This document shows positions 1 through 64,000 of a stretch of DNA of 64,000 bases, piece after piece. The DNA is taken from positions 35,092,001-35,156,000 of the forward strand of contig OZ241826.1 in assembly GCA_965202585.1 (NCBI GenBank). Reading direction: 5' to 3'. This stretch comes from Thalia democratica. Its lineage: Eukaryota. The notes below the pieces were generated by a model, which saw only the letters and a program-made list of their open reading frames with translations, searched no databases and was not told the origin of the DNA. A program made the position numbers and the translations under genes. Within the stretch, counting starts at the first letter, position 1. The number at the start of each line of letters is the position of its first letter.

Positions 1-945
1 TTATACAAACTTTGTAAATTTACCATGCCTATATCTAGTTTATATTAAATAGGTAGCTCAAAAAACAGCAATTGTGTGTATTGGTATGCGAGGCATAAAA
101 ATTAACTTAGCTTGAAAAAAACAATGTTTGAAAAATGGGATGTATACCTAACAAAAACTATATTAACTTATGTCATATATATTGTTTTAAATATGTCTGT
201 ACAAATTTAGACATGACATGTATAAATATCAATATTAGAAAAGTATGCATAAACTAAACTTAAACTAACTAAAGTATTAAATAAAAAGTGGTTTAAAATA
301 TGAGCATTTTTTTAAGTTGGTGTGCATAGAAAACTTATAAAAAATTAAAATCAAATGAACCTTATTTCTTATTACTATGTTATTTTAAATGTATTCACAT
401 TAAAATATAACATTTACAAATAAAAAACTTTTAAAAGAAACTGAGGTATAAAAATATTGAAAAAGAATATCTAAGCTATAAAGAAATTACACTTTAGTTA
501 ATTACTGTGCATTACTTTTGTACAAAATGGAAAATATTTGCATTTAGTTTATTTAATAAATAGGTATTATATAACCACTTATTAAATCCAAGCACTCTTG
601 ACACAATTTTTTCAGATAATTACTTGCTGTTGTAAAAAAGAAGTAATTATGAAACTGAGAAACATATCTTGTTAGAACGTTAATCTGTCTTTTTCACATT
701 TTAAACTAAAGCAGTAATTACTTGAAATTATTTTAAAATATTATAGAGAGACTTAAAATTAAACTAATCAAAATAAGTCGAATTACCGAAAAAATTTAAC
801 TAGAAATATAATTTTGCTCAGCGGGCCACATTTACATGCTCGCGGGCCACAAAATTTTCTTTCGCGGGCCGCATTCCATTCAAAAAAATAACATGCTCCT
901 GGGCCGCAGATTTACCCTTCGCAGGCAGCAGTTTGCCGACCCCTG
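1..945. mobile_element. Inverted duplicate of one end of the hAT element at 4478-7697 (truncated by the window edge)
   Basis: Ends in ...gtttgccgacccctg at 945, followed by ATCTAGAG, the reverse complement of the CTCTAGAT target at 4470-4477. GCGGGCC subterminal motifs are present. Confidence 0.85.
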
Positions 946-2119
946 ATCTAGAGTCTACTTAAGTAAAATATTTTTGTTGTCAAGCAACCACTTTTTTTGA
1001 ATTTATATATATAATTTATGAACAACCGTCCCGGGTTACTTCTTAACAATTAGCTTGTCAAAATTTCTAGTCGCTTCTCTGTTCTTTATTCCGCTTAGTG
1101 AATCCTCGTTTATCCAGTCATAATATATTTTCATTATAATTAATTATTGCATGATTAGTCTTTTTCTGAATAGATTTTTTTTTTGTTTACCTATTTTATA
1201 TTTTGCAATACGAGTGATAATACGCACACTAACATTTTTGTTAATGTAAATTACTTTAATGTTTTTCAGCGAGCCAAGCAACTAATTCAGACAAAAAACA
1301 AGAAAAACTAACTTAAACAAATTCTAAAAACAATTTTTATGACAACAAACCACAACGTAAACAATTTAATTCATATCGGTTTTACGTTAAAAAGTAAAAA
1401 AAAGTTAGTTGAATTAATCAAGTCTATGTCCTGACTGAAACCGGTCAAAGTAACGAAGGATCGCATTAGTTAGAACCAGAGAAGTGAGTATGTTTTTATT
1501 TTTTTTCTAAGTTATGCTTGAGTAGTAAGTATTATTATTTTTATTTTTAAGGTTGAAGGCTTGTTACTCTGATAATAAAGTAGTTGACAAGGATACTAAG
1601 TGTTTTATTGATAGTTTAAAAAAATAAGTTAATAACAAATAAGAAAAAAAATAAATTGTAAGGGTTGTAAGCTACTTGTAAGTAAGGTACTTATATCAGT
1701 TTTAAGTTCAGAACTGCAGAAAAAATGTTCTTATAAAACAAAATTTAGCCCACTAGAGCTCTACAACCATAATTAGTTAATAAAAATAAAAACAAACCTT
1801 TATCAAAAAAAAAAATCATTTTATAGTAAGTAGTTTTCACAGCTCTTATACAATTTATAAGAAATTTTTGCTTTACTTAAGTTAACTTCAAAGTTACACT
1901 AGTCTTTAATAGTCTTTATTTGTGAATTGAAGTTTAGCCTTAGTATTTAAAACTCAGCTTAAATATAAAAAAACTAATATAGAAAATTAAAAACTTTGAA
2001 GCTACTTTGAATAAGACAATAAAATATATATGCTAATAACTTAAATAAAACATTAAAATTATGCTTTGGGTATTAAAACAAAATACTTTAAGGTTGTTTA
2101 AAGATAAAGCATAAATAAT

Positions 2120-3303
2120 CAGGGGGCCTGAGTAAACATGAGAAACCGATTTTTTAACAAAAAAATTAAGTACTTTTATAAGATAACTTTAGTATAAGCT
2201 ATTTTTAGGCACATTACTGTGCCTTTTAAAATTTATTTAAAGTGAACAAGAGTTTGGAGAGAACACGTGTGAAATATTTAAATGTAGTTAGTGTATAATT
2301 CAAAAGATGTTATTTTTTTCCGATGTGTAAAAATCTAATGACGTCACTAAAAGAAAACAATGGCTTTTTGACGTCAATAACTTTTTTATGGTCTACTTGC
2401 TTGAGGCCATAATAGCAAGTAAAGATTTTTCATGTTTGTTTTTGTTTATGTTATTTCTTTGAAAAGCAGGTATTTACTTTGTTTTCAACTAAAGACCTAA
2501 AATACATGTTTTGAAAAAACTACAATGTACAGTTTTTAAATTAAAAATAAAAAACTTTTATGAACAATTAAAACAACTATTGACGTCAAAAAGCCATTGT
2601 TTTTTGCTGGAAACCAAATCTGACGAAAAGAAAACTTTTTGACATATTTTTAATCAAATTTCTACAAACTTAGAATAATTTTTGAAATTTTCACCCAATT
2701 AAAGTATGGTACGTGAAAAGTTTACTTTACTTATTCGAATGAAAAGGTATCAAAAGCTTTTCATCACACCAAGCAAAAGTATAATATTTAATAAACTTAG
2801 TTTAGTTATTTAAAAAAACTTTAGTTTGTAAATATGATAGTAAAATTGTTTAAGTTTTTACTTGACGCAGTTAACAGTGTCAATTTGTTTTTATTTTCTT
2901 CAAAAAAGGTTTTGATTGAATAATGTATTTTTCAGTCCAAATAAAAATCAACTTTAAAAACTATACTATTTAATTCTAGTAACAATAATAAAAAATATTT
3001 TTGTAAACAATTTTATAAGTGTTCTACTTAACTGTTAGTTATATGACAAAAGCATTATGCACTCTCGCACTTTTAGTGACGTCATTAGATTTTTACACAT
3101 CGGAAAAAAATAACATCTTTTGAATTATACACTAACTACATTTAAATATTTCACACGTGTTCTCTCCAAACTCTTGTTCACTGTAAATAAATTTTAAAAG
3201 GCACAGTAATGTGCCTAAAAATAGCTTATACTAAAGTTATCTTATAAAAGTACTTAATTTTTTTGTTAAAAAATCGGTTTCCCATGTTTACTCAGGCCCC
3301 CTG
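2120..3303. mobile_element. Possible MITE with long (~230 bp) TIRs at the centre of the inverted duplication
   Basis: Starts cagggggcctgagtaaac and ends gtttactcaggccccctg, and contains four TGACGTCA palindromes. Its ends cannot be separated from the larger inverted repeat, so the boundaries and superfamily are uncertain. Confidence 0.35.
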
Positions 3304-4477
3304 ATTATTTATGCTTTACCTTTAAACAACCTTAAAGTATTTTGTTTTAATACCCAAAGCATAATTTTAATGTTTTATTTAAGTTATTAGCATATATATT
3401 TTATTGTCTTATTCAAAGTAGCTTCAAAGTTTTTAATTTTCTATATTAGTTTTTTTTATAGTTAAGCTGAGTCTTAAATACTAAGGCTAAACTTCAATTC
3501 ACAAATAAAGACTATTAAAGACTAGTGTAACTTTGAAGTTAACTTAGGTAAAGCAAAAATTTCTTATAAATTGTATAAGAGCTGTGAATATTACTTACTA
3601 TAAAATGATTTTTTTTTGATAAAGGTTTGTTTTTATTTTTATTAACTAATTGTGGTTGTAGAGCTCTAGTGGGCTAAATTTTGTTTTATAAGAACATTTT
3701 TTCTGCAGTTCTGAACTTAAAACTGATATAAGTACCTTACTTACAAGTAGCTTACAACCCTTACAATTTATTTTTTTTCTTATTTGTTATTAACTTATTT
3801 TTTTAAACTATCAATAAAACACTTAGTATCCTTGTCAACTACTTTATTATCAGAATAACAAGCCTTCAACCTTAAATAAAAAAATAATAATACTTACTAC
3901 TCAAGCATAACTTAGAAAAAAATAAAAACATACTCACTTATCTGGTTCTAACTAATGCGATCCTTCGTTACTTTGACCGGTTTCAGTCGGGACATAGACT
4001 TGATTAATTCAACTAACTTTTTTTTACTTCTTAACGTAAAACCGGTATGAATTAAATTGTTTACGTTGTGGTTTGTTGTCATAAAAATTGTTTTTAGAAT
4101 TTGTTTAAGTTAGTTTTTCTTGTTTTTTGTCTGAATTAGTTACTTGGCTCGCTGAAAAACATTAAAGTAATTTACATTAAAAAAAATGTTAGTGTGCGTA
4201 TTATCACTCGTATTGCAAAATATAAAATAGGTAAATAAAAAAAAAATCTATTCAGAAAAAGACTAATCAGGCAATAATTAATTATAATGAAAATAAATTA
4301 TGACTGGATAAACGAGGATTCACTAAGCGGAATAAAGAACAGAGAAGCGACTAGAAATTTTGACAAGCTAATTGTTAAGAAGTAACCCGGGACGGTTGTT
4401 CATAAATTATATATATGAATTCAAAAAAAAAGTGGTTGCTTGACAACTAAAATATTTTACTTTTGTAGACTCTAGAT

Positions 4478-7400
4478 CAGGGGTCGGCAAACTGCGGCCC
4501 GCGGGCCAATTGCTGCCCGCGAAGGGTAAATCTGCGGCCCAGGAGCATGTTATTTTTTTGAATGGAATGCGGCTCGCGAAAGAAAATTTTGTGGCCCGCG
4601 AGCATGTAAATGTGGCCCGCTGAGCAAAATTATATTTCTAGTTAAATTTTTTCGGTAATTCGACTTATTTTGATTAGTTTAATTTTAAGTCTCTCTATAA
4701 TATTTTAAAATAATTTCAAGTAATTAGTAATTACTGCTTTAGTTTAAAAATGTGAAAAAGACAGATTAACGTTCTAACAAGATATGTTTCTCAGTTTCAT
4801 AATTACTTCTTTTTTACAACAGCAAGTAATTATTTGAAAAAATTGTGTCAAGAGTGCTTGGATTTAATAAGTGGTTATATAATACCTATTTATTAAATAA
4901 ACTAAATGCAAATATTTTCCATTTTGTACAAAAGTAATGCACAGTAATTAACTAAAGTGTAATTTCTTTATAGCTTAGATATTCTTTTTCAATATTTTTA
5001 TACCTCAGTTTCTTTTAAAAGTTTTTTATTTGTAAATGTTATATTTTAATGTGAATACATTTAAATTAACATAGTAATAAGAAATAAGGTTCATTTGATT
5101 TTAATTTTTTATAAGTTTTCTATGCACACCAACTTAAAAAAATGCTCATATTTTAAACCACTTTTTATTTAATACTTTAGTTAGTTTAAGTTTAGTTTAT
5201 GCATACTTTTCTAATATTGATATTTATACATGTCATGTCTAAATTTGTACAGACATATTTAAAACAATATATATGACATAAGTTAATATAGTTTTTGTTA
5301 GGTATACATCCCATTTTTCAAACATTGTTTTTTTCAAGCTAAGTTAATTTTTATGCCTCGCATACCAATACACACAATTGCTGTTTTTTTGAGCTACCTA
5401 TTTAATATAAACTAGATATAGGCATGGTAAATTTACAAAGTTTGTATAATGTTAATCAAAATAGTTCAAATTCAAGCAAATAAACAACTAAACATTGCCA
5501 CACACTCAGACTATCACTATTTGAAGACTTATAATCTCAGGCCAACTAAGCCATTTTTGAAGTCTTTGGCTAGAATTGCTTTTTGTATACAAAAATATCA
5601 GGAATGTTTTTCTTGACTCAGGCTGGCTTTTTTGCTTGAAAGAGTGGCAAACTAAACTTATGATGTATGTTTTACTCAATCCACAGTGTTAGTTTGAGTT
5701 TTAATATATGTTAAACTTTAAGTCTTGCAGCTGATATTATTCAAAATATTATATTTATTATTGTGTACATTAAAGAATGAACAATCAGTGTTGCCAAAAA
5801 AGTTGAACCCCGGAAAAATTTGTGAATTTACGGTTAAAAATTCTAGAAAAAATTTGAATTTGAGAATTTTTGAAAAAACCTTGAATTTCAAACAATTTTT
5901 ACATTTTAAGTAATGAAATTTCGATTTGACTCAAAAAAAATACCAAATAAATTTTTTTTATCAAAAAACATATTATAGTAGCTTAACAGTATTTTTAATA
6001 TTTATAAATGTTTTAAGACATTTTTTTAATTTTTATAATAAAAATAAAAGAAGGAATTGTACTTCCAAAAACTCCGTATTGGTACATTGCACCTTTACTT
6101 GAAAAATTTCACCGATTGTTGTGCTTCGCGTTGGAACTAAACCAAGAAATTCTACTAAAATGTCAAAGCTAGTAAAAACATCTCTAATAAAAATTCTCAG
6201 ATGAGCAATAGTTTCTTTATCAGTGCTCTCATGTTAACAGTTTGATTAAAGTCCTAATTTGATTTATGCGACTTTATAACTTTAATTCATTTCCTAAACA
6301 CGACTTCATGTTGTCATTAATGAAATAAACAAAAGTTTTTCATTACCGCCAACATCAATTTTTTATAAAAGTTTTCAATTATGAACGATTATTTTAGGTA
6401 ATAAATTTTGCTACTTTATTACTTGCCTTAACAACTTTTTGTGATTATTCTGTAGTTACTGAAGATAATAATGTGCTTTGTCGGAAATGACTTTGGTAAT
6501 TTTTTTTTATTGTTTCTTGCAATAACTCCTAACTAACGTTTTTTTATTCTTGTAGCTCGTCTTATATTTTACAATTAATATTTTTAAATGCAATATTCTT
6601 ATTGCAAATAAATAATTACTATCATGCTTAATAAAATAAATTTCTACTTCGCTAATGGCTCAATAAAATTTTATACTTTTGTTAAACTTGTCTAAGAAAC
6701 TCAATTGTCCATTCCAGCTGACTTATATATTTTTTGCATATAATTTATTTACTGTTAATAACCTTTATTATTTCTTTATGTAGTGAACTTTATATTAACT
6801 GAATTGCTACACAAACAGGCTATTTTAAAAGCTTGAAAACTCAGGTGTGTGTGAAGCTTTTATTTCAAACACTTTAAAGAAGTCTTCCAATTCTCAGAAT
6901 AGTTTTTATGACTGTTGTGTAGATTACTAATTGCATTTTTTTCTTGTTTTCTTACACTTTGTTTACTTTTTGATAATGGTGATATTTTAACTAGGTATTT
7001 AAGCTTGATTAACAACTATTTATAAGCTTTTTCAAATTTTAATAATTTTAAGCTGGTTTGATACATCTCAGACATTTTTGCTTTTTAGTGGCGACAATGT
7101 AAAAGCCTAATTACTAGTAAAACATTTTATTAAAGTATTTGAGAATTTATTATGTTAAATCATTTGTTTTAGCTTTCTGGAATACAAACAGGTATTAATT
7201 TTATTATGTTAAATAATTACTAAATTTCTTAATGAGTGTAAATTATTTAACTCGCAAAAACTTTTTGAAGTAAATATTCTTGGAAATCTAAAAAAGTGTT
7301 GATGATATAACAAATGTATAAAAGTAACCCATAAATTGTCTTTCAAGTTAGGTTTTTATAGAGAGTTAGGTTGTAAATAAAATTAAAAAAGTATTAGCTT

Positions 7401-7697
7401 CAACTTATTAAGTGCTTTTGAAAGTACATATTTTATTAACAATATAAGTACATATTTATTAAAGTATATTAGTCAATGTAAATCATAATCTAATGAATAT
7501 TAATTTGAATAGGCATTCTATGTATAGCTAAAAGTCATTTTAAATAATAAGGTGAATAAAAGTAAAACTTTTCTCTAGTGTGACTAAAACTAAAACCATA
7601 AGATTATTCAAATGTGACTAAAACTAAAACTGCGGCCAGCGAAGATTTTTGAAACTTGAAATTTGGCCCGCGACCACCAACTGCCTGCCGACCCCTG
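4478..7697 (-). mobile_element. Decayed hAT DNA transposon (Charlie/Buster type), 3.2 kb
   Basis: 12-bp TIR CAGGGGTCGGCA at both ends; identical 8-bp TSD CTCTAGAT at 4470-4477 and 7698-7705 (Charlie-type nTCTAGAn target); internal transposase remnant on the minus strand. Confidence 0.9.
6050..6640 (-). pseudogene. hAT transposase remnant (EPM2AIP1/GTF2IRD2-like)
   Basis: Stop-riddled minus-strand frames read SQKVVKASNKVAKFI and HESTDKETIAHLRIFIRDVFTSFDILVEFLGLVPTRSTTIGEIF. The latter matches the DESTD..AQL.IFIR..EELLGLVP..TTG catalytic region of Buster/Charlie transposases. Confidence 0.75.
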
Positions 7698-8089
7698 CTC
7701 TAGATATTCTGCTAGTTTTGTCAACTAATCTGCGTTTTAAAGATAAAAGACATTATATAAACGCTTAAAATGATTTCAACTCTTTACTTTATTTTTCAAA
7801 TCGGCAACTCGTCGTAGAGAGCTTCAGAAAACATTTGTTTACATCTCTACTTTTAGTTTTAAAGTAAATTATTTCTTTAAACTCTAAAAAACAGCATTTC
7901 ATCGGCACGTTAATAATAAAATATTTCACTAATTCGACATAAGTAAAAATAAAACCTTTTATAAATTATCTATATAAATTATTCTTAAGCTGTTTTTAAC
8001 TATTTACAAACTATTTACTGAAGATGTTTAGTAACAACCACTAAATAAAAGTCTATTTATGTGATTTTGTTTAAAATAGGTTACGTTTA

Positions 8090-8620
8090 TTTTATAACTA
8101 GTTTTCAAATCATATTTTTTTATTTCAGTAAGTTATAACTAGTTTTTGTTGCACGTAAAATTTATTTAAGAAAATTAGAATTGTTTTTATAATACAAGTT
8201 TTTTATTTAAGTAAATACAAGTTTTTTATTTAAGTAAACAACAGCCGATTTTTATATCACGTAAATTTTAATACGGAAATCGTAACTGATTTTTATATAA
8301 CATAGATTTTGTTTAAAGAAATTAGAATTAATTTAATCTTATATCAGAAATTTTTGTTTTAAAAAGGTGTAACTATGTTTTTCATTACGTTCGTTTTATT
8401 TAACGAAATTGTTATTGGTTTTTATGTCTTGTACTTTTATTTATGCAATAAATAACTGATTTTTAAAACAGGTTATTTAAAAAAATAGTCTTTATATCAC
8501 GTTCTTTTTGTAACTAGTAATTATAACTAGTTATTTCAACAAGTTTTTTATAACTGATTTTATATCTCAATTTATTTAGTTACTGTTTTACTTGAAGATT
8601 TAACACGTAATAACTAATAA
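8090..8620. repeat. Degenerate AT-rich minisatellite-like region
   Basis: Recurrent TAACTAGTT, TAACTGATTTT and TTTATATCACGT motifs; a ~24-mer aatacaagttttttatttaagtaa occurs twice in tandem at about 8191-8240. Confidence 0.45.
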
Positions 8621-10547
8621 TTGTTAACATTCTAAAATATATATCTTAAACAACCTAAAAAGTTTTTTGTGTAGTTAAAATAAGTGTAAATAATGGTTCT
8701 ATTTTGTTTAAAAATTTCAATAGACTAATTTGCTTTTGTAGTATATGATCGAAAATAATTGTAACTGGAGAATTATGAGTTAAATATTTTCTAAGACAAC
8801 AAACATATTCTAAAGCTGAGCTAGTTTTCTTTAACTTGATATAAAATGAAATTTCTTAAAAGAAAACATTGAAAATAGCTGTCTCAAATCATATTTTTAT
8901 GAGATTTTTAATTACTTATTCAAACTTATTGTGTTATATACCGTAATTAGAGTAGACAGCCAGGCGCTTGTATTGCCCAGCTTTTTAGTTCTCTGTCTGC
9001 CGGTCCTGCGCCTTAAGTACGAGTCTAGATGGCTGCTCCTTATGGGGACGACTACGCAAGCATTAAAGAATGCGATCCGCACTCTTGTCAGTCTGATGTG
9101 CATTGGATTATAAACCTTGTAAGGATTAGTCTTCTTTATATATGGAGATGTATTTCCATCGGAACGTGAGCTTGGTACGGAGGACTGGCAGCCAAAATCA
9201 AATCTGCTGGCTGTTCAGCGCAATTTTTTTGTATTTTGAATAGTTTTTCCCAATTATGTCTTCAATTTTTTTTTTAAACAGTAAATGTATTTAAAAATTA
9301 AGCAAGATTTCATAAAACTTTTATTTTTCAATTAACCTTTGTGGTTTTTAGCAAAGAGCTTTAATGCTAAAATATTTATATACAAAGAACCAAATACGTT
9401 AAAAAAAAAATAATTAAAAAACCATTTACAGTTTTTAATTTTTTCTTGGCCGCATTAAATTAGATTTTTATGATTTATGATTATTTGAAATGTAATCTTT
9501 TTTTTTTGTTAAGTTAACATATATTTACCAAATAAAACGTAATTATCATTATGCACATTAAAAAATTTAGTTTTTATAGAAAATATATAAGTGTAACATT
9601 TTGAAAATAGAATCTGTTAATTAAATCGCCTTTGTTTGTAAATAAAAAAAAATAAAGTAAACAGTCGTATCGATTTAAAGTAAAACATCTCTCAGGCTGA
9701 AATTTTCTTAATAGATCGTCATTTGCTGACCCCTATTAAAGTTAAGAGAGTTTAAGCTTCATTTTACTTTTTTACAAAACTATGCATAATAAAACACTCA
9801 AAAACAGATTCTTTGGAGATGTATAAAAGTTTGGAAAAAATTAAAACCCGAGAATAGCATTTAATAATCATGCAAAATAAAAAAAAAACGAAATTTCTGT
9901 AAATTTATAAACTTTTTTGAACTGTTAAGTGTACATTTTAAAAATACTTCGCGGCTTAATCAAAAACAAAAAAGCTTTCAATAAAAAACTAACAAGCTAG
10001 AAATATTTTGTTAATTTATTTTATGTAAGCCTACACTCTGGAAAACTCTGATTTTGTACAACATTAAGTTATACTAAAATACTTAAAAGTAGTTATTTAT
10101 TTTGCCAAAGTTTTTTTATGATAACTATGCTATTCCTTAAGCAGTTAGTTTTTTTATAATTAGGTCATAAAATGGTAAAATTTTTGTGTATTTATTTTTA
10201 CAGATATAACGTTGTAACGTATATTTCTCATTTAAAAATTAATGTAATTATATTATCAACAGATGCAACAATGTACATCAAAGGTATCGAGGAAGGATAA
10301 GGTGAAGCTTGAGAAAAAGATATCCTCTATCAGTAGGTATCACATGATAAGTAGTTGTGTATTCTGTTGTGACAACTGTTTATTTCAATTTAGCTTTGTT
10401 TGACATAAGTTTGAACATAACACCAAAAACTATTAAACTTTGGTAAGTGTTATGTGTTGATTATGTATCTCCTCATTAATAAATAAAACAATCCTTTTCA
10501 ATTTATTTTAAATAAACTTTTTACCTAATTAAATAACAAGTAATAAT

Positions 10548-10552
<5 letters not shown>

Positions 10553-10591
<39 letters not shown>
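10553..10591 (+). repeat. Poly(A) tract, 39 nt
   Basis: Pure A run with AGTAAA at both boundaries (possible TSD of a retro-insertion reduced to its tail). Confidence 0.9.
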
Positions 10592-10596
<5 letters not shown>

Positions 10597-11914
10597 GATT
10601 TTTATCAATATTACTAAAAGCCATGTTCAGTTTTAGTATCTAAATCAAAGTCTAATTGTATAGTTTTATTTCTAATTTGTTCTAAATCAGTTACAAATTA
10701 GGATGTTGTGTAATTTATCGGTGTATGTAGAACTAGCGTAACCATTAGCATAGTTTGTTAATAATGTTGGTAAAATAAAAGTTGCACACATTCCTAAATA
10801 CAGTAAATACTTATCAGTAGATGTCAGCCTTTTATAAAAAATGTGCACCTTAATAAACAGTGTTTGCTCAAAAATGAATTTAATTTTTTTTATAAAAACC
10901 TGCAACAATGTCCTCTACATTGAAGGTATTGAGAAAGGAGAAGCCGAATCTTAGGAAAAAGATTTATTCTATTAGTGGACACCACATGCTAAAACTGTGT
11001 ATAACTGAAAGTTCAAATGTTTTGCATGTTATTGGTTAAATTTTGATTTATTTGCTGCATGATCCCTTTAAAAAAGATCTTGTTTTGTTTTTTCAAAATT
11101 CGTTATACAGTTTGTGAAAAAAGCATTCCTAAAATGCCTGTATGTTTAATGTTTTTAAAAGTTAAAATATATGGACATTTCTGTTTACATTTTGGTTTTT
11201 TTTAACTGATTGTCACTAATAAAATATTCGTGATGTACATTAAAAATTTTCAGTATATATGTAAATCAAAAAGTTAAATTATCATTTAGTTATTTTAAAC
11301 ATACCACTATATTTTTAACAAGATCCTTATGTTAATTTTTACATATTAACTTAACAAAAATTTCTAAACAACGTGATCTATTAATTTATAAAATTAACAA
11401 AAAAGCAAAAACATGTATGTAGTCAAAGAAATAAGCTTTTTAAAAGCATAAATTTTGAAGAAGCAGTACTTAAATTATTATAAGTTTAGGATCAGCAGTA
11501 ATTTTTTGGAAAATGCAATAAAAAAATATCCAAAAATGTATTACTTGATAATTAACCTATGCATTTTATTAATGTAAACACAAAAAAGGTCTTGTTTTTT
11601 TTCAAAATACTCTTTGAAGTTTGTACCTAAGGATACATGATTAGTATAAGAAAATGCCTAATTGACTCCAAAGTTATTAAAGTTCAAATAAGATAATTTA
11701 TACTAAAATATAACATATGTTTTTTGAATGATTTATAATAGCTGGATTCAGATAACTTGACAGGGTGTAAGCTGTGTTTGGTAGGTATTTCATGTATATT
11801 ATTGGAGTTTTTTTCTATTTTGTTCTCACTTTAAAAGCGTGAAACTCTGATTTTTGTGAGAATAGGTTGTTTATTACCTTTTTAGCGAGTAACCATTTAA
11901 AATGTCTCTGCAAA

Positions 11915-12361
11915 TAGTCAGTGGGCAAGATTTTTAGTCAGGGACACAAATTTACTAAAAAAAAACTTTTATGGCCCGGAATTTTAAAAAGACCTAGCGG
12001 CCGCTGTGTTGTTTTACCAAGTAGTTATGAAATAAACATTCAATAAGCACTAGTGTGTAAAGTCAAAATTGAAAAAAAAAACACTTAATCTTTTATTTCT
12101 TCTTCATTATCAAATCCAAAATATCTAATGTAAATATCAAACTATGACCTATTGGCCTCCCTGTGGCCCCTTTACTGCTCATGGCACCCAAATGGGCCAC
12201 TTGACCTCTTTTTGGGAAATCCTAATTTAAACTAAAAGAACTTTTATAATAAGTTTAACAAAAAAGTTACTTCTAGTTGTTTTGCATATGATGTTTGCAA
12301 GCTAAAGAAACTACACTGGCTAAATAATTTTGTTTGGCATTCGGTATGTTGCCCACCCCTG
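11915..12361. mobile_element. Decayed Charlie-type hAT MITE containing a nested fragment (about 12040-12224) of the CAGGGTTTCCCAAA MITE family
   Basis: Right end gttgcccacccctg (12348-12361); degenerate left end tagtcagtgggcaag; the nested piece ends tttgggaaatccta. No clear TSD. Confidence 0.45.
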
Positions 12362-13353
12362 CTTTAAAATTTTGCACAATTAGTAAGTTTAACATATTTT
12401 AGATGTTAAAAGCGTTCATTGTTGAACTAAAGTTTTTAATATCAAGTTTGCTAGTAATCAATAGTAGCCCTTAAGGATTTCAATATTTGATAAAAACTAT
12501 GGTACAACTAGAAAAGTTAAATGTTTTTTTTCTTAACTTTTTAAAGCAATTGCATCAATTATCTTTCAAATTCCTTTAAAGTTTTTAGTTTAAAAGGTTG
12601 GTTTTCCTCAAAAATTTTATCTTGTAATTGTATTTAGACTTCTTAAAAACTTACTTTTATATCATTAACTTTCATTTTTTAAGATTTCTCACTCACTTCT
12701 GGCTTAATAAAAAAAAAGTTGATACAACAAGTGCTGATGAGAAAATAAAACTTTTCACAACTAGACTTTTTGCAACAGTTCTAGTCAAACTTTAATGTTT
12801 TATAGAATTGACTTGATTTCATAGTTTATTGCAATATCCTTTGGTTTTATATTATAGTATGTTAGTACCTTCAAACATTAAAAAATAAAGAATTGCATAT
12901 ATCAGTGTTCAACACTACTGCAACTATTTATTTATTTTAAAATACTTGAAATGAAGAACAAACTATAACTTACTTAAGATAGATAATTTTATTTATGAAT
13001 ATAAAAGTTTATCTAATGTCTACCTTTTAAAGATCTGCTAAAGGTAAGTTACATTTTTATTTTATGAAACTAATATACTTTTATAATTCAACTTTCTTTC
13101 TTATACTTAACAACAAAATTTTAACAGTTAGCTTACAATGCTTTTTAACGAACTTATTTTTGCTTCAAAAACACAGGTATGTTTAAAAACAAATTATGAA
13201 AACTGTTAGCTAAGTATAATTTTAAAACTTTTACCTAGATTAAATTGAAACATGCTATTAAGCTTGTTACAATGTTGTAAAGTTTTGAATTTAAAATTAT
13301 AGTTTTGATCGAAATTTCTTAAGCTTTGCACCTGTGCATTATAGTGTGAACAG

Positions 13354-13617
13354 CAGGGTCTCCCAAAGTGCGCCAAAATAGAAATTTAGGGGGTAATGAG
13401 CAGCAAAGGGGTAAAAGAGGGGCCATGAGCAGTAAAGGGGCCACAGGGGTCATTGGTCCTTGAAACTTACACTAGATATTCTGGAGTTGATGATTAATAG
13501 CAAAAAAAAGGTTGTAGGTGTTTCTATTAGTAGTTTTGTAAGTAATCTTGTTTTTGAGAGGTTCATAGTTTCCTTATTTCTTTAATGAAGCTATTTGAAA
13601 AAAATTGGAAAACTCTG
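13354..13617 (+). mobile_element. hAT-type MITE (CAGGGTTTCCCAAA family)
   Basis: Left TIR cagggtctcccaaag and decayed right end ttggaaaactctg. Internal gaaacttacactagatattctggagttg and ggggccatgagcag are shared with 23551-23833. Confidence 0.65.
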
Positions 13618-14138
13618 CTAAATACACTCTTACACAAATAAAATATAACATCATTATATTTAAGACGTTTAGTTAATTTTTAATTTAATTAAAAATGTTA
13701 AAAATTCACTATATAGTTTTCATGATAGAGTGATTTAAATGTATTTTAAAGTTTTTAAAATCAATTATCAAAAGTTAAAAATTAAACATTATATATTGCA
13801 AATCCTGTGCTAAAATAAGATTCGTAAATCTGATGTGTTATAATTCAATTTTTAATTACTATATGTATAAAATAAAATTAAAAGTACATAAATAAAATAA
13901 ACCAAATAATTTTTATAGACAATAAGTGCGTTTCAAGTTTAATCATAGTAAACTATTAATTACGTATTTTTAATTAATAAAAATTTCTTTGTGTTTTCAA
14001 TATAGTCTAAACCAAATTTAAATTTAATAATTTTAACATTTAGTAGTAGTTTATCAAGATATTTCAAATACTTATAAATTATAAAAAATTACAAAAACTT
14101 GTAGTATTACTGTATATAAAGTAAGTTTTAGCATTATC

Positions 14139-14230
14139 ACCGTGTGGCAGGATGGTTCGATGCATTACTATGCTAACTGCCACTCACGTAAATACGAGCA
14201 CTCGCAGGTTCAAACCCGAGGTACAGCGAA
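14139..14230 (+). other. tRNA(Ser)-like pseudogene or head of a tRNA-derived SINE
   Basis: Pol III A-box TGGCAGGATGG (14145-14155), B-box GGTTCAAACCC (14207-14217), TGCTAA anticodon-loop-like motif and a long variable-arm hairpin. Acceptor and anticodon stems do not pair properly, so this is not a functional tRNA. Confidence 0.5.
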
Positions 14231-14802
14231 TTATTAGTTCAGAGCGAGTGCTCATAAAGAACAGCATTTTTTTTCTCAAATGAAAAAGTGCACGTTTGAA
14301 CTGAGGTTTTTCAATTTCTTTTTTTAATATGATTATATTTATACTAGTTTGCAATTTTTTTTTGCATTCTTTTAGTAGGTTTTTAACACTAAATATATTA
14401 CTTTATAAGAATATTTGTTCATTTTAAAGTTATTTAGCATACAGAAAAACTGATTTATAAATGTTTTAAATATTTGTTAAACTAATGTTGTCTGTTTAGT
14501 TTTATTTAAAAGCCACAGTTTTTCAATTCCTAGTTTATAATGACAAATAATTTTTATAAAATACAAACAAAATATTTTAAACAGGTCGAACTTATATTTT
14601 AGTTCATATAAGTCAATTGATAGTTCAATTATTGATGTCATAATAACATAAATGTTTGTCATTGTATTATTTACATGTAGAAAATAAAGCTTATAAAATC
14701 TGTTTTATTCAAGCAAAAACTTTTTGAAATTAATTTATGGTTTACAAGGTTTGTTAAGGTTATTGAAAGTTTTTAACAGGTATAAGATTACTCTCTACAA
14801 TC

Positions 14803-17185
14803 TAAGGCAGGGCAACGTAAATAGTTGACGGGCCGGATCCAAAAAAAATAGTTATTAGTTGGCCGGAGCATTTGGAGTTATATATTAACATGATTCAGAT
14901 GGATCCTTTTTTATATCCGGATCTTAATTTGTAAATATTATCATGATCCGGCTAAATAATAATTTTAGACAAGATCCAGATCTGAATGGAAGCTAATTTG
15001 AAAAAGATTTGGATCCGGCTGGATGCTAATTGATTGAGTTTTTCATAATTTGAATCAATGTATTAATGACTAAGGTTCTTAAGTTTGAAATTTTGTGTTA
15101 TTTTTTTAAAGTATTTATAACTCTATTTTTATTGTAACTCTGGACCGAAGGAGTAACAGTTATAAAAATTAATTTACTTACTAAAAGTTACTCGAGGCTA
15201 ATATTGTAAGCTAAAACATCAAAAAATTGTTAATTATTCGAAATTATCTAATTTTGGCAATTCTTGGCTGGAGTTTTCTTTAATACTATTATTCAGAAGT
15301 TAACTAGCCTTACAATATTAAATTACTACCTTTTAATTTAATTAAACTAATAAAGACTAATTATTTATTTTTGCAAAAAAAAAAAAACAACAAATAATTC
15401 TGATATAATAAACAATTTTATCATAAAAGGCAAAAATATAAAGTTAAAAAGATCTCCATGAAACACTTAAGGTTAATCATATAATAAAGATGTCTAAGTC
15501 TAGTTACATGACGGTTTGGGAAAATTTGCAAGTGCACTGAAATACCGATTAGGTTTGAAATTAGCCTATCTTTGTTAATTTTTATGATTGGAATTGTTTG
15601 TTTTCAAATGTATGAAGTCTCGAACAAAAGTTTCATGGTCATATATTGAAGTTGACAAAATTTGGCTCGTTCAAAAATACATAAATTCTATCTAAAAATC
15701 TACTATAAGTAATCAAAATTAAATTTTTTATTTAAATTTCATATCAACATATTTGAAAAACAGTTAATCCTAGATAAAAATTACTTTTGCTTAAAACTTT
15801 GATACTTTTACTTTCAAAATATCAAACAGTAATGATCAACTTCTAAAAATTTACCAAGTTCTGTACTTTAAAAATAATGTTATCAAACAATTTATCTAAA
15901 ATACTTTTTTTAAAGTACTGACATAAAATGACGTAATACTAGAATAAAAAAGATATTAATTTATTTTGAAACATGATAACCATATTAATTTTATAAAATT
16001 TGAAATTAAGATCAATTTCACTAATGAAAATAGTATTAAAAGAAAAGTTAACATATAAAACTGTCATATTATATTTTAAATGTAAAGTTCAAAGAGTTTA
16101 GCGAGAACAATTACACTAAAAAGAAGTCAATGAGATATTTTTTGATCATAAAAGTTTTTAACAAGTTGTTTAAAATCTGGAAGTATTTTCATAGTAGATA
16201 TTCTCAGTAATGACTGTAGATTGGTATCAGTAAGATTTGAATGCAGCTTAGTTCTGTTTATATACATGGTTGAGAATGCTTGTTCGCACGTAGACCCAAA
16301 CAGAACAAGTAACTTCATTGCTGTCTTTTTTAAGTTAACAAACTTTGACTTGTTAAAAAGGGCAAAATTCTGTCAAAGTTTTAATTTTGGAACTTTTCTT
16401 TTAGTGTACTGTCACACTGAAGTTTAACATTTCTAACTGTATATTACTAAGTGCAATTTCGATGTTAAAATTAATACCGAACTCTTCTATTAGTTGTTGA
16501 AAGTCTGCAAACCGACGACCAAGCTCATTATCAAGAAACTATCGTTATCAACTTGTCATCACTAAACTTAACCATATAATTAATCAAAAAGTCGTTAATA
16601 AAAAAAATCAATAGCATAAAAGAGTGCAAATTGTAGTCTCAAATTAAAATATATTAGTAAAATTTAATGTTGAGCAGTTTGGCTTAAAATAATTGTCAAT
16701 GTTTAAAATATTTTATTTACATTTCTAAACAAGTATAAAAACAACTCACTACACATCTGGGAAAGACAGCAACTTTTAACACGTCTATTTTTATGAAATT
16801 CTTTATGTTAGGTAAGATCATTAAATTAACTAAAGAAAATTATTGTTGTTTGATAATTTGAGAAAGGATCACTTCAACTGACTCAAACAGAGTAAGATAC
16901 TTTAACAAATAAGTGTTTTTATCACCTCAAAAATAAAAAGCCAATTTTACAAACATTTTTGTATTATAATAATTAAAAAGGTTTTGTGCAAATTTTGTAA
17001 TATTTACATTGGCTGGCCGGATTTCAGATAAATTTTGAAAATGCTTAGCGGGCTAGATCATCTACTCGCGGGCCGGATCAATTTTGTCTGCGGGCCGGAT
17101 TCCATTTAAATTTATAAATTGGGCGCCGGTCATTTTCACTCCACGGCCCTGATCCGGCCCGTGGGCCATACATTGCTCACCCCTA
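14803..17185 (-). mobile_element. Second decayed Charlie/Buster-type hAT transposon, 2.4 kb
   Basis: Right end cattgctcaccccta; degenerate left end taaggcagggcaac; near-TSD CTACAATC/CTATAATC (7 of 8); GGGCCGGAT subterminal repeats at both ends; transposase remnant inside. Confidence 0.75.
16127..16560 (-). pseudogene. hAT transposase C-terminal dimerisation region remnant (EPM2AIP1/GTF2IRD2-like)
   Basis: ELGRRFADF..LQCDSTLKEKF.. followed, after frameshifts, by MKLLVLFGSTCEQAFSTMYINRTKLHSNLTDTNLQSLLRIST..PDFKQLV..KISH, the typical C-terminus of this transposase family. Confidence 0.9.
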
Positions 17186-18049
17186 CTATAATCTGTAGTA
17201 TCTTGTTTGACGATATGTGTGGCTGGCGTTCATTCGTGCCCGCAAGAGACAACTTGCATTCAAGAAAATAAATGAGAATTAAGAATGCGGCACATAGTTG
17301 TTAAAACTAAAACTCTTGTCACTCATACTTGCATCTATACGTTCCACACATATTCACTACATGTCACGTGATTATGAAATGATCTAAAAAGAATCTAACG
17401 CGTCAAATTTGAGACGTTATAATACTGTCTATGAGTATGGGACACGATTGAAATCAACATGCGATTTAATTTACCTGTGTTCAAAGTCTATGTATGTATG
17501 CATTTGATGATAGGATAGTATATATAGGTTTTTTTGGACATGAGCCAGTTATTGTACAATAAGAGTTAGAGTTACAACTTTCATGTAACTTTTTTAAACT
17601 CTACAGTTTTGGTTAAAAGTTCAGTTATTCACTTTAACTGTTGTATATAAAAGGTTTTTTACACAATTTAAACCTTTTGTTAACCCTTTGACTTATAATT
17701 TTATGTTTTCTTCAACTTGTAGAACTTTTCAATGAAAAAATGTTTAAGCTTTTTCAAGTAAGTTTTGAATTTTCATTAATAAATTGTATTTGATAAGTGT
17801 AAATTTATTTATTTTTGTTAGTTGATTTCGTTAATTGAGAAAAAAAAAACATAAATCTGTACCTAATAGGGTAATTATAAATAAGGCGTTCTTTAAGCTT
17901 TCAGCTATTTTGTTTTACATTTGGAAAATATCACAAAAACACTCTGTTCAAATTTTAATACGTTTTGAAGAAACTTCACCTTAGCATCATCCAATTATTT
18001 TGAAAACCTACTCAATACCAACTGTATAGGAGCCTAAAAACACAGACTA

Positions 18050-19880
18050 AGTCTTATGTTGGTTTATTAGATAGGAGGAACAGAAGTACAGCTTGTTTAA
18101 GTTCGATGTGGTCGATTATTACCCTTCTATTAGTGAAGAGTTTATGATTAAGTCACTGAACTTTGCTAATAATTACATTAGCGTACCTGCTGAGGACTTA
18201 AGCCTGATAATAAATGCCTGCAAATCGGTACTCTGCGAACAAGGAGCTCTGTAGAGTAAAAATGGATTAAATACCACCAACTCACTTTTTGACGTAGCAC
18301 AGGGATCTTACATGGGCGCAGAATTATGCAAACTTGTTGGACTTTTCTTTTAGATTGGCTAAAAGATATCTTTGGTTTAAATAGAGTTGGGTTATACAGA
18401 GACGGTGGTCTAGCTGTATTGCCCAACTCATCTGGCTTTAAAGTTGAGAAGCTAAAAAAACAAACACATGCCTTCTTCAGCTCTATGGGGTTAAGAGTCA
18501 CTGTGGAATCGCCACTAGTGATAACTGACTTCCTAGATGTGAAGCTCAATTTGAATGATATCTCTTTTAAGCCTTATATAAAACAAAATGCTAAAGTTAT
18601 GTATGTTAACAAACAATCAAGCCACCTTAAAAATATTATAAAACAAATTCCTATATTAATAAATCAACGCCTAAACAAACGATCTAGTAAAGAAGACAAT
18701 TTTCTAAAGACAAAAGATGAATATGAAAAAATAATGAAAAAATGCGTATACGATAATAAACTTAAATTTGAAAAACCTGAGCAACAACCTAAAAATAATC
18801 AAAAACATAAAAGAAAAAGAAATGTAATCTGGTACAACCCTCCTTTTAGCAATTCAGTAAAAACTAATATTGGAAAAAAGTTTATAAATCTAGTCATAAA
18901 ACACTTCAAAAAACAAAATCCGCTAACAAAAATTTACAACAAACATAATATGTGAATAAGTTATTCGTGTACGGCAAATTTAGAGATCATCATTAAGGCA
19001 CACAACCAAAAAATTTTAAATCAAAACTCAGGAATTCGATGTCAATGTGGCTGCGCTGGTAGCTGTAAATATAATTTGAAAGGAGTCAATTGCCGTTCAG
19101 AGAACATCGTTTACAAGGCCACAGTTAACTCTGGCGTTGAGACAAAATTCTATGTTGGCTTGTGCTCGACTCAGTTTAGATTCAGGTATGCCAATCATAA
19201 AAAATCTTTTAAAGGCGGCATATATGAAAATGACACTAAACTTTCGAAGTATGTTTGTGGCTCAAAGCTAAGCGGCATTGACTTTGAAATATCCTGGGAA
19301 GTTATAAAAACAGCACACCCATAGCTGACGCCAATAGCCCAATATGTAAGCTATGTCTTAAAGAAGCAACAGCCGTTGTATATGCATTGAAAGACAAGAG
19401 ATGCCTAAATAAAAGGAACAAGTTTGTAACGTCTTATAGACATAAAAAAATTGCTTTTAAAGTTTAATAAGTTTTAATTTCATCTTAAAATAATCTAAAT
19501 TACAATTTTTATCTTAATTTTATCTTTATCTCTTTCAATTATCTGTCCTAATATATAGTTATTCACTGAAGTTTTATGAATTTTGCCAGTTTATTGTCGA
19601 TTATTAAATTAATTTTTCCAAAAGCCGTTTTGCATGATTTTTGATAGTTGCAAAATTACGTCATAATCTATTTGTGCTAAATTTTTTAACTTTCATTTGT
19701 GTATTTTGTTTTGTGCTTTTTTTAAACTTGTTTTGAAGCTGATGAGTGCATAAGCACGAAACCCGAGTCCTTTGAATTTAACATCTTGAAATAAACCTTT
19801 TTATTAATAAAGCCCTTAAGGTCGGCTCAGTGTGAAACATTTGATCTTTCAAGTTAAATAACTTAATTCTATATAAATAT
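18050..19880 (+). mobile_element. 5'-truncated, inactivated Penelope-like retroelement (RT followed by C-terminal GIY-YIG endonuclease)
   Basis: RT motifs FKFDVVDYYPSIS, FDVAQGSYMGAELC, GLYRDGG (YRDDG with one catalytic Asp lost) and DFLDV; linker WYNPPFS..KTNIG and a Cys cluster; endonuclease IVYKATV..YVGL..FRFRYANHKKSF..CKLCLKE..LNKR; stop at 19465-19467; several stops and frameshifts; hammerhead ribozyme in the 3' non-coding part. The 3' boundary is approximate. Confidence 0.93.
19732..19776 (+). ncRNA. Type I minimal hammerhead ribozyme of the Penelope-like element
   Basis: TTTGAAG-CTGATGA-GTGC(ATAA)GCAC-GAAA-C(CCGA)G-TC-CTTTGAA: intact core, 4-bp stem II, minimal stem III, GUC cleavage triplet (cut after 19769), 7-bp stem I with two G-U pairs. 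Confidence 0.9.
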
Positions 19881-22441
19881 ACATATAAACTAAGGTGATG
19901 ACTTAAACTTAATTACTTTGTACAGAGCCCACTTGAAGGGCTTTCAAATAATTGTTTATATTGTTATAATTATTATAATTTATTATTAAATAAGTTTTGA
20001 GAAACCTTTATTTATTATTTTTTTTTATGTAGGCATTTAACTGCTATATAAATAAAAAAGGTTTTTGTTTTGTTCTTAAATAAGTGTTAAAGATAAATGC
20101 TTTTTTTTATGCTGTCACCCTTGTATAATTTCAAAATTATAACAGTGCAGACAAATCGTTTGTGTTATTATTTTTTTAAACGAGTTAAGCTTTAGTTAAA
20201 TAGCAATCTTTTAATGAACATGTTCTTGTAATATTTAGTGGTCAATTAAAAAAAAAAAGTAAAATTCCAAGTATCAAATTACAAGTATATAATTACATTT
20301 TACACTTAAACTTACTTAGAACATATTTGTAACAAATGACTAGAAAACATATAATATATAAAGTTAACATACATAGTTAATATACAAAGATAATAACACG
20401 TACAGTTTTTATAACACTTAGGTTTTAGAAAAGGTAACTAACAACTGAATTTAATTTACAGATAAGCTCTCTAAGAGTCAACAACAGTCTGCTAGGTGAA
20501 TTCGCATCTGATGGCTTTAAAGTTATTTATTATTTAAAGTACAAATAATAGTTTTATTTAATCTCATTTATTTATTTTTTTAAGTTTTTATTAAAATTGA
20601 TTATTTTTATTTTAACAGAACATAACAAGCCAATAGGAACAAAAAAGGTTTCAATTAAATCTTATGCTAAAAAAATATGTTTACTTATGTTTCTAAATTT
20701 TTTTTATTTTCATTAGGGGAAGAACAAACTCAGAAATTTAGTCTAAAATTACCACTATTCTATTTAAATAACAAAATATTACTATTTAAAACTATATTTT
20801 TTAACCTTAATAGAATAATTAAAGATCTATATTAATTCACACAAAGTTCTTAGAAAAAATAAGTCGGAAAAACTTTATGTAAGTTTATATATTATTACAC
20901 AATATTCATATATCAAGTCAAGACACTCTAAATACACTCTTTAAACTGCAAGAAAAATGTTAAGCGGTTTTTAAAAAGGTTTTTTAAAAGCAACATTATT
21001 ATCTTGTATTAGTTATAAAATTTTTGTAAGACTGGGACTCATTTAAAATGTTAAACGTTGTGGATTTTATAACAAAATCGATTTTTTTGTTTAATATCAA
21101 TAAGTATATTAAATAACGATAAAAATCCTAAAAGATGATTTTATTATTAAACAGCATTACATGGCTGAATGACCCAAAAACTTATTAAAAAATCAACAAT
21201 TAAAGATTAGTTTACATTTAGTATTTCTAACTTTGTTTTAAATAACCTTTTATATTTATTATGTTTTGTTTTTTTCAATTTATTTTTTCTGATTTTTGCA
21301 ATTGTTAGTTCAATATAAACAGCTTTTTAAATGTATAAGCTTTTTTTAGTTGTTTTAAATTTACATAAACCTAAAGATGAAGCTCGCTCATAAAAAAATA
21401 TTTTTTTTTTCTTAAAAAGTGAAAATAATTTATTAATTGTAAATTAATTATGAAGTTTCTCAATCCTAAATACCAAAATTTTGATAAAAATCAGATAAAT
21501 CAAAAAATGTTCACATATTTTTATTTATTAAAATAGTTTTTTTGAATTATTAAAAGTTTTTGCTAACTTAAAATTTTTTTTTTCTGCTTTTGATAAAACA
21601 AACATCTTTTTAGTATTTCAAAAAATCCCACTCACAGCTGATTTAAAAGTAGAGTAATTATGATCTTTCAAATAGAGCAATGTTTTGTAACACGCTTAAT
21701 TTTAAACTTTAAGTTTGTTTAAAACTAATAAAACGTATAATAAAAAAATCTATCGTTTAAACAGAATCAGAAAATCTAAAGTTGGGTCTAATGAATCTTC
21801 GACGCATTAAAATTAAGGACACAATTAGATATCAAATCATGTTTTATTTATATTGTTTTTCTTTTTTCCTTAAAAAACTTCTGTAAACTTATAAACTATT
21901 ACATTATGGTACGCTCTTTGCTAACATTTTAGATACCTGACTTTGACACCAAGACTCTAAACATGGTTAACATAGTAAACGCGTTCAGTTTACAAAAATA
22001 GTTTTAAGCGTATAAAATTTTACACACGTTGCTTAGTTTTAAAAGTTCTGATCGCTTAGTTAAATAAAACTGTAAACCATGCCAGCATAATTATATATGT
22101 TTAAAGATAATTTTATGCCATATACTACATATCAATTGTAAAATAAAGAAATTAAAAACTAATCCGAAAAATCGTAGTTATACGAGGTTAGATAATTTTG
22201 ACGGGTAGCATTCATATCTATGTTCGTGTTCCACATAACATAGTTTCATTTGATTAAGATTGTTTAAACATTTACAATAAATAGAAAAAGCTATGTTTTA
22301 TTGTAATAAAAAACTTAAAACAACTGTTGTTTTTAGTTTGCCAACACTATAACGTTTTTAATTAATTGTTGCTTTGTTTGTAGCCCTATAAGTAAAAAAA
22401 AATATTATCATAAGTATTTAACAGATTTTATAAAATATTAA

Positions 22442-22863
22442 ATTGAGCAGGAGAATCGTAATAACGATGGTGAAAATGCATAAAATCCTGTTCAAAGAAT
22501 ACACTTAATAAACCCACGAAATAGAATAAACCAACAGAGAGATCTACGACGAAAAAGACAACAACTACAACAAAGACAACAGCAACCAAATGTGATTCTT
22601 AGTATAGCACAGAGAATGGTAGAACATCTACAACAACAACAACAAATAGGTCTGAAATTTGAAAGAATTAGGAGGTTTGTACATTTCACTGCAGACGAAT
22701 CACTGGTTGGGAACAATGCATCGTTTTTCTTAAAGATTTGCAAATTGGTACGGAAATGGTCCGTCTAGATTGTCAAGGCAGCCATTATTTGTGCAAAATT
22801 TGTACAGATGCTTGGTTTCAAAACCACAACAAATGTCCTTTGTGCAATCATGTTTTCAAGTAA
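22442..22863 (+). pseudogene. Intronless RING-finger (C3HC4-type) E3 ligase-like pseudogene with a Gln-rich N-terminal part
   Basis: GLKFERIRRFVHFTADESLVG, 1-nt frameshift, then QCIVFLKDLQIGTEMVRLDCQGSHYLCKICTDAWFQNHNKCPLCNHVFK*. Premature TAA at 22481-22483; the second Zn-ligand Cys is replaced by Phe. Confidence 0.8.
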
Positions 22864-23550
22864 ATAGTCGTTGATATTGTTGTTGTGCACTAATAATTTC
22901 AGTAATTCGTACTACGTGTAATAAAAACAACACATAATTAATTTTAAATGTTTTTTTTCTGTAATAAATTTTACCTAGTAGTTCTAAAACATACAAACTA
23001 TGCAACAGTAGTTAATATTTTCTGAAGAAATAATCTCAACTTTAGTAAGTGATTTATTCTAAACCTTAAATTTTATTTAAAATTACATTGTGTATTTCAA
23101 AAATAAAAATCATCAGCTGATAAATATTTGTACAAAAAATTACTGCGAGCTTGTTAGAACTTTAAATATTTCTTTAACCTATGCAAACATTATTAAATCT
23201 AAGTCGACATTGTTTTGAAATTAAGTTTATTAGTTGAAGAAAAGAACCTAAAAATATATTTTCAAACTAAGTACATGGAATTCATGGATAGAATAATAAA
23301 ACGATGCACTTTCATAAGTTGGTATCAAGTCCCTATTTCATAAGTAAATAATTTTAGACACAAAAGACTAAATATCTACAATTTTAATAAAAACAATAGA
23401 TAACATCACCGTAAAGCTGTTCAAGTACTAGTATTTTGCTAACTGTAAAGTTTGAAAACATAATTTAAAAAAAAAAGTTTACTTGCAACCTTTTATTTGA
23501 CAGTTTCTGATAAAAGCACCTTGTCGCCTTTAAGCTTGATTTATTAATGG

Positions 23551-23833
23551 TAGGGTTTCCCAAAGTGGGACAAGTGGTCCCATAGAGGGCCATGAGCAGC
23601 AAAGGGGTGAAAGGAGAAGAGGGAGCGTGAGTATTAAAGGGGCCAAATTGGGGCCATTTCGTCATAATTTGAAACTTTCACTAGATATTCTGGAGTTGCA
23701 GATGAAGTGCAAAAAAAGATTTTAGGTGTTTTTAATGGTAGATTTTTGAGTAATATTGTTTTGAAGGGGGTCATAGCTTTTTTAATTTATATAAAAAAAT
23801 TTCAATAACTTAAAAATATTTTGGGAAACCCTG
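23551..23833 (+). mobile_element. hAT-type MITE, 283 bp (CAGGGTTTCCCAAA family)
   Basis: TIRs TAGGGTTTCCCAAA / TTTGGGAAACCCTG; internal similarity to 13354-13617; no TSD retained. Confidence 0.75.
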
Positions 23834-26358
23834 GTGTACAGTATTTATTTTGAAAAAAAAACTTATAAGACTTTTAAAAGTATTTCAACAAAAGTGTTAT
23901 CGATTATTCTAGTTCTAAAAGTTTACTGTTGATATTTTATAACAATTTCGGGCATAGTTTTTAAAATAAAATAACTTAATCATAAAAAACTCAGTTTAGG
24001 TAGTAAAAGAATATATTAAGTTGTAATTTGTACTTCAATAATCTACTGTGTTGTAACTGTGTTAGTTTTGGAAAGTTTTATTTGATTAAGATTGCAGTTT
24101 ATCGTTAAATGAGATTTTATTATAAAATTTACTATATCATATAATCTTTAGTAAACAAAAGTGCTGATGTTATCTGTTTTAAGATAGGTCATTATGATAA
24201 GAAAATAGTTAAAAGCATGCTGTAGTCTGCTATACTAACATTTAGCTAAAACTCACATGAAGAGTGTAAAATTAACTCACATTTAAATATATTAAATGTT
24301 TCTTATATAAATTAAGAAAGCTAAAGCTTTAAATTTTTAATTAGTTTCAGTAAGTAAAATGAGTAAATTTCTTAAACTTATCACTTTTTATTTATTTATC
24401 GACCTGTTTTTATTATAACAATCGATATATAACAAACTTTATTAACTGATCTGTAAGTTATTACCAGTTTTTATGTTAAATATTTTCTTTTTAATTTCCT
24501 AGAAAATACGTTAAAATGTATCCAAGTGGTGTGCAGTTCTTTGTTTTTTGTTCTTCAGGTCCTAGGAGAAAATATTATAAGTGCTTTTTTGTCCTTCCAT
24601 AATCTATATTATAAACATAGAAATATACGTCAACTATAAAAATAAGCACAAAAAGCGATTTATATTATAATAATCAATATTTTCTCCGATTTATGACAAT
24701 TCATGCATCACGTATAAAACAATTAATCTTTTACATTTGTTAATTTGAAGTTTTTTATAGCCTACATAAATATGAAGACTTAAATTAAAAGGTAGTATAT
24801 CATTATTATCTTATTATAAGTATTTGAAAAGTCCCTCAAATAAAAACAAGCATTTATTAGTATAAAGAATCCGTTAAATTATTCACAGATCGAACTTTTT
24901 CTGACAGATCATTGTTTGATCAACTCTTTTATAGATCAACAAATTGAATTAAATTGGAAATATTGAAACCTTTAATAAAGAAAATGCTAATTAAATATTG
25001 GTAGAAAAATATCTTTTGCAGATTGCGATTTTATTTAGAATTTGTAAAAGTATATAAAATTAAATAAAACGTCTTATAATCATACAAAAAATAATCATTC
25101 AAAAATTCAACTTTCTTTAAATTCAATATGACGTTTTGCAAATCATATTTTCTAAATGAAAATAAGTAACTTTTACAAAATCAACTTTACATTTTGGATT
25201 AGGACTTCTTACTTATCTTCAAAAAAGTTCATCTTACTTAATCTGTGAGTTTGTTTGTGCATTAGTTATTACAATAATAACTAATGATGATGTTGATGTT
25301 GTAGTAGTTGATGTGTTATACTTTATGATAATTCATTTAGTTTTCAAATTAAAGAAATTTATCTATAAACTCAAATGTTTTAATTTCAGCAATGATAAAC
25401 AAAATTTAAGAAATTTTTTTCTAAATACTTACGTTTAGCAAAACTGTGAAGAAAAACTTTTGTATAGTTTAACTTTATTATATACGGAGAGCACAAACAG
25501 TAATTTAAGTTATTTACCATTAACTTTTATTCAAAATGACTTATTTTGTTATAGTTTAAATAGAATAAAAGTACAGTCAAAAATATTTTTTTTTGAAAAC
25601 TGTACATAGTTTATATAAGTTTTTTATATTTAACATGTTTACTAGAAGTTTATTTTATAACTTAATATGTTTTGCTTAGATAACATAAACATTTTTTTTT
25701 ACATAACTAGCTTTAGTATTTTTTTTAAACTGTAGGTAATAAAGTATCATTTAAAGTTTTATTAAAATGGTTACTATAAATAAAGTAAAAGTTATATTAA
25801 ATATTTATTTCTAAAACTTGCAACATTACTTAACTAATTACTGCTTGAAAATTTATAAACCTATTAATAACTTAAACTGAGGCTTGTTAGTCATTTTTAA
25901 GAAATAATATCAAAATTCTCTAAAAATTGTGTTAAGAATGATCCTTGAAGGTATGTAACAAATCGGAAGTACAAGAACTTTATTTGATTAAAAAAAGACT
26001 TATAGTCTATTTAAAGTACTTTTTTGCTTATTTACTAGTTGTTACAACCCATGATTTTGAAACAAAAACTAAATATTCTTAGGAACAAACTATAGTATTC
26101 ATAAAAACTACAACTAACTAAAACTATGACTTCAACTGGCCAGACCACATTGTTCTTAGAATTTATTTTTACATCAGATTTTTTTGTTTCCTCTAAAATT
26201 GTGTCCAGGTTTGATTTTATTTTGGTAGTTATAGCTTTAATATTAAAAAAAAGCATATACATTGCGTGAATAAATATTCAAAACAATACCTTTATTAAAA
26301 GTTTTGGTTTTAAGAAACAAATAAAGAGATCTCAACTACTGAAAGAGAAATAATGAAC

Positions 26359-26524
26359 TTACTCTTTCAAGAACTTATTTTACAAACTAATTTTCGGTCA
26401 AAGACCTCGTCAGTGCTTAAATAAATCTTATTCAAATAGAATTCTATTTGAACAAGACTTATTTAACCACTGACGAGGTCTTTGACTGAAGCTTAGTTTG
26501 TAAAATAAATTCTTGAAAGAATAA
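26359..26524. repeat. 166-bp near-perfect palindrome containing two inverted hammerhead-like cores
   Basis: Centre GAATTC at 26439-26444 with 83-bp arms and few mismatches. CTGACGA-GGTC(TTT)GACC-GAAA on the minus strand and CTGACGA-GGTC(TTT)GACT-GAAG on the plus strand (from 26470). Confidence 0.9.
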
Positions 26525-27889
26525 ATACAATACTTTTATATCATTTTATGTTAAATGTTGTAAAAGCACTCTTTTTTTTTGTATTTTTAGTATTGAATCG
26601 TAATTATAAGTATAGATTTAAATCCAACTGTATTAATTGTTTCTTTAAATGTTTTTTTTAAAGATATTGTTTTTGAATAAATTATTTGAAATACATTGAT
26701 AGAAGTATGTTTTGATTTTAGTTTCTTAACATTGTAGATACAAGCCATGAAGTAAACTTTTTTTTAACTATTTACAACTTTAAAGCACATGATGCTTAAG
26801 GTATAAATACTTTCAACGCTGATTTATACTAGTATATACATCGTAGTTTGTTTTATCATACTTAAAAACCTCATTTAATACTATTCATCGGTCATCATTT
26901 TATTTATATCTGAATTGTTTTAGTAATGAAAAGTTTTATCTTTAAAACTTATTAGTTTTAAAAATGCTAAAAGTTAGTAAAAACTTGCTATTGTACAATT
27001 ATGAAATGAATGAAAGTTTTAAGTAATTTCAATTTTAAAAGTTTAAAAAAGTTGGCAAATAAAGAAGTTACTAATAAAATACTTTTTGGCACATATAAAC
27101 AAGAAATACAAAACCTAATGAAAAATGTCTCATAATCCTACAAAAAACTTTGAGACAAAATACGTCAATTTAATCTTGCTAGCCAAATTAAATATGACGT
27201 TTGGAACTTTTTATTTTCTGGATAAATAATTAAAACAATTTTATATAAACAACTTAATTTTGGAGTAGCACTATCTATCTTATCTACCCAAAAGTGAATT
27301 TTACTTCATTCGTGAGTTTGTTTGTACATCAGTTTATACAAAATTTGTATTTGTTAGTAACTAGTTCATGGTAGAACTAAGGTATATTGTTAATACAATT
27401 AAATGTTTCAATCAGGAGACCAAACTAATCAATGAAAGTTAATGCTTATATATATATTGTTTTTTTTTGTCTAAAATTTTGTTGTAAGACTAAACCAATT
27501 GTCTGTTTTTGTTGTGCATCGACTTTAAGAAGATACCTTAAGTTAAAAAAATTGTTTTCATGATATTGATAAGTGCTTCAATGTTAAATTTTTGATGTTT
27601 TTGTTGAACAAATTTTGAAATAAAACTATTTAATAAATATGTTAAAACAGGGTCATTTGATATTTATCAAAAACAATAGTTCTATGTCTAATAATGTACT
27701 GACTGAATACTTGAATAATAATCTCCTTTACTTTGTACTATGTGTTATCTTTAACCATTTAAAACAAACTGAACTAGTTTGATACAATTTTTGAAATACC
27801 TTAAAAAACATTGCTACATATACTTATGATATATATATTAAATAGTATATTAAAGCAGTTACAAGAACTAAATATCTATCAGAGTGAAA

Positions 27890-30800
27890 ATGCCAGTTGC
27901 GAAAGTAATCAAGCAGAAAACAAAGCAATGGTCAGATGTTTCTGATCAGGCAACTGAAGATCAGAAATTTCAAATAAATCTTCACAAGGGCCAACTTGGA
28001 TTGAAAAGTCAGTAGTAGTTTTTTATAAAAAATATCATAAGTAATATTTAACTTCTTTAAAAGTGCACTAAAATGCTTAAAATTAAGTTTGTATAACAAC
28101 TTGTTTTCATTTATTTTATCCTTGAGCAGCTCTTTTAATAAATTCACTTTAACTAATTACCCAAAGCAGTTTACATAAAAATATAAAAATTTTCACAATC
28201 TTGGAATGATTATTAAGTACAGCATTAAGAAAAATAATGATAACTCAAATTAAAAACCTCTTCGGCATTAGTAAACATTACTTTTTATAATCATCTAAAG
28301 TTTTACTAAACTAAAAGTATTTTAAATGTTAGTTATAGGTCAAAACTAGACATTTAAAATCAAGAATAAATTTAACCAAACAGACTTGTACAGTGTACAC
28401 AAGTTTGCCAAAATAAAAATTTTCACTTAGTAACTTTTGAAACAGTGAAGCAACTGAAACTGGACGTGCAAGCTCTCAAGTACGAGTTGAAGGTGCAAAA
28501 AGACATGGTGCGCAGAAGACGCAAGGAGGTCACCGTGACAAGAACTCAAGCCAGCGCCAAGAGCAAACCGTGCGGAAACATCAAGGAAGAAATGGCAAAG
28601 TTGACAATGTCCAAGGAGGACCGCAACACGTACAATTATTTTGGAGTTCTCGTCAGTTTTTATTGTATTAAAAATATAAATCTTAAATATATAAATCGCA
28701 CAAATGTATTTAAAGTTTAAGGTTTTGAAAAATTTTTCGAACGATTTAGAAAACTTTTATTTTTAATGGATAACAGTTTTAATGGCTGCTTAATGAATAT
28801 TTTCATATTATTATTTCTTCTGTTAAAAAAATAAAGCATTTTTTCAAACAGTGGTCGTTGAAGAACATACAAAAAGGGAACAAGACAATTAGTTTGGTGG
28901 TGAACCAATATGTTAACAAGCAGCTTAGAAGAAGAGAAAAAGTTAAGCAAATGAGGAAAAAGTGCTTAGACAATGAAAAGATGTTCACAAAACAAAATGA
29001 AATCGACAACAAGCTCACTAAAGTAAAATTAAATAGAAGATTAAAACTTTGGATTTAAATACTTTTCTTAATCCTATGACTATATACAACACATGTAGTA
29101 AATTTTAAATTTAAACTTTTTGTTTTTTCTTAGTGTTTTATTGAAAAACGTAACTTTAATACTTTAAGTTTTAGAAATAACCAGTGGAAAAAATACTTAA
29201 CATTAAGTAATAATATTTTTGACAATAAGTTATCTAGATTTGTTTTTTTTATGGCTTTAAATGTTCTACGAATTTGATTTATATTAATTGACCATTAATA
29301 TCATAATATAATAGATAATTTTTTTACTGCTAAGCTTTACCACATAAGAAACTTAAAAGAAATCATTTTTGGATTAAATATAGAATTAAACTTTAGTTTT
29401 TTTTAATTTAATTTAGTAACATAACTGACTTAAACTATCTTTGCTGTAGGACTTTGCTATATCAAAAACTTTTTTTAATTTAAAATCTTATTAAAAAAAT
29501 ACTGTTATAATAGCTATTAAACTTTTTAAAAATAGGTATGTGATCATCTAGCTGTGAAGATCAGTAGAACAAAGACTAAATATTACACAGCTCAAAGGAT
29601 AAATCGTTGGTACGAGCTTGTGATAGACCAACTAAAAGTTAGTTATTTTTGTTAAGCTAAGGTACAAAACATGAAATAAAAATAAAGGGGTTCTTTAATT
29701 TTACCACATAAAACTGTTTGATAAGAAGTAAAACTTACAATTTGTATTATCAAAGTCTTGTCTTGTTGTTTATTCAGTTTGCAAGATGTTTTTTTAGTGT
29801 TGAAAGTCACACAACTTCTTTTATAAAGATTTTTAGTTGATACATCAAGAAAGAGGCATTTTATCAGTACATGAGCTATTAGTTATTGAAAAAAATTTTT
29901 AAATAACTTTTAAACAGACTCAGTGTCGTAATCTACCTAGTATGATCGAAAAAACAGAACAAGAACTGAAAGTTTATGAAAAATCAATCAAAACCAGTCT
30001 GAGAGAACAGAAAAAAATTATGAAGAAATGCAACTTGTCTGTTGTTAGTTTTTTTAATAGTTTTTAATGGATTTTACTTTTGAAAAGTAGTTGTTGAATT
30101 TCAATTTTAAAAATTCCCTAAAAGTAAAACATTAAGAATGTAATGTCTTCTATTTGCTTGACAATTATAAAAACGAAACTTTAAACATTTGTATAAAAAA
30201 ACTATTTTATAGTTCTTGTTTGTATCAAAAGTTTATTATTATTATCAACATATTTTAGCATTTTCCTATATCAAATTTTTACTTTAATTTTGTACTACAC
30301 TTCTTAAGTTTATCTAAAGTTTTTTTAAACATTGTATGTTGCAGCAAAACATTTTATCTTAATTCTTAAAAACTGTGTACTAAATTGTAATTAATTTAGT
30401 AAATGTTTTGCAAATGTTAGTTTTTTGTTATCAAAACCGTGTGTCTTTAAACTATTTAAGGCGAAAAAAATAAAGTTTTTAATAAACTTTGTCTTCGTAT
30501 CTATAAAATTTTTTAAGATGCTGGTGTAGAAATACAGTTTCCGTAAGTTACTTACAGTTTTTAATATCTTAATTTTAACTCGTTTAATAATAGAGTCACA
30601 TATCTTTTCTTATATTTTAAAACCTGAGATTCTCAATTTCCATAATTTTGCAGGAGGAGAAGCAAAGATTTTCATTGAGTTCGCAGCAGGATCGCGAGGA
30701 GAGATGGAGCGAGATCGAACAGCTGCAGCAGATCGTGTACGAGATCAAGCACTGCGATCGGGTGTTCATCTCGGAGAAGATCAGGAAGAAATTGAAAGCC

Positions 30801-33800
30801 AACGCGTCGGCGGTCTTCAACACTTTCGCCAACAACATGGTCAAGAGAGCTCACCAGAAAGCCGAGCAAAGAGCCAGTCAGTATTTGTAAATTTATAAAG
30901 TTTTAAACATGAAAGAAAAATATGTTGGATTTATTTCTAATTGTGTTGTATTCAATTCTTTTTAAATACTTTATAATAATGTTTCTAACTTTTTAGTTTA
31001 ACTTCAAACTTTAAATTTTTAATTTTTATGCACATAATAAATTATTTTAAAAGTTTTTTCTAAATGAAATTCAGTGTTTTGATTTCTTTTAAATTATCTA
31101 TAAGCTTAATTCGATCATTCGTACAGTACTTAAAAATTAGAAGTAAGCTCTAATTTATAAAGATAAATACTAACCGGTATTTTTTTGGTAGACAACTTGT
31201 AAAAACAAATTATTGTTTTAGTGACTCAACGTTCTGTGTACAATGAATTGTACAAAAAGCCAAAAGATGATAGAAAATCAGAAAAAATAAGAATTTGGCA
31301 AATCATGGACCAAGTTACAAAAGTGACTTCCGAACTGAGAAAATGTAAAATTGATGTGTTTGAACCAGCTGTTAGTTTTTTTTTATTTATTTATTTTTAT
31401 TTCAAAAGGATTTACTTATTTTATCATAAAAATTCAGGTAGAAAAATTTTGTTTTTCACGATATCATATTGAAGTTATCCACTTTCTTTTTCATTTTAAT
31501 ATTTTTTATTGTAAAAAAGTTGTTACAATGGATCTAGACAAAAGTTGTTTAAAAAAGTATGTTAACTTGTTAAAAAAAACCTAAAACCTTTTGCCATAAG
31601 TCAAGTTCGTTATACGTTACATCATTAACAACACTAACTATTGTGACGTAACAGCAAATCAGAGGGCAAGTCTTGAGGTTTTTGAAACGTCATGAGGAGA
31701 TGTATTCCAAACACAAGGGCATACAAAACCATTTTCACAAAATTAAACAAAAAATGGTCAGTATCAACCACAAACGCGACTGCATGATTCTCGAAAATAG
31801 AATGAGGTAGAACTTTTGTCTTGATAAGCATATGAACAGTTAATATTTTAGTTGATTAAAACTATTTTATTCCAAGGCACTGTACTAACTGTCTAAACAG
31901 TTTAATTATCGTAAAAATAAAAAATCACATCTTTAAAACTATTTATACTTGCCTGAATTTAATAAACTTAAAAAAATATTAAATTTTGTATAACTAAAAG
32001 TAAAAATTTTTATAGAAAAGTGTTAAGAACTACAAATAAGTTAACTAGTGTTGAAGTTTTTTTTCTCAATCTTTCAGTAGAGTGAATTCTTTTATATAAA
32101 GTACAAAGTTGTATACTTTTTGTATTTTTACAGGCTTTAAATGTTCGTTACTCTTAAAGCATTACTTTAGCTTTCTGAAAATTGTCTACATACGATAGCA
32201 ATATTAACATATTAGTTGTAAACATAATGACTCAAAAGTCCTAATATGTATAAGTCTTATTTTGACGAAGAATGTTTAAGTTAGCATTTATAAGCCATTC
32301 AACTACAACTTATTTTTAACAGAGTTAAAAACCTTATTTCCAATCTAAACAATGAAATCGAAAGAACATTGCAATCAAACAAAGCCAAGAAAGACAAACT
32401 GGCTCAATTCAACAATTTCAAAGCACACGTGCAAATATTTTCTTACTGGAAACTGACCAAATTGGAACAAGTGTTCAAAATAGATAACACAAAAATCAAG
32501 AATAATTCTAACTTCAATCCTGCCAACCTGACTAATGCATTTGCTTCACAATGTTTGTTTATTTTTTAAGTTTATTATTTTGTAAGTAACTTAAATATAC
32601 TAAAAAAGTTTTAACTTTGTTTTTTAACCTCAAAAAATATTAGGAACTTTTAAAACATTAAATATTTAATTAACAGACATCCAGGAATTGTCTACTTTCC
32701 TTCACTGCATACATCTGATCAAAACGCTCCACCGAAATCTTTTGGAAAAGTCCCGAGACGGCGCCTTCCTGCCGCCTGATTGGACAACAAAGCGCAAAAG
32801 AACCAATCATAAGGTAGGAAAATTGAGTAGGAAGTTGAATATTGATCCGCTGATGATGATGCAGCTGAAAGTTCAGCAGTACAATTTTGAGGTTTGTTTT
32901 ATAGTTCACTTCTTATTAATTGATTATAAAGTTAATATTTTTTATATAAAACTTAAAATTATCTGGTTTTTATAAAAATATAGTTATGACATAACTTTCT
33001 TTGTTACTGAAAACATATAATTAATTTTATAGTTTGATAATAACGAGCAGAACTATTAGCCAGGGCTGACATATTATGACGTAATAGGGTCTAATTTTTG
33101 TCTTTTTACGTGCAGTTTGTGTTAAGTATTTAAAATGAAATTCATGTTAAATAAACAAAAAGTATTTTACTTTTAAGTTTGGTAAACAACTATAAATAAG
33201 AAAAATTTGTTCTGCATCCTTTATACGACGTCATCACACGTCGCTTCTTGTTGCTGGTTTTAAACTTACTATTTTTTATTTATGTATTACTACTTGCTTA
33301 TCGCATTTATCATTATAAAAACACGAAAAATTTACTTTAACTTGAAACATTTCACACAGAAAGCGGGACTGAGACCGGGTAGGACAAACCATCGAGTCAG
33401 CTTTTTTATTCGTGATAATAATGGTTTGTTTTGTATGATAAACTTTTTCTTTGTAACTTTTTTATAATTATTTGTAAGTAATTAATTGCGTGTGTATTAA
33501 ACATTTCAATTTACAAGTAGTTGATTTTTTATTAAATAGGTAATTAATAAACTGTAGCTTACAAGCATTGTATTCCATTCAAATTATGTTAGGAACACTT
33601 TATAAAGTAAAATATTATGAAGTTGTTCACCGGCCAATTTGTTACAACATAATTATTTATTCCATTAATATAAAACCATCTGCTTAGGTTTGAATAAGTC
33701 GATGGGTTTAAGTTATTATAAACTGCTAAAACTCTATTTTTATTATTACGTGTTTCTATAGAACACCTTACAAAACTTTTCCAATAAAAGTAATTGAAAA

Positions 33801-33975
33801 ACTCTTAATTTTTACTAGAATTAAGTATTTAAGTAAATAAATGTTTTTAGCTGATACTACAGAAGATGAATTTGTTGATCCTCAATGTAGGAAAGTCCTT
33901 TTGACTTTTATGAAGCCTCTGAATCAGGAGCAACTTTCAAGACAGTATCAGAAACATTTTTCAAGGTTACTTTAA
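27890..33975 (+). CDS. Coiled-coil protein, CCDC183 / ODAD3 (CCDC151)-like (outer dynein arm docking complex family), 626 aa
   Basis: 12 phase-compatible GT-AG exons: 27890-28007, 28446-28651, 28852-29022, 29536-29637, 29918-30043, 30654-30876, 31222-31370, 31655-31806, 32323-32552, 32677-32891, 33360-33423, 33851-33975 (1881 nt, ATG to TAA). The segment KISRTKTKYYTAQRINRWYELVIDQLKTQCRNLPSMIEKTEQEL..DREER resembles the conserved core of CCDC183/CCDC151 (recalled similarity, not searched). Confidence 0.75.
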
Positions 33976-35889
33976 ACAACAAAGTGGTTCTATGATAGCA
34001 GCCGAACAATTAACACAAAGAAATTGCATAATTTTCTAACATTTTTTTAATAAACAGTTTTAATGAAAATACTAGCTGCTTTAATTTAAGTTTGATGTTA
34101 ATTAATTTTTTTTTAATTTACGTTAAACTTTAAATACTAAGCTATAACATATAGACAGCAGAGGCGTATTGTAGGTTTGAGCATTGTAATAGATACTCAA
34201 CCTAAAAAATTAAATTGAAAATACTTTTAATAAAACTAAAAAAAATACTAAGTAAATTAAATCAGTTATTTAAAACCAAAACATATAATATGTTTACTTA
34301 TATCCAAGAAAAATAAAAAAAGGTGTGTTTTAAGTCTAATGACTGTAAAAGTACCAAATTTGAAAAGGGCTTGAGGAAAACGTAGTTTTATAACAACACT
34401 TCGTACATGAAGACGTTTTAATTTGACAACTTAAATCTAGTTTGACACAGTTTACAACATAGTAGTTTATCGAACAAAAACAAAGAAGTTACTTTAAATT
34501 TTTGCTGCATACTCAACTCAATAAAAATTATAATGAGCTACAAATGAAAAAAGAAGATAGAAACTTTACAATCAAAATTTAAACTCTAAAATGAAAAAAT
34601 ACATATTCACCTATTTGAACCATATCAGAAATGTATTTTAGAAAAAGAACTCAAATACGAGATAGAAATGCCACATACACACATAACTATAGAACTTCAG
34701 AAGTAATTAAATGAAGCTTATACATAAGGAGTTTGCTTCACGAGGATTATAAAGCAAAACTTTCGAAAAATCCTATTTCTATTGTACCTTCTTTACTAAG
34801 TAACTACTAAAAAATAAACACCACTAAACAACATTCCATATTTAACATAAATTGTAAAGATGGTTTGAAAAAGCGATTATACCTAACAACAACGTTTAAG
34901 AATGTTTATCTGACATTTTATTTGTGTTTAATTAAGCTGGAATGTTAAGTTTAATAAATTTGTTATAAATAATTATTGTTTTATGAATTGATTGAAAACT
35001 AGTTTTGTCGATCGAATTGTTAGTACTCTAGTTTTATTTTAACTCATGAAGAAAAAAGTGATGTTTGTTTTAAAACTTCTTAATTTCTTATTTACTGTAA
35101 GTTATTTTTTCTATGTCTATAATGTTAACTTTTTCTGCTTCAAAGAATCAAAATTTTTCCAATTTTTATCCAAACTTCAAAAATCGATCTGGATCCCAAT
35201 TTTGTGGATCTAGAGTTAAAAGTGCTTTCATGTCATTACATTTTAATAATCAGAAAATCTTACAAAACTCTTTAAAAGTGACACTGTTATATTAAAACAA
35301 ACCACTTGTTTTACTGTAAATTTAGCTGTCTTTTTTTGTCACCATTAGTAGATTAAAAAATATTGTTTAAACAATTTTTTATCATTTTACAAAGTTAACT
35401 TATTATGTTTAAAAATAACTACACAAAATTCATAAATAAAGACTTCTTTTGATGAAATTTATGTACTGATGAGAACTTATTTAAAAACAAAAGATCTTAA
35501 GATTTTTTTCTCCTTATTTTTTATTTAAGACCGATTAAATTTCCTAGTACAGTGTAGACAACACATGCTAATTCGAAAAGTTTTTCTGATGAAGGAAATT
35601 TATTTTTTTCACGTAAATGTGCGAACAATTTAAATAACATTTGATCCCTATAACCATTAAACTTAAAAACTAATTTAATTTAGAACCATAAAAACAAAAG
35701 TATGTATTATATGTATGTCTTTTATACGGTTAGCAGCCACTAATCTTAAACAAAATCAATGCAAATAAAGCAGCAATCTAAGCCAGGATATATTCTCGTT
35801 AGCTACTGAATTTGTGTCAAAGAAATTGTTTATAGACAAAAATTTAACAAAAGGGTTGACCATACCAGTTCGAGCATCTGATCACAAGC

Positions 35890-35946
35890 CTTCGGTAGAC
35901 TGAGAACAGTTTCGTCCTTATTATGACTCATCAGCCAGTCACAACC
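35890..35946 (-). ncRNA. Hammerhead ribozyme-like motif with intact core but degenerate stem I
   Basis: CTGATGA-GTC(ATAATAAG)GAC-GAAA-CTG(TTCT)CAG-TC: core, stem II, 4-bp stem III and GUC triplet are present, but the flanks do not form stem I. Confidence 0.6.
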
Positions 35947-37154
35947 AAAAAACTTGCAATCACAAACCTAAAAAAGGTTTATCATGTGTTAATCCTTTTG
36001 TTAAACTTGAGCTTGTCTCACAGCATACAAAAGAGGCTTCTGCTCCGTAAACTTTCGCCGATGTTTTTGTTGATCAAAAACTATCTCTAACTTACTATTT
36101 GCTAATTTAAAAGCTTAAATCATGGTTATGGTCTAAAAGATAACTTTAAAACTTTTTTTTTAAGTAGGCGCCATTACCCTTTTAGGGTATATTTTGGCTG
36201 TCGAAGGATTTCAATTATAAGTAATTTTGAAACCCTGGTTTAAAAAGACTTCTTTTTTTAGCAATGCAAAGTAGATTTATAACATTCAGACTAAGACAAC
36301 ATCCATTAAGTTGTTTTGAGCATCACTTTAAAATATTTCAAACTTAAGAAATTTATCTAATTGAGTTTTACCAAAGTGTGCAATATTGCCCATCGAAGTG
36401 ATTTCGGCTATCAAGTAGCAATAACTATTAAAGAAGCGAAAAGATTAAAAAGGTAGTATGTTTTAAAGGACAGGGTATTATTTTAAATTTCTGCAAAGGG
36501 GAGATTATGAAAAGTAGTTTTGATCTAATTACCTTTGGGCCACATTTTACGGCCTAGTTTTTGCCTAAATTTTTTATTCCATGATTCTATTAAAAAAACA
36601 AAAAATTGTATTATTTTGTGACATAAAACTTATTTTTGTTTTCTTCATTCTTGAATGAAATTATCCCTTTGCTATTTTTAAAATAATGCTACTTTATACA
36701 ACCTTTTTACTTATACAACTCTTTTTATTTTTGATTACACTTTTACCTTTGCAAAGTTCAAACTTTCCGAAAACCACTACAACTCAAGAAACATTCAAAG
36801 AAGCTGGTATGGAGAAATACATTTTGGTCATCAGTCAATCAGCTAAATACCATAAAGTTTTTAAAGTTATAATTATCATATACATTATATAACAAAGTAA
36901 AACAGCTTTCCGTCCACCTTTAAGTCTAACCAAGTACGAATCAAAACAAATCGTTTTGATGAAAACAAAAAAAAATGATATTTTTTAAACTATAGCGTTT
37001 TCACCCAGTCACCTCGCAATACCCGTATACTTTCCCGGCGCGTAGTTTTAGACCCCACATTTAAAAAACGTTTAAATAATAGAAAACCAACCAAAAATAA
37101 CTGTTTTGACAAAAAAAACAGACGCTCTTTTTATTCATTTGTTTAATTTATTTT

Positions 37155-38434
37155 TTACGGTATTTCAAACTCGCAGAGCCCGTATATTTTCGCAGGCCAT
37201 TTCGATTCGCTCCCGTCACACTTGGAATCGGCCATTTTTCCGTCGAGCCATACAAAGACGCAGTTTTCCCGCTTTTTGTAATCCTGATGGTTCGTGCCGT
37301 CATATCTATAACCCCCGTTGTTCGGCTCCCCTTGCTTCCAAGAGAACAAGTTGCCCGCCCTGAAAAAATTAAACTGCATAAAACCAGAATTGGCATCACT
37401 TAGTTTACAGATAAATTTGACATAAAAGTTGCGAAAGTAAGAAGGCGATTAGTGGAGAGATTTCCCTAATAGCTTTCTTGCTATGAAACTCTACTGGTCA
37501 AAATTTTGTCGAATTTACTTTGAAAACTAAACTTTCAAACTAATTAGCCTGTTTTCTTAATTGTTTGCGCAATATCGAAACGTTTTATTCTAATAATATT
37601 TTATTAAAAACTGATGATCTTGTTAAAAAGGAGTGATTACAAAATATACATTTAAAGCGACTTTAAAACAAGTATTAAAAGACTCAATTGCGCTACAGTG
37701 TTAACGCAGTGTTTAAAACTACTGCGTTACCAAGCGTTGAAACTCTATTTTCAGCAAGATTTAAACTTCAAAAAAACCTTCTGGTGTCGAATACTTCATT
37801 GGTCTTAATTTTTCTCCATTGACCTTCCCAATACCTGTCAGTCAGTCCAATCCAAAGCTTGTCTCCTGCATAAAGTAGCTTTGTCCTGAGCTCTCTGTTT
37901 GTTGATTGGTTTATTAGTGAGTCGAAAGTATTTTGTCGGAAGAAGTATCATACAAACTAGTGGTTAACAGGATCCGGATGTTTTAAATTGAGATCACATG
38001 TGGATAGCTCATACAAAGTTAAAAATTGCACGCTGAGCTTTATTTATATTAGGCATAAGCTCTCTGACTCTATGTTTACTATTGATCTTAAATTTTCACG
38101 TTACTTTGAGTGTTTTGTAAGTTTCGTTTTCGTTATTAAGTATACAGTACTTATTGTAAGAAAAAAAAACCTAAAAAACTTTTATTTTGGTAAAATCACT
38201 AGAAAATCACTAAGCATTTTGAATTCGCATACAAACTCAATTTAACAGACAGAACAATATTGACTTGCTGCCAACCAAAACACTAGTTACACAGCAATGC
38301 AACTAACTTGTGATATTCCTTGCCTTCCGGTCCCAACACGTCGGAAATGAGGTCGCCACCTTCAACTTGGCAGCCTCGTCGCACGTTGTCGTATGCGCCA
38401 TGTACTGGTATGATTTTGAACCTGTATCTCTTCT
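37155..38434 (-). CDS. Terminal C-type lectin domain (3 exons) of the multi-CCP gene, EPN motif
   Basis: Spliced: KRYRFKIIPVHGAYDNVRRGCQVEGGDLISDVLGPEGKEYHKELRTKLLYAGDKLWIGLTDRYWEGQWRKIKTNEVFDTRRAGNLFSWKQGEPNN..RENCVFVWLDGKMADSKC..YGLCEFEIP*. WIGL, EPN and the canonical Cys pattern are present; splice phases 1/2/2 match. Confidence 0.92.
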
Positions 38435-41400
38435 CTGCAAATTCACCGCAATTAAATGCCTGTTTAGCCTACGTACGATTAGTAGCAAGTGCAGCTTTAA
38501 ACAAAGTAATGCCACAAACTGTTTTTTTCCACAGTTTAAGCAAAGTAGTGTTTTAATTTAAAAGCTGTGTTGTGAAAGTGTTAAAAAGTTGGCCGAACTA
38601 AAACAAAATGTACAGCATTAGAACAACGTTTGTAAAAAATCAAAAAAATGGCACAAATTAAAATGTTTAAATAAGTTTAAAGAAAATTCTGTATTTGAAT
38701 AAAAACTAATTGTAACATCAACTATCAAACCAACTTGTTTTGCACTTGACGGCTGAAACGTCAACTTGACCACCTGTGCAAGTCGCCGACTGTTTGGTGG
38801 CTGGGAGGTACCCGGATTTGCACTGGTAGTCGACCTTGGTTCCTTCGTGGGGCGGACTCTTACCGTTGACGGTGCTGGTGGCGTGCTCAACCGCGGGAAC
38901 TACCCAGCAGACTGCGCGAAAAAAAAGGTTAAAACCGAACGGTCTGATACAAGTGTTAGTTTTGAGCAGCTGAGGAATGCTAAAGGAAAATATTAAATAA
39001 AATTTTCGAAATTTTAAAATGAGTGATTTATATACAAACCGACAAAAACTAGTAACAAAACGATATTTTTAAAAAAGGCAGCAAGCGTCGCGATCTAAAA
39101 CAATCAGCACATAAATACAGGGTTGCCACTGGTTTTTGAGAAATTTCGTACAGATTTAATGAATTTCTACCAGGTTTTTGAAATTACAAGTTTTTAGGTA
39201 TATTTTTAGTTTAAACTCAAGTTTAAAAACAGTGTTAAGTAGCATTACAACATTGAAAAGATACTGTAAAGCTACTCTAAATGTGGTCTTAACAAAAATA
39301 AAAATAAATTGATGATGACAAAGTTTTTTTTATTCGTATGATGTAATTTTTGTGCCAAATGAAAAATTGACAACTTAAAATGTAAAAACTGTTTAAAATT
39401 CCAGGTGTTTCCAGGTTTTTTAGTGATTTTGTTAAAAACTCCAAAAATTTCTCAAATTCCAGGGTTTTCTAGGCTTTTTTGCCTAAGTTCTAAAATTCCA
39501 GGTTTTTCCAGGATTTTTGGTGATTTTGTTAAAAACTTCTAAAATTTCTCAAATTCCAGGTTTTTCCGGGATTCTAGTTTTTGTGGCAACCCTGTAAATA
39601 GCACGAACAATTAATTAAAAAAACGACTTTTAGCAAACGCCGAATCTTTTCCAGCTCCACAACTACTTTTATAAAAAGCATCACTATTATTATTAAAATA
39701 ACATCTTGTACTTGAAAAAAAAATTAAACAACAAAGTAAAAAAAACCGACTTCTCTGGCAACTGCCGTACACATTCCATTTACTTGTACCCTGCTTATCT
39801 CTGAAGCACTGCACATAAGCGTTGTCCCGTGAAGGCCGGTAACCGTTGTTGCAATAGAAGGGGATTTTTTCTCCAAGGGTGTACTTGTTGGTCAATTTGT
39901 CTTTGTATCTTCCACCGGTAGGACTTCTGGAAGGTGGCCCGCAGACTGTGTAAATATTTTTAAGTGTTTTGAACTATTAATTTGAACTTATTTTGATTGT
40001 TTATTATGTTATGGATGAAAAAAACTAGTTAATATTTGTAACGTTGTAAAAAAGTACAAACAGATTTGAAGAGCTCACTGCATGTTAAAACTGAACGAAA
40101 CTCATTGTGCAAAATAAAATAAACAAATTTGGTGCTCAACATATCACAAATGCAAATAACTACCTGCTTTTTTATCAAAACGAAAATGCTTTATTTACGA
40201 CTTTCAAAGTTAGTAGAAGGCATAAAACAACAAGTTTATTTTTTTAACTATTATACATGTGAAGTTTAGATAAACTAACTATGATCAAAATAAGTTTTAA
40301 TCAACTAACCTATTTCAGCGCACTTTGCTAAACCTTCTGAATTTAAAGTGTAAGTTCCATCACTTTTACACTGTGTTGAAAGCTTATGAGAATTGACTCC
40401 ACGAGCTAAGTATCCAGACTTGCATTTGTATTGCACGACGTCTTCTTCTAAATATGTCTCTTTTTTGTTAACAATTTCTCCATTGTTGATTTTTGGTGGA
40501 GCAAAACATACTGTTGATTATCAAAAAACAACTAAATTGTTAGTGAAAAAAATGGTTTTTCTTCAAAAAAAGCATATTTAAGGTTTTACTAATTTGATAC
40601 AAAACACCTATAAGTGCAAAAAACTTTATCAAAACTTCAATAATTTGTACTTGAAAAAACAAACTAAACAACAAAGTAAAAAAAACCGACTTCTCTTGCA
40701 GTAGCCGTACCTATACCACCAAATTTGATCCTCGCCTTTGTCGCAAAGCAAATGAGCGTCCTTTCGTGAAAGCCGGTAACCGTTGTCGCAACTGAAGTAG
40801 AGTTTTTCTCCGGCGGTGTAAACTTCTCTCAATACATCTTTGAAACGTCTGCCAGGTGGATTTTCGGCAGGTCGCCCGCAGACTGTTTAAATATTTTTAA
40901 GTATTTTGAACTATTAATTTGAACTTATTTTGATCGATTTTTTTATGTTATGGATGAAAAAAACTAGTTAATTTTTCTAACGTTGTAAAAAAGTACAAAC
41001 AGATTTGAAGAGCTCACTGCATGTTAAAACTGAACGAAACTCATTGTGCAAAATAAAATAAACAAATTTGGTGCCCAACATATCACAAGTGCAAATAACT
41101 ACGTGCTTTTTTATCAAAACGAAAGTGCTTTATTTACGACTTTCAAAATTAGTAGAAGGTATAAAACAAAAAGTTTATCTTTTTAACTATTATACATGTG
41201 AAGTTTAGATAAACTAACTATGATCAAAATAAGTTTTAATCAACTAACCTATTTCAGCGCACTTTGCTAAACCTTCTGAATTTAAAGTGTAAGTTCCATC
41301 ACTTTTACACTGTGTTGAAAGCTTATGAGAATTGACTCCATGAGCAAAGTATCCAGATTTGCACCTGTATCGCACGATATCACCAACAAATACACGCTTA

Positions 41401-44400
41401 TTTTTGTTAACAATTTCTCCATTGTTGATTTGTGGCGGTGCATCAATACATACTGTTGATGCAAAAACAACTAAATAGTTGGTGAAAAAACTATTACTTA
41501 GTTTTATAAAAGTATCTTCAAGGTTTCACTAGTTTACTTTAATTTTTAATCATGCAGTTAAAAGGGGTTGCAAAAATGTATTGTTGCATTTTAAATTGAA
41601 TAGATATGAAAAAAACTGGAACTTTTAATAATGGTTAAAACTAAGTAATACTTTTGTCGCAAGTTCCGAAGTCAAGCTTGTCCGAGGGGTGATTGCAAGT
41701 GTAAATTCTTCCAGTTTCTTCTCCTATTTTCTTGGAATAAGCGAAGCCGTGGTAACAAGTGTAACGCGCTTTGGTTATCAACTCTCGGTTATCGTCGATC
41801 CTGTGCGGTCCGTCCAAAATTGTTCGAGTTCCACGATCTTTCGGAATCAATGGGAATTCACCGCAGTCTAGAATAGAAAAGGTGAGATTACTTTTTGGAC
41901 TTTTTAGCTTTCAACAATGCATCTAATGACTTTGCATTTAATAGCAACGAGCATCTAGTTTGTTTTATTTACTGAGTTTATGAGATAAAAACGAAACAAA
42001 CAAAATACGGTTTAAACAAAACACTAAAAATTACTTGTTTTGAATATGAACAGCGAAACCTTTCAACCAAGTAGTAAATTTAGATCAGAAAATACATTTA
42101 GATTAAATTTTTCTTTAAACACAAAAGTTTGAGCGTGTAAATATCTTAAACTTCAATCCTAGTTTGTTTAGTACATTGTAGACACTATTGACACTTGCGT
42201 TTGCTTTAAAACTTAAAAAAAGCAAGTGTATGATTAAACCTGGTTTACAAGATGCCGTCGTGTACAGGGTCCGGGTAGTGAGTGGTCGCCACTGACCGTC
42301 TGCGCCACAAACGATTCCCTTGTAATACGACGGCGCTTTCACGTAGCCGGGCGTGCAGTCGTACATCACTTTAGTCCCGGGGATGTAGTGGGGTTCGTAT
42401 ATCCAATCGACTTGCACAATGGAGTACTCCAGACTTTGAAAAGTGTATTCTTCGCACCGGACGTCTAAAGGGTTGTGTTTTTGATAAAACTAGCTTTGCT
42501 AGGTTGAAATGTCATACTTGTCAGTCATATGACCATCACTTTAAAAGCACAAAAGTCTGTTTCTATGCTTCTAAAAAAAATTACTTTTTAAACATGAAAA
42601 AAAATTACACTCAACTTAGCTAGGACACCATATATCACAAAAATCATTAGATGTAAAAAAGCGAAAACAAACTGGGTACACAACTGCCGAAATCCACGAT
42701 CCACTTTCCGTCTGCACCGCAAGTAATTTTGTTTTTATTTTCGGGTAAAAGTGAGTAACCGTTGTTGCAAGTGTACTCTACGACTGCACCAGGCAAGTAT
42801 AAATCTTGTGGGTCGAAAGTTGCTTTTGGAAGCTGTGGTGGCTGTGGGCATTCTGTTATAAAACGTAAAAACAGTTAAGAGCAAAAATGAAAATTATTGG
42901 AAATAAAAACACGTCTTTTATAAAATTTAACAAGACATGTCGGATATTTACCAGGTAAGCACTCAGGGGGGTCAGGCTCGAACACAAAAGTCGTTGTGCT
43001 GCATTCAACTCGATCGACTGCTCCCGGTCGCATTGAATGAAAATTGTGGCAGGTGTACACCGCCGTTTGCGGAAAGTTTCTTAGGTAGTAAAAAAAGTCG
43101 TTGAAGCTGATACCGAAGAGACTTCTATCGATCGACCCCTTGACGCTCCCGTTCGGTATTTGAGCAGGTTGGCCGCAGTCTGTCAATAAGTACGCGTCAA
43201 AAAAAGTGTATGAGAAAAAACTGAATGCTGTTTGAAACAATTCAAACTTGGAACGCAAATGACTTGAGGAGACCATCTTCCCTCCGAGTTGCAAGTCACC
43301 CGCGTGTACTGAGAGGCGTAGTTCATGTTGCAAGCGTATATAATCAACGCCTTGCGCTTGTAATAGGTCACTTTGTCTTTTACGAACGAATCAGCCATTG
43401 GCAAACTCTTTTTGGTCAAATCAACCCAAGGCAGACCCCCGTTCGAGTTCGGAACCACGGGTTTTTCACCGCAACCTGAAAGTTTGGTTTTCACATTAAA
43501 AAAAAAAATTGAACGCCAGCAAAAAGCGTATGGGTCGAAAACAACCTCTGAGGCACACAGGTAGCTTCGGTGGCGACCAAAAATTTCCGGACGCGTTGTT
43601 GGTGCACTCGAAGACGCTGTTGTTCGGGTCGTCGATGTAGTAGGTTCCGCTGCACGAATACTCCACGTGAGACCCGTTTATCGTGGTGACTTCCGAGTTG
43701 GCCACGATCGGTGGAGCTTGGCACTCTAGTTTAAAACGTTCACCTTTCAAACTTTGCCATTATTTAACTAGTGCTTAACTTTTTACAAATGTAGTTTAAA
43801 AGCTTACATCTTTCTTTTATTCTGAGGGTTTAAAGTTGTAATTTATTTAATTATTTTTGCCTTAAGAAATACAAACTAGGAACGCAAGTTGGAGCTGCGT
43901 CGTTGTCCCAAACCGCATCCCTGGTGCAAACACGTTCCAAATTGTACTCTTCGGAGGTTTGCCATTCCACATTGTAGCCGGCATTGCACTCGTACTTCAC
44001 TCTTGTGTCAGTCCAGTATTCACCAACAATGTGCGTGAATAAAATTTTATGCGATGACCTATCACTTTCGGGTGGACTCGGGCATTCTAAAATCATATTT
44101 AAAATTAAGTATAAGAAAAATAAGCTTTAAACAATGCTTAGATATAACAAAATCACCTTTGACGCAGATTGGAACTTTTGCGTTGCTCCAGCTGCCGTCT
44201 TCTCGACATTCGTAGACGTAGTCCGTTTCGACCCCCTCGTGAAACTGGAAACCCTTATCGCAACTGAAACTAATGACGTCACCGCTCAGGATGTGATCCT
44301 CGCGAATTCGGGTGATGCTCATCGTGCCGTTCAAAATTGCGTCCAGAGGCGGGCATTCTGTTTAGTTGCAGTTTAGCTTCTCGTTCAGCTTATTAACTGT

Positions 44401-47400
44401 AGAACAAAAGTGAAAGGCTTACATACCTTTTAGACATCTTGGCTGAGTCACCAGATTGCTCCATCCGTCAGCACCGCAAACGATTTCGCTGAAAGAAGTG
44501 GAAAGCTTGTAGTTGCCTTGGCAAGTAAACTTGAAACTCGTTCTATAAGCTGTGTAGCTCGGCGGGTAAGATTGGAATACTTCAACGTTTCCGTTTTCTA
44601 TGGACATGGGCAATTCTGGTGCACATGCTACAGAAATAGAGCAATATTACATGTCATTATTAACATTTGCTGACACCAAAGCTATTCAGTATTTTTAACC
44701 AAAAAAGATTAAAAAATAAATATATAAGCACTGTCTGATTAACCTACGCTCATTGAGAAGGTTTAAACGATTTTCAAGTTAAGATGTGCTTGAGATTTGA
44801 AAACAAACTACATTTAATTAAGAAATGGTCCTTTTTTTAAATAAGTTTTAACCTCACTGCTACTTAGTGATCTAAATATTTCACATAGTTGAAAAACATT
44901 TACTAAAACTAAATTTAAAAACTAAAAATTTGCAAACTGCAAGACACGCTCAAGTGCAAGTAAAGCTGAAAGCTTGTAAGTACTTACACGGCACGCATTC
45001 TCCGATATCGCTGTCGTATGCACCGTCGGCGGTCTGCTGGCAGTTTATGGTGGTCGTTTTACCGCCGGTCCAGAAGAACGAGTTTTTACAACTGTACGAA
45101 ACTTGCAACTCGATGGAGTAAGTTTCGTTAACCTTCACGCTTTCCGTAACATTCTTTTCACCATTTTTAACTTCGGGAAAGTTTCCACAATCTGAATTAT
45201 TTTGAAAATAATTTATTCCAAATTAGAAAAACTCAATAAACCTTTATACATAAATGTAACAATTAAAAAATGTTTGACTAATAACTTTAACTAAAGTATT
45301 TCAATTGTAATATTTCAAAATAATATTTAAACATAAATTTTACATGTCAAACAAAAATATGTGAATAATTACAGTTTACGAGCAGTCATTGCACGATCAA
45401 ACACACTGACAACAAAATACAATTGGTGGCAAGTTTTCACCTCTAACACATTTTCCTCTTTCACTCCAACTGGCAAAAGTTCCTCCCGTCTCAAGCCTGA
45501 ACTGCCCGTACCAGAACTTTAAACAGACCTCGCCGTAGAAGCTGTCCAGGGCCATGGTGAAGCCTTCGTGGCACTGCCATTCAATGTACGTGTTGCGCAA
45601 ATACACGCCCGGGAACACCCACCTCACCACTTTGAAATCCGCGTTTGCAATCGGCGCAGGTTCTTTGCACTCAATGTCTGAAGATTGTTAAAATCATTAC
45701 ATGGGCGAGGGTTTTATGGTTGGTAAAAAATAAGTACGGAGTTTGTTTTTATGGACAAGCACTTGACTTTTTATTAATCCACCGGTAAAAAATATTAATT
45801 TGTTACTTACTTATGTAGCACTTTCCTCCTTCAGGCTCCCATCTTCCATTACCCATACAAAACTTTTTCTTCTTCTCCACCGGCAAGAACCTTTGAAAAT
45901 GACAAGTGTAATCGACACTCATACCTACCAAGTAAGCTCCGACGTGGTTCGTTACAGTTAGGCTGTTATAAACGAGGTGTTCGCGCGTGTTTGGAATTTT
46001 TGGAGGGGGGCCGCAATCTAAAAAGAACAGTTGGTATACCTGGGTGAAGTGTTGTTGCATTTAAGTTAATTCTACATTGTAATAAAGATGAGTCTAAAAA
46101 ATCATTTAAACTGTTGTACTTTGAAGTATTTTTCACCTTTTAAACACGCGAGCGCCGGTTCAAAATTTCCGCTTTCTCCGTTGCACGTCGGAACTTCTTC
46201 TGGCGGTTGCGCGAACCCGTAACCGTTTTCGCACGAGTATTCGACTTTGTACGGCAGAACGACCGTCGACCCGTTGACTAAAATTTCGTTGTTCGACACC
46301 GTGACGTGATCTCCATTGTCAATAGGTTCCGGCTTTCCGCAGTCTGAAGTTTAAAACAACACTTTTTGTTTGTCGAACAAAACTAAATGATTTACTTGAA
46401 TATTATTCAGTGATCAAAATACTTGGTACGCAAGTGGGAAAGGCTAGTTGCCATTTTCCATTGGGAAGACACTCGTTTGTATCTAATGCTGAGTCGCTGA
46501 GTGAGTAGCTGCCTTCACAAGACAGCCTTATCACAGTGCCGCTGAGAAGTAATCCTTTTTCTGTCGCAGTGTCAACACCGAAAGTAAGAGGCAATTTTAT
46601 TTCACCGCTCGGACACTCTGCAAGAAAAATAGTCTTTTTTAACGATTTGTGAAAAACAACACTGAAACTGAGTGACACAAGTACAACCCAACCCGTTTTA
46701 AATACAATTTACACTACTCTGTTTTATAAGATGTTTAATAAGACTTTTTTAACTAAAGTAAAGTAGTTTGCCAGAAATTAAACTATTTGCAAAGTATAAT
46801 AAGTTAAAAAAATACTTCAAAATTTCACAACTACACAAGAAAACCTTTTTTTTTAATCTTTAAATATATCCTTAAGTAAAGAGAACAACCTTTTAGACAT
46901 TGAAACTCAGTGTAGGTAAAATCGCCACCATTCGCACAAGTGTAAGTTCTACTGGCAGTCGATGGGGTGCTTTTGTAATCTTTGTCGCAAGTGTACCGAA
47001 CGACGGATTCCAGCACTGAACCGTCGCTCAAAGTAAATGAGCTGACGACTTTCTTTTCTGAGTTTAGAATGCTTGGCGCCGTTCCGCAGTCTGTACATTA
47101 ATACAACAGTACACTAAAAACGTTTTGTTTATTTTATTTAAAAGAACAAACATGCTTCATTTTATAAAAACTAAACTACTGTATGTATTAAAATGGCGTT
47201 GTAGTTGAAAAAAACCTACCAGGATAACATTTTACTTTTCCAGACCAAGTACCATCAACACCACAGACAATATCTTTTCCATCTTGTCTGTAATTATTAA
47301 TACAGGTGTATGTAACTGTTGTTCCGTTTACATAATTTCCCTCTTTTTGAACTGGAGTTGAATATTCGTATCCGGAGTTCTCAACCGTTGGCAACGAATC

Positions 47401-50400
47401 ACAAACTAAAAAAATAATATTTTGAAAAACTTGTACTTTGTATGACTTATGTAAAACAAACCTTTCAAGCATACAGGCAAGATTGTGTAATCCCAACTTG
47501 CAGAACCCGATTGGCAGCTAATCACCATTTTTGATTTGTCATCTATGTAATAGTTAGTATTGCAAACATACTCATATGTAATTGGAGTAGTTTCACCGGA
47601 CAACAAAGTTTCACTTTTTAATTCATTTAGTACTGAATTAATAACAGTTGGAGGGTCTTGACACACTAGAAATATATTTTCATTAAAATTTTCTGACATT
47701 ATATATTAGCTAATAAGTTATCTTACCTGGGACACATATTGGTGCATCATTGTTGTTCCAATTTCCATCGCTCCCACAAACACGAGTACTTGTCTCACCC
47801 GATTTAAAGCTGTGAGACCGTTTGCAAGTGTACGTTATTTCTGAACCCGACCAAATTTCGCCTGGTACGTCCGTGGATGAAATGATCCATGTCGCGAGAT
47901 CGTCTTTGGGCGCGTCAGGACATTCTAATGAGGTTTGTGTTAAAACTCTCGAGCTTGCCAACAAAAATTTTTATAACGAATGGTGTAAGCTAAAACAACC
48001 AGTTGAAAAGTCATAACTTGTTTAATGACGAACCGTTTATTTTTGGGTATTTTTGTTTTTTGAACTCAATAAGAGTTTTTAAATATATCACAGAAACTTT
48101 TATTCTCTTTACGAATAAATAAAATGTAACTTATGTCTATAAGTAGATTATCGTTGTGGTTCTTAGTTCGGTTTCAGTTTTTACAACACTCGTAATTCCA
48201 AAAACCAATATCAAATATAATTCGGCTAATCAATAAACAAAACTGACAAGAGGTTTCTACAGCAGCATTTTACTGTTGAAATTCTACTTGGTTGTTTAGC
48301 AGAGTTTAGAAATGTTTCCTTATACTAAAAAAAAACAAAAAAATAAACCATCACATGTTATAAAAACAGCTTAATTGTAATTTTTTCTTCTGTTTTAATA
48401 AAACGTAACGTCATTAGTTTAATGAAATAATTAAAACGCTTTAAAATAAGTAGGCACCTTTTAAAATTGCAAACAATTTACAGTAAAATTTTCAATTATT
48501 TAAAAATTTTACAAACTATTGTAGCATTCTCCAAGGTCTCCAGACCAAAATCCATCTTCAGCGCAAGTGACTGTGTTTTCAGCCGCAGGTAAGAGAGTCA
48601 ATCCTGTTTTGCAAGTGTACACGAGAGCAACGGGCGATAGATAAATATCGTAAGTTGGATGAGTTGCTTTATCAACTGTCGGTGGATCTCCGCATTCTGA
48701 AATACACAAGATGTTAAAAATTGGACAGGATTTTTCAAGTTTACACATTGTTTTATACTTAAAACGTTTTGTCATTATTGGTAAAAATCTGTAACAAAAA
48801 TGTAAATAAGTAACTAATTTATTTTTTTATTGTAAACTCAACCAGCTGATAACTATTTTGCCGTGAATAATCAAACTCTTTTAGTTGATTACAAACACAA
48901 ATAGTGCTTTGCAGTTAAAACTTATGTTACATTTTAACAAGAAAGTATCCTATATAAGTAGCTACAAGTTGAAGCACTTAAAAATTAAACAGTTCAAAAA
49001 AAAGACAAAAAATATATATATGAGAAAACATTTGTTTAAAATAGAACACTTCAGGTAAAATTTAACTAACGACGACGACAATTAGGCAGCGATGGCGTGA
49101 ATCTTCCGGTACTCCCGTCACAAGTTAAAACTTTCACTACTGACAATTCTGTCGCATAACCTTCATTACAGGCGTATACAAGCTTTTGTTGAAAAATTGT
49201 AGGAACACCATTGACTAAAACGGTTTTGTCCACGGAACTATCCAAGTATCCGTTCTCTATTGATTCCGAAGATTTGCAATCTGTTTGTTAATGTTTAAAA
49301 AAGCTAGTAGTTGACAGTACTTTATACTTTTAATGAAACTACTTACTTGGTACACACTCGATTTGCGGTGTCCACTTTCCATCGACGCCACAAGCAATTT
49401 CTTGGTAGCTCTGAACGTAATGTTCATGACATTCAAACTCGAATGTCGTTCCTTTCAGATAGTTGCCATCTCTTACGTTCTCATTTGACTTGGTAGGTTC
49501 TTTTGAATTGCTCACAGTTGGTAAAGCGTCACACACTGCAAGAAAATTAGTTTGCTGAAATCTAGTAAGCTTATTTTGGCACAAAAAGTACCTTCTAGTA
49601 GTCAATATCGTTGTAAACAAGCCGTAAAACAACGGGTAAGTCGTGTAACCTTTTAAACAGACGGGTAACTGTTTTGGCGACCAGCCGTCAGAAGTACATT
49701 CAAAATTGTTGTTTGACTCGTCATCGATGTAATAGCCTGGGTGACAGAGATACTCAATAGAACTAGCAGTTGCACTGCCGTCTGACAGCTTTCGCTCGCT
49801 CTTGTTTACATCTGAGTTCGGCACAGTCGGTGGGGTTTCACATACTAAACAATTAAAAACGTATACTTTTAGACTTGAATACTTGAAATTATACTGGAAA
49901 AAAAGATGCAAAACAGTTGGTCAAAAGTAATTCTAGTTATGGTCTTTGATAACTTAAAATAAGGACCAAATAGCAGTCACATAGCTTTAATTTATTTTTT
50001 ATACAAGTACAATATAGTAAAAAACGTTTATAGTCTAAGAAAACTGGAATTTAATCAGTTGCTACTTACACGGAGTACACATTGGTGCGGTACTGTCGTC
50101 CCAAGTACCATTTTTTCCACAGACGCGGACACTGTTTTCAAGCCACGCGAAACCATGCCCTGTGGCACATTCATAAGTAATTTCAGTTTCGCTCCAATAT
50201 TCACCAGGCACCAAACTTGAAGTGATACTCGAGGACACTAAAGCGCCTTCAGGGGGATCAGGACATTCTAAATGAATTGTTTAAAATTTGATACGACTAA
50301 CAACTTTTAAAGAACATTTTTAGTAAAAACGTAAAGAATCATCGTTTGTTATTTGCTTGTATGCGAAGAAAGCATTTATAACAATAATACGAAGTTTGTT

Positions 50401-53400
50401 TCAGCTGTATTTGCGAAAACTACTTGTCGATTTGATACATGGAAGCCTTCAACAAAAAGTAACGCACCTGCCAAGCAATACGGAAACGGCAGCTCCCATT
50501 CTCCACTCTCGAGACATTTGTTCACTGTTAAATCGGCATTGCTTATCCGACGATCAGCAGTACAGGAAAATTTAATCACGGTTCCGCTGAAAAGCAGCGC
50601 TCTATATATTTCCGTCGTTACAACGTGTGATAATGCGTCATCACTCGTGAGAACGGGCGGGCATTCTGAAACAATTAAAAGATGTTTCTCCAACTTGAAA
50701 ATTATTAAAATAAATCTTAAAAAAATTCCAGCGATTAAATGTTTAACATCAAGTGCTCCAGAAGCTCCAAACTTTTTTACTTGTCTAGTAACGAAATTAA
50801 ACTTACCTAAATGTTTTATATACATAATACCAGTCGAAATAATTCCATGTTTTATTTATATAAGCGCACAGTTATATGAGTTTAACAATAAGAAACAAAC
50901 TGCAGAATAAAAGTACAGTTTTTGAAGTTTAATATATAACGAATGTAGTTTATTTTTATAAGTATACCTTTTCGACACTCAAATTCCGTGTACGTAAAAC
51001 TGCCACCGTTCTCACAAACGTAAGTTCCACTAGCACTCGGTGGGTATCTTCTGTAGTTTGTACTGCAGATGTACTGAACTTCAGACTCTAACTTAAGTGT
51101 GGCATTCACAACTAAATATTCTTTAACATATTTTCTCGAATTTGTTATTGAAGGTGATTTTCCGCAGTCTATTGAAAAATACTTTCGAATGAACTTAATC
51201 TTTTTTTTAAAGAACAAAATACTACATTTGAGATAATAAGATTCAATGTTATTTGATAAAAGTGTTCAAAAAGTATGTTAATCGTTTGCTAAGATAATAA
51301 CATCTTGTATTTTTCTATATATATATTACAGAAGTACTCATTTTGTAAATATATTTACAATAAAGACATAAATTGTTTTAGCAGCACTTAAAGTACTTAT
51401 TTTACTGCACTAAAAGAAGAAAATAAAAAATTACTAAAAATTTAACTTGATTACCAGGATAACATTTTACTTTTCCAGACCAAGTACCATCAACACCACA
51501 GACTATATCTTTTCCAGTTTGTATGTAGTTATTATTACAGATGTATGTGACTGTTGTTCCGTTTACGTAATTTCCCTCTTTTTGGAATGAAATTGAATAC
51601 TTGTATTCGGAGTTCTCAACCGGTGGCAACGAATCACAAACTGAAAAAATAATATTTGAAAAATTCTTCCTTTGTATAAATTATGTAAAACAAACCTTTC
51701 AAGCATACAGGCAAGGATGTGTAATTCCAACTTGCAGAACCCGATTGGCAGCTAATCACCATTTTTGATTTGTCATTAATGTAATAGCTATTATTGCAAA
51801 CATACTCATACATACTTAGAGCAGTTTCACCAGACAACAAAGTTTCACTTTTTAATTCATTTAGTACTGAGTTATCAACTTTTGGAGGGTCTTGACACAC
51901 TGGAAGTATATTTTCATTAAAATTTTCAGATAACATATATTAGCTAGTAAGTTAACTTACCTGGGACACACACCGGTGCAACATTGTTGTTCCAATTTCC
52001 ATCGCTCCCACAAACACGAGTATTGTCCTCTCCCCATTTAAAGTAGTGACCGGGTTCACACTGATAATTCAATTCCGTGTACGACCAAAACTCACGTTTA
52101 ACATGAGTAAACGTAATATTACTAAGCACATTTGCTCCTACGGGTGGGTCAGGACACTCTAGAATAGACATGTTTAACTACTTTTGATACTTTAAGGCAA
52201 AAACAGTGGGTGCATAAAAACGAAAACTAAACAAAATTTGCTTTTCTAGTCTAAAACTTTCAAACCAGTAATACAAATCATGATCGCTGTTTGCAAGTCG
52301 CTCCCCGACTCGAAGTTGAGCCAGCTTCCGTCCTGGGAACATTCGAACACGTAGTCGCTCTGTTTTCCAATGTGAAACACGAAGTTGGCTTTGCAACTGT
52401 ACTCTATGACGTCAGTAACGAGAAAGTAGCCTTTTCTCACGTACCTGTTGTAGCGGAACCGGCCGTTTTTAAGGCTGGTGATGCTAGGCACCGGACATTC
52501 TAGATAGATATTTCCAATGTGAGTACAAATTCGAACTAAAGTGAGTACTAGTTAGGGAAAGGTAGGTTAAGTAAAAACTTGATAAAAACATACTACGGTT
52601 AAAAATAAAAAAGTTTGCGATATAGAAGATTTAATTTTACTGGTATTTAGTATGCATGATTAATTCAGCTAACGTTTTGAACAGGTGGGAAAAGTGGAGG
52701 TCCAGCTTCCGTTTTCATTGCAAAACACTTCAATCAAGTCTTCGTCGTTCAAAATTTGATCGTCTTCACAATCAAACGATAAAACATGACCCGATACATA
52801 CCTCAACTTATCGGGCATCGTTTGATTTGTCACTAGCAGTCCGGCGGTACGATTAAAAGGTGGGCATTCTAATAATTCATATAAACCGTTTACTTTTTAT
52901 TACAACAAAGATTTACACGTTATCGAACAAACTGTGTTGCTATACAATTTCATCTATTACAAAAATACACGAAACTGTTGAATGCAAATTCAGAAGCGAA
53001 TACCTCTTAGACACTGAAACTTGTCGTGAGTCCAGCTTCCACCGTCTACGCATCGGTACGAGGTGTCGATGGTGGTGGAAGGAATGACAAAGAAGCCTTC
53101 GTCGCAGGCGTACTCCACCACCGATTCCAGCGAAACAGTTTCGTTCAACTGCAGGTATTTTGTGACGTTTTTCTTCGAGTTGGTTATGTTTGGCGACGTT
53201 ATACACTCTGCAAAATTGTTTAGGTTTTACTAGAGTTAAAAACAATAAGGCTTGAAAAATAGTCAAAACTGTATAAATATTTTTTAATTCATGATTTTAA
53301 GATAAAAGTCAGGAAGTTTGCAACAAACTTTTTTTTGTAATGAAAGGACGTTTAAAAAAATCCTTGAAGGAAAACCGAAGAACGATAAGCATTTTATTCT

Positions 53401-56400
53401 TAAGATTTGATACGCTTTGGTAAAGTACGATTTTTTATTACTTAAGAACATTTCTATTTTTTAAACGATGCAGGAATGAAGTGACACGGCAGTAAAATTA
53501 CGAGACAGATAACTGCTGAGAAATATACACACATAAGAATATTAGACTGAAAGTTTTTAAATTATATTTCAAAACTGTATGAAACCTGGATAGCAGTCTG
53601 CCACTGGACTCCAAACGCCACTCATGTTGCAGTGCGTTCTAAAATTGACAGAAACGTGGGCATCATCGCATATCAACTCGACATCGCTGCCCAAGAAAAA
53701 CACATTTTCTTCAACGGACGCCACCGAACTAAACAGTCTGTTTTTGTCGCTGTTCTTGATCGATGGCAGCTCGTCACATACTGAAAAAGTAATTTGAATT
53801 ATTTGGCGCACGTATTTTTTGGTTTATCTAAAACTTTATTTAAATAACGAATATGATCAAACTATTGTTTAAAGTAATAAACACTATTGATATTTTTCAT
53901 GGTCGTAAAAAAGCTTATCTTAAAGTATTTAATTAAACCTTTTTTGCATGTGGGAAGATTAATGCTTGCAGGCCAACCGTTACCGTACGAGCATTCTACC
54001 AAGGAAACTGTGGAGTCTGCAACGATGGAGTAGCCGTCGAAACAAATGTACTCGACTTGCACGTAAATCGCTCCTAGAGCCTCAGTCGAAACATCTTTTC
54101 GAAACTCATATCTACCGTAGTCAATGGTAGGAACTATTTCGCAAACTGTAGAGTAAAAGTTAGAAGAAGCTATTAGAAAATAAACAAGGACAAGTTTAAA
54201 CTTCTTATGCAATTTTAATAATGTAAACACTTCAATATATTACAAGAAAGCTTGGACTTGAAAATTATTTTTAAAAGATTTTTTTTAATCAGGTGAAACG
54301 AAAATACAAACAACAACAACCTTGAACGCAATCAGGCGGGAACTGCGGGATCCAGCTTCCGTTCCCCTGGCAAGTGAGAACGTTCGACCCGTTCCCGTAA
54401 AACACGTGGAAGTAATCGCAAGTGTACTCGATCCGCGCTCCCGTCAGAAGTCGGTTGTTTAGCGGCGAGTGTAAAAGCTGCCACGAAGTTGCCACTCGTT
54501 CGGGCGGGTTCTCGCATTCTGTGCGAAGTTAAGTATTTTGAATGTTAGTTTATATCGATATTAGAAGCATAACTGTGTTTGGAGCTTAAGACTTTGTGTC
54601 ATCGTAAACTACTTTTATTATCTACCGTTGTTTAAAAGTAAAAAGGTAATAATCAAGTTCAAAGTACATATAAAAGCGTTAAACACTCAAAAGGTGTACA
54701 AGTCGTAATCAACTGCAAACCTTTCAATGTTTCGGAGGGGCACGTTATTGCTTCAGTCCACTCTCCCCCCTTGCACTCGATAGTTCCAGTGATGGCCGTT
54801 TTGTTTGCATAGCCGTTTATGCATTGGTAATTGAGAACGGCCCCGTATAAGTACCTGTCAACGGGGCGTTCTTCGTACCTACCGTACGGTATGACTGGGG
54901 GCTTGCTACAATCTGTAATAAGGACCGATGTTCTCTTAAATTTTACGAGGACAACTTTTAAAAGCATATAAAGAATGAACACGCTGGATTCATATGTGAA
55001 TTAAAGCTAACAATGTTTGAAAAAAAAATATTAATTTTTGTTTAACTAATGTAAAATTGCTTGTCAAAACACAACAGAAAACAATTGAGTACCGGGGGCG
55101 CACTCGGGAGCCGCGTAATTGTCCCACACGCCGTCCTCGTTTTCAGCGCCGCAAACTCGCCTGTCAACCTCTCCTTTCAGGAACGTGTAGCCGGGACGGC
55201 ACGTGTACAAAACCTCCGTGAACGTCCAGTGCTCGTTCTCGAAGTGAGTGAACTCTATTTCCCAAGTGCTGAAGTTGCTGCTGGGCGGAGGGGGACATTC
55301 TGCGTGTAGAAATTTAAACGGTATGAAAACTGCATTAATATTTAATGGATGCGATTTAGAACATGGGTGAGTAACCTGCGGTCCGCGGGCCACTTCTGGC
55401 TCGCCAACAGAAATCTCTGATCTAGGGCGTACTTTTCGGTTTGAAAACATCTCTTGTGGAAATACAAAAAAAAATACTACATAAAAACAAGCTCTCATTT
55501 TGTTTTTAGTACACAATAGCGTTAATTAAATGATTACTATTTTACAATTTTACCCTGTAAACATTTTCTTAAATTTAAAATATATACTTTTTATTTTTAT
55601 GCAGTCGCTAAGACTTTTATTAAGCTTGGCCCAAAAAAGGATTTTTTTCTAATAAAACTAGCCTGCCTGTTAGAAAAGGTTCCCACCCATGCTCTGCAAC
55701 AACGACTTTACTACCAAGTTGCTCTATTTAATAAAAAAAAAATTGAACCGGTTATGCACAAAGGATTTCTGCTGCTGTTCCAAAAACCGCTTTCCTTGCA
55801 CCAGTACACGTAGTCGCCGTCGCTTCCCGCTGCAAACTTGTACCCGTCCTTGCAAGTGTACTTCACCAGGTCGCCGCCGACGAAAGCGCCCGGCCGGAAC
55901 TGCTTCAGTATTTCGATCACGACGTTGTGTCCGTCTCGGAACGGACATTCTGTGAGAAAGTTGCTGTTAGCTTGTTGTTTCGGAATTGAGAAAGATACAG
56001 TTGAGTTAGTAAGAACCTATTTTTTTCAAGGACTTGAGCCAAAACGTTTTGTTTTTTTTTTTTTTAGCAAACTATAAAAAAGTTGTAATGTTTTTAAGTT
56101 AAAAACTTCAAGTATTACTTAGCAAAAAGCATGAATAAAAGACTAATTATTTATGAAAAATTTTCTATCGTAGGTACTTAACAAAAAGTACTGTTTACAT
56201 ATCTAAAGACAGCTTACAGATCAATATAAAAGTACAAAAACTGTCTCACGTCTCAAGCATTTGGGGTCGAGGTCTTGGTTGTCCCAAGTGCCGTCGGCCT
56301 GACAAGTATACTCGTTGTTTTGTGACGACAGCACGTGACCGGGGCCGCACTGGAAGGTGACGATCGCGCCCGCCACATATTTGTTTATGTCCGACCTCGG

Positions 56401-59400
56401 GTGGGCGTTCACGATGATTTTTCCCCTGTAGAGAAACCTGGGCAGAGGTGGGCATGCTGTGCGGAGTAGCTTCATTTAACATGGAATGTTTATATGTTAC
56501 GTGGTATTTATGAACAAAAAAAACAATCAGCTGGAACGCTTATCAAGTTTTTTTAATGAAAACTAAAGTTTTGAGCTTCAACAAAAATATTTTATAAAAC
56601 AAATGAACGATTTTAATTTTTTATTTCTGCGTAAACAACACATGATAGCTGGAAAATTGTTTTGAATACTTCTTAAAATATATTTATACAATGACGAAAA
56701 ATCTTTATACAGAATAATTATACTTTAACAAACGTTCTACAACATTTTACAGAAACATACTAAAAAATCTCACCATTGACACAGCGCCCAACACCGTTGT
56801 CGAAGCCGCCTTCAACGCAAGACACGGTGGAGTTCGGTAGAGTGTAGAAGAGCCACCTGTGGCAAACGTACCTCACGCTGACGTCCACGGAGTAAGTTTC
56901 GTTGATCTGTTTAGTTCTCACCACTTCCTTTCTCCCGTTCACAACGTCAGAAAACGGCGGGCACTCTTCAAAGATGCATGACGTTTTAGTTTAGAAAGTT
57001 GACAGCGGTGGTATTAAAAATAAGCTAAGGCAAAACAAAATAAGCTAAAGACCAACGTGAGATAATTATGCACTGTAAAAATGTTTATAAGGAAAAAATA
57101 AAAAAAAACGGTAGCTTTAATTACCTCTGACACACTTGGGGTTCAAATTTTCGCCGTTCCACTCGCCGTTCTCCCCGCATAAAAACAAAGAGGTGTCCGT
57201 TGAGAGAAAGTAGCCCTGGTCGCACTTGTACGAAACTACCATGCCGAAAACGTTCACGCTTTCTCTTGGCCTCGCCTCCACTGTTGCTGTTCCGTTTCCT
57301 ATGCTTTCGGGCACCTCTGGGCACGCTGAATGATATAAAAAATAGTTTAGAAAAAAACAGGTACAAGTTTAATAAAAACTATGCATAAGTGGCTGGGAAG
57401 TATTTTTCATTTAATCTATAGTTTTAGAAAAGTCAAGATTTTCCAACCATATACATTTTTATAGAAAGCTTATTTTTTTAATCTTGTTGTTCTCTAGAAG
57501 TAATCTACAGAAAAGTAGAAAATCTTAAAATAAACTTCAAAAAACTGTACCCTTAACACAGTTTCCAAATTCCAACTCTCTGCTGGGATCACTGCAAGTA
57601 ACTACATTGCTGTCTCTCGAATAAATGTACCCTTCAAGACAATAGAACTTCGCAGACAAAATTAAAAACTTTTTGAACGACACCAATCTCACATCTTTGT
57701 CCACTCTGGCTCCATTTTCTACTGATGGCCAGTCTCCACAATCTGAAATTAATTCATATGTGTTGGTAAAACCGTTAAGGAAATTAAATTGTTAAGACTC
57801 ATTGAAAACAAGTTTTTTTATTAATACTGTAAAAGTTTTTTGTAAATTATTGATTGACTTAAATTTTACATAGCAAAGTAAAAAACTTGAAATATGTGAT
57901 ATTAGCTACAATGAAGTTGCTACACGTATAAAACTTACATTGTCATGACATACAATAAAAATATTCGAAACATAAAAACAATGTCAGGGTTGCCAAATGT
58001 TATTGGAAAATTTTCTCCAAGTTTTCAAATTTCTTCCAGACTTTAAAACTACACGTTATAGGGTATATTTTAAGTTAAAATTAAGTTTAACGTAAAAAAC
58101 TGTGTTAAATAGTATAACAAAGTTGAAAACATATATAAAAACTTCTTTTAATGTGTTTTTTAACAAAAAAAATTTGATGATGACAAAAAAACTTTATCTG
58201 TAGGATAGACTTTTTGTGACTAATCGAAATTTTACTAAACATGTAAGAGTTGTTTAAATTTCTAGGTTTTTTTCAAAATTTCACAAATTCCAGGTTTTTC
58301 AAGGTTTTTTTAACGCTAAACTAACAAATTCAAGGGTTTTCAGGATTCCAGGTTTTTTGACAACCCTGAATGTGTTCTAAAAGATTTTGAGCAATTTAAG
58401 AAAACAGACTCAAGAGATTTAAAGTTTTAACTTTTTGCTAAACTAAAGTAAGTTAACCAAACCTGGCAAGCAAGCTCCGGTCGTGAAGCCTGGTTCTGTG
58501 CTCAGCGCTGTGTATTTACCGTCAACACCACAAACCAGCCCCACGTAGTACTGCGGCGCCATGACGTACCCGCTGTTGCAGGTGTAATTCACCTCGGTGC
58601 CGGGCAGAAAAACGTCCTTGAAGACGACTTTTTGAAGTCGGGTGACGGCGTAGTCCATCTCAGGCGGGCTTTCACACTCGATTTCTACAGTGAAAGTTGA
58701 TGTTTATCAAAAAAAACTACATTTTATTCTCCTAACTAAAAACTTTTACAAACTGAAGGCTCATTTCAAACAATGAAACTTTAACCGGAGCAACCTCAGT
58801 AAAGCTTAAAACCAACGGTTCTAGATCTTTCTTTCATGTTTCACCCAAAGTAATCAACAAATTTTAAAACTAAATAATGTTATTCTAACCCGAGTAGCAG
58901 CCGCCAAAGTCTCCGGACCAAGACCCGTCGTCGTTGCAAGTAATCGTGTCTTCGTTCGCGGGTAAAAGCCTGTATCCGGGAGAACAAGTGTAGGTCACCG
59001 ACATTCCGGATAAATACCTCTCGTAAACAGTGTGCGCTCCATTCTCAACTTTCAGCGGTTTCGGACACTCTGTTAAATTTTGAAATACATGTAGTAATGT
59101 TTTTGACTTTTTAAGTTATGTATGTAAAAATCTTACCAAATTAATTATATTTTTAAAGTAGAAGCAAAATTAAGCAAATACTTTTCAACAAAATACTTGA
59201 ATAAAACTTTAATTATGTTGATTAAAAAGTTCTTAGATTTTTACAACAAATCTTAATATTTTTTTTTACTTAATCTTAAAGTGGTGGTGGTATACTTTAA
59301 TCTTTTAACAACTTATATAAAAACTAGCTATATGATCAAAAATATTTCAGCATTAACAAAATATAGATATTAAAAAAAAAATTTGAAATAATATGTTGTA

Positions 59401-62400
59401 CTTACCGCGAAGGCATTCAGGTGAAGACGGCTCAAATTGACCGGTGCCTCCATTGCAAGTTAAAACTTTTTCTGCGGAAGGTACCGTCGCATAACCTTTG
59501 TTACAGCTATATTCTACCATTTGTTGAAAAGCTTTCATTATACCATTGACCAAAACTTCAACCTCCAAGTTAATATCGAAGAAGCCGTTTTTAATGGTAT
59601 CTGGTGACTTACAATCTGTTCATTTATAGTATATAAACCTTGTTGTTCTTTTTTAATTTTGCTAACACTTCATAAACTACTTACTTGGAACACATTCAAC
59701 CACAGGAGTCCATTTTCCATCGACACCGCAAGTTGATTCCGTGTGGCTTTGAACGTAGTTTTGGCCGCATTCAAACTCATAGATCGTACCACTCACGTAG
59801 CTACCTTCCCTCGATTCGTCATTTATCAACGTGGCTTTCGCGTTTGGCACGTCAGGTACGTCCTCGCAAACTAAAACGTTTTATTGTTTTTCACGACCAA
59901 AATGCGTTATAATAAAACATTTAGCAACCTTTCAAACACACGGGCAGCTTCGACGGCCTCCACACGGAACCAAATTCGCATGTCAACACGCTGTTTGTTT
60001 CATCATCAATGTAATACCCCGCGTTGCAGGTGTACGTCACAGTGCTTTCGGCAACTTCACCGTTGGACAGCGTCTCCTCACTCGTGGTTATTCCGCTGTT
60101 TGCCACCGTCGGTGCGGCTTCGCAAACTGGTAAAATTTTTAACAATATTTTAATAGGTTATTTATAACAAATTTGTTCAGACCTTAAGTAAGACCATTAA
60201 AATTTCTACTAATACAAGAACCAATTTTGAAAAGTTTTTTCAGATACAATTTAAGTCCTAAAAAAGCTTCCTAAAGGTATTTTATAAGACATTTTTAACT
60301 CCAAAGGCAGCTGTTTTTGATCTTAGAATTATTTTTGTGTAAAAACTAGCAGTATTAAAACTGTTTCGTGAAGTTAATCTTTGAAAAAGAGCTTTTTGAT
60401 TTACCTGGAACGCATCTCGGGGCGGTGCTGTCGTCCCATTGTCCATTTCTGCCGCAGACGCGAGTCGCTTTGGCACCGAACAGGAAGCTGTGCATGGGCT
60501 CGCACTCGTAAGTCAGCTCCGTGTCCGTCCAGTACTCGTCGTTGATGTGCGTGAACGAGATTTTCCTCGACACGAAAGCGGGGAGCTGGGGTGGATCGGG
60601 GCACCCTTGAAAATGGTCAAAAAAAATTTGAACTTTAATATTTTGAGCAATTTTCATAAGCTCTTCGCAACCAAAATGATTATTTACAAATAATAACTTT
60701 AAATTTGCATTTATTACTTCCACATAAATTAATCATAAAAGTTTTGTTCTTCTATTAAAAGGTGTAAGTTTAAAAAAAAAACATAGTGTAACATATGAAT
60801 ATGTAATCTTCCTTTTGACTACGTAAGCAATTATTATAAAAAAGCAGCTTTCTGTTTAAACTGGTACATCTTAAGTACGCACTTCCTCTTGAGTACGCTT
60901 TTTTTTTACTGTGTTCAAAGTGCACAATCAAGAGGAAGATTACTGTGTGTAACAAACAAAACTTACTGGTTATGCAAAGTGCTGTTCTCTTATTGTCCCA
61001 AGAACCGTCTTCTTGACATTCGTAGCCGTAATCGCTTCCAACGCCTTCGTGAAACTTGTAGTTTTCATCGCATTTGTACTCGAACCTATCACCAGCTAGA
61101 TTGCGTCCGGGCAAAATCTGGTTTGTTATCACTATTGAGCCATTCAAGACGTCTAGTATGTCAGGACATTCTGCAAACAGTATTCAAGTGTAACATTGTC
61201 AGCACTGGTAAGAAAAAGAAACGACTAAAAAAGGAAAAGGTCAACAAACTGATTACTTAAATTAAAAGATAGAACGAGTCACAAACTGACACTTTAATTA
61301 GTAACAATGTTTTTCAAATTCAGCATACTTTCTTACTCTACTCACAACACTTATGTTTTTATGTTACCTTTCAAGCATCTGGGGTTGATGTCATCGCTGT
61401 TCCAAGTGCCGTCAGCATTTCCGAAAAACTGGGAAGTTTCGGTTGAAAGAACAAAGTCTTCCTCGCACTCGTACGTGATGTTTGTTCCGACCACGCTGGT
61501 GTTCTGTCTCGGTTTATCGTTCACAATCACCCTTCCGTTATCTATTGATGTGGGTAGTTCTGGCAACTCTGTTATACGTTGGCTTTTAATGGTGTGAACA
61601 AAAATAAGGCTGCGAATTAAATTAAGACATTAGTACTGATTTATTTTATGTGCGAATGCAAATTTAAGAACTTGATAAATATAGGGCAGTGTAAAAAAAC
61701 TATGGACTTTATAACTTCAAAGTAGTAGAAGGTAGTTTTTTTTACTCAAAATTTAGATTATCTATAATCACTTGTTACTAAAACCTGTATTTTAACTAAA
61801 ATGTATTACACTATAAAACACTTAAACATACAGTGTGCTATATTTATTTGAAGACTTATACTTTATCCTTGCAACTTATTAATCTTCCAACCAAAATGAT
61901 GTAAACATTTTACATGCCACCATAATGCAAACCTACCTTTAACGCATCTTCCAACTTTATAGTCCAAACCGTCAACACCGCAGTTTATAATCGTCGGGAT
62001 GTCCAGACTCCAAATGAAATTTTCATTGCAAACGTACTCAACGCTGACTTCAATCGAGTAGGTCGAGTTCTTCACTACCGAGTCAAGTAAAACCTTTTCG
62101 CCGTTGTCAATTGATGGAAACTTTCCGCAATCTAAAATCAAACAGTTTTATTACATCAAAGCTTAGTGATTAAGTAGAACAGTGGTTTTCAAGAGAATCA
62201 AAATAAGGGCACCTTAAATTGCAAAATTAAAATTCTGTGTACTCCAATGTGCTAATTTCTAGTATAAGTTTCAAATTTCCCGTAATATCTAGTGTATGGT
62301 TTCCCAAACTATTTTCAAAAGGCCCAATTTTGGCCCCTTCCAATAAGATTTCTTAAAAAAATACCATAAAACCACCTAAAGCCATTTTTTGCTCCTCATC

Positions 62401-64000
62401 ATCAACTCCAGAATATCTAAGTAAATTTTCAGATTATGGCCTTGTGGCCCCCTAGATTTCCTATTTTTTTTCATAATATCTAGTATAAGTTTTAAAACTA
62501 CCACTAAAACGCCTAAAATCTTTTTTTTTTTAATAACCTAGTGTAAGTTTTTATGACATCATGGCTACCATGTGGTCCCTTTAATGCTCAGTTTCGAAAA
62601 CTCTGATCTAGTTAACTTTCAAAAATGATCGCAATATCCAGTGTAAGTTTCAAAATTAGCTTTAAATTCACCTGAAAACAACCTTTTTTTTACTGTTTAT
62701 CATGAACTCCAGCATATCTAGTTTAAGTTTCAAAATTTAGGATAATTTTTCAAGTTAGGATTCATGCACCCCAAAATAAATTTTGAAGTAGTTTTGAAGA
62801 CCACTGAACTAGGTTATGAAACGCATTGATTGTATGAGTATTCTTAATAGAGAATGTAGCATTTATATCCACAGAGAGCTACACAATGAAGATGCCAATA
62901 TAAACAAAAACATAACTGTTAATTTACTAACTTATATACTTGTGATTACTGTGAAAGCATAAAACATTTGTAAAGTAAACAATTCAATAAATCTTTAGTT
63001 TTAATTTAAGTACTGTTTACACAACTAAAATCAACCTCTGACACATTTTGGCCTCTGACCGTCGGCGGGGTAGCTCCACAGTCCGTTGTTTTCGCAAATT
63101 CTCCTCCCGGTGAAGGAATCGGGGGTCATGGTGAGACCTTCAGCGCAAGTGAAGGTGATCTCGGTGCCGGACAAGTAGACATCTTTGTACACCCACTTTG
63201 TTACTTCGTACGTGGCTTCCAAAACGGGCGCGGGCGACAGACATTGGATTTCTGAAATGTGGTCAGTTTGAAGTTTTGTTGTAGGTAGAATGTATAATGT
63301 ACCTTTCAAAAACTACCAACAGGCTTGTTTGCCCAGTTTAAAACTTTAAAGATATAAAACAATTTGGTAAAGTAAATTTTATATTTTCAAATCATAGTTT
63401 TTTAAGAAATTGTAAGTCTTAAATAGTGTTTAGTTCTCAAACATTTAATTAAATAGTACAGAAAGATTGCATTCTGTTATTAGAATATAGAGCCCACCTG
63501 TGTAGCATTTTCCTACTTCGCCTTCCCATGAGCCTGCTTCACTGCAAACAAGCTCGTTATCTTCTGCAGGCAAAACTTGATGGCCGGCTGCGCAAGCAAA
63601 AATCAAAAGAGTGTTTACCGTGTAAATTTCGTCTGACTCATTCATAGTGACTTCCACAGTAGTGTTTGGGTAGCTTGGAGGGCCACCACAATCTTTGTAA
63701 TTTATTGTTTTTATTATAAGTGCTTTATTTGTCGTGAAAACTTAAAGATACATTGATAGTTTTATATAAAATAATAGTACTCCTATTGTGAAAGTATTAA
63801 TTTTTTACATTTACCTTTGAAAATTATACACACTCAGAATAATACTCTTCCAATTGAAAAATTAGTTTTTTGTTACTGTAACAAAGTTTTTTACTATCAT
63901 CATCACTTAACACTACCTAAAACGCATTGCGGATAATCCTCCAGCATTTCGGGTCCGAACAAAAATTGCGAGCTGTTTTTTCCTCCAACGCAGGATCCGT
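37155..64000 (-). CDS. Giant multi-Sushi/CCP protein with C-terminal C-type lectin; >=58 CCP domains, ~4,000 aa in window, N-terminus beyond the right edge
   Basis: Phase 1-1 exons, one CCP each (C..P.i.NG..Y.C..Gy..C..G.W..C), in transcript order: 63917->64000 (partial), 63498-63692, 63036-63251, 61937-62131, 61368-61568, 60967-61170, 60405-60605, 59929-60126, 59685-59870, 59406-59615, 58890-59069, 58463-58684, 57551-57742, 57125-57325, 56774-56965, 56250-56456, 55749-55949, 55093-55299, 54721-54912, 54321-54518, 53939-54145, 53586-53780, 53004-53207, 52674-52868, 52266-52499, 51961-52158, 51696-51899, 51455-51640, 50968-51168, 50468-50665, 50070-50267, 49650-49844, 49347-49535, 49071-49280, 48517-48696, 47727-47924, 47462-47665, 47220-47405, 46890-47090, 46423-46617, 46137-46343, 45811-46017, 45441-45677, 44988-45191, 44427-44627, 44157-44357, 43877-44086, 43546-43725, 43248-43475, 42952-43179, 42673-42852, 42240-42464, 41652-41867, 41249-41452, 40691-40882, 40310-40510, 39751-39945, 38735-38911; then lectin exons 38308-38434, 37778-37894, 37155-37359. 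Every complete CCP exon length is a multiple of 3 with GT-AG ends. That all exons belong to one transcript is inferred. Confidence 0.9.
39118..39594. mobile_element. Intronic MITE with CAGGGTTGCCA TIRs and internal TTCCAGGTTTTT repeats
   Basis: TIR CAGGGTTGCCAC / GTGGCAACCCTG; 6-bp direct repeat TAAATA on both sides; internal ~97-bp tandem duplication at about 39400-39570. Confidence 0.85.
39707..41535 (-). repeat. Two-exon tandem duplication (~940-bp unit) within the multi-CCP gene
   Basis: Introns 39946-40309 and 40883-41248 are about 95% identical by eye; exon pairs 39751-39945/40691-40882 and 40310-40510/41249-41452. Confidence 0.92.
46423..52158 (-). repeat. Five-exon module duplicated at 46423-47924 and 50468-52158
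   Basis: Same exon order in both blocks; near-identical short introns (47406-47461 vs 51641-51695, 47666-47726 vs 51900-51960) and exons (LNELKSETLLSGET; QKEGNYVNGTTVTY). Confidence 0.85.
55362..55691. mobile_element. Intronic Charlie-type hAT MITE, 330 bp
   Basis: TIRs CATGGGTGAGTAACCT / AGGTTCCCACCCATG; subterminal gcggtccgcgggccac; TSD not conserved. Confidence 0.65.
57985..58368. mobile_element. Second copy of the CAGGGTTGCCA MITE family (intronic)
   Basis: TIR CAGGGTTGCCAAA / TTTGACAACCCTG; 5-bp direct repeat AATGT on both sides; TTCCAGGTTTTT motifs; internal similarity to 39118-39594. Confidence 0.8.
62180..62806. mobile_element. Intronic hAT-type MITE with an internal array of ATATCTAGTGTAAGTTTCA motifs
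   Basis: TIRs CAGTGGTTTTCAA / TTGAAGACCACTG; about 6 degenerate motif copies at 62257-62735, the reverse complement of the core of the 13354 and 23551 MITEs. Confidence 0.7.

Follow-up and report, generated by a model that had tools for sequence, protein, structure and literature searches.

Gene organization

The window, the 64,000-nt stretch of Thalia democratica DNA analyzed here, contains the 3' part of a very long gene, and the sequence was extended by 100 kb beyond the window to complete it. The completed gene model lies on the minus strand, spans ~41 kb and comprises 75 exons: one start exon, 71 CCP (sushi-type) exons and three lectin exons (Table 1). When joined, these exons can be read in one frame over 14,760 nt with no internal stops, encoding 4,919 residues. 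All 74 introns are GT-AG, and each of the 71 CCP exons is of phase 1-1, starting 2 nt before Cys I and ending 1 nt past a codon. CCP units were located with an HMM built from the CCP exons of the window itself, which identified 70 units on the minus strand between window position 38724 and position 77278 of the extended sequence; the plus strand had none. The 71st unit, CCP66, was recovered via its orthologue in a paralogue. Linkers between adjacent CCPs are exactly three residues long in 59 of the 69 measured.

Within the window, 57 complete CCP exons plus the truncated CCP14 account for the 58 consecutive Sushi/CCP exons of the original prediction. Its further description of this run also held: only CCP-type exons are present, the frame is uninterrupted, and the largest intron, given as ~900 bp, measures 904 nt. 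The run ends, as had been described, in an EPN-containing lectin-like domain followed by a TAA stop, with no membrane-spanning or hydrophobic GPI-type tail.

Table 1 Features of the CCP-lectin gene (window coordinates; positions above 64000 refer to the extended sequence).
Feature	Position	Strand	Evidence
3' UTR, very short, two AATAAA signals	37128-37154	-	sequence; RNA contig end at 37128
Lectin exon 3 with TAA stop (37157-37155)	37155-37359	-	spliced RNA to exon 2; Lectin_C 15.3 bits
Lectin exon 2, WIGLTD core	37778-37894	-	RNA contig; Lectin_C 14.9 bits
Lectin exon 1, first canonical cysteine (RRGC...GGDLIS)	38308-38434	-	RNA join to CCP71; translation
CCP71, final sushi module, joined directly to lectin	38735-38911	-	Sushi 22.2 bits; RNA splice 38735 to 38434
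CCP67-70, two tandem module pairs	39751-41452	-	exon model; Sushi 25-34 bits; RNA splice 40310 to 39945
CCP67-70, individual exons	41452-41249, 40882-40691, 40510-40310, 39945-39751	-	
Stalk/tail junction intron	41453-41651	-	tblastx: paralogue similarity stops at ~41605
CCP66, degenerate sushi-type exon, no tryptophan, four Cys, phase 1-1	41652-41867	-	C9 counterpart; splice sites
CCP65 to CCP15, 51 one-module exons of shared stalk	42240-63692	-	HMM, splice model, Pfam, orthology, RNA (CCP65)
CCP18, two-cysteine module	61368-61568	-	translation; Sushi 25.4 bits
CCP14, 3' part of exon (continues to 64150 outside window)	63917-64000	-	extended sequence
CCP13-CCP1 and start exon	64354-78026	-	HMM, splice model, paralogue comparison

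Identity of the CCP modules

A CCP module is expected to contain ~60-70 residues and four invariant cysteines, paired I-III and II-IV (PMC6683126). Exactly four cysteines were found in 70 of the 71 modules, whose lengths range from 58 to 78 residues. The exception, CCP18, retains two, with both Cys I and Cys III, and hence one disulfide pair, absent; the same loss is present in both paralogues described below (on C9 and C5). The Pfam scan that had been proposed as a check confirmed the assignment: across 28 exons, mainly the 20 scored weakest by our own HMM, Sushi (PF00084) was the top match in 27, and 19 reached the gathering cut-off of 20.7 bits as single exons. CCP26 and CCP66, which form a subtype lacking Trp, gave no Pfam match.

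CCP66 and its C9 orthologue share 64% identity (E 3e-25), and the latter has a Pfam score of 17.7 bits. An AlphaFold2 model of CCP66 (pLDDT 73.5) is weakly CCP-like. Its best PDB alignments are to single CCPs of beta2-glycoprotein I, CD46 and DAF, with Z scores of only 2.2-2.6, rmsd values of about 2.8-3.1 over 51-54 residues, and Foldseek E values of at least 4.

A conserved stalk and an exchanged tail

Two paralogues were identified, at C9:25.77-25.81 Mb and C5:29.88-29.92 Mb, each with the same start exon and with CCP1-66 in the same order. The best match of a given CCP is the CCP at the same position for 63 of 65 positions in the C9 paralogue and 61 of 65 in the C5 paralogue, with median position-by-position identities of 75% and 73%, respectively; modules within the gene have a median identity of 25%. 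Between paralogues, dN/dS is 0.19-0.31 at dS 0.56-1.0, and the gene is under purifying selection. CCP1-66 constitutes a fixed, position-specific stalk that the gene has in common with two paralogues on other chromosomes. The gene is therefore not one of a kind: two further genes carry the 66-module stalk with other lectin tails.

The similarity to both paralogues ends inside the CCP66-CCP67 intron when their tails are compared with the window by tblastx. The paralogous arrays contain 69 (C9) and 68 (C5) CCP exons, and three lectin-like regions come after each array. Their tails consist of three further CCPs and three lectin-like domains, whereas the gene described here has five CCPs and one lectin. 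CCP67-70 are absent from both paralogues and come closest to CCP arrays at C4:55.31 Mb and C1 96.6-97.4 Mb. The tail lectin shares 40% identity over 111 residues (E 8e-15) with that of a C4 gene containing a CCP array. The five final CCPs and the one lectin resemble the C4 locus and not the C9 and C5 tails. Neither the 37 kb downstream nor the 86 kb upstream contained another lectin cassette, and no remnants of a triple-lectin tail were found near the gene. These comparisons show that the tail (CCP67-71 and lectin) is of different origin, and that the gene is a stalk with a swapped tail.

Side by side, the gene is one of three sisters in which 66 modules are kept in order and the lectin ends differ. 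The fixed order of these modules across three old paralogues argues against interchangeable beads: each module would have its own partner, or length itself would be selected.

Among CCP67-70, duplicated exons have diverged faster than the introns. The pattern is real, but dS (0.42) is as high as dN (0.40), and positive selection alone accounts for it less well than would a recent tract of gene conversion covering the intron.

The N-terminus and predicted secretion

A pattern scan for a signal-peptide exon returned weak candidates alone, and the start exon came instead from comparison of the paralogues. Within 20 kb upstream of CCP1, the sole block conserved in all three is an ATG exon, MYCGTCQI(L/I)S(V/L)LF(N/S)F, whose phase-1 donor (GTGAGT or GTAAGT) matches the phase-1 acceptor of CCP1. 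In this gene, the exon encodes a short hydrophobic sequence of 15 residues, MYCGTCQILSVLFNF, and directly precedes CCP1. It resembles a signal peptide, although it is short and a charged N-region is absent.

No membrane-length hydrophobic segment was detected anywhere in the 4,919 residues, where the highest 19-residue Kyte-Doolittle mean is 1.38, and a C-terminal hydrophobic tail is likewise absent. The mature chain is ~546 kDa with a pI of 4.8 and 56 N-glycosylation sequons, and it has no unpaired cysteines by count, provided that the standard CCP and CTLD disulfides form. Because the conserved hydrophobic start exon leads straight into CCP1, secretion is favored over an anchor, and the protein is probably secreted. 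The protein had been described as either secreted or anchored by an unseen N-terminus; that N-terminus lies 14 kb past the window, and it points to the first alternative and not the second. Similarly, the long CCP chain of the proposed ~200-nm beaded rod is retained and its length revised, as 71 CCPs would reach ~250 nm if extended.

The C-terminal lectin domain and its possible ligands

The spliced lectin contains four canonical cysteines (RRGC, ENCV, DSKC, GLCE) and the WIGLTD core. Lectin exon 3 carries Cys 2-4, EPN and the E-N-C motif, has MAD in place of WND, and ends in ...GLCEFEIP. When scored exon by exon against Pfam Lectin_C (PF00059; gathering cut-off 22.6 bits), exons 2 and 3 match the profile in the right order (14.9 bits at profile positions 37-63 and 15.3 bits at 54-100), each below the cut-off, while exon 1 alone gave no Pfam match. 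The lectin of the C4 relative scores 17.4 bits. Language-model features of exon 3 place it nearest to a Lectin_C cluster (score 0.88).

In word-indexed searches, neither the lectin open frame nor the lectin of the C9 paralogue returned relatives from outside this genome, and a PDB sequence search found no lectin match at E 0.01 (the best value for the C4 relative was E 0.7). The sole phmmer match of exon 3 among 1.84 billion representatives, a bacterial Cna_B repeat protein, was rejected as spurious. Aligning the C1/C4 lectin with the Pfam-positive C9/C5 lectin by hhalign gave an uninformative probability of 9.5%, from two-sequence profiles, and the predicted fold of the C4 relative's partial lectin domain (pLDDT 39.6) was unusable.

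The presence of EPN had been taken to indicate mannose/GlcNAc-type binding. This proved too strong, as calcium site 2 is incomplete: EPN and the Glu of E-N-C are kept, and the second half of the calcium/sugar site reads MAD, or MDD in the nearest relative, on C4. Because MAD stands where WND is expected, sugar binding by the lectin tip is uncertain, and calcium-dependent binding may be weak or lost. The C-terminal domain could instead have a C-type lectin fold that does not bind sugar and, like many CTLDs, cap the end of the chain as a structural element or a binding site for proteins, a possibility that we regard as real if less than even. Such a role would be consistent with the loss of one of five calcium-site residues (N to A at the WND position), with the absence of WND from the nearest relative as well, and with a 17-residue insert between EPN and the next Glu, which are separated by five residues in MBP-A. 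However, EPN and Glu-Asn-Cys are retained both here and in the C4 relative despite just 40% overall identity, which suggests constraint on the site.

The EPN motif would also fit a humoral immune role, in which the lectin would recognize microbial mannose-type sugars and the CCP chain would bind or regulate complement C3-like components. Complement regulators are indeed built from CCP chains, and those of the RCA family have signature motifs ordered M5-M3-M1-M2-M4 over three successive CCPs (PMC6683126); tunicates possess C3, factor B, MASP and putative CCP regulators (PMC5465252). Nevertheless, WND is replaced by MAD, and the lectin is monovalent, since neither a collagen nor a coiled-coil domain is present to drive oligomerization; a lone lectin domain on a monomer would bind sugars weakly. 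Known regulators, moreover, need only 3-4 CCPs, which leaves 66 conserved positions unexplained. We consider an immune function of this kind unlikely.

RNA support and transcript continuity

In spliced contigs from a marine metatranscriptome, CCP71 runs on into lectin exons 1, 2 and 3, and CCP69 into CCP70; one RNA contig matches CCP65 exactly. The transcript ends ~27 nt past the stop, beside AATAAA signals. The gene is therefore expressed, and splicing of its 3' end is shown in RNA. Among the contigs found, none spans the CCP66-CCP67 stalk/tail junction, and no RNA run was found with sufficient word matches to the 5' part of the gene. RNA covers the 3' part of the gene, and we infer the continuity of all 75 exons because reading phase, open frame and paralogues agree.

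Alternatively, the locus could make shorter products, either a stalk-only form ending after CCP66 or a short tail protein of a few CCPs and the lectin from an internal promoter, or both, with the 71-module form rare or absent. RNA contigs on CCP64-65 and from CCP69 to the lectin leave CCP66-68 uncovered, the tail differs from the stalk in evolutionary origin, and read-through of the CCP66 donor reaches a stop after three codons, such that an intron-retaining form would terminate. This arrangement is nonetheless improbable, as the end of CCP66 and the start of CCP67 share phase and are bounded by GT and AG, the interval from CCP65 to CCP67 offers no exon that begins with ATG and has a phase-1 donor, and RNA depth is thin throughout (2.6-12), with 3' bias expected for a 15-kb mRNA.

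Proposed function

The reading that we favor, with a probability of roughly 0.6, is that one ~41-kb gene encodes a signal-like peptide, 71 CCPs and a divergent C-terminal lectin, and that the product is a secreted, monomeric rod of ~250 nm fixed by its lectin. The short signal-like peptide would be cleaved and the protein secreted as a monomer, in which the 71 CCPs would form an extended, semi-rigid rod. The C-terminal lectin would bind a glycan, or possibly a protein, of extracellular matrix or of a particle and so anchor the rod at one end. The CCPs, each conserved in its own right, would then both keep a defined distance and offer protein-binding sites in a fixed order, and the lectin tails specific to each paralogue would decide where the common stalk attaches. 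A more specific version, for which we hold out very little likelihood, is that the three paralogues encode rods of 66 position-coded modules and genetically fixed length, about a quarter micron, whose swappable lectin tails plug into a polysaccharide scaffold, so that the rods would be length-defining struts or cross-links in an extracellular mesh.

Relationship to known proteins

Selectins and Drosophila Furrowed likewise use a run of CCPs to space one C-type lectin from its attachment point. In these proteins an N-terminal lectin is followed by an EGF domain (in selectins), 2-10 CCPs and a transmembrane anchor, whereas the protein described here has a C-terminal lectin, 71 CCPs, no EGF domain and no anchor. 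Collectins such as mannose-binding lectin have a trimerizing collagen stalk and a coiled-coil neck, while here only CCP-type exons lie between the start exon and the lectin. CR1 and the RCA proteins share long unbroken CCP chains with short linkers (module definition and linker lengths after PMC6683126), mostly one module per exon, and segmental duplication. CR1 in its common form carries 30 CCPs, arranged as near-identical 7-module repeats whose number varies by allele. In contrast, the modules here are ~25% alike, their number and order are fixed in three old paralogues, and the chain ends in a lectin and is not anchored in the membrane.

Giant extracellular proteins dominated by CCPs also include CSMD and SVEP1/polydom, the latter with 34 CCPs and 387 kDa (PMC6683126). 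In these, CCPs alternate with VWA, EGF, pentraxin or CUB domains and a lectin is missing from the C-terminus, whereas the CCP count here is double and the chain otherwise pure. Lecticans (aggrecan, versican) are likewise very large secreted matrix proteins, with a C-type lectin beside a CCP in the C-terminal G3 region. The G3 lectin binds other matrix proteins and glycolipids, but the order is EGF-CTLD-CCP, the CCP is single, and a glycosaminoglycan-bearing core makes up the bulk of the protein. Among tunicates, the oikosins of Oikopleura are secreted house matrix proteins with CCP and C-lectin domains, the latter suggested by the authors to grip the cellulose scaffold (PMC3390340). However, oikosins are far shorter and combine these with EGF, VWD and chitin-binding domains, and the likeness noted is one of domain types. 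As an independent sign of a tunicate genome, the cellulose-synthase-linked families GH6 and GT2 were searched for, which yielded nothing or one weak match with internal stops. No tunicate protein of this design was described in the literature searched, and no characterized orthologue was found in our searches, in keeping with the original view that no named family fits.

If the gene model is right, the protein has one of the longest CCP chains described, at 71 modules as compared with 34 in SVEP1 and 30 in CR1, and inverts the order known from selectins by placing its lectin at the free C-terminus. Were the strut interpretation true, module number would set a mesh dimension, for example that of a feeding mucous net or cellulose tunic. 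Three old paralogues have kept 66 modules without loss, gain or homogenization while the lectin end was exchanged, and these three stalk-plus-tail combinations provide a natural system, in a close relative of vertebrates, for studying what purpose so long a CCP chain serves.

The CCP chain and its locus

The minus-strand giant gene studied here (the 71-CCP gene) was traced through the window and 100 kb past its end, with window coordinates running on past 64000 (extended coordinates). A profile of the CCP (sushi) module was built from the window's own CCP-like segments and refined over several rounds. We observed 70 CCP units at 38724-77278, 70/70 on the minus strand and one per exon. Each exon starts with two nucleotides between the acceptor AG and Cys I, and ends with one extra base before GT, mostly two residues past Cys IV; all introns are therefore phase 1-1. 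A 71st exon, CCP66, scores too low with this profile and was recognized because it is 64% identical to its paralogue's exon; it carries four cysteines and has the standard splice phase. The original prediction of 58 CCP exons in the window holds, as 57 whole exons and one cut by the window end, and the largest window intron, put at ~900 bp, measures 904 nt.

Pfam Sushi was scanned over 28 exons, mainly the 20 weakest by our own profile. It was the top match in 27 and reached its gathering score in 19. The Pfam Sushi scan gave no match for CCP26 and CCP66, a CCP subtype without tryptophan that ends in ...TC(S/N)(D/H)PS..L.FG.C. The closest structures to the predicted CCP66 model (pLDDT 73.5) are single CCP modules of beta2-glycoprotein I, CD46 and DAF, with Z just 2.2-2.6, which agrees with a CCP fold without proving one. 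In CCP18, the Cys I-Cys III disulfide pair is gone in all three paralogues, and the module is conserved and scores as Sushi.

The window, G000:C1:35092001-35156000, belongs to an 801-Mb assembly and has very AT-rich flanks (G+C 22-29%). G+C is higher, at 32-41%, from about 36 kb on, where long stop-free segments with at least four cysteines lie nearly all on the minus strand. The gene is flanked by an inverted segmental duplication of ~14 kb (arms 20388-34223 in the window and 87001-101204 extended, 81-92% identical), each arm of which holds a RING-H2 finger open frame (22672-22860, plus strand; 98646-99125, minus strand). The CCP70-CCP71 intron contains a very high-copy repeat with many rearranged joints (39070-39660), over which contig depths in three DNA runs add up to ~100,000-280,000, compared with ~100 elsewhere.

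Exons of the 71-CCP gene in window or extended coordinates; CCP1 is N-terminal
Feature	Position	Strand	Remark
E1 (start exon)	77981-78026	-	beyond window
CCP1	77092-77280	-	beyond window
CCP2	71525-71716	-	beyond window
CCP3	70976-71167	-	beyond window
CCP4	70491-70691	-	beyond window
CCP5	69472-69660	-	beyond window
CCP6	68842-69042	-	beyond window
CCP7	67519-67713	-	beyond window
CCP8	66801-67004	-	beyond window
CCP9	66380-66577	-	beyond window
CCP10	65989-66189	-	beyond window
CCP11	65717-65905	-	beyond window
CCP12	64689-64904	-	beyond window
CCP13	64354-64548	-	beyond window
CCP14	63917-64150	-	cut by window end at 64000
CCP15	63498-63692	-	
CCP16	63036-63251	-	
CCP17	61937-62131	-	
CCP18	61368-61568	-	
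CCP19	60967-61170	-	
CCP20	60405-60605	-	
CCP21	59929-60126	-	
CCP22	59685-59870	-	
CCP23	59406-59615	-	
CCP24	58890-59069	-	
CCP25	58463-58684	-	
CCP26	57551-57742	-	
CCP27	57125-57325	-	
CCP28	56774-56965	-	
CCP29	56250-56456	-	
CCP30	55749-55949	-	
CCP31	55093-55299	-	
CCP32	54721-54912	-	
CCP33	54321-54518	-	
CCP34	53939-54145	-	
CCP35	53586-53780	-	
CCP36	53004-53207	-	
CCP37	52674-52868	-	
CCP38	52266-52499	-	
CCP39	51961-52158	-	
CCP40	51696-51899	-	
CCP41	51455-51640	-	
CCP42	50968-51168	-	
CCP43	50468-50665	-	
CCP44	50070-50267	-	
CCP45	49650-49844	-	
CCP46	49347-49535	-	
CCP47	49071-49280	-	
CCP48	48517-48696	-	
CCP49	47727-47924	-	
CCP50	47462-47665	-	
CCP51	47220-47405	-	
CCP52	46890-47090	-	
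CCP53	46423-46617	-	
CCP54	46137-46343	-	
CCP55	45811-46017	-	
CCP56	45441-45677	-	
CCP57	44988-45191	-	
CCP58	44427-44627	-	
CCP59	44157-44357	-	
CCP60	43877-44086	-	
CCP61	43546-43725	-	
CCP62	43248-43475	-	
CCP63	42952-43179	-	
CCP64	42673-42852	-	
CCP65	42240-42464	-	
CCP66	41652-41867	-	
CCP67	41249-41452	-	
CCP68	40691-40882	-	
CCP69	40310-40510	-	
CCP70	39751-39945	-	
CCP71	38735-38911	-	
Lectin exon 1	38308-38434	-	
Lectin exon 2	37778-37894	-	
Lectin exon 3	37155-37359	-	includes TAA stop, 37157-37155

Expression of the 3' end and the lectin domain

The 3' end of the gene is expressed. A 591-nt marine metatranscriptome contig maps to the minus strand in four blocks (38849-38735, 38434-38308, 37894-37777 and 37358-37128) with 10 mismatches, and thus represents spliced RNA in which the last CCP is followed by three more exons; its last junction becomes GT-AG when moved by one base. 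A second RNA contig splices CCP69 to CCP70 (40361-40310 to 39945-39751), and a third matches CCP65 exactly. Continuity over CCP66-CCP67 and the 5' forty exons is suggested by phase, open frame and paralogue structure rather than by RNA. The TAA stop is directly followed by two AATAAA signals and the transcript ends at 37128. Therefore, at least in this transcript, there is no further exon and no anchor. The lectin exons also occur, at ~98% identity, in a second set of DNA data, which carries the label of a different organism.

The ~130 residues encoded by the three lectin exons show the typical features of a short-form C-type lectin domain, in order the cysteine in RRGC, WIGLTD, EPN, E-N-C, D-S-K-C and G-L-C-E. 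When exons were scanned separately, Pfam Lectin_C matched consecutive profile parts at 14.9 and 15.3 bits, each under the 22.6-bit cut-off. By language-model features, the nearest named cluster to lectin exon 3 is Lectin_C (perlucin-type, 0.88), and 96 of the 100 nearest named clusters to its closest relative in the genome are Lectin_C. A lectin fold is likely but not proven. The predicted EPN motif is present, as is the following glutamate, but the sugar site is incomplete, since the WND position reads MAD. Moreover, the EPN and this glutamate are separated by a 17-residue insert, whereas the comparison lectin MBP-A has five residues between them.

A shared stalk with a tail of different origin

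DNA of the 5' part of the gene gave 75-84% matches on two other contigs of the assembly, C9 and C5, and 60 kb was fetched at each locus. The C9 gene has 69 CCP exons and the C5 gene 68. In both, three lectin-like regions come next, and one of these passes the Pfam cut-off. The best match of each CCP is the CCP at the same position for 63/65 positions in C9 (median identity of position-matched modules 75%) and 61/65 in C5 (73%); CCP66 has a counterpart as well. Over ~4,000 aligned codons, the three paralogues have dN/dS values of 0.20, 0.31 and 0.19 at dS 0.69, 0.56 and 1.01. Together with the positional match, these low ratios indicate purifying selection on all three genes, whose stalk (CCP1-66) has neither gained nor lost modules since they separated.

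The likeness to the paralogues extends through CCP66 and ends in the next intron, near 41605. Neither C9 nor C5 has a counterpart of the tail (CCP67-71 and the lectin), and the assembly contains the lectin DNA just once. The lectin closest in protein sequence lies at C4:55312153 (fused exon, 40% identical over 111 residues, E 8e-15); it reads EPN and MDD and is preceded by arrays of CCP67/69-type CCPs. Thus, the 71-CCP gene is chimeric, with a stalk shared with the paralogues and a tail from another CCP-lectin lineage. A triple-lectin tail remnant or second lectin cassette was sought in its flanks and none was found. The CCP-array gene on C4 (G000:C4:55314000-55338000, loci L027-L029, minus strand) has at least 31 CCP exons with a run of units at 1,119-bp spacing, and ends in the lectin most like that of the 71-CCP gene.

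The modules of the gene are old and differ widely from one another, with a median pairwise identity of 25% (95th percentile 34%). In a clustering of the modules, blocks of five to eleven types recur along the chain (for example, at positions 9-13, 39-43 and 49-53; 20-24 and 44-48; 16-21 and 56-61), so the chain grew by ancient segmental duplications. Young duplications occur in just two places: CCP40-41 versus CCP50-51 (84% identical), and the tandem pairs CCP67-68 and CCP69-70 (78% and 48%). In the latter (39700-41452), identity is 95.6% in the intron but just 68% in the second exon pair. We interpret this pattern as the result of recent gene conversion in a tract covering the intron plus the 3' half of the first exon; pure positive selection is disfavored, as dS is 0.42 against a dN of 0.40.

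The start exon and the predicted protein

No convincing signal-peptide exon emerged from a pattern scan. When the 20 kb upstream of CCP1 was compared among the three paralogues, one common block was observed ~700-900 nt upstream, with a core of ATG (78026), MYCGTCQILSVLFNF, one further base and a GTGAGT donor. The donor is thus in phase 1, as the CCP1 acceptor needs. Although hydrophobic, the encoded peptide is not long enough for a membrane span, and is read as a putative short signal peptide; there may be a further, non-conserved exon upstream. Around the start codon, 27 nt (~78003-78030) are identical in all three paralogues despite synonymous divergence of 0.56-1.0. The coding exons are conserved far less, which suggests a regulatory or splicing role for these 27 nt besides coding.

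The resulting model has 75 exons and 14,760 nt of coding sequence for 4,919 residues. The mature chain would be ~546 kDa, with pI 4.8 and 56 N-glycosylation sequons, and the highest 19-residue mean hydrophobicity over the protein is 1.38. Four cysteines per module, four in the lectin and two in the signal peptide account for the total of 288, so none would be free if standard disulfides form. A CCP module is ~3.5-4 nm long, at which the extended protein would measure about 250 nm. Inter-module linkers are exactly three residues in 59 of the 69 measured on an earlier 70-module model, the shortest class in the range of 3-8 residues known for CCP chains (PMC6683126).

The architecture, the expressed 3' end, the selection and the lack of an anchor are shown, and the functional reading is inferred. 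A rod that is monomeric, glycosylated and acidic, with 66 individually conserved modules and one lectin-type domain at its free end, best matches an extracellular tether or bridging molecule. In this role, the tail would attach the rod to a particle or a structure rich in glycans, and the stalk would set the length and present binding surfaces in order. A stalk that stayed the same while its tail was exchanged is in keeping with a model in which the tail would determine the location of the stalk. Searches beyond this genome retrieved no orthologue, so that "no characterized orthologue" means that none was found, not that none exists. Tunicate matrices contain CCP and C-lectin proteins, whose lectin domains have been proposed to hold cellulose (PMC3390340), and many CCP and C-type lectin genes are expressed in tunicate blood cells (PMC12212465, PMC5465252). 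The 71-CCP protein may have a matrix role or an immune role.
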